Positions 1-64,000 of a stretch of DNA of 64,000 nucleotides are shown piece after piece (positions within the stretch are counted from its first letter, which is position 1; each line of letters begins with the position of its first letter). The notes under the pieces were generated by a model, which worked only from the letters and a program-made list of their open reading frames with translations, had not been told where the DNA came from and did not search any database. A program made the position numbers and the translations under genes. Source of the stretch: a virus. Its lineage: Duplodnaviria; Caudoviricetes. The stretch lies in IMG/VR virus record IMGVR_UViG_3300029305_003961, positions 32,664 through 96,663 of that record, one strand, 5' to 3'.

Positions 1-1
1 G

Positions 2-244
2 GCTTTAGCCGAGGTGCTTGGCGTGCTTGAAGAATTGGCGCGTGAATGCGGCATCCCACACGAGATAGTTCATTCACAAACCTGGAAATCAACACTCGGC
101 ATTAAAGGTCGTGATCGTGCTACCTAGAAACGGAATGCGCAATTGTTTGTAACCGAGACCTACAATATTAAAGTGTCTCAAGACGCCAGTGACGCAATTT
201 GTATTGGTACTCACTATATCAAAAGTAATAAATCGGCCTTTTAA
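2..244 (+). CDS. RuvC-like Holliday junction resolvase, C-terminal part (5' truncated by window; 1 in-frame TAG)
   Basis: Frame 2 reads ALAEVLGVL...TWKSTLGIKGRDRAT*KRNAQ...SQDASDAICIG, matching the WK..G..QK and D..DA(I) motifs of phage RuvC-like enzymes. Ends TAA before a hairpin. Confidence 0.7.
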
Positions 245-335
245 TAAGGCCGATTTTTTTCATTTTATCCACTCTCTTTTTGATAATATATAGACACAGG
301 AAACAACTATAATAAGGAAAGGGGGAGCAAATCAA

Positions 336-791
336 ATGGGTGAATGGATTGCTGCCAATATTGGTGGCATAATTTTATCTTTGATTACTGCCGGAGCATT
401 GACCTTTTGCGGTTGGTGTTGGAAACAACTAAAAACTTATAAGGGATTGCTTGATGAGAAGAAAGAAGCAGCAATTGATGACGCAATTGATGAAAAAATT
501 GAGCCTGTCAAACAGGATATCCAACAGTTGCGTGACTATGTAACCTAGGTCGATGTGGCTGAAAAGCACAAGATGGACCTAATTGTTTCTTCTTATAGAT
601 ATAGACTAACACAACTATGTCGTCTATACTTGGGACGCGGCCATATCACAACAGGTGAATATGAATAGTTAAATGAATTTTATCATCTGTATACTGGTTT
701 GGGCGGCAATGGAGAGGCAAAAATTTGGTTTGATAGAGCCATTTAGTTGCCAATTGTTAACAATAATACTAGTAAAAATGAAGACAAATAA
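336..791 (+). CDS. Lysis-region membrane protein (N-terminal TM, Y..LGGNG motif), 151 aa, 3 TAG read-through
   Basis: Track ORF 336..548 continues past TAG to ...YE*LNEFYHLYTGLGGNGEAKIWFDRAI*LPIV...TAA at 789-791; strong SD upstream. Confidence 0.75.
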
Positions 792-830
792 AAAATAGGG
801 AAGCCTTAACAAAAGGCTTCCCTATTTTCT
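791..830. terminator. Bidirectional intrinsic terminator between convergent genes
   Basis: AAAATAGGGAAGCC-N9-GGCTTCCCTATTTT. Confidence 0.75.
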
Positions 831-1135
831 TTTAATCGTTTAAAGAACAAATTGGTTTTACATACAATTTCCTATCCATAAGTCGCAACGAGGTCTGCGA
901 ATAATTCTTCTTGATCATGACTCATTTCTATGTTATAACTAAACATAGCCGCGTGGGTTAATTCGTGAGATAAAACTTTTTTCATCATTGGATAATTTAA
1001 ATCTTCGCAAAGATATATAGTTTTTAAATAGTCATCGCAAGCGCCAATAGACCAAGAACCATCACTCCGCTATAATTGCGGATGAAGTGGAGAGACTAAA
1101 AGAACTCTCCACTCCTCTCCATTAATATTTATCAT
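806..1135 (-). CDS. HExxH zinc metallopeptidase-like protein (ImmA/IrrE-like), 109 aa, 2 TAG
   Basis: MININGEEWRV...VLSHELTHAAMFSY...QEELFAD; missed by the track because of in-frame TAGs. Confidence 0.7.
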
Positions 1136-1238
1136 TTAATTTTTGTAGCCAAAGCCGCAATGCGGTTTCCCATAAAAATCTGGGAAACCGCTATAAAAAA
1201 AATAAACCCCTAGTAGATAATTCTACTAGGGGTTTTTA

Positions 1239-1628
1239 TTATTTCTGTAAATTAACTTCGGCTTCAATTCGAGTGGTTAGGTAAGCAGTAGCATCACCAT
1301 ATAATTCTGTCAAGTAAGCCTTTGCGTCATCGCTTAAAACAGCGATTACCGCATCAAGAGTTTTTTGGAAAGCAATCTTTTGTGCCTCCGCATTAAAAGA
1401 ACCTTGCTTTTTTAAAGCCTCTACATATGTTTGATTCGTGGCAATAACACAATCAGTAATTGTTTGTGCCACCATAGAAATATATTTATCGGCAGTATCA
1501 TTTTCAACTTTAACAAGGATTTCTTCTTCTTTGGCTTTTAACCATTTAACTAAGAAAGTTGTCAAAACACCCAAAATAGGAATTAGACAAATTTCTAAAA
1601 TTTTATATAATAATTCTAACCAATCCAT
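1239..1628 (-). CDS. Putative holin (LL-H-like)
   Basis: Single N-terminal TM followed by a helical domain ending IEAEV; lies at the end of the tail operon; terminator hairpin at ~1204-1237. Confidence 0.65.
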   Translation of the reverse strand: MDWLELLYKILEICLIPILGVLTTFLVKWLKAKEEEILVKVENDTADKYISMVAQTITDCVIATNQTYVEALKKQGSFNAEAQKIAFQKTLDAVIAVLSDDAKAYLTELYGDATAYLTTRIEAEVNLQK

Positions 1629-1631
1629 TAC

Positions 1632-2456
1632 TTATTTTCCTCCTTTTAAACTTAAAACCACATTTCCTTCATCATCTCCGATGGCAACAAATGATATATC
1701 ACCAGCCTAAAGAGCACTTTCTGCTTTGGCTAATGATGCTTTTGTCTCATCGCTTAGGCTAATTTCGATATTAGAAGAAAGGCTACCTCCACCAGTTAGT
1801 CCTTCTTTTCCGTAAATGGTTATAGTTTTTAAAGCATAAGAACTAGCATCTCCAAGTTCGTACCAATAACCTTCGGACCAGACGTATTCTTTTCCTCCGC
1901 ACAGAATAACATCACCATCTATACCTTCCTCAGGTAAAGAATCTTTTATTCCAATAAATCGCATTGCTCCAGTTATATCTAAATCTGCCGCAGTCGGCTT
2001 TTTTACATATAAACCATTATCACTAAGACTTAGTATATTGTCGCTAGCAGAATCAATATTGACCTTTGCTTCTAAATTGCCTTGATTATCAATATCATCA
2101 AAAGTTAAAGACTTATCATTATTAGTAATAGACATAACGCCAAGAGAGGTTGGAATTTTTTCGTCTAACTTTTGTTCGGCCGCCTTGGCGCGTTCAACTT
2201 CTTCATTTAAACTTGCTGTTGTAGCATAAGATCTTGCTTCTAGTTCTGCGGCGTCAATAAAATCTGGTATCAATTCAAACTATAATTGATTATTTTTATT
2301 TATTTTTGCGCCTATGGTTTCACTATTAGAAATTACTAATTCATCATTATAGTCATTCGCATTTAAAGAAGATATTGTTGTGTTTTCTTTGTTTTTAATT
2401 GTAATAGTCTTAAAGGCCTTGGTTAAATAATTTATAACATTACCATAGAAACTCAA
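1632..2456 (-). CDS. Tail fibre-associated/structural protein, 274 aa, 2 TAG
   Basis: TTG start with GAGGGGGG SD (MSFYGNVINY...); track fragment 1707..2273 extends on both sides through TAG; EYVW..GYWYELGD motif. Confidence 0.6.
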
Positions 2457-2737
2457 TGTTGGACACCCCCCTCGGTACTGTCCTCACTTATGATATCCAC
2501 AATTATCGATACATCTTCATTAGCATTACTGATAAATACTAAGGTGGTAATAACGCCTCCAACCATAGAAAGGTCTAATTCATAAATGCCATATTTACCA
2601 ATGGTAATATCTGTACCATTATTAATCTGAAAAACGGTGCCTGGTGCCCCCTATATACCTAACTTATAAACATGTTTACCGGGTATAATGTTTTCATTGA
2701 ATTTATCTACAATAATTTGTTCAATACTTTTAGCCAT
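2453..2737 (-). CDS. Small beta-rich virion protein, 94 aa, 1 TAG
   Basis: MAKSIEQ...KLGI*GAPGTVFQIN...IGKYGIYELD; GGAGG SD. Confidence 0.7.
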
Positions 2738-2755
2738 ATTATTACCTCCTTTTTC

Positions 2756-4948
2756 TTAAAGTAGTGGCTAAGCAGCCTTAGTTGCCGTAATACTCATACT
2801 TCCATTATATGCCAGTGGAAGTGAGATTTTACTTACAATATAATCACCTTCAATTCCCGCTTCAATATCGCTAACATAAATGCGGGTATTAGGCTCCAAA
2901 TAATAAATTGGAATGGAACTAATAGATACACTTTCTATACAATATCCGTGATTATATAATAATGTATCGATAGCCTCTTTAGCGCTTTTTCCTTGAGTAC
3001 TCTTACTAAACGCCCCGGCTAAGTTTCCAACTGAAAAATACCTATATCCAGTTTTCTCGGGGGCATCCTTAACTCGATTGAAAATAATTTGAGGTGTTTC
3101 TCTATAATATATGGCTTTTACATCTTTATCATTGCTTACTTTTGGCCTTACTCCAAGGACAGGAATGGAAAATTGCTCTAACTCTCCAGAAGTATCTAAG
3201 AAATCAATCCAAAAGTTAAGAGTTTCAGGCTGCTAGTAGATTGCACGAGCCCACCCTAGTCTTGTAGGGTCGTCATCTTCATTAGTGGGTGTAATATAAT
3301 AAATAGAATTGTCTCCATCGAAAGGATTATATAACTATCTCCAAAAACCTTCCATATCAATATAATATTGTTCATATCCAGTTCGACCGTTTTGATAAAG
3401 ACCATCTTCAGAATTGACTTGAATAACTCTTAACTGAAAATCATCTAAATGGTTATATTTACGATAATCTTGAGCCATTCGGAATATCAATTCACGCCAA
3501 TCACAATGAATACCATCCTCTTGCTCTCCATATATATCATCAGCGATATAGGTTATAGGGTACTACCCCTCTAGATTAAAACCATATTTAGTATTATAGG
3601 CAGTAATTTCTTCTGCGTCCTTACCTTCGAGTTGAATTTTTTCTCCTGCCTCATTGGTTTTCCAAAAGGCATCAACTTCAATAGAAGTATACTTCCAAGG
3701 CTTTTTATCAATCGCATAACGCATATGAACAGGTAATTCACTACCGGAGATAGATTTACGAACACCCCAAACGCTATAATCATTTTTCAAATTGTTTAAA
3801 TCAGGAGTGTTATTAAAGGCTGTAAAAAATTCAGAACCTGAGAATATGTAGGAGTATCCATTCGCGGCGGCCAGGTCCTCCACATAATATTTTCCACTAT
3901 CGGTTTGAGAGATAGGATTCCAAGTTTCATTGATATAAGTTTTCTTCTTTTGGAATACGAACTAACCATCTAGGTTATAAAAATATTCAAATTCACCCAA
4001 GAAATTTTTAATTTTATCTAATACAGAAGTAATACTTTCTCCTATATTAGCGATTAAATCATCGGGATATACAAGGTCGATTTCTTTATAGCCCACAGTT
4101 TCGCCATAATCAATTTTTGCTACATAGTATTCATTATCATTGTCATCAGGAAGTTTTATCTTCACTTTGTTCTATTGGTTAATAAAATCATCAGACAGGC
4201 TTTCAAACTGTTCTTCTGGAATATCAGATAATTTTTTATACTCACTAGGACTAGTGATAGGCTGCTCTCCATTAAGGGTTCCATTGGAATAAGTATTATT
4301 ATTTATATTTCGATATAAATACATTGGAATATCATATCGATATTCTTGTAATTCAAGGCCTAATTCATCCAAGTCATTAATAATTATATTGTGGAATGGT
4401 TCTCCTCCGTATTGGTGAACGGCTTCTCGTATAATATCTTTAACTGGATATTTAGCAATTTTATAAACGCCATTACCATTTTCATCCTTTCCAATTTCTT
4501 GTTCAATTTTACCAAAGTCAACCGAAGAGTTTAAAGAACCGCCAACTTCGCCATTTAATAAACACATTTTATCTTTACCGCTTAGATTAATGGTATAAGA
4601 ATTAGAACTATAAGCAGAACTAAAACTAGTAATTACATAAATACCCTAATCAAACCAAATAATATTGGGATATTCGGGGTTTATATCATTTTTAACACCA
4701 ATAGCAAGTTTAATTTTGGTATTTAATCCCCAATAATAATTTGCGATATTGATTTCTGGCGTTATCATACTCAGTTGACAAGTGCGGCGGACTGCGCTGG
4801 CTCCATCAATATTAATGGAGCCAGACGTAATTCGACCTTCAATTTGTTCAAGAGGCTGTTCATCAAAAGTAAGGGCAATTATACGAGCGTATATAATTTT
4901 ATTGCGTTGTCTATCTAATAGATGTAAAAATTCTTTAGGATATAGCAT
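2756..4948 (-). CDS. Tail/baseplate hub-like protein, ~730 aa (TAG read-through)
   Basis: Track fragments 4646..4948, 4172..4567, 3962..4165 and 3563..3883 share one frame and end at TAG; C-terminus ISLPLAYNGSMSITA is typical of sipho hub proteins. Confidence 0.7.
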
Positions 4949-7265
4949 CGCTTGTTGCCCCCTCTATTACATTATAGTGCGCTGGTGCGGACTTAGTTGT
5001 TAAAACATTTAATTTATAATAAACATCTGCGCGTACGCCAAACGGTATATTAATTATTTCTGGTACAAAATATCCATCAAAATCATTAGAAGTCAATTCC
5101 AAACGGCCGTTTATTACTCGCTTAAACGCATCAGTATAGTTATTTTCTGTTATTATAGCATTATTATTAGTATATATTTGTTTTCCATTACTTAAATTAA
5201 CCTTAATTACTTCGCTATCTTTCCATTTAAACTAAACTTCTCTATCTCCCTGAACCCCGTCTAAAAGTTCTAGGCGCAAAAATAATATATTATTTAAATA
5301 TTTCTTTATATTTGTATCTTCAGAGTATACTAATTGGTCTATAATATTAGTATACTCTCCATCATCGTCTTTATGCGTAAACTGGGCCGCTTTTTCTAGC
5401 GTGGCTATAGATTCAATAATATTTTCTTTATCCAAGTAAATATTATCAACTTTGGACTAAGTAGTAGCATACTCTATTTTATATTCATACTCGGTCTCAA
5501 GGCCATCGGCACCTATTTGTTTTAATTCAATAGAAATCAATAAATTAGAATTAAAATTTAGTTCATGCATACCAGTAGCCCCAATTCGCAAAGTAAAGAT
5601 TTCACCATTCTTAAATTTTAATTCATATATAGTTCCAGGGCGACCATAAATACGTGCCCAGACAGCAGGATCAATTTGATAAATACCGACACTATCAATA
5701 TCAACGCTATAAACACGCGTAATTCTTTTGTCTTCTATGGCGGTTAAAAATCCATATTTACTCTAGTTCGAGTGATTATTTTCAGCAATTTCATAGGCAG
5801 TAGAACTGAAAGTATGTAGCATTCTTCCAAGAGTGTCATTAGGGGATAAGGAAGTGTTCATTAGGCGAACAATATAGTTGCCTTCAGTTGGAGAGCGGAA
5901 TAATTTGGGCTTTCCATTATTTAACCATTCTAAAACTGTTAATTTAAAGACGCGCTCGGCGGCGATATTTTCACCAACCAAATTAATTGTGCGCATAGCA
6001 GTAGTTTGAATGGGACCCGCGGCAGTGGCGCTTCTCCGTTCGGATTGAGCGGCTAACCGCATATCTTCATCAGTTAGGAACAACTCATCGTTATCCATAT
6101 GATAAGAAATTAAACCAGAAAGAGAAAATTCCTTATATTTCGTATTTCCGTTTCTAAAAACGAATGGGAATTGACCGCCTATAGTGTCTAATTTACTTTC
6201 CAAAATAGTATCTTTAAAAGAAGATACTTTAGGGTCAAATTTAATCTTTAACTGGCGCACGCCATCAAATAGAAAAATATCTTCAAAATCAACACACACG
6301 ATTTCAGTCATTATAGGAGCAGTATAAATACCATTGGCGCTATACTGCCGCAATCCATAAATATAATTTACTCCCTACTGGACAGTAAAATCTTTATAAA
6401 GGGAATAAGAAAATGAACTAACAATATCGTTAATTACAAAGTCTTGTATAACTTCTTGAGTGCTATAATTATCTAAATCGCTACTACGAATTAATTGAAA
6501 TTGTCCTCTAATATCTTGAGGCTCCGAATTAGTTGAACGATGTAGGATGATTTCCACAAAACCATTCTCATCATCGCTATGAGCCTCTAGGGTCATTTTA
6601 AAATCGATATCCACTTCAGCGGCCGCTTCAATTAGATACCGAGGAGAAGCAACTCTTAAGCCATTGGAGGTGGTTACTTCATACTATATTGAATAAATTC
6701 TATCTTGTCTCAAAATCTATGTAAACTGATAAGAATCTCTAGAAACTTTTGGGTCTGTATCTTCAGAAGAATTATGTAGTAATTCACCAGAAGAGGTTAA
6801 GAGACTATCATCACTATAAATATTAAAACAATAAGAATAAACTTTTTCATTTATATCGTTCTCTGGAGCCTCGTATTTACCAATTACAAGCGGCCCGCAG
6901 TAATTTTTCTTATCTATTTCAAATTCTACATTGTTAGAATTGACTGAAAGAGTGGGCTCTTCCGTATATTTAAAAACTCCAACTGTGGAGTAGTATCCAA
7001 CTTCTTTATCTTTTACATAAGCAATTTGCGCTTTGTAGAATTGGCCTACTATAAAAGAATAGTCAGTTGGAAAATTACCATTTTTGTCTCCTGATATTGT
7101 GGCTATTTCTAAATTTGTAGATACGGTTTTGATTTTTAAACTCATTGAGTCATAATCATTAATGCCCACGGCTCTGTTATGTAGGTAGGGAATATGTAGT
7201 ATATTCCCTACCTAAGCGGGCAATTTGCCATCAATAGAAGGAGGAAGTAATTTTTTCGTTGCCAT
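4935..7265 (-). CDS. Minor tail/baseplate protein, ~776 aa (TAG read-through)
   Basis: Fragments 6717..7169, 6375..6614, 5763..6353 and 5232..5435 are in one frame; start MATKKLLPPSIDG with GGAGG SD. Confidence 0.7.
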
Positions 7266-7286
7266 AGTAAGCAAACCTCCCTTTTA

Positions 7287-7652
7287 TCATTCCTCTATCA
7301 TAAACATAATTGCGGAAAGTTCTTGATATGATAGTTCAATATTATCAAAATCAGAAAGTTTAAACATATGAATTGGAATATCTTGCTCTAATTCATATAA
7401 ATCAGTAAGTTCTTTATTTGCGGCCGCAATATTCTCGGGTGGAATATCATAGCCATTTTGTGCTTCATTTACTGTACCGAACTGCGCGCCAATTGATAGA
7501 CGCGCTTGTTCGATTTCCTGAGAAGCCTATTGGATTAATTGAATATTTTTTTGTAGATAGAAATTAATCCGAACTGGTAATTTTATATTACAATTAGAAA
7601 ATATGGATAACTTTTGTCCATATTCATAAATTTTTTGATTTGTTAAGTTCAT
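7287..7652 (-). CDS. Hypothetical protein next to tail fibre (possible chaperone), 121 aa, 1 TAG
   Basis: MNLTNQKIYEYG...KLPVRINFYLQKNIQLIQ*ASQEIEQAR...IMFMIEE; AGGAG SD. Confidence 0.7.
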
Positions 7653-7686
7653 TATTTAATTACTCCTTTTACTCTTTTTATTAATT

Positions 7687-10600
7687 TTAGCCAGTACTGC
7701 CTAAAATTTGTTTCATACCATACCACAATCGTAGCCAGCTTATAAATTTATAATCTGTATTAGACGCCGCACCATTGTTCCACTAATTAATTTCTTTTAT
7801 GTATATACCTCTAGAAGTTAAAATTGGTATTTGATACTAATAAGTAGATACACCATTGCTTACACTAGAATGGATTAAGGTGTTTTCATTAGCTTCATCT
7901 TCAGTTGACAAGGCCCAACCATCATATCCCGTTAGATCAAAAGCAATAGAATCTATTGATGGTAAATTACTAGTATTAAATTTACTAATTTTCCAGCCTC
8001 CAATGTTTCCACCTTCTTTAGCTGTAATTGTACCTTCAATGGTTGCTCCTGTACAAGTTAACTCTCCGGTAGTTTCAACTTTAAAAGCATAGCCTCCGCT
8101 CGCTTTTTTGACTCCGAATGCAACTTTATTATCAAGTGCGCTCTTTAATCCATTAACACCAGATTGTGGAATTGTCGCTCCATCCACTAGCGTAAGTGTT
8201 TTAGCAATAATATCGCCTTTAACTGTTACGTTGCCATTGCTTTCAATAGTAAAATTATCACCAAATTTAACTTTTGAAGAATTAATTGAGAATTTTCCAT
8301 CACTGGCGCTAAAACTTCCACTAAGTACAGCTCCAGTAGCATAGAGTGTACCTTCTGAATCAACGCCAAAATTGGCTGAAGTACCCTTAATACCATTGCG
8401 ACCCAAAAGTAAACGCCAATCATTTTTTTTCATGTTAGCTATCGTAACGTAGTCTGAAGTGGTCCAAGAATTATAAAAATAAGAAGTACCGCCCTCATCT
8501 CTTAATCCTTTATCGGCTATCATCCATCCGGCTATATTTCCTTCATGCGCTGTTATAGTTCCAGAGAATGTTCCATTACCATGAATTGTAAGACCCTTTT
8601 CATCTATTATTAAAGCCTCTTTTGATGTTCCTCGCTCTGATAAAACGCTCCAACCGCCACTATTATTATTTAAATATCTTCTATATATAAAAGTAACTGT
8701 ATCCCCCGCTTTTACTTCTGGAGCATATAGCTTGCTACCCTCATACACTACATCCTCATAGCCTGTTGGTTTTTCCTCATGACATATGTCATTGGTATCA
8801 ATAATTCTAATTGCTATAGCAGGTTTATTATCTTCGCTTTCTACACGCTCATTACCTTTCTTAAATACAACATCTAAAATTATTCCTTCATCATATAATT
8901 CGTAATCTTCTGAACCCTATTCTCTACCTATATAAGGGAATTCTGGAGGAACTCTAACCTCTTTAACCATCTCGTCTGGATCAGTCCAACATATTCCTTG
9001 CCATCCGGGTGATTCATTGCTTATATTAAAAACTGCTCTTCCTTTATTATCAACCGTAAAACGATTAGCAAAATTAATCCCATTGGAATTTACTATAAAA
9101 TTACCGGCTTCTAATCCGCCTTTAAAAGTACCAAATGCACCAGTAATATCTCCTTTAAAAAAGGCATTACCATTAGCATCTATATAAAAGTTCTTACTAT
9201 GCAAATCCCCATCTTTTAGGTTAATATACATACCGGCATCTGTATAGCCATTTATAATATTTTGAAAATTTCCTGATTGAATAATACCTTGTGCGCCATC
9301 AAATTCAATGCGGCCCGCACCACTTTTGCCAATAAATGCAGTACCATTATCACGAAAACCGTATACCTAAGCACCATCTTTATAACCATATAGCCCAGTA
9401 TTATAACCAGTAGTAGCATCAATATTTTTTACATCACCCAAAATAACACCACTAAAAGTATTGTTATTATTTTTCTTTACACCAAAAACAGCAGCCGCAC
9501 TTAAAATTTGATTATTTTCTTCATCAATTGTTAATGCGCCATTCCAATTATTGAGAACTTCAGAACCATATTTATACTATTGTATAATAATTGGTTGAGT
9601 ATATAAAATTTCATTATTATTACTTGCTATTAGTACACAATAAGTTGCTTGTGCTTCGCTTATATAGATAGATGGTACCAATAATGAGCCATCTTTAATT
9701 TGTGGTAAAATGTTTAAATTACTAGGATTGGTTATCTTTTCATTTTTGTTATTACGATAAGAAATGCTCCAAGAACATTCAATTATTGTACCATCTCGAT
9801 TAAATAACTGTAACTTTGGTATTTTAGTTTTTAAAGCACCAAAGGAATCATAAATAATTTTTGTTGGTACTGAAGCATAATAACTATCATTTTGAGAATA
9901 AATAACTGGATAAATAGTTTTTAAGGTAATTTTTTGTCCTGCCCAAGTAATTAATGAGCCTTTGGCTGTTGCCACTATTGTATTATAATATTCGGGTAGG
10001 TGTTTGTTATTTTCATCTAAACCACTTGGCAATAATTCATAAGAACGCCCTAAAACGGTGTCTCCTTCAAGGCTGATATCTTTACCCTATGGGTCAATTA
10101 AATTAACATTAAAGTGTTGAATTAATGCTTCTCCATCTTTAAAGCCAAACTCGCGCCCATCATTTGGTCGGACAATGAGCGTATAATCTGTACCGCTATT
10201 ACCCTAAGATGAAAAAGCCAAAGATTTTATTGCTGTTAATATAAATCCATTATGCTCAATAATACATGTAATTGTATTATTGCGCGCGGTATCTACATAT
10301 ACAGATTTTAATTTATACTAAAAAGTAGTAATATCATCAAAGTTTTCTGAAGTAATTGTTTCAGATTCTATGTTCTTTGCTGATATCATTGTATTGTCAT
10401 TTGGAATCGTCCAGGTAATTTTCGCTCCATACCAGTATTCTTTTTCAATTTTACCAAGATTCCATTCCCAATCAAATTTTACTGTACGAGTTTTATAAGC
10501 CTCGCCAGCTATGGCTTGATTATCTTCTCCATAAATAGCATAAGCATCTTGCGTCTAATCACCATTTATAATTTTAATTTTAACATCAGTTCCTAACACT

Positions 10601-11856
10601 AAGTGTGTTTTGTCCGTATTATTAGTAAATGTTATAATATTTGACTTATATTGTGTGCCATTCAGCCAGATTATAGCATATACATCAGTTGAAGCAAGTT
10701 GCGGAATACACTGAGCCACTAAAATTTGATTTTCTTCTATAGTTTTTTCTGAATTATATTCCTATACTGATTTGGAAACACCATTTTCTCCATCAGCATA
10801 CCATTCAATCCAATAATAATTTTGGCCATCAGTAATCTCTTCTTCGCCTTTGGCCTTATCTTTATCAAATTTGCCGTCTTTAAAACCCAAAAATTTATTT
10901 CCCTCGCCCTTATTATACCAAATAAGTTCGATATATTTCTCCGCATCTTCTTTGCCCTAATATTTTAGAGAACTATTGGTTACAATTTTAACCGTATTGT
11001 CTTCCACTTGAGAGACATCAGTTCCAAAAAAGATTTGAATATTACGAACAAAAATATTTGACTAAACTTCATTATCAGAAATTTTATTAAAAGGAATGGC
11101 AATAGGTGCATCTTCAGTTCCATCATCGTAATAAAAATTACCATCTTGATATAAATACCAAACAAGTCTTTTAATAGTTCCAATAGAGAAATTAAACTTA
11201 TAGGCTTGGGATTGCGCGGCCCACGCGGCATAGGCGTACGGACGTCCAAACATATCACGGCTACTGTCTAGCATAAAAGTAGCAATTTCTTTATCGTTCT
11301 CGTCAAACGCTTTTACCATTAGACCATAGGCGCCAGATTCCATATCATAATTATCAAGTAAACATCTAAAATCTGCCTAAATACAAAGAGTATCATTTAT
11401 TAAAGTATTTATAGGAGTTTCAATACTTCCAATCTCTTTAATAAGGGCTCCTGCGATTGGATTACCTTCACTATCATAACTACAGTTGGCGGCTACGTCA
11501 GCGCCACCGAAACCGTTCGCAAGGTTTTCGGTTAATTGCGCCACTTTTTCTAAAGGTGACACATAGGTGATAGGCTGGTTATCTTCGTCGCCAGTATAAC
11601 GGCCGGTAATCAACTTGCGCGCCGTCCAATCTCCTTTGGGTATGGTTACATAAACCTACGCATCATTATAATAATGAGTTGTTTCCGTATACGCATCAAA
11701 GGTAATTGAACCATCAGTCACTTTATAATGTCCGTTCTTTTTATCACTGTCATCAACAATCGTACAGATAATAGTTTCATCGAATTGTAATTCTGATAAG
11801 CGCTATGCGACCACTGTATCAATTGCTGTCAATAATATTTCATTATAATCCTTCAT
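7687..11856 (-). CDS. Large tail fibre/spike (host-specificity) protein, ~1389 aa (many TAG)
   Basis: Five track fragments share one frame; Gly/Thr-rich beta repeats (GTITA.EG.I.GW) in the C-terminal part; lies directly after the tape measure gene. Confidence 0.75.
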
Positions 11857-11940
11857 AAAAGGTCTCTCCTTTCTCTCCATTATTCTATTTATTATCAAAA
11901 ATCTTCAATTTCAATTTGTTTATATCGTCCTCAAAAGAAA

Positions 11941-11973
11941 AAGAGGCAAGGTAGTTTCTTCTACCTTGCCTCT
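11941..11973 (-). terminator. Intrinsic terminator after tape measure gene
   Basis: AGAGGCAAGGTAG-N6-CTACCTTGCCTCT with a T-rich tail on the minus strand. Confidence 0.7.
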
Positions 11974-11982
11974 ATTATAACA

Positions 11983-14900
11983 TTATTTTTTACGATTAGC
12001 AAATTGAGACGCGCGGTTGATAAGAGTATCAAAGGCTGCTTCAATTTCACCACGATTAGTTGCGTTCGGGAATTCTGCGTGAATTGTAACTTCTTGTTGT
12101 AGAGAGTTATTTGATGGCATTACTGCCGGTCTATACATCTCGTTTAAAGCGGCCTATTGAGCGGCTGCCCGCAAATCTATTACGTGAGAAATATCTCTTA
12201 TAATATGAATTGCTGATAAGAAGTTTTCTGTATCATCGGCATTCAGAACGATTTCCTTTTGGTGAAGCATCGCTAGACGTCCTCCAGAACCCCAAGCGCC
12301 TGTATAACCGCCAGTGTCGAACTAATCCCACGTCACTGGGGTGCGTGGTCCCCCGCCTGTGTAAAGGGCTCGAGCAATTATATTGGGAGTAATTCCTAAT
12401 TCTTTTGCCATTAATCTGGCAATTTCTTCTTTAATATAAAAAGTTCTTCCACCATAATTAAAATAACCATAATCCTAATGGTCGTCAATTATTAAACCAT
12501 TAATATCACTCTTTCGTACTGTAAGCCCGGTATATGCACCTTGTCCAGTTTTACCATCTTCTTTATTAAAAAAAGCTTTCTCTACGTGGAACGTAGTTTC
12601 AGGGGGGTTGGGCTCCTCAGGTGGATTGGGCTCTTCGGGCGGAATTGTGCCCTCAGGCTTTCCTTTATTTGGGTCTCCTTCTTCCGGATTATAATCACCA
12701 GAAAGGTCTGGTTTTTCTTCAACGACACGTTTGTATAAAGCCAAAATATTTGAAATACTTGATGCAACTTCATTGTTTTTATTTATAACTGCCTAAACGG
12801 TATTAGAATATTTAGTTGCCCAAGTACTAGCCTCATCTAAAATTTTATCATAAGCAGTGTCAAACTTTGTTTCCATATCGGTAGCAGACTACGCAGTATC
12901 TTTATTATCCTATTGAATGTCTTTAGTTTTTTCATCAACAGTTTTCTCAAAATTTTCGACATCTTTACCAGCCAGGTCAAAAGCAGTATTTACATCATTT
13001 TTCCAATCAGAATAATGTCCCGCTAAAGCGTCTAGCAAAATGTCACTATTAGTAACAAAATTACTTAACGCGCCTTCGGCAGTGGTATAACCAGTAGTCT
13101 AAGCATAAATAGTTTCATTAAAATTATCGCGCCATTCAATTTCTTTACTAATTTTATAGCCAGTTTTTTCATTGTAGGCTAGCCAGTCATTCTGATAAAT
13201 ATAGGCGCTATCTTCTATTGCGCCATTCATTTGCTTTAAGTGATACTCGTACAAACCGGTGTAATAAGCACGCACTTCTTCGACCGCCCTCAAATATTGC
13301 TCCTCAGACTCATAAGCATTTTTATCAATAGCAGCAATTGCATCAGCCATCTAAGCAGGAATTTCAATAAGGGCCGATTCCATTTCATCAATATAATTTT
13401 GAGTTAACTCTTGATAAGCATAAAGTTTATCTTCATATCCCTACTGGGCTCCTGCAACAGCATCCTAATCAGCAGTATAAACATAACTCCAATTGCCTTC
13501 ACTATCACGACGCATACGAACTTGAGACTTAGCATTTTGCGCCTCTTCAAGAGCAATTTCAGCCAGCCTTAATTCATAACGAGCGCGTAATTCATCCACT
13601 TCATACTGGGTCATTTCAGTATTAGATTCTTGAAGATTATTAATTTCTTCTTGTAAATCTCTTAACTTAGTTTTGGCTACCACGCTATCAGTATCATCTA
13701 TGGATTTGGTTAAATCTCTATTTAATTTAGATAACTCATAAATTTTCTAATAATCATCCAAATAACGCTCAGAAATTTCTTTCTGCTACTCAAATCGCTG
13801 AGATAGTACATCATTGGAGCCAGCAATACCAGCCATTGCATCTTTAAACGTTTGAACTGTATTATTGACAGCTTCATCAAACGCATCTGCCGCTGCCTAC
13901 AAGGCATTTTCCCAAGAGGACATAAATGCTTCTTCAGCAGAAGTTAACTCTTTTTCCAAATTTTTAATTGTTTCATCCCAACGAGTTTTTTCTTCATCGC
14001 TTAACTAATCAGCAATGGCATTATATTCTGCTAAAGTATCATCATATATAGCTTTATTGGTATCGAATTTAGCCTTCGCCGCTTGTAATTCAGCTTGAGC
14101 CCCTTCTACAGAAGCACGAGATAAATTAGCCATAACCTAATCACTAATACCTAATGCGTCTTGCCCCACTAAATCAATAATATTACGATAATTTTCGAGT
14201 AAAGAGTTATTGTGTGAAATAGATTCACTTTGTTCATCTAGTTTAGAATTCATTTCCTCGACAGCTGCGACCACTTTTTCGTGAACAGTATCGCCTATAT
14301 TATTTAACTCTTCATTAGCCTCCCAAAGAGCCTCTTGATATTCAGTAAGTGCACTAACTTGTGCATTAGTTAACTGCTTACCATCTAAAACTGACATATT
14401 GCCACCAATAAGGGCTTCGATATTCGCATCTGTTAAACCGCTTTGGCTAAAAGTCTTATAGATACCGGTTTCATAAGCTTCTATTTTTTTCAGGGCCAGT
14501 TCTGCTTGCTAACCTAAAGTAGCAATAGCATCAGCGGCATCATCAATTGGATCATCAAGATTTTTTAATTGATGTTCTAAAGCATTAAATAGATAACCAA
14601 TTTTTTCTACCGTATGCTCGACCACATATTGAATTTCTTCTATTTTAGAATCAGCAATTTCATTATTTTTATCAAGAAGTTTCTACTACTCTTCTTCTAA
14701 TCCGTTTAGAGATGCTTCATACTATTTTACAGCTTTAACAAATTTTTCATATTCTTCTTCATCGCCTGAGATATTATACTTGTCAATTTGAGCCTAATAA
14801 AGTTCTTCATAGTTAGTAATGCGTCCGTGTGAATCGCGTCCCGCGCCATATTCTGCTAAAACGTCCCAGTCTTTATTGACATCCTCCCTCATTGCCTTAA

Positions 14901-17900
14901 CAAGGGCTTCCTAAGTTGCCAATTGCTTCTCCAAAACCACTTGCTCTTGCTTCATATAAGCAAGTTTATCAGGACCCCAGGCACGGTCTTTAGCATCAGT
15001 AATGCGCTTATATTCGCGTTCTAAATCAGATAAAGTTTCTTTTATATAGTGATATCTTTCAATTTCATCATCTATGCGCTTATTGCGCTTTTCAATATCT
15101 TTTAAGATATTGTCATTAATAATATCCGTAGCATTACCTATATACTATAATTGACCAATAATACCATCTTTATCAAAGTAAGCCTAATAGCCATAAGAAG
15201 CCAAAATGGTTTGAGCCTATTCTCCAGTTAATTTTAAAGAGGTAATCAAACCCTATGCCCACTTTGTTAATTCGCTATTGCTATCAAATGTAGCGCCAAT
15301 TTTTAAGCTATTTGCATTTGCATAAGTCTATAAAACATTTAAAATACCCTAAATTTCACCTGGTAACTATTCAAAATTAGTTATACCAGTAATTTCTAAA
15401 ACTATTTGTTCTCCAGCCGCGTCTCTAAGTTTCTCAATAGCTTCAAGGTCTCCTGTAACCGCAGCACCAATTAAAGCCTAGTATTCTAAAATAAAATTAT
15501 CCGATAAATATTCATCAGATATATCTAATAGATTGCTTAAAGCGGTTTTAGTTTCTTCCATTGCCTAAGTGTATTGGGAAGTACCAAATCCACTATTAAT
15601 ACCTTGAGACCAATTACTCCAATTATTTACTAAATCTTCTAAACCATTATTAATTCGCAGATGTGCTTGAGCAACCTGTAGAGCATAAACCTTATTGTTT
15701 TTTAAATCTTCACTAACGGTTTCAACGGCTCCAGCCATTTCATATAAAGCTTCAGCGTGAGTTTCTACCTATTCACTATCAATTCCAAGTGCTTTATTTT
15801 CTGTTTCTAACTATTCAATAAATTTAGCTTCTGCTTCTGCTGCTTCTTGCATTTTGGTCTCATACTTATCTATTGACTAGCGTTTTTCATTGGCCTCATT
15901 ATAGGCTTTAACAGCTTTGTCGGTTTTAATTTGAATATCACTATCTTCGAAATTTGGAATATAAACATCTTTTATCCATTTATAAAATTTTGAACTATCC
16001 TACTCATCAAAAGTGCCGACTTTTTTAGCCTATGCAATTAAAGTATCAACAAAATCCTTGGGCAATCCTATGCGCTCAGGATCGGTTAACCACTCTCGTA
16101 TATCCTCTTCTGTCTCGGCTACACCAGTTATAGAAGAAGAATTAGGCAAAGTTTTATCTCTAAAAAACTAATATTGCTCTGACTAGAGAATATCTCGTTT
16201 AGCTTCTAGCTCTTCTTTTTCTACTTGTAACTTATAAACTTCTGCTTCGGTTGGAACATTTTCCAATTGTGCCTAGGCTTTTGCATATTCTTGTTCAGCA
16301 ATCTGTAATCCCTATACCACTTCATAAGTGGATTGAGTTTGAGAGCTACTGCGACTCTATTCAATAAGTTCTAAAACTTCTCTATCAGATTTTTTAAGCC
16401 ATTCGGTTTTTTCTTCTATCGTGAGGTCTTCTTTATTTTTACCCAAGAAAGTAGCCACTTGAGCCAAATAAGCCTCACGACCCTATCCTTCTCCAGTGCC
16501 CCATCGATTATTGCTTGTTATAAATTTTGTAAATTTATCATTGGCGGTAATATTTAAACCAATCTATTGACTTTCCCACCACTCTTTACCAATCTCAAAA
16601 GCATCTTTAAATTCATTTAAAGTCTAATCTTTATCTAAATCTAATTTCCATAATAAAGTCTAATCATCCTCAGAAAGAGAATTATACCATTGCTCAAAAC
16701 CATTAGGCATAGATTTAAGCATTTCCGTAATATAATTCTCAATTGCAACTCTTAAATTTTCATTTGAAATAGTAGAAGTATCAAGCCTTAATAATGTACC
16801 TAAATTATCTACATTAAAATTATCTAGTGTGCCAGTATCTTCATTATAAGCGGATAAAATACTATTAATAAGAGTTTGAACCGCTCCACCAGCTTTTAAA
16901 TTTTCAACAGCCGCTTTAGTTTCCGATACTAATAAATCAATATAATTTTCTTGATCCTATAAAGTTTTCCATTCACCGTATATTTTAGCTATCTCATTTT
17001 GATGATATTTATCTTTTTCACCCTGATTAACCCAGTTATCATTTTCATCTTTCTTTTGAAGAGTCCAACCTACTCCGCCAAGGTTTGTAAAGCGATATTG
17101 CTCTGGGTCATATCCCATTGCCTTTATGGCTTCAGTGGCCCATTCACTTTCATCGCCCCATCCGGATAAACCTGAAAGAAATTCTTCTGCATATTTAGCA
17201 TTACTTGCTTCAATTTCCTCTTTAGAATAAGCTCTTTCAGCGACATATGAGCTATTTACGTCATTAAGCTTATCTGAATACATAGCAATAAAAGCATTTT
17301 TCCAATCAGTTTTTTCTTGTAAGTTTTCTTTATTTATTTGTTTTGTTAATTCTTTAAGAGCTTCGCTATTTTCAACTAAAGAATTAATAAGTTTTATATC
17401 TTTAATCCCTAAATCATCTAAGGATTTTCGTAATTCAGTTTCAGACGCAAAAACAGCATAATTGCTTTCTTCGGCCTTGGCAGCTAAGTCTTCTAACAGC
17501 TATTTTTCCGCTTCAGTATCTTGGTCTAATAGAGCTCCTGTAATTCCACCGGCTGCAAGACCAGCAGCAGCAGCACCTGCAATAATAGGTAAAGAGGCGC
17601 CTGCGGTCATTATGGTTAGAACAGTAGCGGCTAAAGCTGCAGTGGCCGCTCCACCAAGTCCTAAAGCTCCAGCGGTTCCAGCACCTTCTGCAGAACTTTG
17701 CATAGATTTTTGTGCAAAACCGACTTTATCAGCCTCTAATCGCGCCTAATCAGCCTAGCTAGAACTTAAAATTTTAGCACTTTGCGCATTTAGTAGTTTT
17801 TTCTATTCTAAACTCTATGCACGCTCTAGCTCTGCCTCTGAAATATTAATTAAGCCATTTTCATCTATTGTATAACTTAATTCATCCTATTTTTCCAAAA

Positions 17901-20900
17901 GTGCCATGGCGGATTCATTAGCCTCTTGGATTGCATCATTATATTCAAGAGTACCTTTTGTTAATTCCTTTAGGCCCTCTCTTGCGGATTCATAGTTAGA
18001 AACAGTATTATTAAGTTCTTCATAACTAGCTTTGGCTTCGTCAAAACCGGCACTAACTGCTTTTGCCAGAGCTTTGGCTTGTTCAGCAGCTTTTTCTTCT
18101 TTTTTACGGTTAGCATCTACAGCAGTTGCCATAATAGCAATTCCTGCAACAACAATAGCTATAGCGGCTGCTATACCACCCATAGTCATTAATAATTCTT
18201 TACCGCTGGTAGATAAGGCTGGTATATTTGATTTTCCAGCTTTTCCCTGTACTCCATTTACCACAGTATCTTGAACCTAAGCAGCAGTTTCCTTTTTTTG
18301 TTCTTTTTTCATGGTATTGGATGCGGCTGCAGTCTTAAGTTTTTGCTTTTCTAAACGTTTTTCAGAAGCTTCATTAAGCATATTAATCATAGAGTCTTTT
18401 AATTTGGCTTGACGAAGTTCATTAAATGCACTAACAGCCATAGGAAGCACCATGCCCAACGAGGTACTAATACTTAAAAGTTTATCTCCCCAAGACATGT
18501 CCTCATTATTTAAGACATCTAGCGCGCCCTTTAAAGTACTTAATACCATAGTTATTGTCATCGTCATATTGGCAACAAACTATAACCTTTGGCCAAATTC
18601 CATGGCATAAAAACTACTATCTCGTAAAATAGGACTTAGCCCTTCTAAAGCCTAAGATTCAGCCATAATATGCTTCTAAGTTTCTCCAGCTCCAACTCCT
18701 GCTTGTCGCTATCCTTGAATAAATTCATCAGTAGCACCATTGACTTTTGCCTATTGAACTGCATTTTGTTGTAATACATCGGTCTATGATTCTAACGCAT
18801 TATTTTTTTGTCTTACATTTTCTAAAGCCTAATTTGCTTTATCTTTAGCAACATCAACATCCTATCCTGATTGTTCAGCTTTTTCTAAATCTAATAAAGC
18901 CTATTTGGCTTCTTTTACAGCATTTGCATACTCCTTATATTCTTCTCCTAAGTCTTTACCAACTGTATTTTGTAACTAATCAGTTGTACCTTCTGCAGTG
19001 GCACCCAATCCCTTAAGGCGAGATTCTAATTCAGTAAGACTCTTCATCTGCTAAGTAGTATTACCCACTCCACCATTAGCAATAGATGCAAAAGCGCTTT
19101 CATTTGAAATTGAAATGGCACTATTTATTTCTGCGGCCGCAGATGTCTGTTTTATCTAAGTAGCAGATTTATTAAATTCCTACTATGAAGTTTGAATTGC
19201 ATTAACATCAGATGGAGTTATATTTCTAAGGGCTTTTGTAGCATTTGCTTTTTGAACACCCGCCTAAGTTCTTAAGCTTTTAATTTCATCGTCTGTGCCA
19301 CCCTTACCCTCCAATTCCGCTATCTAATTTAGTGTGGCTTTTAATTTTTCAAGATTCTATAAATACTTCTATACTTGAGTACTTGAATCTCCAAACATAG
19401 ATGTTAACTCTTCTTCTGTGGAATTAGCACTAATTCCTAATTCTTTAAATTTCTATTCAACCTATTGTACATCGCTAACAGTCTTAAGGTTTTTAGTCTC
19501 AGAAGGAGCTATCTATTTAACCTAATTTATATTTTGATTTATATTTTGAGCCTATCTAATTTGACTATTAAATTCTAGATTTTTAGCATATTTTGCCTTA
19601 TTAGCATCGGTATCTAATTGCATATTTCTAGTAAATTCTTCTGAGCTATAATATCTTTCATCACTTTTTTCTCTTTCACTCATCTAAACTTCAAAAGCAG
19701 CTTTTTGAGTTTCAGTTAAATTTTGTGATTTTTCATTAAATTCCATTAAAGTTTTTGCTCGGTTTTTAGCACTTTCATTTTGGGCTCCTTCTAAACCATA
19801 TGAACTAGAATTAAACATATTATTTGCAGCCCATTCTTTCTACTCTGCCATTTTTTGTCTACCACTAGAAGTTAATGACATAACATTGTTTGCTATAGCA
19901 GTAGCACCCGCTGCAATCTATGGAGAAAAAGTGCGTAATAAAGCAGTACCAACCAAAGCTAATACGCCTGGTAAACCTCCTAGACCTTCAATCATTTTAT
20001 CTAAAAGATTTAAAAATCCGGTAAAAGTATCTAATATATCAATAAAAAATTCATCATCTAGTAATTTGCTATAAATCGCTTCCAAAGCCGCTGTCACTCG
20101 GTCTGCCGCCGCTTCCCAAGATTCAGCATAAATATCCTACTATTCTTGTAGCGTTCCAGAAGAGGCATTCGCAGTATTTAAATTTTCCTAGAAATAAGAC
20201 CAGTTATCCATCAAAGCAATCAATTGAGAGTATTGGCGTACGCCGGCAACAGTTTGCGCTACAGATACCTACTATGCCTTAGATAGAGTATCCCACTTTT
20301 TGCCCATTTCATCCAAAATATCATTCATATCTTTCAGATTACCATTAGCATCTAAAATATTAACCCCAATAGTAGCAAGACCTTCTGAGTACTAACCTAA
20401 AGTCACTCCATCTTCTAAAGTATTTCCAAGCTCCAAATCTTGAATACGGGCAAATAAGGTTTTAAAGGCGGTACCAACTACATCCGCACTCTAACGAGTT
20501 GTTGCGGTAACAGTTGCTAGTGCCGCAGTGGCATATTCATAAGACAGACCTACTGTATTTGCAATGGCAGCAAATTTTTCTAGACCCTCAGAAATCTCAT
20601 CTGAACTAGAGGCTGTCGCTGCACCCAAAGCAGTTAATACATCGGCATAATACTCAAGACTTTTAGTTCCATCATAGAAGTTGTTCCAAACTGCTGTTAA
20701 TTGGTCAGAAACAGTCTCAACAGATTGTCCAGTAATATTGGCTAATTTAATTGTTGTTTCTGCGCGCTCCTATGCCTCTTTCATATTTAAACCCTGTTGG
20801 AAATAAATCAAAGAAGCATCGGTCATAGCGGTTGTTGTTGTACTTAATGCTTTAGCGGCTCTATTTGCCTCATTAGCAAACTCTTTCATTTCTTCAGCAC

Positions 20901-21444
20901 CATAATTGGTAACAATACGAATATTATTTAAAGAGGTATTTAATTCTTTAGTATAATCTACTGCTTCACTTATGCCCTAAACAAATCCCATGATAACACT
21001 AGAAGATAGTTGATATCTTAAAGTGTTCATAAAAGTGGCACCTAAGCGCTATATTCCCTTACTCAAGTTTAGTACTGGCGCTTCGGCAGTGGCAATTGAA
21101 TAAGCCAACTTATTAAAAGCCTACTGTCCCTACGGACCAATGGCTGTGAGTTGGGCTTTATATTTTTCAAGTGTCATTCCACTACTTTTTAATTCCTAAT
21201 TAAATTTTACTAAATTTAATTTTCCTGTGTCTGCGTTGAAAGCATTTTGTAACTGAATGCGTAATTGTGCCGCAGCCTAAGAGGCTTTATTCAAATCGGC
21301 GGCGTACTAAGTGCCTACGGACGAATGCATAGAAGTGCTATTAATCTATGCCAAAGAACCTTGTAATTCAGACATAGCTCTTTTAGCAGCACTTACATCA
21401 GCACTAAATTTAAGATTTACACCTATAGTTTGATTACTTGCCAT
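11983..21444 (-). CDS. Tape measure protein, ~3153 aa (dozens of TAG)
   Basis: Eight track fragments share one frame; start MASNQTIGVNLKFSAD; TP901-type TMP core near 20.2-21.0 kb; TM stretches, long coiled coils, C-terminal FDTGGYTG.WG motif. Confidence 0.85.
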
Positions 21445-21554
21445 AATTAAGTTCTCCTTTCTCTCAACAAAATAAAATAAGCGGAAGGATAAAAATCCTT
21501 CCGCTTAATCGAAATTTTCTTATCCAATTATTTTCAAAAATTGGAACTATTAAT

Positions 21555-22091
21555 TTATCTAGTTAGACCAGTCATATCTACCATGCTCTTTAATAAAGTT
21601 AAGGCTTGAGGGTCATTAATTTGATTCATAAGTTCAGTAACATCGAAGTTTAAATTATCTCTATTATTAGAAATGGCTTTCAAAATGCCAAGTACAGAAT
21701 TGTTATAAGTAGTAATTTCTTTAGCTAAAGCCATAATATTACTCCAAATATATTCACGTTCGGCTTCAGGAATTGCGTCGGCTACTGCGGCCCAAATATC
21801 ATTTAAACGAATGGCGTCATATAGCTTAGGAGTATCTTCGAGTTGTTTTTCAGTAAAGCTAATATTCGTATAGGCTCGAATCATTTCAATAACATAATAG
21901 GCTTCAAGCTTTACGATATTAAAGAAGCCTTCTTCTCCATTGCCAGACTGCTCAATAACAGAGGTAATTAAATTTAATTTCTCTTCCAAAGGAAGATATT
22001 GTTCAACCAAAATCTTTTGGTCCTCAACAACAATCTCTACTGCTGGTAGAGATTTGATTTTATTAAATTTTGAAAAAGCAATTTTTGCCAT
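21555..22091 (-). CDS. Probable tail assembly chaperone, 178 aa
   Basis: ATG with AAGGAG SD (MAKIAFSKF...); lies immediately upstream of the TMP gene; no TAG. Confidence 0.55.
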   Translation of the reverse strand: MAKIAFSKFNKIKSLPAVEIVVEDQKILVEQYLPLEEKLNLITSVIEQSGNGEEGFFNIVKLEAYYVIEMIRAYTNISFTEKQLEDTPKLYDAIRLNDIWAAVADAIPEAEREYIWSNIMALAKEITTYNNSVLGILKAISNNRDNLNFDVTELMNQINDPQALTLLKSMVDMTGLTR

Positions 22092-22159
22092 AGTAATTTT
22101 CTCCTTTTTCTCTCGCTTTTGCGATTTTTTATTTATTATATCAAAAATTTTTGAGATTG

Positions 22160-23506
22160 TCAATTTTCATTAATAGCAATTCGATAATCCTTTGGTTTTG
22201 TAACCGATACAGAGCCAATGGGTGCAAAGTATTTGCTTCTAGCAAATAAATTAGTATAATAAGTATAAGAATCCATAATACCCTTTGAGGTCATCATATA
22301 ATAATTTCCTTTAATAATTTTATTATCTAGAAATTTTCCTAAACAATAACTAAATAAAGCCTTATAATCGGGATGCGTAGACTTTACATTGAATCGATGG
22401 GTAACATTTTCTTTCTAATACCCCTCTATACCTTGTGATAGTATATATAAATTCCTTAAGGCTTTAGCCTAAGCATAATCTGCATTAATTACATCATAAA
22501 AAGATACTTTACCCATTGTAATATATCCTCCTCGATGATATTTAGACTATAATCCTATTGCTGATTTCATTATCTACTACCATTCACTGTCTGTAAAGCT
22601 GATTGAACTATTATTAGATTGAGCGTTATTTAAATATTCATGTAAATTAACTTTTTCCCCATTGCTTAATTCTATTACTAAATTTTTTTCAAAAAATAAA
22701 GCGTCTTGTGAAGCCTATTGACCACCAACTAAAATCTAACCAGTTCCAACAAAAGAAATATTTTGAGGGATTTTTACCTTTTCTTTAATAAACTTAATGC
22801 CTTCATGTTCTAACAAAGTAATACCTTTAATCTACATGGAGAGATAGCCTAATTTACTAATGAAGTTAACCTATTCCCCTTGTTTATTCTAAAATAGGGA
22901 TTTATCTAACAATATTGATGGAGTTGAGTCAACTTGATTGCCAATGATTTGAATTAAAGTGTCTAGCTCTTGTAAATATTTATCTGTTACATTTTTCAAC
23001 TAATTATTTTTAATACTACTATATATAGATAAAAATTTTTTATATGCTGTTTGTAGCTAGGAATTTGCAGAAAGCATATTTTCGACACTTGTTGAAATTG
23101 ATTGAATCTATTTTAATTTTCCGGCCGACTTAAGAACTTCATCGATACCAGCTTCTAATGCTTTGATTCCATTTTTCACTAGATTCTAAACAGCTAAATC
23201 CGCTTCCAAAAAAGCTTGTTGATTATTCATCTTAGTAAGCTATAATAGAAGTTTACTTTGCTAAAAAGTTTTTTGAATACTTAAAAAATGTTTCTTCTGT
23301 TCCAAAGCAATATCTGAAGCAGTGGGAATATTTAAATTATTCATAAAATTAGCTTTAATACCAGTGGCATAAACAAATTGATTATTATCAGTGTTATATC
23401 CCCACATTGGCTTACCGTCATAAAAATGCTATGTTCTTCTATTATATAAAGTATTCTTATTCGATTTACCACGATTTCTAAAGTTAATATAATCACTTAA
23501 TTTCAT
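22160..23506 (-). CDS. Hypothetical protein, ~448 aa, very TAG-rich, absent from ORF track
   Basis: AAGGAG SD, MKLSDYINFRNRGKS...; both ends are open and in the same frame once TAG is read as sense; ends TGA. Confidence 0.65.
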
Positions 23507-23577
23507 TTTTATTCTATCTCCTTTCTCTCAAAAATAAAAAATAGGAGGAAAACTTATTCAGTTTTCCTCCTATAAAT

Positions 23578-23952
23578 TTAATGTATAACGGGAATAGTTA
23601 TTTCATCGGTAAATAAAATTGATTGACCATTTTTCTTGGCATAGGCCTGAGCCTCTAAAGAAATTTCATTAACTTCATCTTTTACATCTAAAGAAATGAG
23701 AGAGATATATATCTCAGGCTAGAGTGGATCAAAATGAAGAAGAGGATCATCAACATATAAAATTTCATTTTCAGCTCCCATGTAAGACACAACAGCCTAT
23801 AGATTCTCCCATTCTTCAATTGTATCATCTAACATTAAACTTCCGATATTACTTACTACATTAAAATAATAAGTATCATTAACATTTATTCCCTAACTTA
23901 TATCACTTACGGCAACTAAATGAATTGATTTTAGTTGCCCTGAGTAGGGTTT
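23578..23952 (-). CDS. Putative -1 frameshift C-terminal extension of major tail protein (~123 codons, 3 TAG)
   Basis: A_AAC_CCT heptamer at 23946-23952; the -1 frame is open to TAA at 23578; terminator follows at ~23541-23574. Confidence 0.6.
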
Positions 23953-24917
23953 ACAGGACCGATAACGCCATTTTCGTCTTCCTTACGAAGAGTATTGGTA
24001 GCATCTCTGTCCATCTCGTCTTGAGCGGCTCCGCCAATAATCTGAATGGAAGCCAATACCTTTTCCTTGCGGTCAAAGCGAGTATAATCGGGGAAGGCGT
24101 CCATAGTAAAAGTAAAGGAAGAGGGATCTCCAGAACCAGCCATAGTAAATGTAAAATTAGATTGTACACGAGCATTAGGAATAATGAACTCGGCAGGCAT
24201 ATCTAACTGAGTTGCCTGGTCGCGGAATAAAGTAGAAGCCTCAACATAGAAAGCTCCACCGAACTTATCAGGAGTAATATTAATCTGCATTGCTCCAGAG
24301 TTCTTCTCAACATAATAATCTACTAAAATAGTATAACCATTTAAATGAGCAGGCTTATCAATTCCGTTGGGCTTGCTAATAGTTAATACTTTATCGGCTA
24401 CACTAATTTCACCGGCACCACCCTCGTTGGTATCAGTGGAGAATGGCTCACAATATAAATTATTTTGAGCGTCATAAATTAGTACGTAAACATCAGCGCC
24501 AGATTTCTTTTCAGGGGTTACAGGAGCTTCAGTCATGGTGACTTCAATAGTGCCATCTTCACTCCAAGTAACAAATTCAGTATCAGCAGCATCAATACGC
24601 TCAGTGCTATGAACATAAATAGTCTCTTCGGCACCATCAATAATTCCAGCACCAGTCAGAATAGATAGACCCTCAGGAGAAATTAAAGCATCCTCCATAG
24701 TGAAAGTAACTGTACGCTCACCATCCCAAGACATTAAACGAGCATTACCACGTCCACCTTGAGCGTAAACAGTAGTTGCTGCGCCTTCTAAAGTAGAAGT
24801 TTTCAGAGTGTCAAAATAAATAACGGGCTCACCCTTATAGAAAATTCTTTTACCAACTTTCATAGGAGCCTTGGCTCTGAAAACAACATCGCAACATTCG
24901 CGAACACCAAATTTCAT
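23931..24917 (-). CDS. Major tail (tube) protein
   Basis: 328 aa; YAQGGRGNARL..W and F.FTM..SGDPS.F.FTMDAFP motifs; located between neck genes and TMP; no TAG. Confidence 0.8.
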   Translation of the reverse strand: MKFGVRECCDVVFRAKAPMKVGKRIFYKGEPVIYFDTLKTSTLEGAATTVYAQGGRGNARLMSWDGERTVTFTMEDALISPEGLSILTGAGIIDGAEETIYVHSTERIDAADTEFVTWSEDGTIEVTMTEAPVTPEKKSGADVYVLIYDAQNNLYCEPFSTDTNEGGAGEISVADKVLTISKPNGIDKPAHLNGYTILVDYYVEKNSGAMQINITPDKFGGAFYVEASTLFRDQATQLDMPAEFIIPNARVQSNFTFTMAGSGDPSSFTFTMDAFPDYTRFDRKEKVLASIQIIGGAAQDEMDRDATNTLRKEDENGVIGPVNPTQGN

Positions 24918-24945
24918 AGTGTGTTTCCTCCTTAAAATATTATTT

Positions 24946-25668
24946 TTAATGAATATTCTTCATCCAACTATCAACAGGTTTATCAGGTTTAGCACCCGCT
25001 AAGCGAGATTTTAAATCGATATCCCAATTGATATATAGAGAATATCTTTCAACCAAATCATACAGTTGATACATAGTTAAGTTAATGCAATCTTGTAAAG
25101 ACATAGAACCTAATCCAACAGTAAGGGTTGAAATATACTGCGCAAAAGCGCTTCCTTCGTTATCAGCGGCCTTTTGTGCGGCTACTTTCTAACGCCCTTT
25201 CATGAGTTTATCTGCTATTTCTTTAGCCTTTTTATCACCGGGATTAAATACCTGCTAATCAGTTTTATTTAAGCAAAATATCTAGCCAATAATCTCTTGA
25301 AATTTTTCAAAATTGTTTTCATCTATTATGGCGGTTTGTCCTTCACAATTCAAGGAAATTGCCCGAGGCGTAAAAAAAGTTGTACACTACGGAAATAATA
25401 AAGCCAACGTTGATAAAACACTTTGTTTTTTATCAGCCGTAGATTTATCATTCATAACCGTCATAAATATTTGAAAATTCGATGTAGTTGATAGAAGATT
25501 TTCGTCCTATATCACCATTTTTTTCTATATACTTAAACACTAAATTCCTACTAAAAATTCTTTCTCCCCTAAATAAGAAATTTCTTTAAGCGTTGGCTAA
25601 TGAAGCGTAATTTGTAATTCTGGAATAGGAATGTCTACGCCAGTCATTAAGGCTAGTCTAATGTCCAT
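24946..25668 (-). CDS. Conserved neck/tail-region protein, 240 aa (TAG read-through)
   Basis: MDIRLALMTGVDIPIPELQITLH*PTLKEISYLGE...WMKNIH; missed by the track. Confidence 0.7.
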
Positions 25669-26261
25669 TCTTTTTCACCATTATTAAACATTTCATTAAA
25701 TTCTTTAATAAAGGCTTCATTATCCTCGGGATTAAGCATAAACTTTTTATCATCTTCTCCGTTAATAACACTATACATTAAAGAAATGCCAGCAAATTCA
25801 TCATTTAAAATAATTTGATTGGCTCCTAAAAATTGTGTTTCACCAATTCCTGCCAAATGTTTTTTATCAATCATATAATCAATTTCAGCCGCAATTTTAT
25901 AGGGTCTTAATTGGAAGTCTTTTAAATGCCATTGGTCAAAATGACAAATAATATCAAAAGAAATAATATGGTCTCTAAACTCAGGATTGGTTGCGTTAGG
26001 AGTAAAATTATCGAAACTAATAATTACATAGTTCTCAACAGTTTTATCAATAACCAATTTGGGAACAATACGAATATTTTTACCAAATAACTCATAAGTC
26101 TAATCGGCAGTAAGTTTTGCTTTATCCAAAGCGTTCGGAGTAGTGTAATATAATAATTTTTTTAATCTGTCATTTTTGAGCATTAAATTAGTAATAATAC
26201 TTAAATCTTTTTCAATACTCAAAAAACTAGATTTAGGAAATTGATAATTTTCAATTTTCAT
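25647..26261 (-). CDS. Putative tail terminator/completion protein, 204 aa
   Basis: Track fragment 25653..26057 extends on both sides through TAG; ISFDIICHFDQW..LRPYKIA motif; AAGGAG SD. Confidence 0.6.
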
Positions 26262-26278
26262 AACTGTTCTCCTTTATC

Positions 26279-27325
26279 TCAAAAAAGTGATTTAACAGTA
26301 ATCTCCTTGGAAGTTTTTCCAAAAGATAAAGTAAATGTATCACTATAACTCGCAGTCCATATTAAATCAATAATATTATCGCTAATCTGTGCTTCTAGTG
26401 GCAAAGAAGCGTCATAACTCCATTCGCCATCTTCTGCACCGTCATAACGATATCTATAAGTTTTTCGTGGCCGCATTGTATTCTCACCAACGATAATATA
26501 ATCAACCTCGCTAGGAAGTTCAATCATAACTACGTCTTTAACAATACCTTGTTCTACATCATCAACCTATTCGTTTGAATAATATTCGTGAGCAGTAATT
26601 TCTAAAATACCAGGCATACTTATAGTATCAGTTGCTTCCACACGCCAGCAAATTTTATTAGTTTCCGCATCGGCACCGCGAATATAAAATTTAGCATATC
26701 TCTAAAAACGCTTTATAGTTTCATCATTTTTAGGCATTAAAATATTTAAAGTGTGATTAGGAATATCCATATTATAATTATCTTTAGTAATAGAGTTCAT
26801 CGCAGTTTCTACTGGACCGCGAATCGCAAACCAGGTATGGTGAATTTGTCCATATTCATCTTCCCAGTTTACCCAATAATTACATTTGCGTATATCTCCT
26901 TTAAAATATGCTAACTCTGTTAAATCTTGTAAATATATTAACCAATAGGAGGTGTCAACAGTGCCATCTTGTTTTTTACGATGCCACTAAATTACATCTC
27001 CGGGTTTATAATTATATTCATATCCAACAGACAGAATCTTATCATCATAATCTTGTTTTACGATATTGGCATTAATCAGCGCCCTCTGTCGTATTCTAGG
27101 ACAATTTACAGGAGAAATTTCTGCGGCTTGATATGAATTAAACACGGCTCGATCAAGCGTTTTTCGCTTGGCCTGAATCATTCTTTCTTGCTAACGATAG
27201 CCGCCTTCAGCGCGCAATAAAGTTGCTTGATTATCTACTCCTTCAGTCGCGCCAATATTTTGGTAGGGAGCCTTTTCATAAACACCCAAACGTGCTTCCA
27301 TTAATTTTTTATTATGAGTAATCAC
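26279..27325 (-). CDS. Putative head-closure/neck protein, 348 aa (TAG read-through)
   Basis: Fragments 26987..27181 and 26279..26527 are in frame; GTG start with AGGAG SD. Confidence 0.6.
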
Positions 27326-27620
27326 GACCGAACTCCTATAATAAACTAATGGCTTCAAAAACAGTTTTACGATACAGGGTAAAAGGAATATCTTCCATAG
27401 CCTTTAATCCCTCTAACTTACTTAATAAAGAAATTAGAACTGAATTAAGAATTAATACTTCTTGTAATCCGGTGATTTCAAGAATTACTGTATCTAACTG
27501 TTTTTGCCAATCTTCTTCATGCTCTTTCATTGGAATTAATTTCCAAAGTTGATTAGTTAATCTCATAACATTTTTTTGCATACCCTCTACCTCTGCAAAT
27601 CCATATTTAGTTAAGAGCAC
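27312..27620 (-). CDS. Hypothetical neck-region protein, 102 aa
   Basis: Track ORF extended through its terminal TAG to TAA at 27312. Confidence 0.6.
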
Positions 27621-28101
27621 TATTATCCCTCAATACTGACCAGTTAGATTCATACTTTCCGCCATCATCAAATCTGCGGCGCTTATATAAACGCTACATA
27701 TGATGGGATTGGCGTTGATTTTCAGCCAGTAAAGTTAATAGTTTTCCCAAGTGATTTGCTTGAGAGGTAAATTTAAAATCAGAACTACTAAATTTCATTC
27801 TGGTATTTTCGATAGAGGTAATTTGTCTTTGAGTCCAACTAATCATCATTAAAATAGCGAGGATATTTATTTCCTCGCTACTTAATTCTTCGGCAAAAGA
27901 AGAAGTATCTTCGAGCACGTTCTCTGCTTCTTCAATGCTATAATCCATAAGATTTTTTCGTGGAAATTCAAAGCCAGGAATAGCATCAATAAGCAAATTG
28001 CGCAAATCACGCATAGTGTCTTCTGGAGTTAACTCCATATACATATCGTCAGTAATTTTTCCAAGAAAGCGATTATAAACTTGAGTAAATGGTGTGCCCA
28101 T
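27607..28101 (-). CDS. Putative head-tail adaptor, 164 aa
   Basis: MGTPFTQVYNRFL...DFKFTSQANHL...HHM*RLYKRR; lies after the capsid genes. Confidence 0.6.
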
Positions 28102-28117
28102 AATCGCTCCTCCTTAC

Positions 28118-28681
28118 TTATTCTTCAATAATATTATATTTGCTTTCAGTTCTACGAACTTGAGTTTCTGCGTTTGTCTTCTGAACACGACGAGTGGTAG
28201 TAGAGGCTTCTACTGGAACTTCGTCCTCATCTGGCGCATTATTCTCAATAGCGGCTGTTACATTAAAACCAGTCATCTCAAGGATTGCCTGTCTCTTAAG
28301 CATATCGTAAATGGGCAGTTCGACTGCTTTATCCTTAATAATCTGAATAACTCCCTTAGGAGCAAAATCCAAAGCATCCTTTAATTCATCAAGAGAGCCT
28401 TGCTGTAGCATCTTAACTACATCTTCTTCACTCATAAAATATTCAGGTTCAGTGTGAATGTTTAAGTTTTTCGTGGCCTGAACTTCTTGAATTTGTAGCA
28501 TATTGGTCATTAAATTACGACCGCCGGGTCTATAACTTAACCAAACTAACTCCTCATAGGGAACCTGTTTAGTTTCATTAGCATTAAATTCTCTGCGAAT
28601 GCCATGCTCAGGAATACGGTATACAACACGTCCCGCACTTCTATTTTTAACATTCACAAGTTTCTTCATATCAAATTCCAT
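28118..28681 (-). CDS. Hypothetical protein downstream of major capsid gene
   Basis: ATG after AAGGAG SD (MEFDMKK...); no TAG. Confidence 0.7.
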   Translation of the reverse strand: MEFDMKKLVNVKNRSAGRVVYRIPEHGIRREFNANETKQVPYEELVWLSYRPGGRNLMTNMLQIQEVQATKNLNIHTEPEYFMSEEDVVKMLQQGSLDELKDALDFAPKGVIQIIKDKAVELPIYDMLKRQAILEMTGFNVTAAIENNAPDEDEVPVEASTTTRRVQKTNAETQVRRTESKYNIIEE

Positions 28682-28759
28682 AATAAATCTCCTTTTTCTC
28701 AAAAAAATAATAGGGGAGAGGGGAAATCCCCCGTCTCCCCTTAATATATATTATATTAA

Positions 28760-29800
28760 TTAAGCATTAGCCTCAATGTCTAAGCTGGAGTCGAAATAGT
28801 GGCAAACGCTGTTGTTCAGCATAGCAACTACGCCAACCTTCTTATAAACCTGGATATCGCGGCTCCAATCGTCGTTCTCATGCTCTTTCATTAGAGTCTC
28901 GCCTTCCATTGCTACGTAGATAGGAGTACCGTTAGCACCAGTAGCAATAACCCAGCAGTGAGCAGGATTTACAACTTTTTGGCTGTTGGTTTCATCAACG
29001 AAACTCTGCTCTAGGATAACTACGCGGGTGCCCTTGTAGTTACCTAACCAACCATTGTTCCAAATCTTCTCTTTCATTCCCTCGGTTAAATAACCTTCAG
29101 CAGGAATCATACGAACAGCAAATTCACGAGTGCAATATACAACAGGAGTGCCGTAAGCAGCAGCAATCTGAATTAAACGGTCCATTTCATCGGGATCCCA
29201 ACCATCGATAGCAACACGGTTAGCGGCAGGCAGCTGGTTAACAGCACCTTCCATAGCCTTTACTACTTCTTCCTGGATTGCCTCATCAATGCCTTCCAGA
29301 ACGATGTTTAGGACTTCAGCCATATCAATACGGCCATCTAGGAATTCTTCAAAACCGATTTGAGCAGCTCCGCCCAGTGCGCTAGTGGGTACCTGGAAGC
29401 TTTCAGTTTTCTTGCCTAGCTTGAAAACTTCATAGCGGCCAGCCAGACCAACGCGAGTGATGAACTGCTTAGCACGACGATTATTGGTACGATTACGCTT
29501 GAATTCAGGCTTGTCGCCCTGAGCGAATACCTTTACAGTAGCCAGACCAGCATAGCGGTCAGCAACACTCTTAGGAAGAACGTCATCTAAAACTTCTTCC
29601 ATAATAGAGAAAATTAAGTTCTTGTTCTCACGATATAGGGAGTGAGTAGAAGCTAAAGCGTTCAACTCGTCACGCAGAGTTTCATTAACAGCGCTGTAAG
29701 TCAGGCTAGCGCCATTGAAACTATAAGCGGTAGGAGCAGAAGGATTAGCAGTCATAGCAATTTTACCTAATTGCACTAAATCTTGTTTATTTAAAGCCAT
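28760..29800 (-). CDS. Major capsid protein
   Basis: 346 aa; order protease-decoration-capsid; strong SD; followed by a terminator at ~28711-28742; no TAG. Confidence 0.85.
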   Translation of the reverse strand: MALNKQDLVQLGKIAMTANPSAPTAYSFNGASLTYSAVNETLRDELNALASTHSLYRENKNLIFSIMEEVLDDVLPKSVADRYAGLATVKVFAQGDKPEFKRNRTNNRRAKQFITRVGLAGRYEVFKLGKKTESFQVPTSALGGAAQIGFEEFLDGRIDMAEVLNIVLEGIDEAIQEEVVKAMEGAVNQLPAANRVAIDGWDPDEMDRLIQIAAAYGTPVVYCTREFAVRMIPAEGYLTEGMKEKIWNNGWLGNYKGTRVVILEQSFVDETNSQKVVNPAHCWVIATGANGTPIYVAMEGETLMKEHENDDWSRDIQVYKKVGVVAMLNNSVCHYFDSSLDIEANA

Positions 29801-29818
29801 TGTTCTTCTCTCCTTTCA

Positions 29819-30508
29819 TTAAGCGATACGCATAATCTTTACGCCCTTCTGATAGTCGGGCATAGTATAAACTTTAACGACCTGCCACTGCATCTTGGCA
29901 TCTTCGCCAACCTCTAGAATACCATTAGCACCAACCTTTAATAGGTCACCAACTTCTAGAGACTCAGCATTAACGCAGTTAGTGGTGAAAATATCACCAA
30001 CCATAGTCTTAAATACACGAGGAACCATAGTGGTGTCTTCGGGCATTAAAGCAACTTCATTCTGAGAATAAATGCGGAAGGGGTCAGCAACAGCGTCTAA
30101 AGAATAAGGGTCAGCAGGAGCAACGATGTCGCGATAGTCGCGAGCATATAGATAATTGCCTTCCTCATCCTTTAATTCACTTAATTCACCCTTGCTGGGA
30201 CTATAAACGCGAGCCTTGTAATTGCCCTTCACCATAGCAAATTCGCAATCATCCTGGCCGTCACGATATAGTTTGATTTCATTGAAAACTAGCATCCATT
30301 CGCCCTTGCCTTCAAAATTGACAAGGCCTTTTTCATAGTCGTATTTAACGAACTGACCATTTTCTAAAACGTCAATGTCAGCAGCCGCAGGTAATTGAGC
30401 ATAAATCTGGCCATTGCGTTGAGCAGAAAGATGGTTAGGCTCAACCTGAGCATAGCCATAATCAACATAGGTGGCTTGGCTCAAGCCTTCTAAAAATGTT
30501 TTAGCCAT
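29819..30508 (-). CDS. Capsid decoration/stabilising protein
   Basis: YAQVEPNHLSAQRNGQIYAQLP...TMPDYQKGVK; lies between scaffold and capsid genes. Confidence 0.7.
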   Translation of the reverse strand: MAKTFLEGLSQATYVDYGYAQVEPNHLSAQRNGQIYAQLPAAADIDVLENGQFVKYDYEKGLVNFEGKGEWMLVFNEIKLYRDGQDDCEFAMVKGNYKARVYSPSKGELSELKDEEGNYLYARDYRDIVAPADPYSLDAVADPFRIYSQNEVALMPEDTTMVPRVFKTMVGDIFTTNCVNAESLEVGDLLKVGANGILEVGEDAKMQWQVVKVYTMPDYQKGVKIMRIA

Positions 30509-30532
30509 TTTCTATATCCTCCTTAAAAATTA

Positions 30533-32095
30533 TTACATAGTTTTCTGCTTGTCAAGCACAGCTTTAATCCAAGCAGGCATAGATTCATCTCCAGCGGTTT
30601 GATCTAAATTATAAGTGACCGTACTAGCAGGAGTTTCCTCTTCTTCTGAAGCAAAACTAATTTTATTGCGGAACGCAATAACAGAAAGTTTTGATTCAAT
30701 ATCATCAAGAGAATAAGTATCAATGTTATCTAAAACGTCTTTCTTGTCTTCAGGAGATAACATATAGAAGGTTTCGTTAATCATAACCTCTTTTTCTTTT
30801 CTCTCAATCGCCATTTTAAAAGCAGTTAATTCATTAATCTGCATTTCTAAATTTGCCTTATCGGCTTCCCAAGTGGTCTTAGCGGCCTCTAAGGTAGCGT
30901 TTTCGGCCTACAAACTTTCATAGTTTGCTTGTAAAGCAGAATAAGTCTGGGAAAGTTCCATATATTCTGGAATTTCTTCCAAAACATATTTATCTTTCTT
31001 GTCCTCATCCTCTTCTTCACATTCACATTCATCAAGTGGCTTACCACACTTAGGACAAACTTCCTTATCTTCTTCTTCCTTTTCAGGCTTTTTACTAGCG
31101 GCATATTCTGCCACATAGTTATTATAAGCCTCTAAAGAAAATTGAGGTTCAGCGGCAGGAACAAATTCCTTGCTAACTTCAATCAATTCCTCAGAAGCAC
31201 TAAAGCCCTCTTCAGTAAGAGTAAAGTTCAAGCGGAAATAATCCATAGTGGTACGATGTTGAAGAATAGCGAATTTTTGACCTTCTTCCTCATAGATGCC
31301 TTCAATACGATAGACAGTACAATATTCGCACTCCTCATCAGCGTAATTCGCAATAAGGTAATCGTATAAAGCGGTCCATAAGGAATCGCCAATTTCTACT
31401 GCGTAAGTAGTAAACACAGGCGCTCCTCCTTCATTTAGAATTTCTTTAACTTCTTTCATCATAGAAAATAGTTTTTGTTCAAAACTATCTTCGAATGAAA
31501 ATTGAACTTTAGTGATTTGTGAGCCCTCAAAACAAGGTTCACAATCTTCTCCTAAAATGCAAAGTTTCGAGATAATTGCCTCATTTATAATAAAAAACTG
31601 GGGCTTTCCATTATCGTCTTTTGTCCAATACGCATCAATCAAATTTTCATCTAATTCCATAGATTGGTTATTTCCACTTTCTAAGATACGCTTAGCCTCT
31701 GGATACTGTCCAGTCCATAACCAACCTTCAGTCATTAGGTACTCATGAACAACACCTTCATCATCGAACTCTTGGAACCAGCACTTGGCGCCAAGGTCCA
31801 CAAAGCCATAAGGCCTTGTGGTATCTTTGACTTCAAACTTTCCATTTGAAATATCAATAATGCGATTGTGCTCTTCAAAATCGCCCTTGTCTTCATTATA
31901 ATATCCAACAATGGGAGAGCCTGGAAGAGAGTTTGCCATTTCACGCGCCACTTCTTTAGTAATAACACTACGATTGCGGTTGGGCTAATCACCCACATAG
32001 CAAACTTTAATCTAACATTTTGAGATTAAAGGATTTACAGGAGTAATATTGATTAATTCGCAAGGAGTATCCAATTTAACACTTAAATGTTTCAT
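30533..32095 (-). CDS. Prohead protease / scaffold fusion, 520 aa (3 TAG)
   Basis: KC*IKVCYVGD*PNRNRS, NNQSMEL and LCILGEDCEPCFEG protease motifs, then an acidic coiled-coil scaffold. Confidence 0.8.
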
Positions 32096-32107
32096 TTAAA
32101 ATCCTCC

Positions 32108-33700
32108 TTATCCCATAGACTCTTTATTGGCTATGGTTTTTTCGCTCTTTTGGTCATCAGGTTTCTCTGGTCGCCCAGGTTCTCCTGCTTCTGTATTACT
32201 TTGAGATTTAGAATTTACTTCTTTATCTTTGTTGCCCAAAATATCTTCCGCATTTAATGTAGAAGACATTAAAGGAGGCAGCATAATTTCGCTTAAGTGT
32301 AAAATCTCATTTTCAAAATAAGCAGTATTAATAATAGAACTCTAAGAATGACCTAAAGCAATTTGTGGAAGCATTTTAGAATATCCAATTTGTACTTGTT
32401 CTTTATATAACTTTGATAATTCTTTATAATTATACTAAGTAGTTTCTAACATATATAATCTATAATTACATTTCTTTTTATTCTTACTCTACTTCTATGT
32501 TATTGTATCAAAAAATATTTGGAATTGCAACAACAGGCTCCTTATAGAGCCCTCATCATTTAGAATTGATTTCTCCAAAGAAAGATTTCCATCAGTATTA
32601 AACAAGTTTTTAGAAGAACCCATTGCGTTATATACCGCTCTTTCCATTTTTTCCAAATCATCAGTAGAAGTTGCGGTATTTTTATCTGACATATCAATAG
32701 AATCAACATCGGTAAAAGTAGTTAGAACATCAACGCCAATAGCATTGCGCAACATAGCAACTGCATTATTATGTATATCTTTTGCTTCATCTACATCAAA
32801 AATTAAATCGCCATTTTTATCTAAGGGTAATTTTTGAATAATGATTTTTAACAATTTCTACATTTGCTTACGACGGTCTAACTCTTGTGCCGCATCCAAA
32901 TCAAGTATTGCGGGACACATATTAACGAACATTGGGATATCATTGTTATTAAAGTTAAACTTAATAACACTGCCGGGTTCTAATAAATACCAACCAGTTT
33001 GATAGTATTTACCCAAAAATCCTTCATTTTCATTCTTTAGTTTACCTTGTCTATATAAAATATAGCCTTTGGAAAACTCTGCGGGGAACATTTTTAAAAC
33101 CTTTAAACGGTAATTAACATCGGGGAATTTATCATCAAAGAATCTCATATTAAATTCAACTGCGGGCATATTACCAACCGAATAACGAGTTCGGCAATAA
33201 GCGGCAGGAAGTTGCTACAGCACCAGACCGCTTGAACTTTCAGTAATATATCCATAATATGCGCCAGACTTAATAACCTCTAGAGCAATATCGCCGCAAA
33301 TCTTTTTAATATATGAATTATCTAAATAGTTTAGAATACGAGAAAATTCTTCTACAACTTTTTCTTCTTTCATTTTTTCGTCATAGATTTCAGGCACAAT
33401 ATACCAGTCATAACGATACATAGTAGCAAAATAATTACAGGCACGCTGATAAATACCAGAGGTACGATAAAAATAATTGGAAATTTCTCGTAATTTATCC
33501 ACATCCTAATTTGCCAACGCCTATAGAATTATGCGTTTATCGCCATAGTTTCTATTAGCGGCCGCCAAAGAGCCAAGACTCAAAGTGGCATCATTTAAAG
33601 TTTTTACTCCAACTTTAATCTTGCCATAAGAAGTAACGCCTGAATCGGTCATATTAAAACCTTTTTCTCGAATTTCTTCCTAACGATTTTTTTCTTCCAA
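32108..33700 (-). CDS. Portal protein, 530 aa (TAG read-through)
   Basis: Three in-frame fragments; TTG start with AGGAGG SD; C-terminal GRPEK motif; lies between terminase and protease. Confidence 0.8.
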
Positions 33701-33714
33701 TTCCCTACACCTCC

Positions 33715-34071
33715 TTAATATCCAGCCTTCTCCATTATATAATCGTAAGAAATTAAATTTTCTTCGGTATATGGAATTTCAATTAGTTTAAAATCGTGGA
33801 GGGCACAAAAGCGTCTTTTCAGATTATCATTATACTGCTATTGGAAAAAACCCTTTTTACCACCAAATTTTGAACTTGGTTCATAGTGCTATTTTCCTTG
33901 ATATTCAATCATAAAATCTATTTTACCATCATCATCAAAAACAACAAAATCAAAGCGCAATGGCCGTCCGTTGGGCGAACGCAAATCTGGAAAAATATAT
34001 TCCATTTTAAAGGTTAAACCTGCCTCGCGCAAAATATCTTCAATTTTTATTTCTCCATAAGAAGCACGCAT
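33715..34071 (-). CDS. PD-(D/E)xK (Vsr/DUF559-like) endonuclease, 118 aa, 2 TAG
   Basis: SYGE..I...LRFDF...IEYQGK*HY...D..K..FC...LIEIPY. Confidence 0.8.
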
Positions 34072-34086
34072 TTATATCCTCCTTTC

Positions 34087-35829
34087 TTAATTTAAAAACT
34101 ACCAATCTTTAGCACAGAACTTTTTCTTTTTTCTTTTTTTATCTTCTTCTTGCTTAATATAGTATAAACCATATTCAAATGAAGAGAATTTATCTTTCTT
34201 GATGCCTTTATTGGCTTGTCGGAGAATGATATTAACACCCTCATTTTCTTCTCGAAGGTTTAGCATCTCCTCTTTTAATATGGAAGTTAGAGTAAACGGA
34301 TATAAGTAATCTGCCCTTTGTTCAGGTTTCATATTCTATCCAACTTTTGTATTTAGTAATTTTTGTTTAGCAATACGCTCATCGATTAAAAATTGAACTC
34401 TTCCAGAATTCATTTGAGACTGTGCGTTTGCGTGCGCTTCTGTGTTAATTGGCGCGTTAGCCTTAATTAAATACATTGCATCGTGTTCAGTAATATTTGT
34501 TTTATATTTTTTATAATACCCTTCATCATCGTTATAAACGCCAAAATCAGGATAAGTATCTCCAGTAAGTGGATCAACTTGTGATTTAACCATAAAGTCA
34601 ACTAATCCAATACCAAGTCCATTTGCGTCGATAACTAAACGCCGGGCCTTATATTTATAATACAATTTTTTAAGCCTTAAGGCTTGATCGCCAAAGTGCT
34701 CATCAGAAAAAGTATACATATTTACTAGAGATTTCACAGCGCCACCCACTGATTGCGGAGTTACTTTAAATACACATACGACAGAGTCGCAACCTTTTCG
34801 ACCAACGTCGACAGAAAGCACATAATAACTTAATGCGCTAGACCGACCAGAGTGTTCGTACTCTGGCTTCTGGAGTCTACGATGTCTATCAAAAACCTCT
34901 CCGTCAAAGAAAGCATCCGCGACTGTACCTGACCATTTTGATTCATATTCTCGATCAAAAGAGGCTTCATTAAAAGTACCATCTCGTTTTAAATCCTATA
35001 AGAATGTTTTATCCAATAGTTTCATCATAACGGGAACACGCCAAGTTCCACCCATTATAAACGCTTTTTCGGGTTCAGAGACCATACGTACCAATAGTTG
35101 AATTAACTTATCATAGGCAAAGGTACCCTTCCAACCGGCGGTAGTAACAAATATCTAACTCTTATTTAGTGTTTCGTCGGGTTGCGTTGAACCGTCCATA
35201 CATAGTCGTGAAACGTTCATAGTAGGAATAATGACTTCATTAAGAATAGTTCCATCAACGCCAACGCATTCCTCTACAAGGCCGCCGTGGCGACGCTTAC
35301 CTCTAGATTTTTCACTAGCGGCAATATTATCAAAATAAGAACCATTTTTAAACATAAAAATACAATAGTCTTTTGACTATCGCGTTTTGCCCGGCCGCAA
35401 ATCTAATTCTCTTTCCAAGGCCGGGACAAGAGTACAGAGTTCATTAACTTTTTCTTTAACAATGCCGGCTGCCTGCTCTTTACCACCAGAAGTAACGAAT
35501 AACTTTGAACGTGGATATAGGATACAGCGGCACATTAAAACTAATACCGATAAAAAAGATTTTGAATAAGCACGAGGGAACACCATATAAACATATCTAT
35601 ATCGCATTGCCGCTCGTAAAAAAACTCGTTGATAGAAGAAAAAGCGCAAACCGTTTTCAGGAATTTTACCATCCATACCGGTTTGTAAAAAATCAATAAA
35701 CATATCAGGGTATTCGCGCCAATAGGCTATATATTGGCGCAGAACGGGTTTAATTGCTTCAACACGCTCTTCAGAAATACCCACCTTTTTTCTATTGCTT
35801 GATACCTGTAATAAATCTTGGAGAGCCAT
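34087..35829 (-). CDS. terL: Terminase large subunit, 580 aa (TAG read-through)
   Basis: Four in-frame fragments; PRAYSKSF P-loop variant, RGKRRHGGLVEE, FDREYES.W and SVDVGR nuclease motifs. Confidence 0.85.
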
Positions 35830-37049
35830 TAATCATCATCCTCTCCAAGAAGTTCTCTGAGAAACTCATCATCATCTATTTCTGCCTGTTCTTCCATATC
35901 TCGCAGTGCCGCAAAATCTTCGTCGGCTAAGATTGATTCTTCACCCTCGCCGAACAAAGAGGCGTCGAAGGAATCTTCATCGCTAGCCGCTTCAGCAGTC
36001 ATATCGGCCTCTTTTTCTTTATCAATTTGAATTTGTTTAATTGCGCTCTCAATCAAGTTGCCCAGATTCATTTCTTCCATAACTAAACTTCTAGTATAGT
36101 TTTGAAGGTCTTGTAAAGTTCTATCAACTTTATCTTGAGGACCATCGGTGTAATATCGTGGAATAAATCCGTCTTTTTCGCATAACGCAACTAGTTCAGA
36201 GATTGAGTCTACGTATTCACCAGTTGCGGCTTTGTTTTGAGCGGCGGTAAACTTACCTGATTTCATTAAGGTATCATATACCTTACTCATTTTTTGATAA
36301 CCTTCAATATCACCCATATCTATTAATTGATTGGCTTTTAAAGAAGTTTTACAAATTAATTTAAGGGTATCTTTATGACCAGCCGTTTGAATATCATAAG
36401 ACTCCATCATTTCATTATATAGATTTTCTAATTCAATCCATTCATCTGGTTTATAGGCTTTACCCCATTTTAATCGAAGATATAATTTATCTTCTTCGGT
36501 TAATTCTGCTACTAAACTGTCAGTTGCGCCATCGTCAAAATAATCTTCAATTTGAGTGATTTCTATTTCATCTTTACCAATCGTTTCAGCGGGCGGAGCC
36601 GCAACTTCTTCGGGAAGGGTAAAGGTGGCCTTGTTAATTGCTTCCGCAATTTCAACGGCGCTATAGCCTTGACGCTTCATAGTAGTCTCAATTTTGTTAT
36701 TAGCCATCTCTTGGAGATGTTCATTATCAGCCCATCTAAAATCTCTAAATTGCTTTAGTTTCATTTTAGATAAGTAGCGTCCTAAAATGGTCATACCGGT
36801 TAATTTACTACGGTCTTTTCCATAGGATGCCAATAATTTATTCCATTCTTCAGGAATATAAGGCACATCAATTTCTTGTAATATCCATAAATAAGTATCA
36901 GGATTCCAGTTATCAACGTGTAAGGTCATACATCTTTTACATAATTTTACCTTACCTTCTGGATACTTTTCTAAATTGTTGGATAAATAGAAGTTTTCTG
37001 CGCTCTTCGTGGTATTACAACTTTCACAATAAAATTTATCATCTGCCAT
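35829..37049 (-). CDS. Candidate terminase small subunit (N-terminal Cys4 zinc finger), 406 aa
   Basis: Abuts terL; CESC...CKRC, LKWG motif, acidic tail; no TAG. Confidence 0.55.
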   Translation of the reverse strand: MADDKFYCESCNTTKSAENFYLSNNLEKYPEGKVKLCKRCMTLHVDNWNPDTYLWILQEIDVPYIPEEWNKLLASYGKDRSKLTGMTILGRYLSKMKLKQFRDFRWADNEHLQEMANNKIETTMKRQGYSAVEIAEAINKATFTLPEEVAAPPAETIGKDEIEITQIEDYFDDGATDSLVAELTEEDKLYLRLKWGKAYKPDEWIELENLYNEMMESYDIQTAGHKDTLKLICKTSLKANQLIDMGDIEGYQKMSKVYDTLMKSGKFTAAQNKAATGEYVDSISELVALCEKDGFIPRYYTDGPQDKVDRTLQDLQNYTRSLVMEEMNLGNLIESAIKQIQIDKEKEADMTAEAASDEDSFDASLFGEGEESILADEDFAALRDMEEQAEIDDDEFLRELLGEDDD

Positions 37050-37095
37050 AATATAATTCTCCTTTCAATAGTCTATAAAGTGGCTTTTTCAAGAA

Positions 37096-38157
37096 TTATA
37101 CTGATTTGCCCTTAACACTACGGCAACATTTACAAATACTGTACCAGCCATCTTTACTAGTTTTATTAATCGAAAAATATTTATTATTGGCTAACTTAAT
37201 CTGCCCACAGCGACTACAACGCTTATATTTACCCTTGGCTTCCTTCATAAAATACCAATCCAAATATTGGTCCTCAGCAGCGGACGCAATAAGTTGGGGG
37301 ATTTTCTTGCGCCATAGGGAAGATATGTATTCAAGAGAGTGTTTAATACCAAATTCTTGCTATAAGGCTTCTTGAATATCTATATTCTACATTCCATCTA
37401 TTTTATATTCTACAATTTTCATATATAGGGGATAGTCCTTAAGAGCCATATCACAAATGGTTTCAAAATCATAGATTAAATACCAAGTATCACTTTCAAA
37501 ATTACCCCAACTATCTTGTTTTAATTTAGAATAATTACATAAAATTGCGGAACACACAGCCGGGTCAATCAAAGTAATGCCCTGGCCTACCGCACGACCT
37601 TCGTCGTTAACAGTAATTTCTCCATCAAGTGGAATAAAGTTTTTTGATGAACGCACCGCTTGCGTAAAAACGATAGGACCACGATATGCGTTTTTTATTA
37701 CATATTGGTCTTTACGCAAATCAATTAAAGTCTTTTTAATTATAAACGCATCACGACCGGACGCGGTTTGTAATTTCTTTTCCCAATATTCAATAGCCTC
37801 TCTTAACTATTTTAAATGTGGAATTTCTTCTATATCCTATTTTGTTATTGACACTTTTGGTTGAAAAATCTAATTTTTATCTTCAGTCATTATACTATAT
37901 ACGCCATCTTCGCCATTTTCAAACTGGGAAACAAGACCCTCAAAAGAAGTTTCACGCTTGTTAATCGTAACTAAACGATTATCGGTAAGAATACTGCGCT
38001 CCTTTTTTTCTTGTTTCTCCATACAAAGAATTAAATAATCAGCCAACACCTCTAGATAGCCCGGTTTTAATTCTTCATCACGGGGTTCATCTAAAATTTG
38101 CTAGACTAATTTATTTCGTTCTTCTGGAGATTCTAAAGAGTAATCTAATTTTATCAT
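37096..38157 (-). CDS. HTH-like plus C-terminal zinc-finger protein, 353 aa (about 6 TAG)
   Basis: MIKLDYSLESPEER...; ...IVEYKIDGM*NIDIQEAL*QEFGIKHSLEYISSLW...CSRCGQIK...ICKCCR; GGAGG SD and its own TTGACA/TATAAT promoter. Confidence 0.65.
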
Positions 38158-38290
38158 CTTATACCTCCAGGTTTTTGTTTCTTACAGGCTTATTATATCA
38201 GAATTTTTCCAGATTGTCAAATTTTTTTAGATTGACAATTTAAAAAAATTTTATTATAATAAAAATACTAAATAAAAGGAGAAGAATTTT

Positions 38291-38785
38291 ATGGGTGAAT
38301 TTATTAAGCGTTTGGGCAAAAGTCTTCAAACGCTATTGAATAAAATTTTTAAAAAGAAAAATTGGGTTTCGATTGAAGAGTTAGTTTCTAAAAAATTAGA
38401 AAGTCTTTTCGGAGACGGAGAATTGGAAAGCGCGCTAATAAAAATTCCAGTAAACGCAGAAATGTCAGAAAATTTCTTCAATATCCCTTTAACAATTCTG
38501 CCCAAACACATCAAAGTCAAAACGCTATTGGTAAGCCTAGCCGCAAATCAGCCATACGACTATCAAGCAGTTGACTTGTCGCAATATGAGGAGAGAGGCC
38601 TAGCGCATTTTATCGTCGGACGCACTACTGGATTCCAAGAGATTTTGGAGGAATTCCAGGAGGATAGAAAGTGGTTGGAGGAAGCGTTGCGGGACTCCGA
38701 AGAATCCGGTCTTTATAGCGTGTGTATAGGAGAGGCAACCCTCCTATACTATGAGGAATTGGGGATATGGGATATTTTATCGTGA
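38291..38785 (+). CDS. Hypothetical protein
   Basis: 164 aa; AAGGAG SD; divergent TTGACA..TATAAT promoter at ~38232-38260. Confidence 0.6.
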   Translation: MGEFIKRLGKSLQTLLNKIFKKKNWVSIEELVSKKLESLFGDGELESALIKIPVNAEMSENFFNIPLTILPKHIKVKTLLVSLAANQPYDYQAVDLSQYEERGLAHFIVGRTTGFQEILEEFQEDRKWLEEALRDSEESGLYSVCIGEATLLYYEELGIWDILS

Positions 38786-39052
38786 ATCCGAAATGGAAAA
38801 CCGTTTAGGAAGTTTTTTTACCAGACAATAAATAAATAAACAAAAAATAAAAGCAAACGCCCGAAATACACGCCCCCGGGTGTATCAAAAGATACTTCTA
38901 TTTTTTTAGTCAAATTACACAAAAACAAGACCACCACCCCCCGGTATTTTTGTGCAACATTACGGCTTGTAAAGCGTTTTTTATTGTGGTATCATATCTG
39001 TGTCAGGTGAAACACACCACGACAAAAACTTGATTGAAAGAGGTACTGCAAA

Positions 39053-39271
39053 ATGAAAGTTTACGAAAAAATCAAGAGCCAAGGTTTTACCACTTTGGAA
39101 ATGTTCGACCTTATCAAGGGAGAGGCAACATATTACATTGTTGACCAATCCACCGAAGAAGAAGCACATTATTTGTGCATCCGTGAAGGCGATAATACAT
39201 GGAGCTTCGATGCCTACAATTACAGCGAAGCCGTGAACACTTGCAAGGCTGATTTTATGGCTAGGGGTTAA
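39053..39271 (+). CDS. Small early protein
   Basis: GAGGT SD; first gene of the early block. Confidence 0.7.
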   Translation: MKVYEKIKSQGFTTLEMFDLIKGEATYYIVDQSTEEEAHYLCIREGDNTWSFDAYNYSEAVNTCKADFMARG

Positions 39272-39310
39272 ACCCTAGCCACCCAATAAAATGAAAGAGG
39301 TAAAAAAATT

Positions 39311-39529
39311 ATGATGTACGGCAACAACTCAAACGGATTTAGTTATTCCCCGGACCGCTCCCGTGATGTAAACCGCTTCAACCCTTCCACCCGTGGCAAT
39401 TACTCCACCGCATACGCCAACGCAAGCGGTAGCAAGGCAAGCGGATACTATTACACCGCCACGCCTACCTATTCCAAGCCCACCACACAAGGGCGGTATC
39501 TTGGGAATGGTCAATATGTGGAGGGTTGA
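39311..39529 (+). CDS. Small Tyr/Ser/Gly/Asn-rich early protein
   Basis: GAGGT SD; low-complexity composition. Confidence 0.6.
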   Translation: MMYGNNSNGFSYSPDRSRDVNRFNPSTRGNYSTAYANASGSKASGYYYTATPTYSKPTTQGRYLGNGQYVEG

Positions 39530-39532
39530 AAC

Positions 39533-39703
39533 ATGAAGAAAATTGTCAGCATCACAGACCTTTTCGGCGACCCCGTCGACCTTAGCATCTATGACATTAT
39601 CCACATAGGGACGGATTATGTGGTGGTCAAGTTCAAAAAGCATGGCTTCGTGCAAAGGTTCGCATCTTGCGACGGCTACACTGTCATTATTAGAGAGGAA
39701 TAA
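39533..39703 (+). CDS. Small early protein, 56 aa
   Basis: GGAGG SD; MKKIVSITDLFGDPVDL...; below the track length cut-off. Confidence 0.6.
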   Translation: MKKIVSITDLFGDPVDLSIYDIIHIGTDYVVVKFKKHGFVQRFASCDGYTVIIREE

Positions 39704-39748
39704 AGGGGCGGACTTCCGCCCCCCACCATAACAAGGAGGTTTGTATAT

Positions 39749-40027
39749 ATGGCACAAGACACCTTTTCCATTGAGTTCTTGGACACTTGCGAAATTGTCA
39801 CCGCCACACTTGGCAGTGAACACTTGCTTGATAAGGTAGAAGAAATCTTATACATACAGCAGGAATTAACTCCAAACGCCAACCGATGCAGTTGGGCATT
39901 TCCGTTTTTGCGTGGTGAACCTGTCCGCTTTACATACCACAAATGTGAATATGTTTGGGTATGGCTTATTGGCAATAAAGTCTATGTAGCAGACAGCCTG
40001 AACCAGTATTGGGCAATGCACAAATAA
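39749..40027 (+). CDS. Small early protein
   Basis: AAGGAGG SD. Confidence 0.7.
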   Translation: MAQDTFSIEFLDTCEIVTATLGSEHLLDKVEEILYIQQELTPNANRCSWAFPFLRGEPVRFTYHKCEYVWVWLIGNKVYVADSLNQYWAMHK

Positions 40028-40076
40028 AGCTATGGGGCAAATGCCCCATAGCCACACCATAACAAGGGGGATATAT

Positions 40077-40307
40077 ATGGTAGTTATACACATACAAGAA
40101 GTCAATAGTGACCAAGTGGTGGAAGTCACGGCAAAGGATATCAAGCACGCCATACTTGCCTATGCAGAGCATAATGCTTTTGACTGGCGTGATTTATATC
40201 ATTATACTATAACTGTTAATACTGCGGTTTTCTATTTCCACACGGAAAAGTTAACCATTACTAATCTATACGGCAACAGATACATTGCGGTATGGTCTAA
40301 TGTTTAA
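40077..40307 (+). CDS. Small early protein
   Basis: AAGGGGG SD; MVVIHIQE... Confidence 0.6.
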   Translation: MVVIHIQEVNSDQVVEVTAKDIKHAILAYAEHNAFDWRDLYHYTITVNTAVFYFHTEKLTITNLYGNRYIAVWSNV

Positions 40308-40319
40308 GGGGGTTTTCAT

Positions 40320-40487
40320 ATGGTAATCATACCAACCAATAGTGAAATAGTGGGGTTGTTTATACTGCTTATCTGTGCGGTTGCCTTTCTGTGCGTTGGT
40401 CTATTGCGTCATAGTCGGCGTAATGCTTATGCCTCTGATACTTGGACAGAAAGACATATTGATAAAAATGGACAGTATAGATATTAA
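40320..40487 (+). CDS. Small membrane protein, 55 aa
   Basis: MVIIPTNSEIVGLFILLICAVAFLCVGLL...; followed by a terminator-like hairpin. Confidence 0.55.
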   Translation: MVIIPTNSEIVGLFILLICAVAFLCVGLLRHSRRNAYASDTWTERHIDKNGQYRY

Positions 40488-40898
40488 GGAAAGGGCGGAC
40501 AAACCGCCCTTTCCTTTATAGGGCTCTATACCGGTTGCCTGCGCCCTTTAGGGTGTCATACTCCGCAGGCAGGAAACAAATGAAACCCTCAGACTAAACG
40601 AAAATAAAATGAAAATAAATGTATGGGGCTTGTATATCCCGAATTCATAGGGTTAATATGCGCGATTAAACCCTTGCCCGGAGCGTGGTCGGTGGCCACG
40701 CTCCGAATTTTAATACACCCGGCCCCGTGGTAAAAATTGAAAGTGTACGCGACCGGTGGACACTCTATATGATACGCCCGGAACCGTTGTCAAAAACTTT
40801 ATAAAAATTTTTTTAAAAAACCCTTGACAAGTTATATTGTCTATGATATAATAATACCATCAAGAGGGGATAAACCCCTAAAGAAAGGGATAGATTTT

Positions 40899-41099
40899 AT
40901 GATGATTTTGCGTTTCACTGATAACCATTGGCAATATACTATTGCTACCGCTTCCGCCATACGGCAATATCACATTCACGACTTGGGCGAAGAAGGATAT
41001 TTAGTCCTGGATAATTGCGGTAATCGTGTTTCCATTGAGGACACCCTGCCTTTGGCACAGATTTCCGCACACGAACACTTCAAAACGCGCAGCATTTAA
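40899..41099 (+). CDS. Small early protein
   Basis: Own promoter and AAAGGGA SD. Confidence 0.65.
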   Translation: MMILRFTDNHWQYTIATASAIRQYHIHDLGEEGYLVLDNCGNRVSIEDTLPLAQISAHEHFKTRSI

Positions 41100-41282
41100 T
41101 TATGGTCATCGTTCTGGGGCGTCCAGCCCCAGAATTTCACCCTCTTTAAACCTTCCATAAAATTTTGAAAGCAAATGAAAAATTTGTAAAAAGCATAAAA
41201 AATCCCGAAAAACTCCTTGACAAATTAGTTTTTTGATGTTATAATTAAGGTACAAAAAAGAGATATGAAAGAGGTAATCACT

Positions 41283-41426
41283 ATGAAGTATTTGGTCGAA
41301 ACAAAAATTGGTTGCGAAGTCCTTGATACCTATGAACTGGCAGAAATCTTCTGTTATGAACAGGGCATCCACCCGGAAGAAATCGTGGAAGTCACCGAAG
41401 AAGAAGCCGCAGAAATCTGCGGCTGA
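41283..41426 (+). CDS. Small acidic protein, 47 aa
   Basis: GAGGT SD; MKYLVETKIGCEVLDTYELAEIFCYEQGIHPEEIVEVTEEEAAEICG. Confidence 0.65.
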   Translation: MKYLVETKIGCEVLDTYELAEIFCYEQGIHPEEIVEVTEEEAAEICG

Positions 41427-41478
41427 TTCAAAAAACTATGCTACCCTCTTTAATCTTCCAATAGAAAGGAAAGTCAAT

Positions 41479-41625
41479 ATGTACGAGTTCCATATCCGCA
41501 ATACTCATACCAACGAAAAGAAAATCCTCTTCGGCTATACAGCAAATGATGCGTTCCGGCGCGCCGGCATCGTGAACACCGAACTCTGGGATTGGGAAGT
41601 CGAATTTTACGAATATGTTGATTAA
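41479..41625 (+). CDS. Small early protein, 48 aa
   Basis: AAAGGA SD; MYEFHIRNTH... Confidence 0.65.
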   Translation: MYEFHIRNTHTNEKKILFGYTANDAFRRAGIVNTELWDWEVEFYEYVD

Positions 41626-41790
41626 GGAGTGTCCTTCATACGAGGACACTCCCATATTTTTGAGCCTCGCGCCTACGGACCAGGCGCGAGGAGTTTAGCA
41701 TTTTAACTAGTTTTGGTAAAAAATCAAACCAATTTTTTGTATAATATTACCAGTTGACTTTTCCCGTATCTACTGGTATAATACAAGTAC

Positions 41791-42029
41791 AAGGTGAGGC
41801 GAGGAAAGCGGCCGACAGTGCGGCTTATGTGCGTTCAGCACGGGCGTCGATGCTCCCGTTCTCTGTGTGAAGAGTCTGGTTGTGAGTGGCGGACAAGTGC
41901 TTGAAAACTCTCCCCAGGTCGCCAGGGTGGTCAAGGGCGAACAGAAGCGGGCAATCTCGCAAACCCGCACCAATAGCCGCAATAATTTAACTAGGCGGAG
42001 CGTTTGGTGGTAGCGAACAACCACACCTC
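41791..42029 (+). ncRNA. Candidate ~240-nt structured RNA
   Basis: Follows a promoter, has no SD or ORF; closing AGGTG/CACCT, GCGGCT..GTGCG/CGCAC..AGCCGC and several inner helices. Confidence 0.55.
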
Positions 42030-42215
42030 TTTCGGGCTGCTCGCCTGCGGGGGTGGCGAGCAGAATTTATGATTTTTATACAATTTACATATTTTTCAAT
42101 CTAAAATTTTGTGCAAAATGACAACTTGACTTTTCCCGTATCTCGTGATATACTGGTATCATCAAGGAGGGGCAAGAGTCCCACCGCTATCATCTTTCTT
42201 TTGGAGGTATTCTCT

Positions 42216-42527
42216 ATGGCTAACATTACTATCAACAATACCTGTCCCTTCTGCCGTAAAACCCATTCTGTCGAGGTCGATTATCACTCTTATATCTCTT
42301 GGCAAAACGGCACCCTTATCCAGCGCGCAATGCCTGAACTGACTCCCACCGAGCGAGAGCAACTCATCAGCGGCATTTGTCCCAAGTGTCAGGAGTCCAT
42401 TTTTGGCTCCGACGAGGATGAGCCAGCGGACATTGACTCCGACGAGGATGAGGACTACGAGCCGGCGGACATTGACTCCGATATGGGATATGACCCATAT
42501 TCCGGGTGTATTACAGACGACTGCTAA
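42216..42527 (+). CDS. Zinc-finger protein with acidic repeated tail
   Basis: CPFC...CPKC; duplicated EPADIDSD; GGAGG SD. Confidence 0.7.
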   Translation: MANITINNTCPFCRKTHSVEVDYHSYISWQNGTLIQRAMPELTPTEREQLISGICPKCQESIFGSDEDEPADIDSDEDEDYEPADIDSDMGYDPYSGCITDDC

Positions 42528-42733
42528 GGCGGTCGTCTTTTTTGTTCGACTGCGCGTGGTCCATTGCCACGCGCAGAATTTACAAAATAAACAATTCCTG
42601 GCAATTTTTTTGTGCAAAATGACGAATAAAAAAACTTGACTTTTTTTCACAAAATGCTTGACAAATCCATTAGGCTATGATATACTAATATCACAAAGGG
42701 AGAGGAAATCTCCAAGAGAAAGGACAATGAATT

Positions 42734-43087
42734 ATGAAGTACATCACTAATCGCCGTATCAATGTTCGCACCATCCGCAACTTGGCCAATGATGAAGGCT
42801 TGACCCTTCGCAACGGCAAAATTGTACAGTATAAAACCGGTTGGCAAGTCGGCATCGCCGGCGTAGAATGTAAGACCCCGGAAGAGGTCAGCATTATTCT
42901 CCATAGGGGCCTGGGTCGTACCGGTAATATTGGCATCTGGTTCAGCAACGGGGTCTACTATGTGGACATTAGTAAGCGTATCTCCACCAAGCAAAACGCC
43001 CTGGCGGTTGGCCGGGTAATGAACCAGCAAAGCATTTACGGCTGGGCACCTCGGAAACAGGGGCAACTGGTATGGTGTGCGGAATAA
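42734..43087 (+). CDS. Hypothetical protein
   Basis: Promoter, SD and terminator form a complete cassette. Confidence 0.75.
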   Translation: MKYITNRRINVRTIRNLANDEGLTLRNGKIVQYKTGWQVGIAGVECKTPEEVSIILHRGLGRTGNIGIWFSNGVYYVDISKRISTKQNALAVGRVMNQQSIYGWAPRKQGQLVWCAE

Positions 43088-43432
43088 CCCCCAAGGGAAA
43101 CCTTGGGGTTTTCCTTTCGGCTGCGCGCCCACGAGTGAGGCGCGCAGAATTTCTATTATATCACGCCCTTGACAAAAAATCAATTCGCAATTTGTACAAA
43201 CTTTCGGCCGTATTTTCTCCCGTTTTTGTCTAATATTACACATTGACTTTTGGTGCGGTCTGTGGTATACTATCATTGTCAAGAGGGAATGACAGACGAG
43301 ATACCCCAGTTACAAGGGAGTCCACTTGGGGTACGCAACGGCCGAGCGAGTGGTGTTGGTTGAAAAAAAGTCCAAGAAAACTTTTGAAAACCCCTTGACA
43401 AACCGCCCAAATTGTGATACAATAAGGGCACA

Positions 43433-43509
43433 AAGGCAGATGGGATAGGCACGGTAAGCGGCTTGGGAAAGGCGGCAAGGCGGTTCGACTCCGTCCTAAC
43501 ATCTGTCTT
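43433..43509 (+). ncRNA. tRNA-mimic small RNA (T-arm plus long closing stem)
   Basis: AAGGCAGATG/CATCTGTCTT stem; GGCGG-TTCGACT-CCGTC T-arm; own promoter. Confidence 0.5.
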
Positions 43510-43596
43510 GGAGGGACAAGCCCCACCATTACCTCCAAAATTTTTTAAAAAGGGTCTTGACAAATCGCAAGGTTTGTGATATAATTAAGACACAAC

Positions 43597-43742
43597 AGGC
43601 GAGGGTAAGGCAACCGAGAGAACGGCAGACCCACGAGAGTCAGTAAGACCTCTACCCAATGACCCGACCGCAAGGTGTGTAGGTTTGCGGTATATAAGTG
43701 TGAACCAGTGCCGTTTTGCTGAAGGAATGACGGATTATGCCT
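43597..43742 (+). ncRNA. Candidate structured RNA ahead of tRNA genes
   Basis: AGGC/GCCT, GAACGGCA/TGCCGTTT and ACCGCAA/TTGCGGT helices; no ORF. Confidence 0.4.
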
Positions 43743-43756
43743 ACTACAAAGCAACT

Positions 43757-43829
43757 GTGATGGTAAGTTAATTGGGAAGCACCTGCTGACTTGTCGGTGG
43801 GATTGTGGGTTCGAGTCCCACCCATCACC
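43757..43829 (+). ncRNA. tRNA-like element without canonical anticodon loop
   Basis: Perfect acceptor stem GTGATGG/CCATCAC and T-arm GTGGG-TTCGAGT-CCCAC; aberrant D and anticodon arms. Confidence 0.6.
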
Positions 43830-43836
43830 CTGGTAT

Positions 43837-43912
43837 GACCGCTTAGCTCAGTTGGTAGAGCAACGGGCTTTTAATCCGTGGGCCGAGAGTTCGAGTCTCT
43901 CAGCGGTCACCA
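43837..43912 (+). tRNA. trnK: tRNA-Lys(UUU) with encoded CCA
   Basis: GACCGCT/AGCGGTC acceptor, GCTC/GAGC D-stem, ACGGG-CTTTTAA-TCCGT anticodon arm, GAGAG-TTCGAGT-CTCTC T-arm; 76 nt. Confidence 0.95.
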
Positions 43913-44132
43913 CTTCATGGTACTCCTTTCTCAAAACCCCTCTGTGTAAAAAGCAGAGGGGTTTTGAGCGTTTCGCTGTGGGCCGCAGCGAAACGAGTTT
44001 TAAATAATTATTCACTTTGGAGAAAAAATATTTTGAAACTTTTTTCAAAAAACCCCTTGACAAAATCCCGTAAGTGTGCTACTATATACTCACAGAGAGG
44101 GATGACCCTCCAAGAGAAAGGAAACGATAACT

Positions 44133-44309
44133 ATGAATAACTACCTTTGTGAAGACCTTGAAAACGGTGGCTACTTCTTCGTACAATGCGAAACCATCGA
44201 AGAGGCCGAAGCAATCCTTGAAGAAAATGGCTTCAACCTTGATGAAGTCGACTTCCTTGATGTGGTCGACGATGAAACCGCCGAAATTTACGGCTACGAT
44301 ACCTATTAA
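44133..44309 (+). CDS. Extremely acidic 58-aa protein
   Basis: AAAGGA SD; 18 D/E and no K/R. Confidence 0.7.
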   Translation: MNNYLCEDLENGGYFFVQCETIEEAEAILEENGFNLDEVDFLDVVDDETAEIYGYDTY

Positions 44310-44324
44310 GAGGAGGGCGCTAAA

Positions 44325-44468
44325 ATGTTGAAATTTATTTGCTTAATTCCCGACATTATTGGCTGGATTATGGTGGGCGTGGTTGCCGCCGGCCTGGCCG
44401 TCGCAATGGTAGTGCTTACCAAACTGTGCGTAAAAATTTGGAAAGAATTTCAAGAAGAAAACGCTTGA
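44325..44468 (+). CDS. Small membrane protein, 47 aa
   Basis: AGGAGG SD; one TM helix. Confidence 0.6.
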   Translation: MLKFICLIPDIIGWIMVGVVAAGLAVAMVVLTKLCVKIWKEFQEENA

Positions 44469-44525
44469 CAAATTTTCAAATCCGTGCTATAATACAAGTA
44501 CCAAATGAAAGAGAGGTTATAACCT

Positions 44526-44759
44526 ATGAAATTTTCTATGAGACCCTTTGCTATTAACCAGTTGACTTCCAAAGACTTCTGTGTCCTGTGCGATGCCGAG
44601 AATGTGGTCCGCCAGGTTCTCGACCACTATGGGGACGACCTCATCCTTGAGAACCCCAACACCGGCGAATGCCTTGACACTGCCGAACTGCGGCGGGTCT
44701 TGGGCATCCTGGACTTCCTTTCCACCACCCGGGTGGTCGAAGTCAAGGCTAAAAACTGA
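44526..44759 (+). CDS. Hypothetical protein
   Basis: Promoter, GAGGT SD and terminator. Confidence 0.7.
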   Translation: MKFSMRPFAINQLTSKDFCVLCDAENVVRQVLDHYGDDLILENPNTGECLDTAELRRVLGILDFLSTTRVVEVKAKN

Positions 44760-44946
44760 TACAGTTCTGCCCCCCTAGACCAGGGGGGCGGTTTTTTCAG
44801 CCTCTCGCACGCGGGCGATGCGAGAGGAATTTTGAAATATATACAACTTACCCAATTTTTACGCCCAATTTTTGTGTAAAATGCCAATAGACAAAAATCC
44901 CACAATGTGATACAATACCAGTACCAACAGAAAGGAGTAATTACTT

Positions 44947-45099
44947 ATGGCACCTACTATCTCTCAAATCATTTTCTTGGGCGTTCTCGCTCTTATCGGC
45001 TGGGCGTTCATCGGTTTGGTTCACCTGCCTTGGAACCCCAAGTATGACCCCAAGGGTGATGACCCCTACCGCTACTGCCCCAAGGAAGGAGATGAATGA
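44947..45099 (+). CDS. Small membrane protein, 50 aa
   Basis: AAGGAG SD; MAPTISQIIFLGVLALIGWAFIGLV... Confidence 0.6.
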   Translation: MAPTISQIIFLGVLALIGWAFIGLVHLPWNPKYDPKGDDPYRYCPKEGDE

Positions 45100-45302
45100 T
45101 AATGGAAATCGGATACAGCCACGAAACAATTATGATGAATATCGCCAAATGTCTTGGCAATATTCACGGCGAGTGTGAATGGGCGGCTCATTATCGTACT
45201 ACTGGCGAAATCGAAGATTTAGAAGATTGCGTCGCCAATATCAAGGCAAGCACCAACGAACTGGAAGAATGGGTGGCTTGCTTAAAAGCAGAGGAAATGT
45301 AA
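45096..45302 (+). CDS. Small acidic protein
   Basis: ATGA overlap with the upstream gene; AAGGAG SD. Confidence 0.6.
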   Translation: MIMEIGYSHETIMMNIAKCLGNIHGECEWAAHYRTTGEIEDLEDCVANIKASTNELEEWVACLKAEEM

Positions 45303-45364
45303 AAAGAGGGTTGACAAAACCCTCTTTTTATGTTATATTATTATTAGAAAGTGAGGTAATAAAA

Positions 45365-45517
45365 ATGGCAAAACAATCTAAAAAAATTGACCGCCGAATG
45401 TTCAAAAAAGAGGGCGAGGAACTTCAGCAGTACCTTGCGTTCCGCAAGCGTGGCTCTAGGGTGGAAAGCAAGAAACGCTACAACCGCCAAAAGATGAAAA
45501 GGGGTGATAATGAATGA
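45365..45517 (+). CDS. Basic 50-aa protein, weakly ArfA-like
   Basis: Own promoter, GAGGT SD; AFRKRGSRVESKKRYNRQKMK. Confidence 0.6.
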   Translation: MAKQSKKIDRRMFKKEGEELQQYLAFRKRGSRVESKKRYNRQKMKRGDNE

Positions 45518-45652
45518 CACCTCTTAAAGAATTTGATTTTAAGATGTGGATGTGGGCATTGCGACATAATCGCAGATGCAAGAAAAAAGAAAAACTTTAT
45601 CAAGCATAAAAAATACTTGACAAACCCAGCAATCTGTGATATAATACAAATA

Positions 45653-45945
45653 CAAGGTAAGGGATGCGCCCTCTCCCACAAAGGCGTTGGATGCGAATGG
45701 CAGAAAGGGTATTGCGTATGACTTGGACTTAGGGGTGGCGCCCATAATAGCCAAGATATTTTAACACCTGTTTGTATTGCCTTCGTGGGGTTGGCTCCCA
45801 AAGTATCAGGACGATGAAAGGATTGTGGTCGCATATGGTCTAGTTAGTAGGTTGGCTACCTCGGAGATAGAGCCTACTGGCTTGAGAGGTTGAGTAGACT
45901 GGCTCAAAACCGCAAGTTGGGAATTATATACAGTATAAAAGTTCC
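45653..45945 (+). ncRNA. Candidate ~290-nt structured RNA
   Basis: Lies between promoter 45617 and terminator 45944-45978; no SD-led ORF; multiple nested helices. Confidence 0.55.
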
Positions 45946-46166
45946 TCGGAGGGGCAGACCCCTCCGAGGTCATTTTTTGAGCCGCTCGTTGTCCTGCGCA
46001 ACGAGCGGAATTTTATTATGTAAACCCCTTTCGCATTTTTTCGTCCGCAAATTCGCAAAAAATTTTTTCAAATTTTTTTCCTAAAACCCCTTGACAAATC
46101 CGTTCGGCTGTGGTATAATTCACTTGTAAGTAAGGAACACACCACCGACCAAAAGGAGAATGAAAA

Positions 46167-46385
46167 ATGGAAAAACTGCTTCAGCACATCGAAACCTTGC
46201 TCAAATGGGCAAGTCAGACCCCCGACTACGCAAAGACCTTCTTTAACCAAGCCTTTGGCGCACTCCAGTTCTATATCATAGAACACAATGTTTCCGATGA
46301 TGAATATACCATCTTGGAAACCAAGTGGAATACCACTTATAAACCGTCTTTTGAAGCAATTATGTATGGGGGTGCTGAAAAATGA
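46167..46385 (+). CDS. Hypothetical protein
   Basis: AAGGAG SD; first gene of its operon. Confidence 0.7.
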   Translation: MEKLLQHIETLLKWASQTPDYAKTFFNQAFGALQFYIIEHNVSDDEYTILETKWNTTYKPSFEAIMYGGAEK

Positions 46386-46702
46386 TGAAGCGAAATATCA
46401 CATACCACATCAGCGAGGACAGACTTGACCGAGCCGTATATATTATGCAGACCATCGGCATCGGCAATATTATCAAAGAGGTTCACGCTACCGACGAAAA
46501 GGGTCGCACCTCTTGGCAGTGCTTGACCGACACGGGCGTTATCCTTGTGCTGAATGAGCAAAAGACTATAGTAATTACTCTCTATATCGCAAGTCAGCCA
46601 AAAGTCAGCGCACTGTACGAGGGCAAAACTCCCAGTTGGGTTATCCATATGGTAAAGAAAAACCGTAAATATGCGGAAGAACAAAATAAAGCGAGGGTGT
46701 AA
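46382..46702 (+). CDS. Hypothetical protein
   Basis: ATGA-coupled to the previous gene. Confidence 0.7.
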   Translation: MMKRNITYHISEDRLDRAVYIMQTIGIGNIIKEVHATDEKGRTSWQCLTDTGVILVLNEQKTIVITLYIASQPKVSALYEGKTPSWVIHMVKKNRKYAEEQNKARV

Positions 46703-46704
46703 TT

Positions 46705-47709
46705 ATGGCAAAAAAGAGTTATAACGAAAAAGCAAAGGCGGAATTTCGTCGAGTAATCAATGGTATGGCGTGTCCCACTCTTAATAAGGTGGGACGCAAC
46801 TTGACCCTGATGTATATGGATGGCAAACTTGACCCCTGCTATCACCGAGAGACCCCCATCACTTCCATCCAAAAAATCCTGCTCCGCAAGTCCAAGCCAA
46901 ATGTTCTACTGACTGGACCGGCAGGTTGCGGCAAAACCGCCATAGCAGAGGGCGTGGCGGCGGTACTGGCAGAGCGAGCCATCCTACAAACTGAAAAAGA
47001 AGTCTACGCAGAAGAAACCTATCGCAAAGCGGCAAAGGCTTGGGAAAGAGCCCGGGATAATGCTTGGTATAGCGACCAAGATTTCAACGAGCCTATGCCC
47101 ACTAAGGCAGAGGTGCCATCCGCCTTTCTGTCCAACTGCGTGGTGTATGACCTTCCCCTGTCTGCCTTGGTCAGCGGTACTCAATATCGTGGAGACCTTG
47201 AAAAGCGCATTGAAGAATTGCTGAATGAATGTCGCAGATATCCCAACATCATTCTGTTTATCGATGAAATTCACCAAATTATCGACGCAGGAGAATGCGA
47301 GGGCGGCTCTGGCGTGGCACAGATGCTCAAACCTGCTCTGTCCCGTTGCGATATCCGAGTAATCGGAGCAACCACTACCGATGAAGCAAAAATCCTGATG
47401 AAAGACAAGGCTCTTGCCCGTCGTTTCAATGAGGTGGAAATCGCTCCTTTGTGCGGCAACGCGGCTATTGAAACCGCCGAGGGCATTTTGGCAGACTACT
47501 CCAAGCATCACGGCATTACCACCGAAGTTGATGTGGAACTGATTATGGCAAATCTTGCCACTTTCCTCCCCAAGTCCGTGTTCCCTGACAACTTCATCAA
47601 TGTGGTTGATGAAACCTTAGCAGGTTGTAAATTCGACCGCAAAGAAACTGCCACTACCGCCGACTTTAACGCGACCTTGAGCCGTATGGCAGGCGTAATA
47701 ATTATGTAA
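46705..47709 (+). CDS. ClpA/B/C-type AAA+ ATPase, single NBD1 only
   Basis: GKLDP, GPAGCGKT, SGTQYRGDLEKR, LFIDEIH, LKPALSR, IGATT and DKALARRF motifs. Confidence 0.85.
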   Translation: MAKKSYNEKAKAEFRRVINGMACPTLNKVGRNLTLMYMDGKLDPCYHRETPITSIQKILLRKSKPNVLLTGPAGCGKTAIAEGVAAVLAERAILQTEKEVYAEETYRKAAKAWERARDNAWYSDQDFNEPMPTKAEVPSAFLSNCVVYDLPLSALVSGTQYRGDLEKRIEELLNECRRYPNIILFIDEIHQIIDAGECEGGSGVAQMLKPALSRCDIRVIGATTTDEAKILMKDKALARRFNEVEIAPLCGNAAIETAEGILADYSKHHGITTEVDVELIMANLATFLPKSVFPDNFINVVDETLAGCKFDRKETATTADFNATLSRMAGVIIM

Positions 47710-47886
47710 ACTTAAGACCCCATTCTTCGGAGTGGGGTCTTTTGCCGCTTCCTGGCCGGGGGTCAGGAAGCGAATTCGTTAAAATAACCAAATTACGCAT
47801 TTTTTATTCCGCAAACTTTGTGTATTTTGCCCTCTTGCTTTTTCCCGTAATATGTGATAAAATAACAGTACCAAAAGGGAAAGGAA

Positions 47887-48369
47887 ATGATAATTATGCC
47901 TAAAATGATTTGCTTTGATATGGACGGCACAATTGCCGACCTCTATGGCGTGCCGGATTGGTTGACCAAACTGCGTGCCTATGATGCTTCCCCCTATTTG
48001 ATGGCTGAGCCTATGTGCGATATGGAAGAACTGGCTTTTCTGCTTGAGGTGGCTCAGCATCGTGGCATCGAAGTCCGTGTTATCACCTGGCTCTCCAAGG
48101 ACACCAATCCCCAATACGATGAATTGGTGCGAATTGCCAAGCAGGCTTGGCTCAAGGCAATGGGTCTGCCCATTGACCACTTCCACGGCGTCAAATATGG
48201 GGCAACCAAGGCAGACAGTGTTCGTCGCCATATCGACCTCGCAAGCGGTGAAACCGCAATCCTCTTCGACGATAACGCCAAGGTGCGTGAGGGTTGGCAT
48301 TTGGGTGATGCCTATGACCCCACCGATTGCGATATCTGCGAAGTGCTGAAAAAAGTCTTGGGGTTGTAA
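47887..48369 (+). CDS. HAD-superfamily hydrolase (5'-nucleotidase-like)
   Basis: FDMDGTIAD motif I, K motif III, LFDD motif IV. Confidence 0.8.
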   Translation: MIIMPKMICFDMDGTIADLYGVPDWLTKLRAYDASPYLMAEPMCDMEELAFLLEVAQHRGIEVRVITWLSKDTNPQYDELVRIAKQAWLKAMGLPIDHFHGVKYGATKADSVRRHIDLASGETAILFDDNAKVREGWHLGDAYDPTDCDICEVLKKVLGL

Positions 48370-48426
48370 AATACCCCTTGACAAATCAGCCTACTTGTGC
48401 TATAATAATACCAAGAGGTGAGGGAA

Positions 48427-48576
48427 ATGGATGAAAAAGAAAAGCAGTATTTGAATAAACGGCTTACCGAACTCTTCAACAAGAAGATACAACTTAATCT
48501 TGAAGTGCGCAAAATCGACAAAGAGATTGCTCGTATTTCCAAGAGGTTGGAAAAGGAGATTATTACCGATGAATAA
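48427..48576 (+). CDS. Small coiled-coil protein, 49 aa
   Basis: GAGG SD after a promoter; MDEKEKQYLNKRL... Confidence 0.55.
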   Translation: MDEKEKQYLNKRLTELFNKKIQLNLEVRKIDKEIARISKRLEKEIITDE

Positions 48577-48967
48577 TATGCAGAAAGAATGGCTGAAGAA
48601 AGTTTTACTCTTCGTGGGCGCAATAGCCTTTGTTGTTTTTGAATTGGCTACCCTTTTCCTGGGCGAAGCCTGGCTTATCGTCGGCCTTGTGGTTGGCTTG
48701 GCGGTACTTATCCCATTGCTTGCTGTTATCATTTATGTTCCCATTGCTTCCTTGGTTTGGTATTGGCGGCTGATGGGCATATGTAGAAACGATTGGGAAG
48801 AAAACACTTTGCGCTTTTGGTGGCGGTTCATCGGCTACTGGTGCGGAGATTGGGAGAACCTTATTCCGCAAATGATTGAAGAGGATTATGACGATGAATA
48901 CAATAAAAATGAAGCCAAGAAACTCTTCGAACGAATAAAAGCCGTAAACAAGCCGAAATGGCTATAA
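48569..48967 (+). CDS. Membrane protein
   Basis: AAGGAG SD; two TM helices. Confidence 0.6.
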   Translation: MNNMQKEWLKKVLLFVGAIAFVVFELATLFLGEAWLIVGLVVGLAVLIPLLAVIIYVPIASLVWYWRLMGICRNDWEENTLRFWWRFIGYWCGDWENLIPQMIEEDYDDEYNKNEAKKLFERIKAVNKPKWL

Positions 48968-48987
48968 TAAAAAGTGAGGTAAATAAA

Positions 48988-49254
48988 ATGCGTGGTGTAA
49001 GAGAACTGTACAAGAATAGCGGTTGCCTATTGGCTACCCTTACCATCATTCTTTTGGTGGTACTGCTTGCCGGCCTTGTCTTTGGAGCCTTCTGCCTGGA
49101 GGGATGGGTGTTTATGCTCCTTTGGAACTGGCTTGCCGTGGAATATCTCGGTGCCCCCATTCTCGGCTTTTGGGTCTGCGTGGGCATCGTGGTGGCAATC
49201 AATTTCGTTGGGCGAATGTTGTTCGGTTTTAATATTTCTATTAAATTGGAATAA
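48988..49254 (+). CDS. Membrane protein
   Basis: GAGGT SD; hydrophobic; followed by a terminator. Confidence 0.65.
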   Translation: MRGVRELYKNSGCLLATLTIILLVVLLAGLVFGAFCLEGWVFMLLWNWLAVEYLGAPILGFWVCVGIVVAINFVGRMLFGFNISIKLE

Positions 49255-49531
49255 GAGGGGGCAAATGCCCCCTCTTTTTTCAGCGCTTCGTGGACTACCC
49301 CCACGAAGCGAATTATGGAAAATAACCAGTTTTAGCAATTTTTTACCCCGGAATTTTGTGTATTTTGCCATCTTTACAAATCCCATATTCTGTGATACAA
49401 TGTCTATGTAATCAAGAGGGGACACCGAACGGAACTTCTAAAAAAAGTTAAAAAACCTCTTGACAAATCGTTCAACTTGTGCTATAATACATAATGTAAG
49501 GAGCGCAAATCCGAACGGAAAGGAAATGCTT

Positions 49532-50947
49532 ATGGAAATCAGTGTAAGAGAATTACAGGCAATCGTCAAGACCTTGCCTATCGGCTTGTATGCCAAGCGA
49601 GGGGTAAAAGTTGACATTGGGGAAAAGGACGGAACCAGTTATTACTGCCCCAATACCGATGCCATAGTGGTATCGTACCCCCAAGTTTGTACCGCCCTAG
49701 CCAATACCACGGACAATAGTCCCTATAAGGAACGGATTATCCGTGGTATCCTTTACCACGAAGTATCCCACGCCTTTATGACCCCAAAAATGCCTTGGAA
49801 TGATGTAGTGAATGTCTTTGAGGATGAACGCATGGAAACCCTCTTGGCAAAGTATTACCACGATGTTGATTTCAAATCCAATGTATATCTGTTCAATGGC
49901 TTTGAAATTGGCAAAGTCCCCCCGGCAGTTGATAAGTTTACTGCTTTTTACAATTTGGTGCGGTTTCGCTCCGGCAAGCCGGAATTGCTGAAAAAGGTCG
50001 AAGAAATCATCGATACTTATAAGGCATTAACCAAAGCAACCAAGCATAGTGGCAAAATCTATGAATATTACTATGCCATTATGGACCTCTATGGGGAGAT
50101 TGATGAACCGGAAAATCCCCAAGAGCAAGAACAGAGCTATTCCGGGGATGTCCGACCCGGGGACGATAACAGCGAGGGTGAACCCGGCAATACCGATACT
50201 ATGACCCCCGGACAAGGTGAAAGCGCAAAGCAAGCCTTGGATGAAGATACTATCCGAAACTTAATGGAAGAGTTTTTCGATAGTAAAACAGACCTGTCCC
50301 TTATTTCCTATTTCCAAACTATTATTGACGGCTTCAACAAGCGCAATAAGGGCGGTTCGGCTATCGGTGGTTATTCCGGGGTATTGAACCCCCGGGCGGT
50401 AAATAGGGAAGATTGGAAAATCTTTGACCGCCCCTTTACCCAAAATTCCAATAACAAATACGGCACTCTCCATCTCAATCTATTCATCGATTGTTCCGGT
50501 AGTTTTTATCCGTCAGAGCAGTTGGTCAACCAAATTCTTTCTGCTCTCTCCCGGGTAGAAAAGAAAAACCCCAACTTTACCCTTGATGTAGTGTTCTGTG
50601 GGTGCGGAGAAAGAGTGGTTAAAACTGCTAGGGAGCGAGTTATTAACTGCCGGGGCGGTAATGACTTAGATAATGATATCTATGATATTTTCCGCTCTCT
50701 CCAAAAGCCTAACACCTACAATTACAACATTGTACTGTTTGACGGAGATGCGTTCTCCAATGCCGGACCTAGACACCGCAAGAACTTTAAGGCGTTCGAT
50801 TTTAGCAACTGTACCATTATTTCCGACCGGGAAAATGAACGATACATTGCTGACACAGTTAATCGAGCCAAAGTAATCTATACCAAAAATTACACCGATG
50901 AATTACTCAATAATCTGAAAAATGTCCTAGCAAGGGCATTTCGATAA
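49532..50947 (+). CDS. Metallopeptidase-like / VWA (CobT-like) protein
   Basis: YHEVSH...NVFEDERME in the N-domain, acidic linker, MIDAS motif IDCSGS and FDGD. Confidence 0.8.
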   Translation: MEISVRELQAIVKTLPIGLYAKRGVKVDIGEKDGTSYYCPNTDAIVVSYPQVCTALANTTDNSPYKERIIRGILYHEVSHAFMTPKMPWNDVVNVFEDERMETLLAKYYHDVDFKSNVYLFNGFEIGKVPPAVDKFTAFYNLVRFRSGKPELLKKVEEIIDTYKALTKATKHSGKIYEYYYAIMDLYGEIDEPENPQEQEQSYSGDVRPGDDNSEGEPGNTDTMTPGQGESAKQALDEDTIRNLMEEFFDSKTDLSLISYFQTIIDGFNKRNKGGSAIGGYSGVLNPRAVNREDWKIFDRPFTQNSNNKYGTLHLNLFIDCSGSFYPSEQLVNQILSALSRVEKKNPNFTLDVVFCGCGERVVKTARERVINCRGGNDLDNDIYDIFRSLQKPNTYNYNIVLFDGDAFSNAGPRHRKNFKAFDFSNCTIISDRENERYIADTVNRAKVIYTKNYTDELLNNLKNVLARAFR

Positions 50948-50968
50948 AAACGAAAAGGAGAAAATACT

Positions 50969-51910
50969 ATGTATATCAATAATGTGTTGGATATTACCGC
51001 TAAGCAGAACGGCTCTTTCGTGGTGGTGCTGAATGGCACAAAGTCCATTGAAACCGACCCCTCCCGGATTTCCGAGTTGGAAATGCTTTATGAAGAATGT
51101 CGCAAGGTTGGCACTGCTAAGCGCCCGGCTGTCTTGGCGGAACTCCAAGAGCAAGGCAAACTTCCCATCTTTTTCCCTTGCGGTGAAACCTCTGTGACCG
51201 ACCCTAAGGAAATTCTCCGGGACGGCATTGCCCGGCTTATGGATTTCTTCACCGAGTTTGAGTTTGAACCCAATTTCCGGTTTATCAATTCCCTTGCCCG
51301 GTGCTTGGTATCTTCTTCCAAGGATGCCACCGATTATATCCACAACTACTTCGAGTTGGTGGATAGTCCCTACGCCCCGGAAGTGTTCGAGAAGATGAAG
51401 TCCGCCGAGTTTAAGAACATTCTTAAGGCGGTGTCTGCGGTTGCCCCCTCTCACAATGTTAACAACCGCTTTAAGATTTACTACGGCTCTGCCGGTACTG
51501 GCAAGACCACCCAAGCGCAGAAAGAAACCGACGGCAGATGCGTGGTCTGTAATAACTCCATGCTCCCGGCTGACCTTATGGAAGATTTCGTCTTTGTGGA
51601 CGGCAAGGCAACCTTTAAGCCGTCTATGCTTTGGCGGTGTATGGAAGAGGGCACGCCCATTACTATGGACGAAATCAACCTCTTGCCTTTTGACAGTTTG
51701 CGTTTCCTCCAGGGCATCTTGGACGGCAAGACCGAGTTCCAGTACAAGGGCAATACTGTCCATATCAAGGACGGCTTTATGGTCATCGGCACGATGAACC
51801 TTGCGGTCAATGGTATGGTGTATGGTCTGCCGGAACCCCTGGTTGACAGATGCTCCGTGATGCAGAAATTCAAGTTGACCGCTGACCAGTTAATGGGAGC
51901 AATTATGTAA
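50969..51910 (+). CDS. MoxR/CobS-like AAA+ ATPase
   Basis: GSAGTGKTT, MDEIN, IGTMN and PLVDR motifs; adjacent to the VWA gene. Confidence 0.8.
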   Translation: MYINNVLDITAKQNGSFVVVLNGTKSIETDPSRISELEMLYEECRKVGTAKRPAVLAELQEQGKLPIFFPCGETSVTDPKEILRDGIARLMDFFTEFEFEPNFRFINSLARCLVSSSKDATDYIHNYFELVDSPYAPEVFEKMKSAEFKNILKAVSAVAPSHNVNNRFKIYYGSAGTGKTTQAQKETDGRCVVCNNSMLPADLMEDFVFVDGKATFKPSMLWRCMEEGTPITMDEINLLPFDSLRFLQGILDGKTEFQYKGNTVHIKDGFMVIGTMNLAVNGMVYGLPEPLVDRCSVMQKFKLTADQLMGAIM

Positions 51911-52235
51911 ACTTAACCCCCACCCACCCGGGTGGGGGTTTTGGTCTGCTTGTTGGCGAACGTCAACAAGCAGAATTTAGAATAAAATTCCATTTTACCA
52001 TTTTTTGGGCCGAAAGTCAATAGGCAAAATCAACAAAAATTTTTCCCGTAATTTGTACAATTTGCCAATTGAATTTTTGGAAACTTTGTGGTAGAATATC
52101 TAAGTAATCACCGAGCCGACCCCCCACCCCCAGTAAAAAAAGTGCTTGACAAATGGGCGGTTTTGTGATATAATGATAGAGCAATGGGGGAACGATGGTA
52201 AAACCCATTGACTAACTTGAAACGAGGTTTTATAA

Positions 52236-53105
52236 ATGCCGAAATATGACAAGCGCAGAAAGTATTATATGGTGCTTGACTGCGAAACTGCGACCTTGCC
52301 ATGCGCAAGCAAATACGATGAGGTCAAGCGGAAAAGCATTGCGATTGCGAAACCGCTAATTTATGACCTTGGGTGGAAGATTGTAGACCGAAATGGCGTT
52401 ATCTACAATTCCACAAACTTCCTTATCTCCGAAATCTTCTCTGTTCCGTCCATTTTCGATACCGCCTATTATGCGGACAAAAGACCTATCTATCTTGAAA
52501 AACTGCGCAAGGGCGAAATCATCTTGACCGATTGGCAGACCGCTATGACCGACTTCTTGGCAGACCTTGAAGTGGTGGAAGCCGTGGGTGCGTACAATTC
52601 TATGTTCGACTTCAAAAAAGCCGTTCCCTTTACCGAGTTGTATGTCAGCAAACTGTATTCCACCGATTATCACAACTGGCTTGCTTGGCAAGAGCGCACT
52701 TGCGATTGGCTTGCCCACGGTGGCAAGACTACTGGCACTACTCCTTTTGAGGAAGATATTTTCCGTTTCCGTGGCAAGACCTATCCCCTTTTCGACCTTT
52801 GGGGTTTGACTTGTCAGCACATTTTGAATTGCGATGCCTATAAGCAGATGTGTCTTGACGAAAAGTGGGCAACCGCAAGCGGAAAGTATTTCAAGACTTC
52901 TGCGGAAACTGCGTTCCGTTTCTTCAGCGGTCAAACCGATTTTGAGGAAAGTCATACCGCCATTGAGGATTGCGCAATCGAAAGTCAGTTGTTTGCGGAA
53001 ATCGTCAAGCGCACCAAAAACAAGTGGGCAATGGGTATCGAGTTTTTCCCTTTTCGGATTTTGGGTACTGTCGATGCGTATGTGGGGAGCAAATTGCTCC
53101 CCTAA
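52236..53105 (+). CDS. DEDDh 3'-5' exonuclease
   Basis: VLDCET, AYNSMFD and HTAIED motifs. Confidence 0.8.
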   Translation: MPKYDKRRKYYMVLDCETATLPCASKYDEVKRKSIAIAKPLIYDLGWKIVDRNGVIYNSTNFLISEIFSVPSIFDTAYYADKRPIYLEKLRKGEIILTDWQTAMTDFLADLEVVEAVGAYNSMFDFKKAVPFTELYVSKLYSTDYHNWLAWQERTCDWLAHGGKTTGTTPFEEDIFRFRGKTYPLFDLWGLTCQHILNCDAYKQMCLDEKWATASGKYFKTSAETAFRFFSGQTDFEESHTAIEDCAIESQLFAEIVKRTKNKWAMGIEFFPFRILGTVDAYVGSKLLP

Positions 53106-53207
53106 TACGAAAAAAAAGTGCTTGACAAATCGCACGGAATGTGCTATAATACATAATGTAAGGGGCGCCACCCCCTACAAAATAAATTTATGAAAGAGGT
53201 AATGACT

Positions 53208-53597
53208 ATGGCAACGAAGAAAACTGTGGTACAGATGTATGAGGAACTGTTGGCAATCAACGGCCTGACCCAGGAGCAGAAGGACTTCCTGGCCAAGCGC
53301 ATCGAAATCACCAAGAAGAAGAACGCCTCTGGCAAGGACGGCGAGCCTACCCCCAAGCAGAAAGAGAAGATGGCGCATAACGCCCTGCTCTGCGACAAGG
53401 TAGTTTCCGCCATGACCCCTGGTGTTTCCTACCACGCAGGTGATATCGTCAAGTTGGTTGATGTCCCCGACATTCCCAACACTCAGAAGTTGACCCCCCT
53501 GCTGACCAGCCTGGTGAGCGATGGTCGCCTGACCAAGGCGGTCGAAAAGGGTCGCTCCGTTTACTCTCTGCCTGCGGACACCGCAGACGAGGGTTAA
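53208..53597 (+). CDS. Winged-helix-like protein, paralog A1
   Basis: MATKKTVVQMYEE...NTQKLTP.LT.LV.DG...KGRSVYSL. Confidence 0.7.
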   Translation: MATKKTVVQMYEELLAINGLTQEQKDFLAKRIEITKKKNASGKDGEPTPKQKEKMAHNALLCDKVVSAMTPGVSYHAGDIVKLVDVPDIPNTQKLTPLLTSLVSDGRLTKAVEKGRSVYSLPADTADEG

Positions 53598-53600
53598 TCG

Positions 53601-53960
53601 GTGGGGGCACAGACCCCCACCCAAGTCGAGCGAATGAGGGCGCAAGGCTACACCGAGGAAGAAATCGAGGATATGCTGAAATGCGACCGAGAAATCGACC
53701 GAGGAGCAAACCTTTTTCCTCTTGACCCCGAACTGGAAGAGGGGGCAAAAAAGGCAAGACGAGCAGACCGCACCGACACCCCCAAAAAGGCGGTGCGTGA
53801 GCGCAAAGAGGATGCCGACAAGCGCACCTTGATTTATCTACTTTCCAATGTGGTGAGAAATTTTGACGATTTGGAGATTGTAAACCCCGAGCGTGAATTT
53901 TTATTCACCTATTGCGGAAAGAGATACAAGGTGGTAATGTCCGTCCCCCGTGGACAGTAA
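53601..53960 (+). CDS. Hypothetical protein, paralog B1
   Basis: EIEDMLKCDREIDRGA; resembles 56341..56763. Confidence 0.65.
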   Translation: MGAQTPTQVERMRAQGYTEEEIEDMLKCDREIDRGANLFPLDPELEEGAKKARRADRTDTPKKAVRERKEDADKRTLIYLLSNVVRNFDDLEIVNPEREFLFTYCGKRYKVVMSVPRGQ

Positions 53961-54116
53961 AAAAGGAGCAGACTTCGGTCTGCTCCTTGACTTGCGCCAA
54001 GGAGCAGAATTTCGATTTTGATTGACCTTTGGAATAAAAAATTTCCAACTTTTTTGGTAAAAAACCCTTGACAAAACTCCCAAAATGTGGTATAATATCC
54101 CCAAGAGGTGAGAGAA

Positions 54117-54350
54117 ATGAAAAAGTTCTTTGAATTGAATAAACCCTACAAGTTTGACCCTACTGACTTAACCGCCTTGATTTATGTGGTTTGCGCCATC
54201 TTTGCGTTCTGCGGTATTGATAACAGTTGGTTGCTCCTTGCCGGCTCTGCCCTTGGTACTGCGTTTTGTTGGCAAGCACACCGCATTAACCTTGTGGTGT
54301 TGAATGTATCCTTATTTGTTTTCAATCTGTTTTGTGTATTTGGGACTTGA
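54117..54350 (+). CDS. Small membrane protein
   Basis: GAGGTG SD; hydrophobic. Confidence 0.65.
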   Translation: MKKFFELNKPYKFDPTDLTALIYVVCAIFAFCGIDNSWLLLAGSALGTAFCWQAHRINLVVLNVSLFVFNLFCVFGT

Positions 54351-54400
54351 CAAATCGCCAAATCTATGATATAATACTAACAGAAAGTGAGGTAAACAAT

Positions 54401-54886
54401 ATGTTTAGTTGGCGTTCGGTAAGAGATTTCTCCGAAGATTTGTTTAATACAAATAATCTCCGCAACGAGGACAATACCTATATGAGCGACTACAACTGCG
54501 GTGGATATGCCCTGGGTACTTTCTCTTGGTACTGCCCCTCTGAGGACGAAGATGCGTGGGGTATGTTTGAGCATCGAAGCCAAGAGGAAATGGAAGTATT
54601 AACCGCTGAGTGTGTAGCGGTTATGCTTGACGATTTCAAGGACTTGCGCTTGATTGAGAGTATGGACGATTTGCGCAAGGGTGAGTATGCGATTGCGTTC
54701 CGTGTGTCCTCCGATGGCGATTTCCACTATGTCAAGCAGTTTTATGGCAAGTGGTGGCGGCATAAGCGAGGGTCTGGTCAAATCTTCCGTATGTCCGAAG
54801 CAGATGTGTTTAACACCATTTGGTGCGGACGATACGATGGACCGCTTGTACTGTTTGCGAAAAAGGTAAGCGGTGAAATGATTTAG
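54401..54886 (+). CDS. Papain-fold (Cys-His) amidase/peptidase-like protein
   Basis: YNCGGYALG...DFHY...WRHKRG; ends at TAG (14 more codons to TGA if read through). Confidence 0.55.
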   Translation: MFSWRSVRDFSEDLFNTNNLRNEDNTYMSDYNCGGYALGTFSWYCPSEDEDAWGMFEHRSQEEMEVLTAECVAVMLDDFKDLRLIESMDDLRKGEYAIAFRVSSDGDFHYVKQFYGKWWRHKRGSGQIFRMSEADVFNTIWCGRYDGPLVLFAKKVSGEMI

Positions 54887-55043
54887 TGGGTCTTGCGGTT
54901 TTGGCGCTTGACCGTCCGGTTTAATTGAACATTTCTGCCCAAAGGCAGTAAAAAACTTAGGCGGAGCATTAAGGCTCCGCCTATTGACTTTCCAAAAAAT
55001 TTTTGATAAAATATAATTACAAAATAGAGAAAGGAGAAAGACA

Positions 55044-55160
55044 ATGACCTTTGAACTATTAAAGGCACTTTTTACCATTGCTCGTTTCTGCGAAAAGTAG
55101 AAGAATTGTAAAGAGTGTCCAATGAAAGAGATTTGCGGGCGGATGCCTTGCGAAATCTAA
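55044..55160 (+). CDS. Cys-rich 38-aa protein with 1 in-frame TAG
   Basis: AAGGAG SD; MTFELLKALFTIARFCEK*KNCKECPMKEICGRMPCEI. Confidence 0.55.
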
Positions 55161-55239
55161 GTGCTTTTGATAAAGCCGACCCACTCCGTGTTAGGGTCGT
55201 TTTTCACGCACGCTAGGTCATTGGAAAATTTTTGCGACG

Positions 55240-55458
55240 ATGAAGCAAACGGAATACGCACGCAGAGTTGACTCAAGTGGACGCATCATCATCCCCTCAC
55301 AACTCCGCGACCAATTAGACATTCGTCCGGGAGATATCTTGGACTTTCATATTCACGAAGAGAACGGCAAGACCTTTCTCTGTGTGGAGTGCGCAAGAGT
55401 CGAGGACGAAATTGAGCGCGCAAAGCGCATCCTGCGAGAAGCGGGAGTATTAAATTGA
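55240..55458 (+). CDS. AbrB/MazE/SpoVT-family DNA-binding protein
   Basis: RRVDSSGRIIIPSQLRDQLDIRPGDILDF. Confidence 0.8.
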   Translation: MKQTEYARRVDSSGRIIIPSQLRDQLDIRPGDILDFHIHEENGKTFLCVECARVEDEIERAKRILREAGVLN

Positions 55459-55895
55459 AACGCTCGAGACCGGAGGCCGCGAGCGTAATTTATAATTGTA
55501 TCACACTTTGGAGATTTTGTCAAGCGGTAATTCTGTACAAAATCTCCCTTTTATTTTCCCAATATCTTGTGCAATATTCCAACTTGATTTTTTATTAAAA
55601 ATATGATATTATATATACATCAAGAGGGGAACAGAACAAGTTCCCACGGCACGCAAAGCCGATAAAATCCAACAAAAAAAGTTGAAAAAACCTCTTGACA
55701 AATTACACATTATATGATATAATGTGTATACAAGGTAAGGGTGCTGTCAAGGTGATTGGGAGCAACGGATACCAAGTCGACAAAGGTGGAACAGAAATTC
55801 CCTTGAAAAAGTCCTTGACAAATCCCCCAACTTATGCTATAATAAGTGTGTTCCCAAGGGAACGAAAAATCAAAATTAAGAAAGAGGTAATGACT

Positions 55896-56285
55896 ATGGC
55901 TACCAAGAAAACTGTTGTACAGATGTATGAGGAAATCAAGGCTATCCCCGGCCTGTCCGCTGAGCAGATTGCGTTCCTCGAAAAGCGGATTGAGATTACC
56001 AAGAACAAGAACGCCAAGCGTGAGGGTGCTGACCCCACTCCCAAGCAGAAAGAGAAGATGGCGGCTGATGCGGCTACCGAGAACGCAGTTCTCTCTGCTA
56101 TGTCCCCCGGTGTGTCCTATAACGCCGGTGATATCGTGAAACTCATTGACCGGGCTGATGTGCCCAATACTCAGAAACTGACCCCCCGGCTGACCGCACT
56201 GGTCAATGACGGCAAGGTGGTTAAGTCTGTGGTCAAGGGTCGCTCCGTCTACTCTCTGCCCTCTGCTGAGGGCGAGGGGGACTAA
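55896..56285 (+). CDS. Winged-helix-like protein, paralog A2
   Basis: Same length (129 aa) and long identical blocks with 53208..53597. Confidence 0.7.
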   Translation: MATKKTVVQMYEEIKAIPGLSAEQIAFLEKRIEITKNKNAKREGADPTPKQKEKMAADAATENAVLSAMSPGVSYNAGDIVKLIDRADVPNTQKLTPRLTALVNDGKVVKSVVKGRSVYSLPSAEGEGD

Positions 56286-56340
56286 AACCCCCAAGGGAGA
56301 GGGGCAACCCTCTCCCCTCCCTAGAAAGTGAGGTAAGTAA

Positions 56341-56763
56341 GTGGCTATCAATGAAAAAGACCCTCGCGTAATTGCTATGCGACGGATGAAATATTCCGAT
56401 TATCAAATCGAGGAAATGCTTGAGGATGATAAGGAAACGGACAGAGGTGTTATCCACGAATGGGATTTGTCCCCAGAGGAACACAAAAAGGCTATGAAGT
56501 ACGCCAATGTTGACGAGCATAAGAAGTCCGCTGAGCCTACCGCCAAGAAGTCCCCCACGGTCTATAATTGGAATACTGAGGGCAAGAAACGCACCGAAAA
56601 TGTGACCAAGGTTGAGTTAATCGCAGTTTTGGCGCAGTTTTTGTCCGACAATACCGATTTGGGATGCGAAAATGTCGAAATAACCAATAAACAGGGCAAG
56701 ATTGCTTTCAAAATTGGTGAAAATGACTTCACTTTCTCGCTGACCCAGCACCGAAAGAAGTAA
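56341..56763 (+). CDS. Hypothetical protein, paralog B2
   Basis: QIEEMLEDDKETDRGV; GAGGT SD. Confidence 0.65.
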   Translation: MAINEKDPRVIAMRRMKYSDYQIEEMLEDDKETDRGVIHEWDLSPEEHKKAMKYANVDEHKKSAEPTAKKSPTVYNWNTEGKKRTENVTKVELIAVLAQFLSDNTDLGCENVEITNKQGKIAFKIGENDFTFSLTQHRKK

Positions 56764-56797
56764 GGGGCGGTAAAACCGCCCCTTATAGGAGAAAAAA

Positions 56798-57088
56798 ATG
56801 AAAGTTTTTATTATCGTCGAGGAATGCCACGGCGCAATCGGTGTAGCAACTTCTCCCAAGTCCGCTATGCGGTGGTTGATTGAGCAAGGCTGGATTGATG
56901 AATATACGGATTTTTTTGTATATCAAGAATCCGATAATGAACAAGAACAAATGACCATCCGCACTTATTGCGACCAAGAAGGCATTGCTGATTGGCAACA
57001 GTGGCTTATTGATAACGCAAGTCCAGAATGGTTAGAATGGCATTTTCTAATTTATCTGCGTGAGCACGACCTTGCGGAAACTGAATAA
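56798..57088 (+). CDS. Acidic hypothetical protein
   Basis: AGGAG SD; followed by a terminator. Confidence 0.7.
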   Translation: MKVFIIVEECHGAIGVATSPKSAMRWLIEQGWIDEYTDFFVYQESDNEQEQMTIRTYCDQEGIADWQQWLIDNASPEWLEWHFLIYLREHDLAETE

Positions 57089-57946
57089 ATATACGCACCC
57101 TATACAAGGGTGCGTTTTTATGTTAACCCCGGGTCGTGGGCGATGCTCACGACCCGAATTTCCGTTCGGTTATTCATAGCGGCATTTTTTCTCTTGAAAG
57201 TCAAATAAAAAATTTAAATTTGATTTTTCCCGAAACCCTTATACCGCACATTGCTTTATGACCGGCCGCTATGGGACATAGCAGGCCGACTTTCAAACCG
57301 CGTTATAATCCGGAAAATTTTCTCGTTCTAGCAACCCTTTGAACGCCATTCTATATTTTCCCAAAAACCTACCGACCCATCCCCAAAAAATTTTATGTCC
57401 AGGAACATCAAAATTTAGCATATTTATCTACCAAAATTCTTTTCACGAATATCTTCTTCATTTTACTACTTTTCTCGTATGTAATTTTTTACCAGGGCCG
57501 CATTAGCCCCATCCGCAATAGAAATGCGTTTTTCTAGCGATTTCCCCTTCTACTTTTTATCATCTCTATTGGAACCAGGAGCCCATCTATGGAAAAGAAA
57601 AATAGTCAAATGAAAAGATGTTCGTTTTTCAAGAAAATCGTGACAAACAGGGCGCTTTTTCGCTATTTTATTTGATTTTTTAATAAATTTATTATATAAT
57701 ATATATGGTGGAGGATAATTTTGCGGCCGAACGGGTGTCTTTTTGCTTAATGCGCCGGCAAAAAAACCATTTTTCTTTTATTATATCATATTTTTTATAA
57801 AAAATCAAATAAAAGCGCTTAAAATTGACATTTTTTATTATTTTTGATATAATTATAATGGAAAAGAATAGGATTTTGAAAACCGCTAAATATAAAAAAA
57901 GGACGCACTAGGCGTCCTTTAAAACACTCTTTCTTACACCTTGGGA

Positions 57947-58378
57947 TTACAAGCCCAGGCCCTTGAAAAATTCCTCAAAGATATCATCGGTGGTTACGGA
58001 CTTTTTAGTCGACGCAATATCGACCTTCTTGCTTTTGGCGCTGGTCTTAATAACCTCGACATCCAGAAGAGCAAGAGTAAGGTCAACAATAGCGTTTAGG
58101 TCATCTTCTTTCCACTCACCTTCGACAAGGCCCAGTTCGGGATAGTGGCGGGCAAAGAACGCAAAGGCGTCATTGAGCAACTGTTTCAGTTCACTGCGCT
58201 TTGCGGCGGCCTTGGCTTCACGCTCCAGTCTGGCAGCGCGCTCTGCTTCGGCTTTAGCCTTGGCTTCTGCTTGCTCTTTTTCAAAGCGGGCCATAGCCTC
58301 ATTAAGGGCGTTGGTGAATTCCTCGGCAATGGCTTCGCTAGTCTCGCCGTTCGCAAGACGCGTATAAATAGTTTCCAT
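57947..58378 (-). CDS. Hypothetical coiled-coil protein
   Basis: AAGGAG SD; own TTGATT/TATAAT promoter. Confidence 0.7.
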   Translation of the reverse strand: METIYTRLANGETSEAIAEEFTNALNEAMARFEKEQAEAKAKAEAERAARLEREAKAAAKRSELKQLLNDAFAFFARHYPELGLVEGEWKEDDLNAIVDLTLALLDVEVIKTSAKSKKVDIASTKKSVTTDDIFEEFFKGLGL

Positions 58379-58538
58379 AGGGTATAATACTCCTTTATCA
58401 TTTTTATTTTATTATACTATATTTTTTATAAAAAATCAACTTGAGGATAACGGAGACGACGTGAATAGTATGGCTAAGCGCGGAAACCGTTCGCACACCT
58501 ACTCCCCAATTTTTAATTAAATTTCTAAATTTTCAATT

Positions 58539-58955
58539 CTATACTCCAAGAGTCGGACGAATCTTTACCCACTGGTTATTCAACTCGTTCATAACCTTCT
58601 CATACCAATTTACATCATATAGTGGAACTTCCATTTCCTTAACCGGAAACTCTGGAGTTTTTCGTTCCTCCTCCTGTGTTCCAGAAGACACAGAGACTTC
58701 CTTTACGTAAGGAGGCGGCACAGGAGCCTCCTTTTTCTTCGGACGCCATACCTCTTCGTCAAAGTCAACTACGTGAAGCCCTTCGCTATCACTCTGAATA
58801 TGCGCAATTTCCTCGCCTTTCCAGAGCATTTTTCCATAATTACCACTAATCCAATAGACAGAGAAGATATCGTTATCTATTGAGGCGTTTATTGCGGCAA
58901 CCAAGGTTGGAAAATCATATACATTTTTATTCTTATATGTACCTAACTTACCCAT
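58539..58955 (-). CDS. Hypothetical protein
   Basis: AAGGAG SD. Confidence 0.65.
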   Translation of the reverse strand: MGKLGTYKNKNVYDFPTLVAAINASIDNDIFSVYWISGNYGKMLWKGEEIAHIQSDSEGLHVVDFDEEVWRPKKKEAPVPPPYVKEVSVSSGTQEEERKTPEFPVKEMEVPLYDVNWYEKVMNELNNQWVKIRPTLGV

Positions 58956-59137
58956 AACTTTCTCCTTTTACTTTTTCTTACTTATATTATACCATATTAT
59001 TTTATATTTTTCAAAATTGAGATTTCAAAACTATGCGGCGGTTTTTATTTCTATTTTACCCCACCCCCGGCCAGCGCTAAAGAGTTTGAATAGCGAGAGC
59101 GAAGCGACCGCTATTCAAACTCGCTTATTTATTAAGC

Positions 59138-59507
59138 GGAACAAAAAGTTCCGCCTATATATTAATAGGAACTTTTTGTTCCAAAAACCAGTAATTTAGG
59201 AACAATTTGTTCCTAAACATCTATAATAAATCCGGAACAAATTGTTCCTAAACACTACTTCAATAATTTAGGAACAATTTGTTCCGAGTTAAAAAAGTAT
59301 TGAAAGGAACAAATTGTTCCAAAAAGCATCATTTTTTAGTATTTTACTTACACAAAAAGTTCCCTTTTCCGTCCTTTTGCGGAACAAATTGTTCCTAAAC
59401 TATTATTTTCCCATTTTTCGGAACAATTTGTTCCTCTCGCGCACTTTAAAGGAACAATTTGTTCCTAAACTACTTAAAATCCATAATATTTTGGAACAAT
59501 TTGTTCC
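59138..59507. repeat. Array of 15-bp palindromes GGAACAAWTTGTTCC; candidate replication origin/iterons
   Basis: Perfect copies at 59199, 59234, 59271, 59306, 59381, 59420, 59451, 59493; variants at 59138, 59168, 59349; AT-rich spacers. Confidence 0.9.
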
Positions 59508-59803
59508 GAAATTACTAAAACTCCATTATCTTCTTTAACAAACCCATTATCTATTAAATCTTTTACTCCATCATCTATAGCCTTGCGCACACTGCGGCCA
59601 CTTGTTTCGTAATCTAATCCCAACCATTTCGCATAAGCCGATGGATTCATATTCCAAGTATAACCGTCTGAATTACTCATTAAATAAAGATACAATTTTA
59701 ACCCACACAATTTTAACTTACCCGCAGCGCTACCTACTGAATCAACATTTAAACCTAAAAAATGAGGTTGTAAAGGTTCTTTTTTAATCATAAATTTAGC
59801 CAT
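59474..59803 (-). CDS. Winged-HTH protein, candidate initiator/iteron binder
   Basis: LKLYLYLMSN...AKWLG...GVKDLIDNGFV; last repeat lies inside its 3' end. Confidence 0.65.
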   Translation of the reverse strand: MAKFMIKKEPLQPHFLGLNVDSVGSAAGKLKLCGLKLYLYLMSNSDGYTWNMNPSAYAKWLGLDYETSGRSVRKAIDDGVKDLIDNGFVKEDNGVLVISEQIVPKYYGF

Positions 59804-59990
59804 TGGAAGTCGTCCCCCTTTTTAGTAAGGACTCAAAAGCCTCTAATAGTTCTGGAGTTTCTTCATATACCCAGCAGTTAAATCTTGTATTATTCGGGTT
59901 TTTCATTTCCGTAATATACTAAAATCCCTATGACTATAATGCTATATGAATCTATAGGGAGTAAATAACTTTATATTTGATATTTGACAT
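59796..59990 (-). CDS. Small protein (DUF5659-like), 64 aa, 4 TAG
   Basis: MSNIKYKVIYSL*IHIAL*S*GF*YITEMKNPNNTRFNCWVYEETPELLEAF; AAGGGAG SD. Confidence 0.65.
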
Positions 59991-60004
59991 TTAAATTAAC
60001 TCCC

Positions 60005-60136
60005 TTACTTCTAATTATTAATATAGTCTTTAATAAGGCGTCTAATAATCTATGAGACGCTTAAATCCTGCTCTCTAGCCAAAGCCGCAAGAATCTCCTT
60101 GTCTTGGTCTTCAATTTTAATAGTAATACTTGCCAA
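60005..60136 (-). CDS. Ribbon-helix-helix (CopG-like) protein, 43 aa, 2 TAG
   Basis: MASITIKIEDQDKEILAALAREQDLSVS*IIRRLIKDYINN*K. Confidence 0.7.
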
Positions 60137-60324
60137 AATATTCACTTCCTTTCACTAAATAATGAAACTGGCGAGTCTTATTTTTATTTATTCTGTCCAA
60201 AAATTTTTTATTTCGTCTTATCTAATTATATCATTTTCTTTACGGTTTGTCAAATGTTCCCTTCTTTGATTTTATATAAAAAATATTATATAATAATTAT
60301 ATAATAAAGAAAGGAAGGATATAA

Positions 60325-60501
60325 ATGCCTAAGCGATTATATTACTGTATGGTTTGGCAACATATGTGCGAGGAGCCTATGACCAAATTTATTTACGCAG
60401 ATTCAGTGCGCGATCTTGTAGACGAATTTTTAAACTACGGATATATTTCCGTGTCTATCACCGATATTACGGATATGGAGGTAGGAAATCTTGATATGTG
60501 A
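60325..60501 (+). CDS. Small hypothetical protein, 58 aa
   Basis: AAGGA SD after a promoter; MPKRLYYCMVW... Confidence 0.55.
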   Translation: MPKRLYYCMVWQHMCEEPMTKFIYADSVRDLVDEFLNYGYISVSITDITDMEVGNLDM

Positions 60502-60808
60502 TTTTTGCGGCCAAGGGGGAGCAACCGTTATAAACGAAGACCTACGCTTAAGTTGTCCCCGTTGTACTTCTCTATTCAATACTTGCGCAATGTGTGCGCA
60601 GGCTGCTTTTTGTGATTTCGAAACGAACCCCATAGACTTGCCGAAACAGGTCCAAAAGGTTGTCCGTCAGGGAAATATGACTTTCCAAAGTGTCGTTCCC
60701 AATGAAAATCGTATCCGAGAAACCTGTCTCAAAAATTGTTCTTGCTACGACCCCGATTTTGGATGTTTAAAGCAAAATGGAACTTGTAGTAAATATAAGG
60801 AGAGATAA
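60491..60808 (+). CDS. Cys-rich (zinc-binding) protein
   Basis: Multiple CxxC pairs; GGAGG SD. Confidence 0.65.
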   Translation: MICDFCGQGGATVINEDLRLSCPRCTSLFNTCAMCAQAAFCDFETNPIDLPKQVQKVVRQGNMTFQSVVPNENRIRETCLKNCSCYDPDFGCLKQNGTCSKYKER

Positions 60809-60814
60809 AAGACT

Positions 60815-61321
60815 ATGATTTTAATTTTCTTGCTGATTGCGGCCTTTATTTTTGCCATCTTTTTCGGCATTGTCGAATGTAGTTTTAGTGAAGGCCTCGC
60901 CTCTTTTGTGGGGATGGCAATGGTCGCCGTAATGCTTACCGTCTTAATTTGTTGCGGCACGTGGGGCGAATTGGAAATTGAAAGCACCGATAAAATCGAA
61001 ATTCACGCCCTCGTTGATAACGCCTCTTATAGCGGCACAATAAGTAATAGCGTTTTTCTCATTCGCGGCCATATCAACGAAACCCTTAAATACCAATATA
61101 TGTATTATAAAGACGGTTATGGGTGGACGCTCGGTGAAGCACACGTGCGACAAAGTTATCTAAACTATACCTCAGAAAATCCTTATCTTGAAATCATTAA
61201 TTATAAATATAAAGATGACTTTCTTCAATGGTTGATACCATATATCGGTGATTGCGAGTATCGGTTCTTCCTGCCGTCAAATGCCGAAATTATCGATGAT
61301 TTTGTAATAGACCTTAACTAA
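60815..61321 (+). CDS. Membrane-anchored protein
   Basis: Two N-terminal TM helices. Confidence 0.65.
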   Translation: MILIFLLIAAFIFAIFFGIVECSFSEGLASFVGMAMVAVMLTVLICCGTWGELEIESTDKIEIHALVDNASYSGTISNSVFLIRGHINETLKYQYMYYKDGYGWTLGEAHVRQSYLNYTSENPYLEIINYKYKDDFLQWLIPYIGDCEYRFFLPSNAEIIDDFVIDLN

Positions 61322-61413
61322 TATGGTGCCGGAGGCTAATGCTTCCGGCGCTTTTTGATTTTATAATAAAATTATGATATAATATTTATATAAAAGTTAA
61401 AAAGGTGATAATT

Positions 61414-61590
61414 ATGAAATTTAATATCTATATTTTCGATTGGGATACAGAGTACGAATATGAGCGTGCGACCATTCAATGCGACACCTATAGCGAAATG
61501 ATGAAGTATGCCGAAAACCTTTGTAGTAAAGTAATGAAAGAACACAACTTAGAAAGTGTATGTTGGAATTATGAGGAGGTAAAAAAGTAA
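61414..61590 (+). CDS. Small hypothetical protein
   Basis: AAGGTG SD after a promoter. Confidence 0.55.
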   Translation: MKFNIYIFDWDTEYEYERATIQCDTYSEMMKYAENLCSKVMKEHNLESVCWNYEEVKK

Positions 61591-61865
61591 TGTCTATTAG
61601 TAATACTACCTTTCATCCGTCTCGTGTTGAAGACCGTATTTATGATTTGATGAATGAAGAAAAATATATAGCCGGCATTGATTGTTATACCGAAGACCTC
61701 TTCACCGCAGTACACGAAATGATTAAGGATGAATTCCCCGACGTAGAATGGGAAACTTTCATCACCCCTACTTTGCGACCCGGTATTAGTGTACAAAGTT
61801 TTGCCTGGGTCGAAGATGGCCACATCCATTTAATTGGTTGGGATTTTGAGGAGGAAGAAGCGTAA
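61590..61865 (+). CDS. Acidic hypothetical protein
   Basis: AGGAGG SD; translationally coupled. Confidence 0.65.
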   Translation: MSISNTTFHPSRVEDRIYDLMNEEKYIAGIDCYTEDLFTAVHEMIKDEFPDVEWETFITPTLRPGISVQSFAWVEDGHIHLIGWDFEEEEA

Positions 61866-62629
61866 TGCCTAATTATTATGTTGCCAAGTCATATCAGTCT
61901 TGGCCCGTAGAGGGTGAAGTATTTGAAGAAAATAAAAAGATGTATCTGAAAGTGCGCAATCCAAAAGGAGAAATCAAGCAGGTGCGGGCCTATTCTGAAT
62001 TGGAATATCGCCGACTTTATGGGGAGACCTGCGGCAACCCCGCTTCACAGTCCGGTGTAGCGATAAAGACTGGCAGCCCTGTAGTAAAGAGTGTTTTGGG
62101 CTTTGATGAGGGATATATTTGGATTTTTAAGGGCGACCTCGATAATGCGGAGTATTGGTTTAGTAGAACACCCGAGGCTCGTTTCAATGTTCTATGGGGC
62201 TGGTATATTGTTTCTACTGAAGCCATTCCTTTTGATATGCCGTCTTGTATTGAAGCAGTGAAACTGCCCTGGGAAAAAATAGGTAATACTGATGGAACAC
62301 TTTTGCCCAAAGGCATTATAGAAGCAGTCATTAATGAACTCCGCTATGGCGGCCATCCCTCTCAGTTCCAAGGAAGTATCGGTAGTCGTCTAACTCTAAC
62401 CCTTTACCTTAAGCAGATTGAAACCCTGCCGCCCACTCAGTACGGCGCGCAATATATCTACACTTTTGAGGACAAAGATGCCAACATCTTTACCTGGCGC
62501 ACTGGCGTGAATAAGGATTGGTCTATTGGCGACGAAATCCACTGTAAGGCCGGTGTAAAGTCTCACGATACCGTACGGGGCCAGCGCCAAACCGCATTAA
62601 CTCGTTTGATTCAAAATAAGGGGAAGTAA
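61865..62629 (+). CDS. Hypothetical protein with C-terminal OB-fold-like domain
   Basis: SQFQGSIGSRL...YG..YIYTFED...FTW.T...VK.H...QT.LTR pattern. Confidence 0.55.
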   Translation: MPNYYVAKSYQSWPVEGEVFEENKKMYLKVRNPKGEIKQVRAYSELEYRRLYGETCGNPASQSGVAIKTGSPVVKSVLGFDEGYIWIFKGDLDNAEYWFSRTPEARFNVLWGWYIVSTEAIPFDMPSCIEAVKLPWEKIGNTDGTLLPKGIIEAVINELRYGGHPSQFQGSIGSRLTLTLYLKQIETLPPTQYGAQYIYTFEDKDANIFTWRTGVNKDWSIGDEIHCKAGVKSHDTVRGQRQTALTRLIQNKGK

Positions 62630-62857
62630 ATGATTAACTGGTTCCGTAGACGCAAAGTTCGTAAGGCTATTAAAGATATATTTAGCATATCAAGAAGTTT
62701 TATTCTTGAATGCAATAAGCAGGACTGTGAAGAAATTATTGTTGCATTACAAGGTTTGCTTGCAGACTATGCTAATAAATATGGTAAGGATGATATCTAC
62801 TATCATTATATCGGACGTTTAGAATTTTTTAAACTTATAGGAGATTGGAAAAAATAA
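62630..62857 (+). CDS. Hypothetical protein
   Basis: Fits the operon context. Confidence 0.55.
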   Translation: MINWFRRRKVRKAIKDIFSISRSFILECNKQDCEEIIVALQGLLADYANKYGKDDIYYHYIGRLEFFKLIGDWKK

Positions 62858-63180
62858 TGAAAAGATTTGTTATTTGTTTTGCTCTGGCAATTTCAATTAT
62901 GCTCGGCCTATGTGCCTGCCAGGAAGTTGTTGTTGATGAGGGAGAAGAAAGAGTTATTTATGACGGCACTTTTTTAAAAATCAAATCTAATATAAGAGGT
63001 TGTAATTATATCGTATATGATAAAAACACTAAAATAGTATATTATCTTGAAACTGCCGCTGGAGGCGATGGCGGCCATCTCTCCCCCTATTTAATCTACC
63101 AAGATGGTGCGCTTTATGGCGCAATTTTCCAAGATGGTGAAATTATTCCTGTGCCCTATGCTTATATCCCTCTCGAATGA
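62857..63180 (+). CDS. Putative lipoprotein
   Basis: MKRFVICFALAISIMLGLCAC signal peptide and lipobox. Confidence 0.65.
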   Translation: MKRFVICFALAISIMLGLCACQEVVVDEGEERVIYDGTFLKIKSNIRGCNYIVYDKNTKIVYYLETAAGGDGGHLSPYLIYQDGALYGAIFQDGEIIPVPYAYIPLE

Positions 63181-63253
63181 GAGGGATATTTTTGATTTTA
63201 TATAAAAAATATTATATAATATATATATAAAGTAGTGAAAGGAATTGATAACT

Positions 63254-63862
63254 ATGGTAGTCGATATGGAACGCGTAAATTCTATCATCAAAACACTGGT
63301 TGATAGTGGTATGGTAAGCGATATTATCAATAACAGAAGTTTTGAGCCCTGGGGCTGGTTCCAAGAGCACAAAGGTTTGCTGTCCGGCGGCTACAAAATT
63401 TATAGCGGCGCCTGTAAGGGCGTTATCGTATTCGACGACACCGACTGGGTTATCAAGTTTGATTATTATGGAAGTGATAGTTATTGTAAGATTGAGGCTG
63501 ATAACTATCGCTACGCTGTTAAAGAGGGCCTGGCACACTACTTTGCGGAAACTCGTTTTATCACTCAAGTCGAATGTGTGAGTTTTGTCGTCCAGGCGAA
63601 ATGTGAATGCGACGAAAACGATATTTACGATTCTCTTCATCAATATGTCAAAGAGGTTTATGATGAAGAGTGTTCTGAATATACCGATAATAGCCTTTGG
63701 GAAGAGGTCGAAAGCATCTGCGAAAATGGATGTGTATTTGAGATGTTCCGTGATGATGCGCTAAATGCCTTCGTGAGCCGCTATTACATTAACGATTTAC
63801 ATCCCGGCAATTTTGGTCGTATCAATGGCCGAATTGTAATGACCGATTATTCTGGCTTTTAA
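63254..63862 (+). CDS. Protein kinase-like fold protein
   Basis: SGACKGVIV, WVIKF, conserved E, DLHPGNFG and MTDY motifs. Confidence 0.7.
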   Translation: MVVDMERVNSIIKTLVDSGMVSDIINNRSFEPWGWFQEHKGLLSGGYKIYSGACKGVIVFDDTDWVIKFDYYGSDSYCKIEADNYRYAVKEGLAHYFAETRFITQVECVSFVVQAKCECDENDIYDSLHQYVKEVYDEECSEYTDNSLWEEVESICENGCVFEMFRDDALNAFVSRYYINDLHPGNFGRINGRIVMTDYSGF

Positions 63863-63876
63863 TAGGAGGTAATAAA

Positions 63877-64000
63877 ATGAAAACAGGTTGGTTATCTCCG
63901 ACAGGAGAATGGTTTCCGTGTCCTGTATACGACCATATGATGTGGGCAAGACGACTCGCCGATACAACTATTCGGCCGGATGATGTACTTATCAACCGTA
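63877..64000 (+). CDS. Hypothetical protein (3' truncated)
   Basis: AGGAGGT SD; MKTGWLSPTGEWFPC... Confidence 0.6.
   Translation, partial: MKTGWLSPTGEWFPCPVYDHMMWARRLADTTIRPDDVLINR

Follow-up and report, generated by a model that had tools for sequence, protein, structure and literature searches.

Promoter-early stem-loop (PeSL) cassettes of T4-type phages (Arbiol et al. 2010, PMC2839356; Comeau et al. 2014, PMC4122927) are the closest known kind to the composite terminator–promoter boundaries described here. In both systems a stable stem-loop lies upstream of a strong, near-consensus sigma-70 early promoter, with an AT-rich spacer between them, and the unit is repeated among the small variable genes of the early block; indel or reordering edges fall at the unit and neither system has a dedicated recombinase. 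PeSL crossovers have been mapped in the loop or just 3′ of the stem-loop (PMC2839356). Integron attC sites resemble the present element as folded palindromes of one polarity, one per cassette 3′ end, whose structure is conserved more than their sequence. REP/BIME elements, too, are short extragenic palindromes rich in GC that follow gene 3′ ends and are flanked by a conserved tetranucleotide, and roles of REPs in mRNA stability, attenuation and gyrase binding have been reported. Intrinsic and tandem terminators share a GC-rich hairpin with a U-rich stretch at the unit end, co-oriented with the genes. Finally, phages N4 and P23-45 confine short hairpin or fixed-length signals to their early regions, where these are read by a non-host polymerase; the P23-45 virion polymerase has a 26-nt terminator motif (10.1101/2022.12.01.518664).

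The window is a 64,000-nt stretch (positions 32,664 to 96,663) of IMG/VR record IMGVR_UViG_3300029305_003961, which belongs to a phAss-1-like, TAG (amber)-recoded gut siphophage with an early region in the standard code and, probably, a Clostridia host. We scanned both strands of the whole 96,663-bp contig exhaustively for hairpins with at least seven perfect pairs followed by A[AG]TT. The scan gave 15 GC-rich hairpins, all on the + strand and co-directional with the early genes, at 40679–40705, 41114–41132, 41665–41691, 42037–42063, 42550–42576, 43121–43147, 43969–43995, 44801–44827, 45982–46008, 47746–47772, 49284–49310, 51946–51973, 53980–54007, 55460–55486 and 57130–57156 (hairpins 1 to 15). 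The few remaining hits were AT-rich chance hairpins, and no GC-rich boundary hairpin was found elsewhere on either strand of the contig. Twelve hairpins are 27 nt long, two (12 and 13) are 28 nt and one (2) is 19 nt. The closing pair is C..G in 14/15 and A..T in hairpin 14, while the tetranucleotide right after the hairpin is AATT in 13/15 and AGTT in 2/15, the full tails being AATTTT at hairpin 1, AGTTT at 3 and 7, AATTC at 10, AATTA at 11 and AATTT at the other ten. Predicted RNA stabilities range from -12 to -22 kcal/mol (-22.2 for hairpin 1), with z-scores of -1.6 to -7.3 against shuffles, and the boundary hairpins often comprise 12 pairs and a triloop. A covariance model (R1) recovered 14/15 hairpins in 40.6–57.2 kb, missing the 19-nt copy at 41114, and found nothing in the rest of the genome. 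When candidates were defined by their flanks only (T-run, 2–4 nt, 27 nt, A[AG]TT; n = 189), the pairing score was bimodal, with 9/9 pairs in 30/189 and a background peak at 2–4.

The covariance-model scan of related phages that the initial annotation had proposed detected the same element in 28/33 related IMG/VR phage records, on one strand per genome and within a single early block of 10–17 kb. Across 100 distinct independent copies, 97.2% of cells were paired and 252 cells had changed on both sides. Covariation reached 0.716, compared to 0.154 in shuffles (0/500 reach the observed value) and at most 0.096 with slid partners, and both-side changes were seen in 8/9 stem pairs. These compensatory changes fit selected pairing in RNA and are equally expected of a DNA hairpin. 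In 10 orthologous pairs with recognisably homologous flanks, divergence per site was 1.1% in stems versus 12% in flanks. The length is 27 nt in 80/100 independent copies, compared to 10–40 nt for the adjacent terminators. Several positions are also fixed in sequence (C1, C6, G7, C12, G13, G22, and T at +3 and +4), with the internal pairs C6–G22 in 80/80 and G7–C21 in 76/80 and a conserved CGG at positions 12–14; the boundary hairpin is therefore not a generic terminator. The fixed-length hairpin signal is real and has been kept across the phage family. A search of ~185,000 bacterial species with one exact-arm pattern returned only a coincidence in a Lon protease coding sequence and one phage-like contig.

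The descriptive part of the initial annotation has thus held up well. The contig scan bore out every detail of number, lengths, C..G closure, AATT/AGTT and single polarity, and the covariation agrees with its statement that the arms vary yet remain complementary, so that structure and length are conserved. Its confinement of the hairpins to the early block is matched by both the scan and the covariance model, similar elements not being genome-wide. As for the structure-specific reader that it postulated, the fixed positions imply one that sees sequence as well as shape. Taken as a whole, its interpretation is partly supported.

The order of the module also holds to the grammar proposed there, with a conserved motif between AATT and promoter: a canonical terminator, 2–4 nt, the 27-nt hairpin, (A/T)(A/G/T)TTT, an AT-rich spacer and a host sigma-A promoter. 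The T-run of a separate canonical terminator lies 2–4 nt upstream of 10 or 11 of the 15 hairpins. For example, a canonical intrinsic terminator at 49253–49276 (+ strand), a tetraloop hairpin with a T-run, ends 7 nt before hairpin 11, and the same layout is found at 41626–41652 (hairpin 3), 42515–42538 (hairpin 5), 43089–43108 (hairpin 6), 43936 (hairpin 7, where the terminator trails tRNA-Lys), 44767–44791 (hairpin 8), 45944–45969 (hairpin 9), 47715 (hairpin 10), 51915–51940 (hairpin 12) and, after the last early gene, 57093–57115 (hairpin 15). No canonical terminator immediately precedes hairpin 1, with which the array begins, and hairpin 4 is terminal in an ORF-free structured RNA unit. Hairpins 2, 13 and 14 are the sole hairpin after a stop codon, with no separate terminator; hairpin 2 lies directly 3′ of a gene end, and an AbrB/MazE-like gene stops 2 nt before hairpin 14. 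Of 52 distinct copies from the five genomes compared at first, 41–43 had the T-run at -4/-5 that ends the canonical terminator, and among 100 further distinct copies T stood at -4 in 85/97. Positions +3 and +4 are almost always T (93–96/97 copies), the wider family has T at +1 in 20/97 and at +2 in 18/97, and in one copy of the 182-kb relative the tail is simply TTTTT. A lenient terminator filter was passed by 5/15 hairpins, the tail being WWTTT, in which two purines mostly separate stem and Us. The initial annotation missed this terminator-like, U-rich WWTTT tail of the wider family, as well as the PeSL precedent in T4-type phages.

On the + strand between 40 and 58 kb there are 15 perfect (12/12) TTGACA-17-TATAAT promoters with a TG extension, plus weaker ones (70 promoter-like sites versus 30.3 in shuffles), and every cassette has a host sigma-A promoter. 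The -35 box lies 60–64 nt downstream of the hairpin in 8/15 copies; the promoter at 42126–42154 (+ strand), for instance, has a -35 box that starts 64 nt past hairpin 4, with the conserved TTTTGTGYAWWWTGMC motif ahead of the box. Antisense sigma-A-type promoters adjoin hairpin 6 (43155–43183, − strand, TTGATT-17-TATAAT) and hairpin 14 (55495–55523, − strand, TTGACA-17-TACAAT), their -10 boxes ending 7 nt and 8 nt from the respective hairpin base. Across genomes, this distance was 7–8 nt in 10/10 of the strongest cases.

The module differs from PeSLs in several respects. Here the stem-loop usually follows a distinct canonical terminator; its length is fixed at 27 nt, some internal positions do not vary, the WWTTT tail is fixed and G·U is depleted. 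Furthermore, ~60 nt separate the hairpin from the -35 box, whereas the T4-type stem-loop adjoins the promoter, and the phage is no T4-like myovirus but a siphophage with TAG recoding whose hosts are probably Clostridia. We tentatively regard the 27-nt hairpin as the stem-loop half of a PeSL-kind composite terminator–promoter boundary module.

As to function, our preferred reading, which we put at somewhat below even chances, is that the hairpin acts as a back-stop terminator or insulator of stereotyped form and at the same time marks the junction at which cassettes are shuffled. The module would split the early region into ~15 units transcribed by host RNA polymerase. The host sigma-A polymerase would start at the very strong promoters and in most cases stop at the canonical terminator of the unit itself; any polymerase continuing past it would transcribe the very stable 27-nt hairpin and its U-rich tail (WWUUU) and then stop or stall, so that transcription of one cassette would be kept out of the next promoter. 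At hairpins 2, 13 and 14, the boundary hairpin would act alone at the unit end. The reader would be the host polymerase, perhaps with a factor that senses the invariant positions. As the module recurs at every junction, it may also be the site of cassette gain, loss and reordering by ordinary recombination. The co-direction with the early genes, the upstream T-run, the U-rich tail and the units with a sole hairpin support termination or insulation, as does the finding that the hairpin-less relatives L005 and L006 carry another stereotyped terminator, GAGGGG-tetraloop-CCCCTC-CCCTTT, at the equivalent place. Family-wide conservation and compensatory change point in the same direction, and so do the PeSL-like traits: the perfect promoters, AT-rich spacers and stable stem-loops, the small cassettes reordered between relatives, and the homology blocks whose limits fall exactly on hairpin edges. 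However, the exact length, the invariant internal pairs and the CGG at positions 12–14 argue against a plain back-up terminator, which needs none of them, and the purines at +1/+2 between stem and U-run should weaken termination. Genuine terminators located 3 nt upstream are free of such constraints: there, two purines do not usually precede the Us, length and bases are not fixed and G·U is not avoided.

The scarcity of G·U and the invariant internal pairs leave room for a signal at the DNA level, in which the palindrome, whether in duplex form or extruded into a hairpin or cruciform, would be read by a sequence- and structure-specific host or phage protein, and would serve as a topological or transcriptional insulator, roadblock or nick site at each boundary, with polarity from the asymmetric flanks. 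G·U makes up 1.0% of pairs 1–8 versus 6.3% for the canonical terminators next to the hairpins (Fisher p = 1e-7; ~six-fold rarer), although this model-based count is somewhat biased against G·U, and G·U is no more frequent than other mismatches in the hairpin stems. The two strands of the element fold equally well, which together with the G·U scarcity is unusual for an RNA read from one strand and weighs against the terminator/insulator reading. Invariant C6–G22 and G7–C21 inside a regular helix could be read more easily from B-DNA than from A-RNA, the distances to the antisense -10 and sense -35 boxes are fixed in DNA, the AT-rich flanks favour extrusion, and the phage family encodes its own gyrase. 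Against this, a 27-bp palindrome with a 3–9 nt spacer is hard to extrude, and nothing at the DNA level obviously explains the U-rich tail or why the element keeps so strictly to terminator T-runs. No candidate reader emerged: the gyrase and a GIY-YIG protein are also encoded by hairpin-less relatives, and the two early proteins whose presence tracks the element are encoded in linkage with the same region and are absent from two near-complete genomes that have the hairpins. We consider a DNA-level signal possible but unlikely.

It is less probable still that the hairpin is a mark for RNA processing or stability, whereby read-through or antisense transcripts would be cut beside it or protected by a 3′- or 5′-terminal stem-loop. 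The high stability of the stems, often with 12 pairs and a triloop, would suit such a role, as would the single-stranded, AU-rich tail, in which ARUUU resembles AU-rich endonuclease sites. The palindrome would fold in sense and antisense transcripts alike, and where an antisense promoter exists, its predicted start is at the hairpin base, so that the hairpin would form the 5′-terminal stem-loop of the antisense transcript. However, the element is never within transcripts that end at the upstream terminator, strong antisense promoters stand beside only ~10/78 hairpin copies, and neither a phage ribonuclease candidate nor an RNA run with the sequence was found.

Cassette order differs between relatives, and many of the cassettes are small and ORFan-like. 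The edges of hairpins coincide with the starts or ends of homology blocks shared with four relatives (e.g. 47772, 42576, 49310 and 43995); the last base of hairpin 5 is the start of such blocks, and the 3′ edge of hairpin 10 is the exact start of the homology of a transposed 160-aa cassette. The hairpin moves with the upstream unit in some cases and with the downstream unit in others, hairpin 11 is identical in L001 and L010 despite a different upstream gene there, near-identical hairpins occur in unrelated contexts (e.g. L003 at 1542 and 3992, L009 at 8069), and the inner 13 nt were replaced at one orthologous site. With a folded, co-oriented palindrome at each cassette 3′ end, as in attC, and a 10+7+10 layout resembling recombinase core sites, this could indicate a dedicated attC-like, REP/HUH-like or Xer-like substrate that drives cassette exchange, which we nevertheless judge highly doubtful. 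The breakpoints foreseen in the initial annotation were found at the hairpins as edges of homology blocks, but strain-level joints in public contigs lie at repeated promoters (weak evidence, as the contigs are short, too short also to reveal circles). Crossover between unlike copies is expected to give hybrid elements with non-complementary arms, and there are none; all copies have complementary arms, and thus crossovers inside the element between different copies leave no trace, contrary to the proposed attC-like exchange. There are also no extrahelical bases and no target duplications. attC sites are 57–141 nt long with extrahelical bases, conserved R/L boxes and the IntI tyrosine recombinase, none of which is seen here; the element is 27 nt long, with perfect stems and no bulges. 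REP copies share sequence, unlike these arms, and are associated with RAYT (Y1 HUH) transposases, none of which was found in these phages; on both counts the element departs from REP/RAYT.

Neither the tyrosine recombinase PF00589 (for which controls gave matches) nor the Y1/HUH transposase PF01797 (RAYT) was found in the window contig or in five complete hairpin-bearing relatives, and the latter five lack an Rpb1-type RNA polymerase domain. The contig and the complete relatives gave no PF00623 match and no DxDGD-type motif, a search that very divergent polymerases could escape; the giant virion proteins had no PDB or PHROG polymerase match, and the PF00940 search was without a working control. 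The self-contained system with a co-occurring recombinase, HUH or RNAP gene that had been envisaged is therefore not borne out, the attC-like and N4-like readings are unsupported, and the lack of another reader among these gene classes supports the terminator/insulator reading. The N4-type alternative, a hairpin acting as promoter for a virion-borne RNA polymerase of non-host origin, deserves hardly any credence: the conserved purine pair after the hairpin could serve as a start site, hairpin 1 lies ahead of the first cassette, the phage has very large virion proteins that match no family (1403 aa here; 1647–2667 aa in the 182-kb relative) and a tape-measure-fused polymerase is known in P23-45, but no such polymerase is detectable in the contig or complete relatives, the strong host promoters, 15 of them perfect, already drive every unit, the hairpins track terminators rather than promoters (about half of the strong promoters have no hairpin upstream), and there is nothing to transcribe downstream of the last hairpin.

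At hairpin 13, the 5′ arm doubles as the 3′ arm of an upstream UUCG hairpin (53963–53988); because this arm is shared, the two are mutually exclusive folds.

The phage is a member of the phAss-1 group, TAG-recoded gut siphophages for which a tape-measure protein of 3149 aa was reported and the host was guessed to be Clostridia (PMC10607447). The source contig (96,663 bp, with the window at bases 32664–96663; completeness 59% by CheckV) carries its late genes at window positions 1–38157 on the − strand, and these are open only with TAG as a sense codon, which is probably read as Gln. They encode the terminase, the portal and a tape-measure protein of 3153 aa (ORF 11983–21444) with 94 in-frame TAGs. 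The contig sequence that precedes the window encodes replication functions, i.e. gyrB/gyrA, NAD ligase, DnaB, RecJ, Pol III alpha and NrdD. In the early block (40.6–57.2 kb, + strand), the genes examined are open under the standard code, and the GC content is 42–48% compared to ∼34% elsewhere. This block consists of numerous small genes and ORF-free RNAs, each behind a host-type promoter; 15 promoters on the + strand between 40824 and 55843 match TTGACA-17-TATAAT at 12 of 12 positions, all with a TG extension, and this density of maximal host-type promoters is unusually high. The ORF-free promoter-driven cassettes resemble structured RNAs and lie at 41791–42029, 43280–43360, 43430–43540, 43600–43835, 45650–45940, and 55730–55800. 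A T-arm-like GGTTCGA(C/G)TCC is present in two of them, adjoining tRNA-Lys(UUU) at 43837–43912. This tRNA was the sole call of ARAGORN and Rfam, with no amber-suppressor tRNA called in the window, and the only match of the Rfam scan at gathering level.

The units of the early block are punctuated by a boundary hairpin, a GC-rich and mostly 27-nt stem–loop. The initial annotation had listed 15 GC-rich hairpins followed by A[AG]TT, and scanning both strands of the full contig returned exactly these 15, identical to that list in length, closing pair and tail. All lie on the + strand at 40679–57156. Their predicted RNA stabilities range from −12 to −22 kcal/mol. A covariance model (R1), trained on 47 copies from the window and from four relatives, found none in the other 80 kb of the source contig, which agrees with the confinement to 40.6–57.2 kb noted at the outset; when it was run on 507 kb that included both related and unrelated sequence, its matches fell in early regions only. 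When candidates were chosen by their flanks alone, pairing was bimodal, with all nine pairs formed in 30 of 189.

Among 100 independent copies, 80 are 27 nt long and 94 are 25–28 nt, and the other six reach 37–39 nt with longer stems. The fixed bases are C1, C6 (80/80), G7 (76/80), C12, G13, G14, G22 (80/80), and G27, and positions 2–5 and 8–10 vary freely with complementarity kept. The 37–39-nt variants retain YCGGGCG at positions 11–17 from the 5′ base, so that the conserved sequence is anchored to the 5′ side. In the tail, positions +3 and +4 are T in almost every copy of the family, +1 is A in 72 and T in 20 of 97 copies, and +2 is A, G or T, so that the family tail is WWTTT. In ∼80% of copies, a T-run ends 2–4 nt 5′ of the hairpin; it is part of a separate ordinary terminator with its own length of 10–40 nt. 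At 53963–54007, the 28-nt boundary hairpin shares an arm with a hairpin capped by UUCG, which makes the two folds mutually exclusive; the same arrangement is present in one related locus (L010, 10876–10921) and absent in another (L003).

The element is real and strongly selected. R1 matched 28 of 33 IMG/VR records that encode a related terminase; 13 of these records are at least 90% complete, and 12 of them were matched. In each matched record the copies lie on one strand in one block of 10–17 kb. Whole-genome comparison showed that related genomes of 76–182 kb are syntenic with the source contig. The early observation that structure is conserved while the arms vary was borne out by 100 distinct copies from genomes outside the R1 training set, in which 97.2% of the cells are paired, 252 cells have changed on both sides, and covariation is 0.716, with control values of 0.154 (shuffled) and no more than 0.096 (slid partners). 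In 10 orthologous pairs whose flanks are recognisably homologous, divergence per site is 1.1% in stems, 12% in flanks, and 18% in loops. Among contigs encoding a copy of the 495-aa early protein, the element is present where this copy is 58–65% identical and absent at 41–47%. Two loci without the 27-nt element (L005 and L006, 47% identity) instead end their units with GAGGGG-NN-tetraloop-NN-CCCCTC followed by CCCTTT; this other stereotyped unit end suggests that boundary hairpins evolve in concert within each lineage.

As far as we searched, the element is hitherto undescribed. Hairpins, promoters and terminators are not mentioned in the phAss-1 group paper (PMC10607447), a megablast search with the region as query gave no match among 50,697 phage records, and an IMG/VR locus search with a single protein found none. 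When the pattern CTGCTCG-N13-CGAGCAGAATT was scanned over 185,579 bacterial and archaeal species, nearly all inspected matches were Lon protease coding sequence, and one was a true element, on an Acutalibacteraceae MAG contig. This narrow scan, which used that pattern only, gave no evidence of a REP-like family in host genomes. At loci L118–L197, the pattern encodes LLEVLDPEQN of bacterial Lon protease, a trap for pattern searches.

For the role of the hairpin, we tentatively favour that of a terminator or insulator. The element tracks unit ends and not promoters, as roughly half of the strong promoters lack an upstream hairpin. In every genome it is co-oriented with transcription, its tail is U-rich and becomes a plain T-run in some relatives, and at three unit ends it is the sole hairpin. 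Furthermore, the hairpin-less relatives, i.e. related records without the 27-nt element, have another stereotyped terminator at the equivalent places.

A rather less probable reading is that the hairpin acts as a DNA-level or dual-strand signal and not mainly as an RNA terminator. Here a candidate protein would read the shape of a G·U-free stem of fixed geometry, together with a small number of fixed bases, at each boundary between early units throughout this family of amber-recoded gut phages. The element would then be a novel type of boundary or insulator that works by topology, as a roadblock, by nicking or by cassette exchange. G·U accounts for 1.0% of pairs 1–8 in the 27-nt hairpins compared to 6.3% in adjacent genuine terminators (p = 1e-7), and in the flank-defined candidates it is rare too, being no commoner than other mismatches. 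Both strands fold equally well, the helix is regular and yet contains invariant base pairs, the length is exact, and the promoter spacing is rigid. Taken together, these properties suggest a reader of sequence and shape, possibly on DNA. The folding-energy strand test showed no asymmetry, and the RNA strand therefore cannot be assigned by folding energy.

Proteins that might read the hairpin were sought in the genomes that carry it, and none was found. GyrA and a membrane-anchored GIY-YIG protein were set aside because both also occur in hairpin-less relatives and give no co-occurrence signal. Two paralogous early gene pairs (53208–53960 and 55896–56763), each consisting of A (∼130 aa, winged helix) followed by B (119–140 aa), are found in 24 of 28 hairpin-bearing records compared to none of five hairpin-less ones (Fisher p = 0.0005); as they lie within the hairpin region, fragments lose both together and linkage confounds this co-occurrence, so the pairs were not retained as readers. 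B is in addition absent from two near-complete hairpin-carrying genomes. The predicted fold of A is an ordinary winged helix whose likeness to Z-alpha is at the fold level only; on visual inspection, the Asn and Tyr positions of the Z-alpha recognition helix have not been retained. B gave no fold match, and the protein atlas returned only viral hypothetical proteins for A and B. The giant virion proteins are adhesin-like, with LRR, DUF285 and laminin-G domains. The attC-like exchange site and the N4-like hairpin promoter proposed by the initial annotation are unsupported, as five complete hairpin-bearing genomes encode no tyrosine recombinase, Y1/HUH or Rpb1-type domain. A resemblance to a tRNA minihelix, boxB/nut site, CRISPR repeat or RNase III site was rejected because of a misfit in loop, register or stem length.

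Homology with relatives begins or ends at the edge of the hairpin where the cassettes are in another order. In the window, for example, the unit of a 160-aa gene starts at 47772, and in three related loci (L001, L009 and L010) it starts at the final base of a hairpin; the hairpins upstream are four different ones. The hairpin moves now with the upstream unit and now with the downstream unit, and near-identical hairpins are found in unrelated contexts. This resembles the promoter-early stem–loop (PeSL) cassettes of T4-type phages (Arbiol et al. 2010, PMC2839356; Comeau et al. 2014, PMC4122927), in which termination by the stem–loop has been demonstrated and recombination crossovers lie within the stem–loop or directly after it (PMC2839356). 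Both systems combine a stem–loop with a consensus early promoter across an AT-rich spacer, and both recur between small variable genes in a part of the genome that the host polymerase transcribes. By this analogy, the element may be classed as a variant of PeSL-type boundary modules. Public DNA contigs on 40–58.5 kb are 0.3–1 kb long at ∼4× coverage, with joints at repeated promoters and with short sides. A search for RNA runs with the region listed none. Short contigs of public faecal runs start or stop exactly at the hairpin borders 41691, 44827, 47772 and 42037, which is probably an assembler effect of palindromes and not biology.

The element is strongly selected punctuation, shared across the family, of the region with which these gut phages take over the host; the phages are abundant but uncultured, and their early and late genes use different genetic codes. 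Should it prove to be a back-stop terminator coupled to a promoter module, the concept of PeSLs as mobile regulatory cassettes would extend beyond T4-like coliphages to a distant family of siphophages that probably infect Clostridia, and the element would provide a compact insulator ready for use. If the avoidance of G·U and the invariance of some stem pairs reflect reading on DNA, they would imply a structure-specific protein and a new partitioning of dense, very strong transcription units. Under either reading, R1 flags early regions and the direction of transcription in metagenomic contigs of this phage family.

In 8 of the 15 window copies, the next sense promoter has its −35 box starting 60–64 nt 3′ of the hairpin. 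Hairpin-linked promoters have a common motif, TTTTGTGYAWWWTGMC, a few nt 5′ of the weaker −35 boxes (42105–42120, 42612–42627, 44868–44883, 47816–47831, and 49355–49370); this motif may be the binding site of a regulator, for which the winged-helix early proteins are possible candidates. Across genomes, a strong antisense promoter stands beside only ∼10 of 78 copies and was rejected as a general feature; where present, its spacing is rigid, with the −10 box ending exactly 7–8 nt from the hairpin base. Finally, a 289-aa early protein (52236–53105), without a Pfam match, is kept in all relatives including the hairpin-less ones and contains an H-x4-D stretch (SHTAIEDC) that resembles the ExoIII motif of DEDDh exonucleases.
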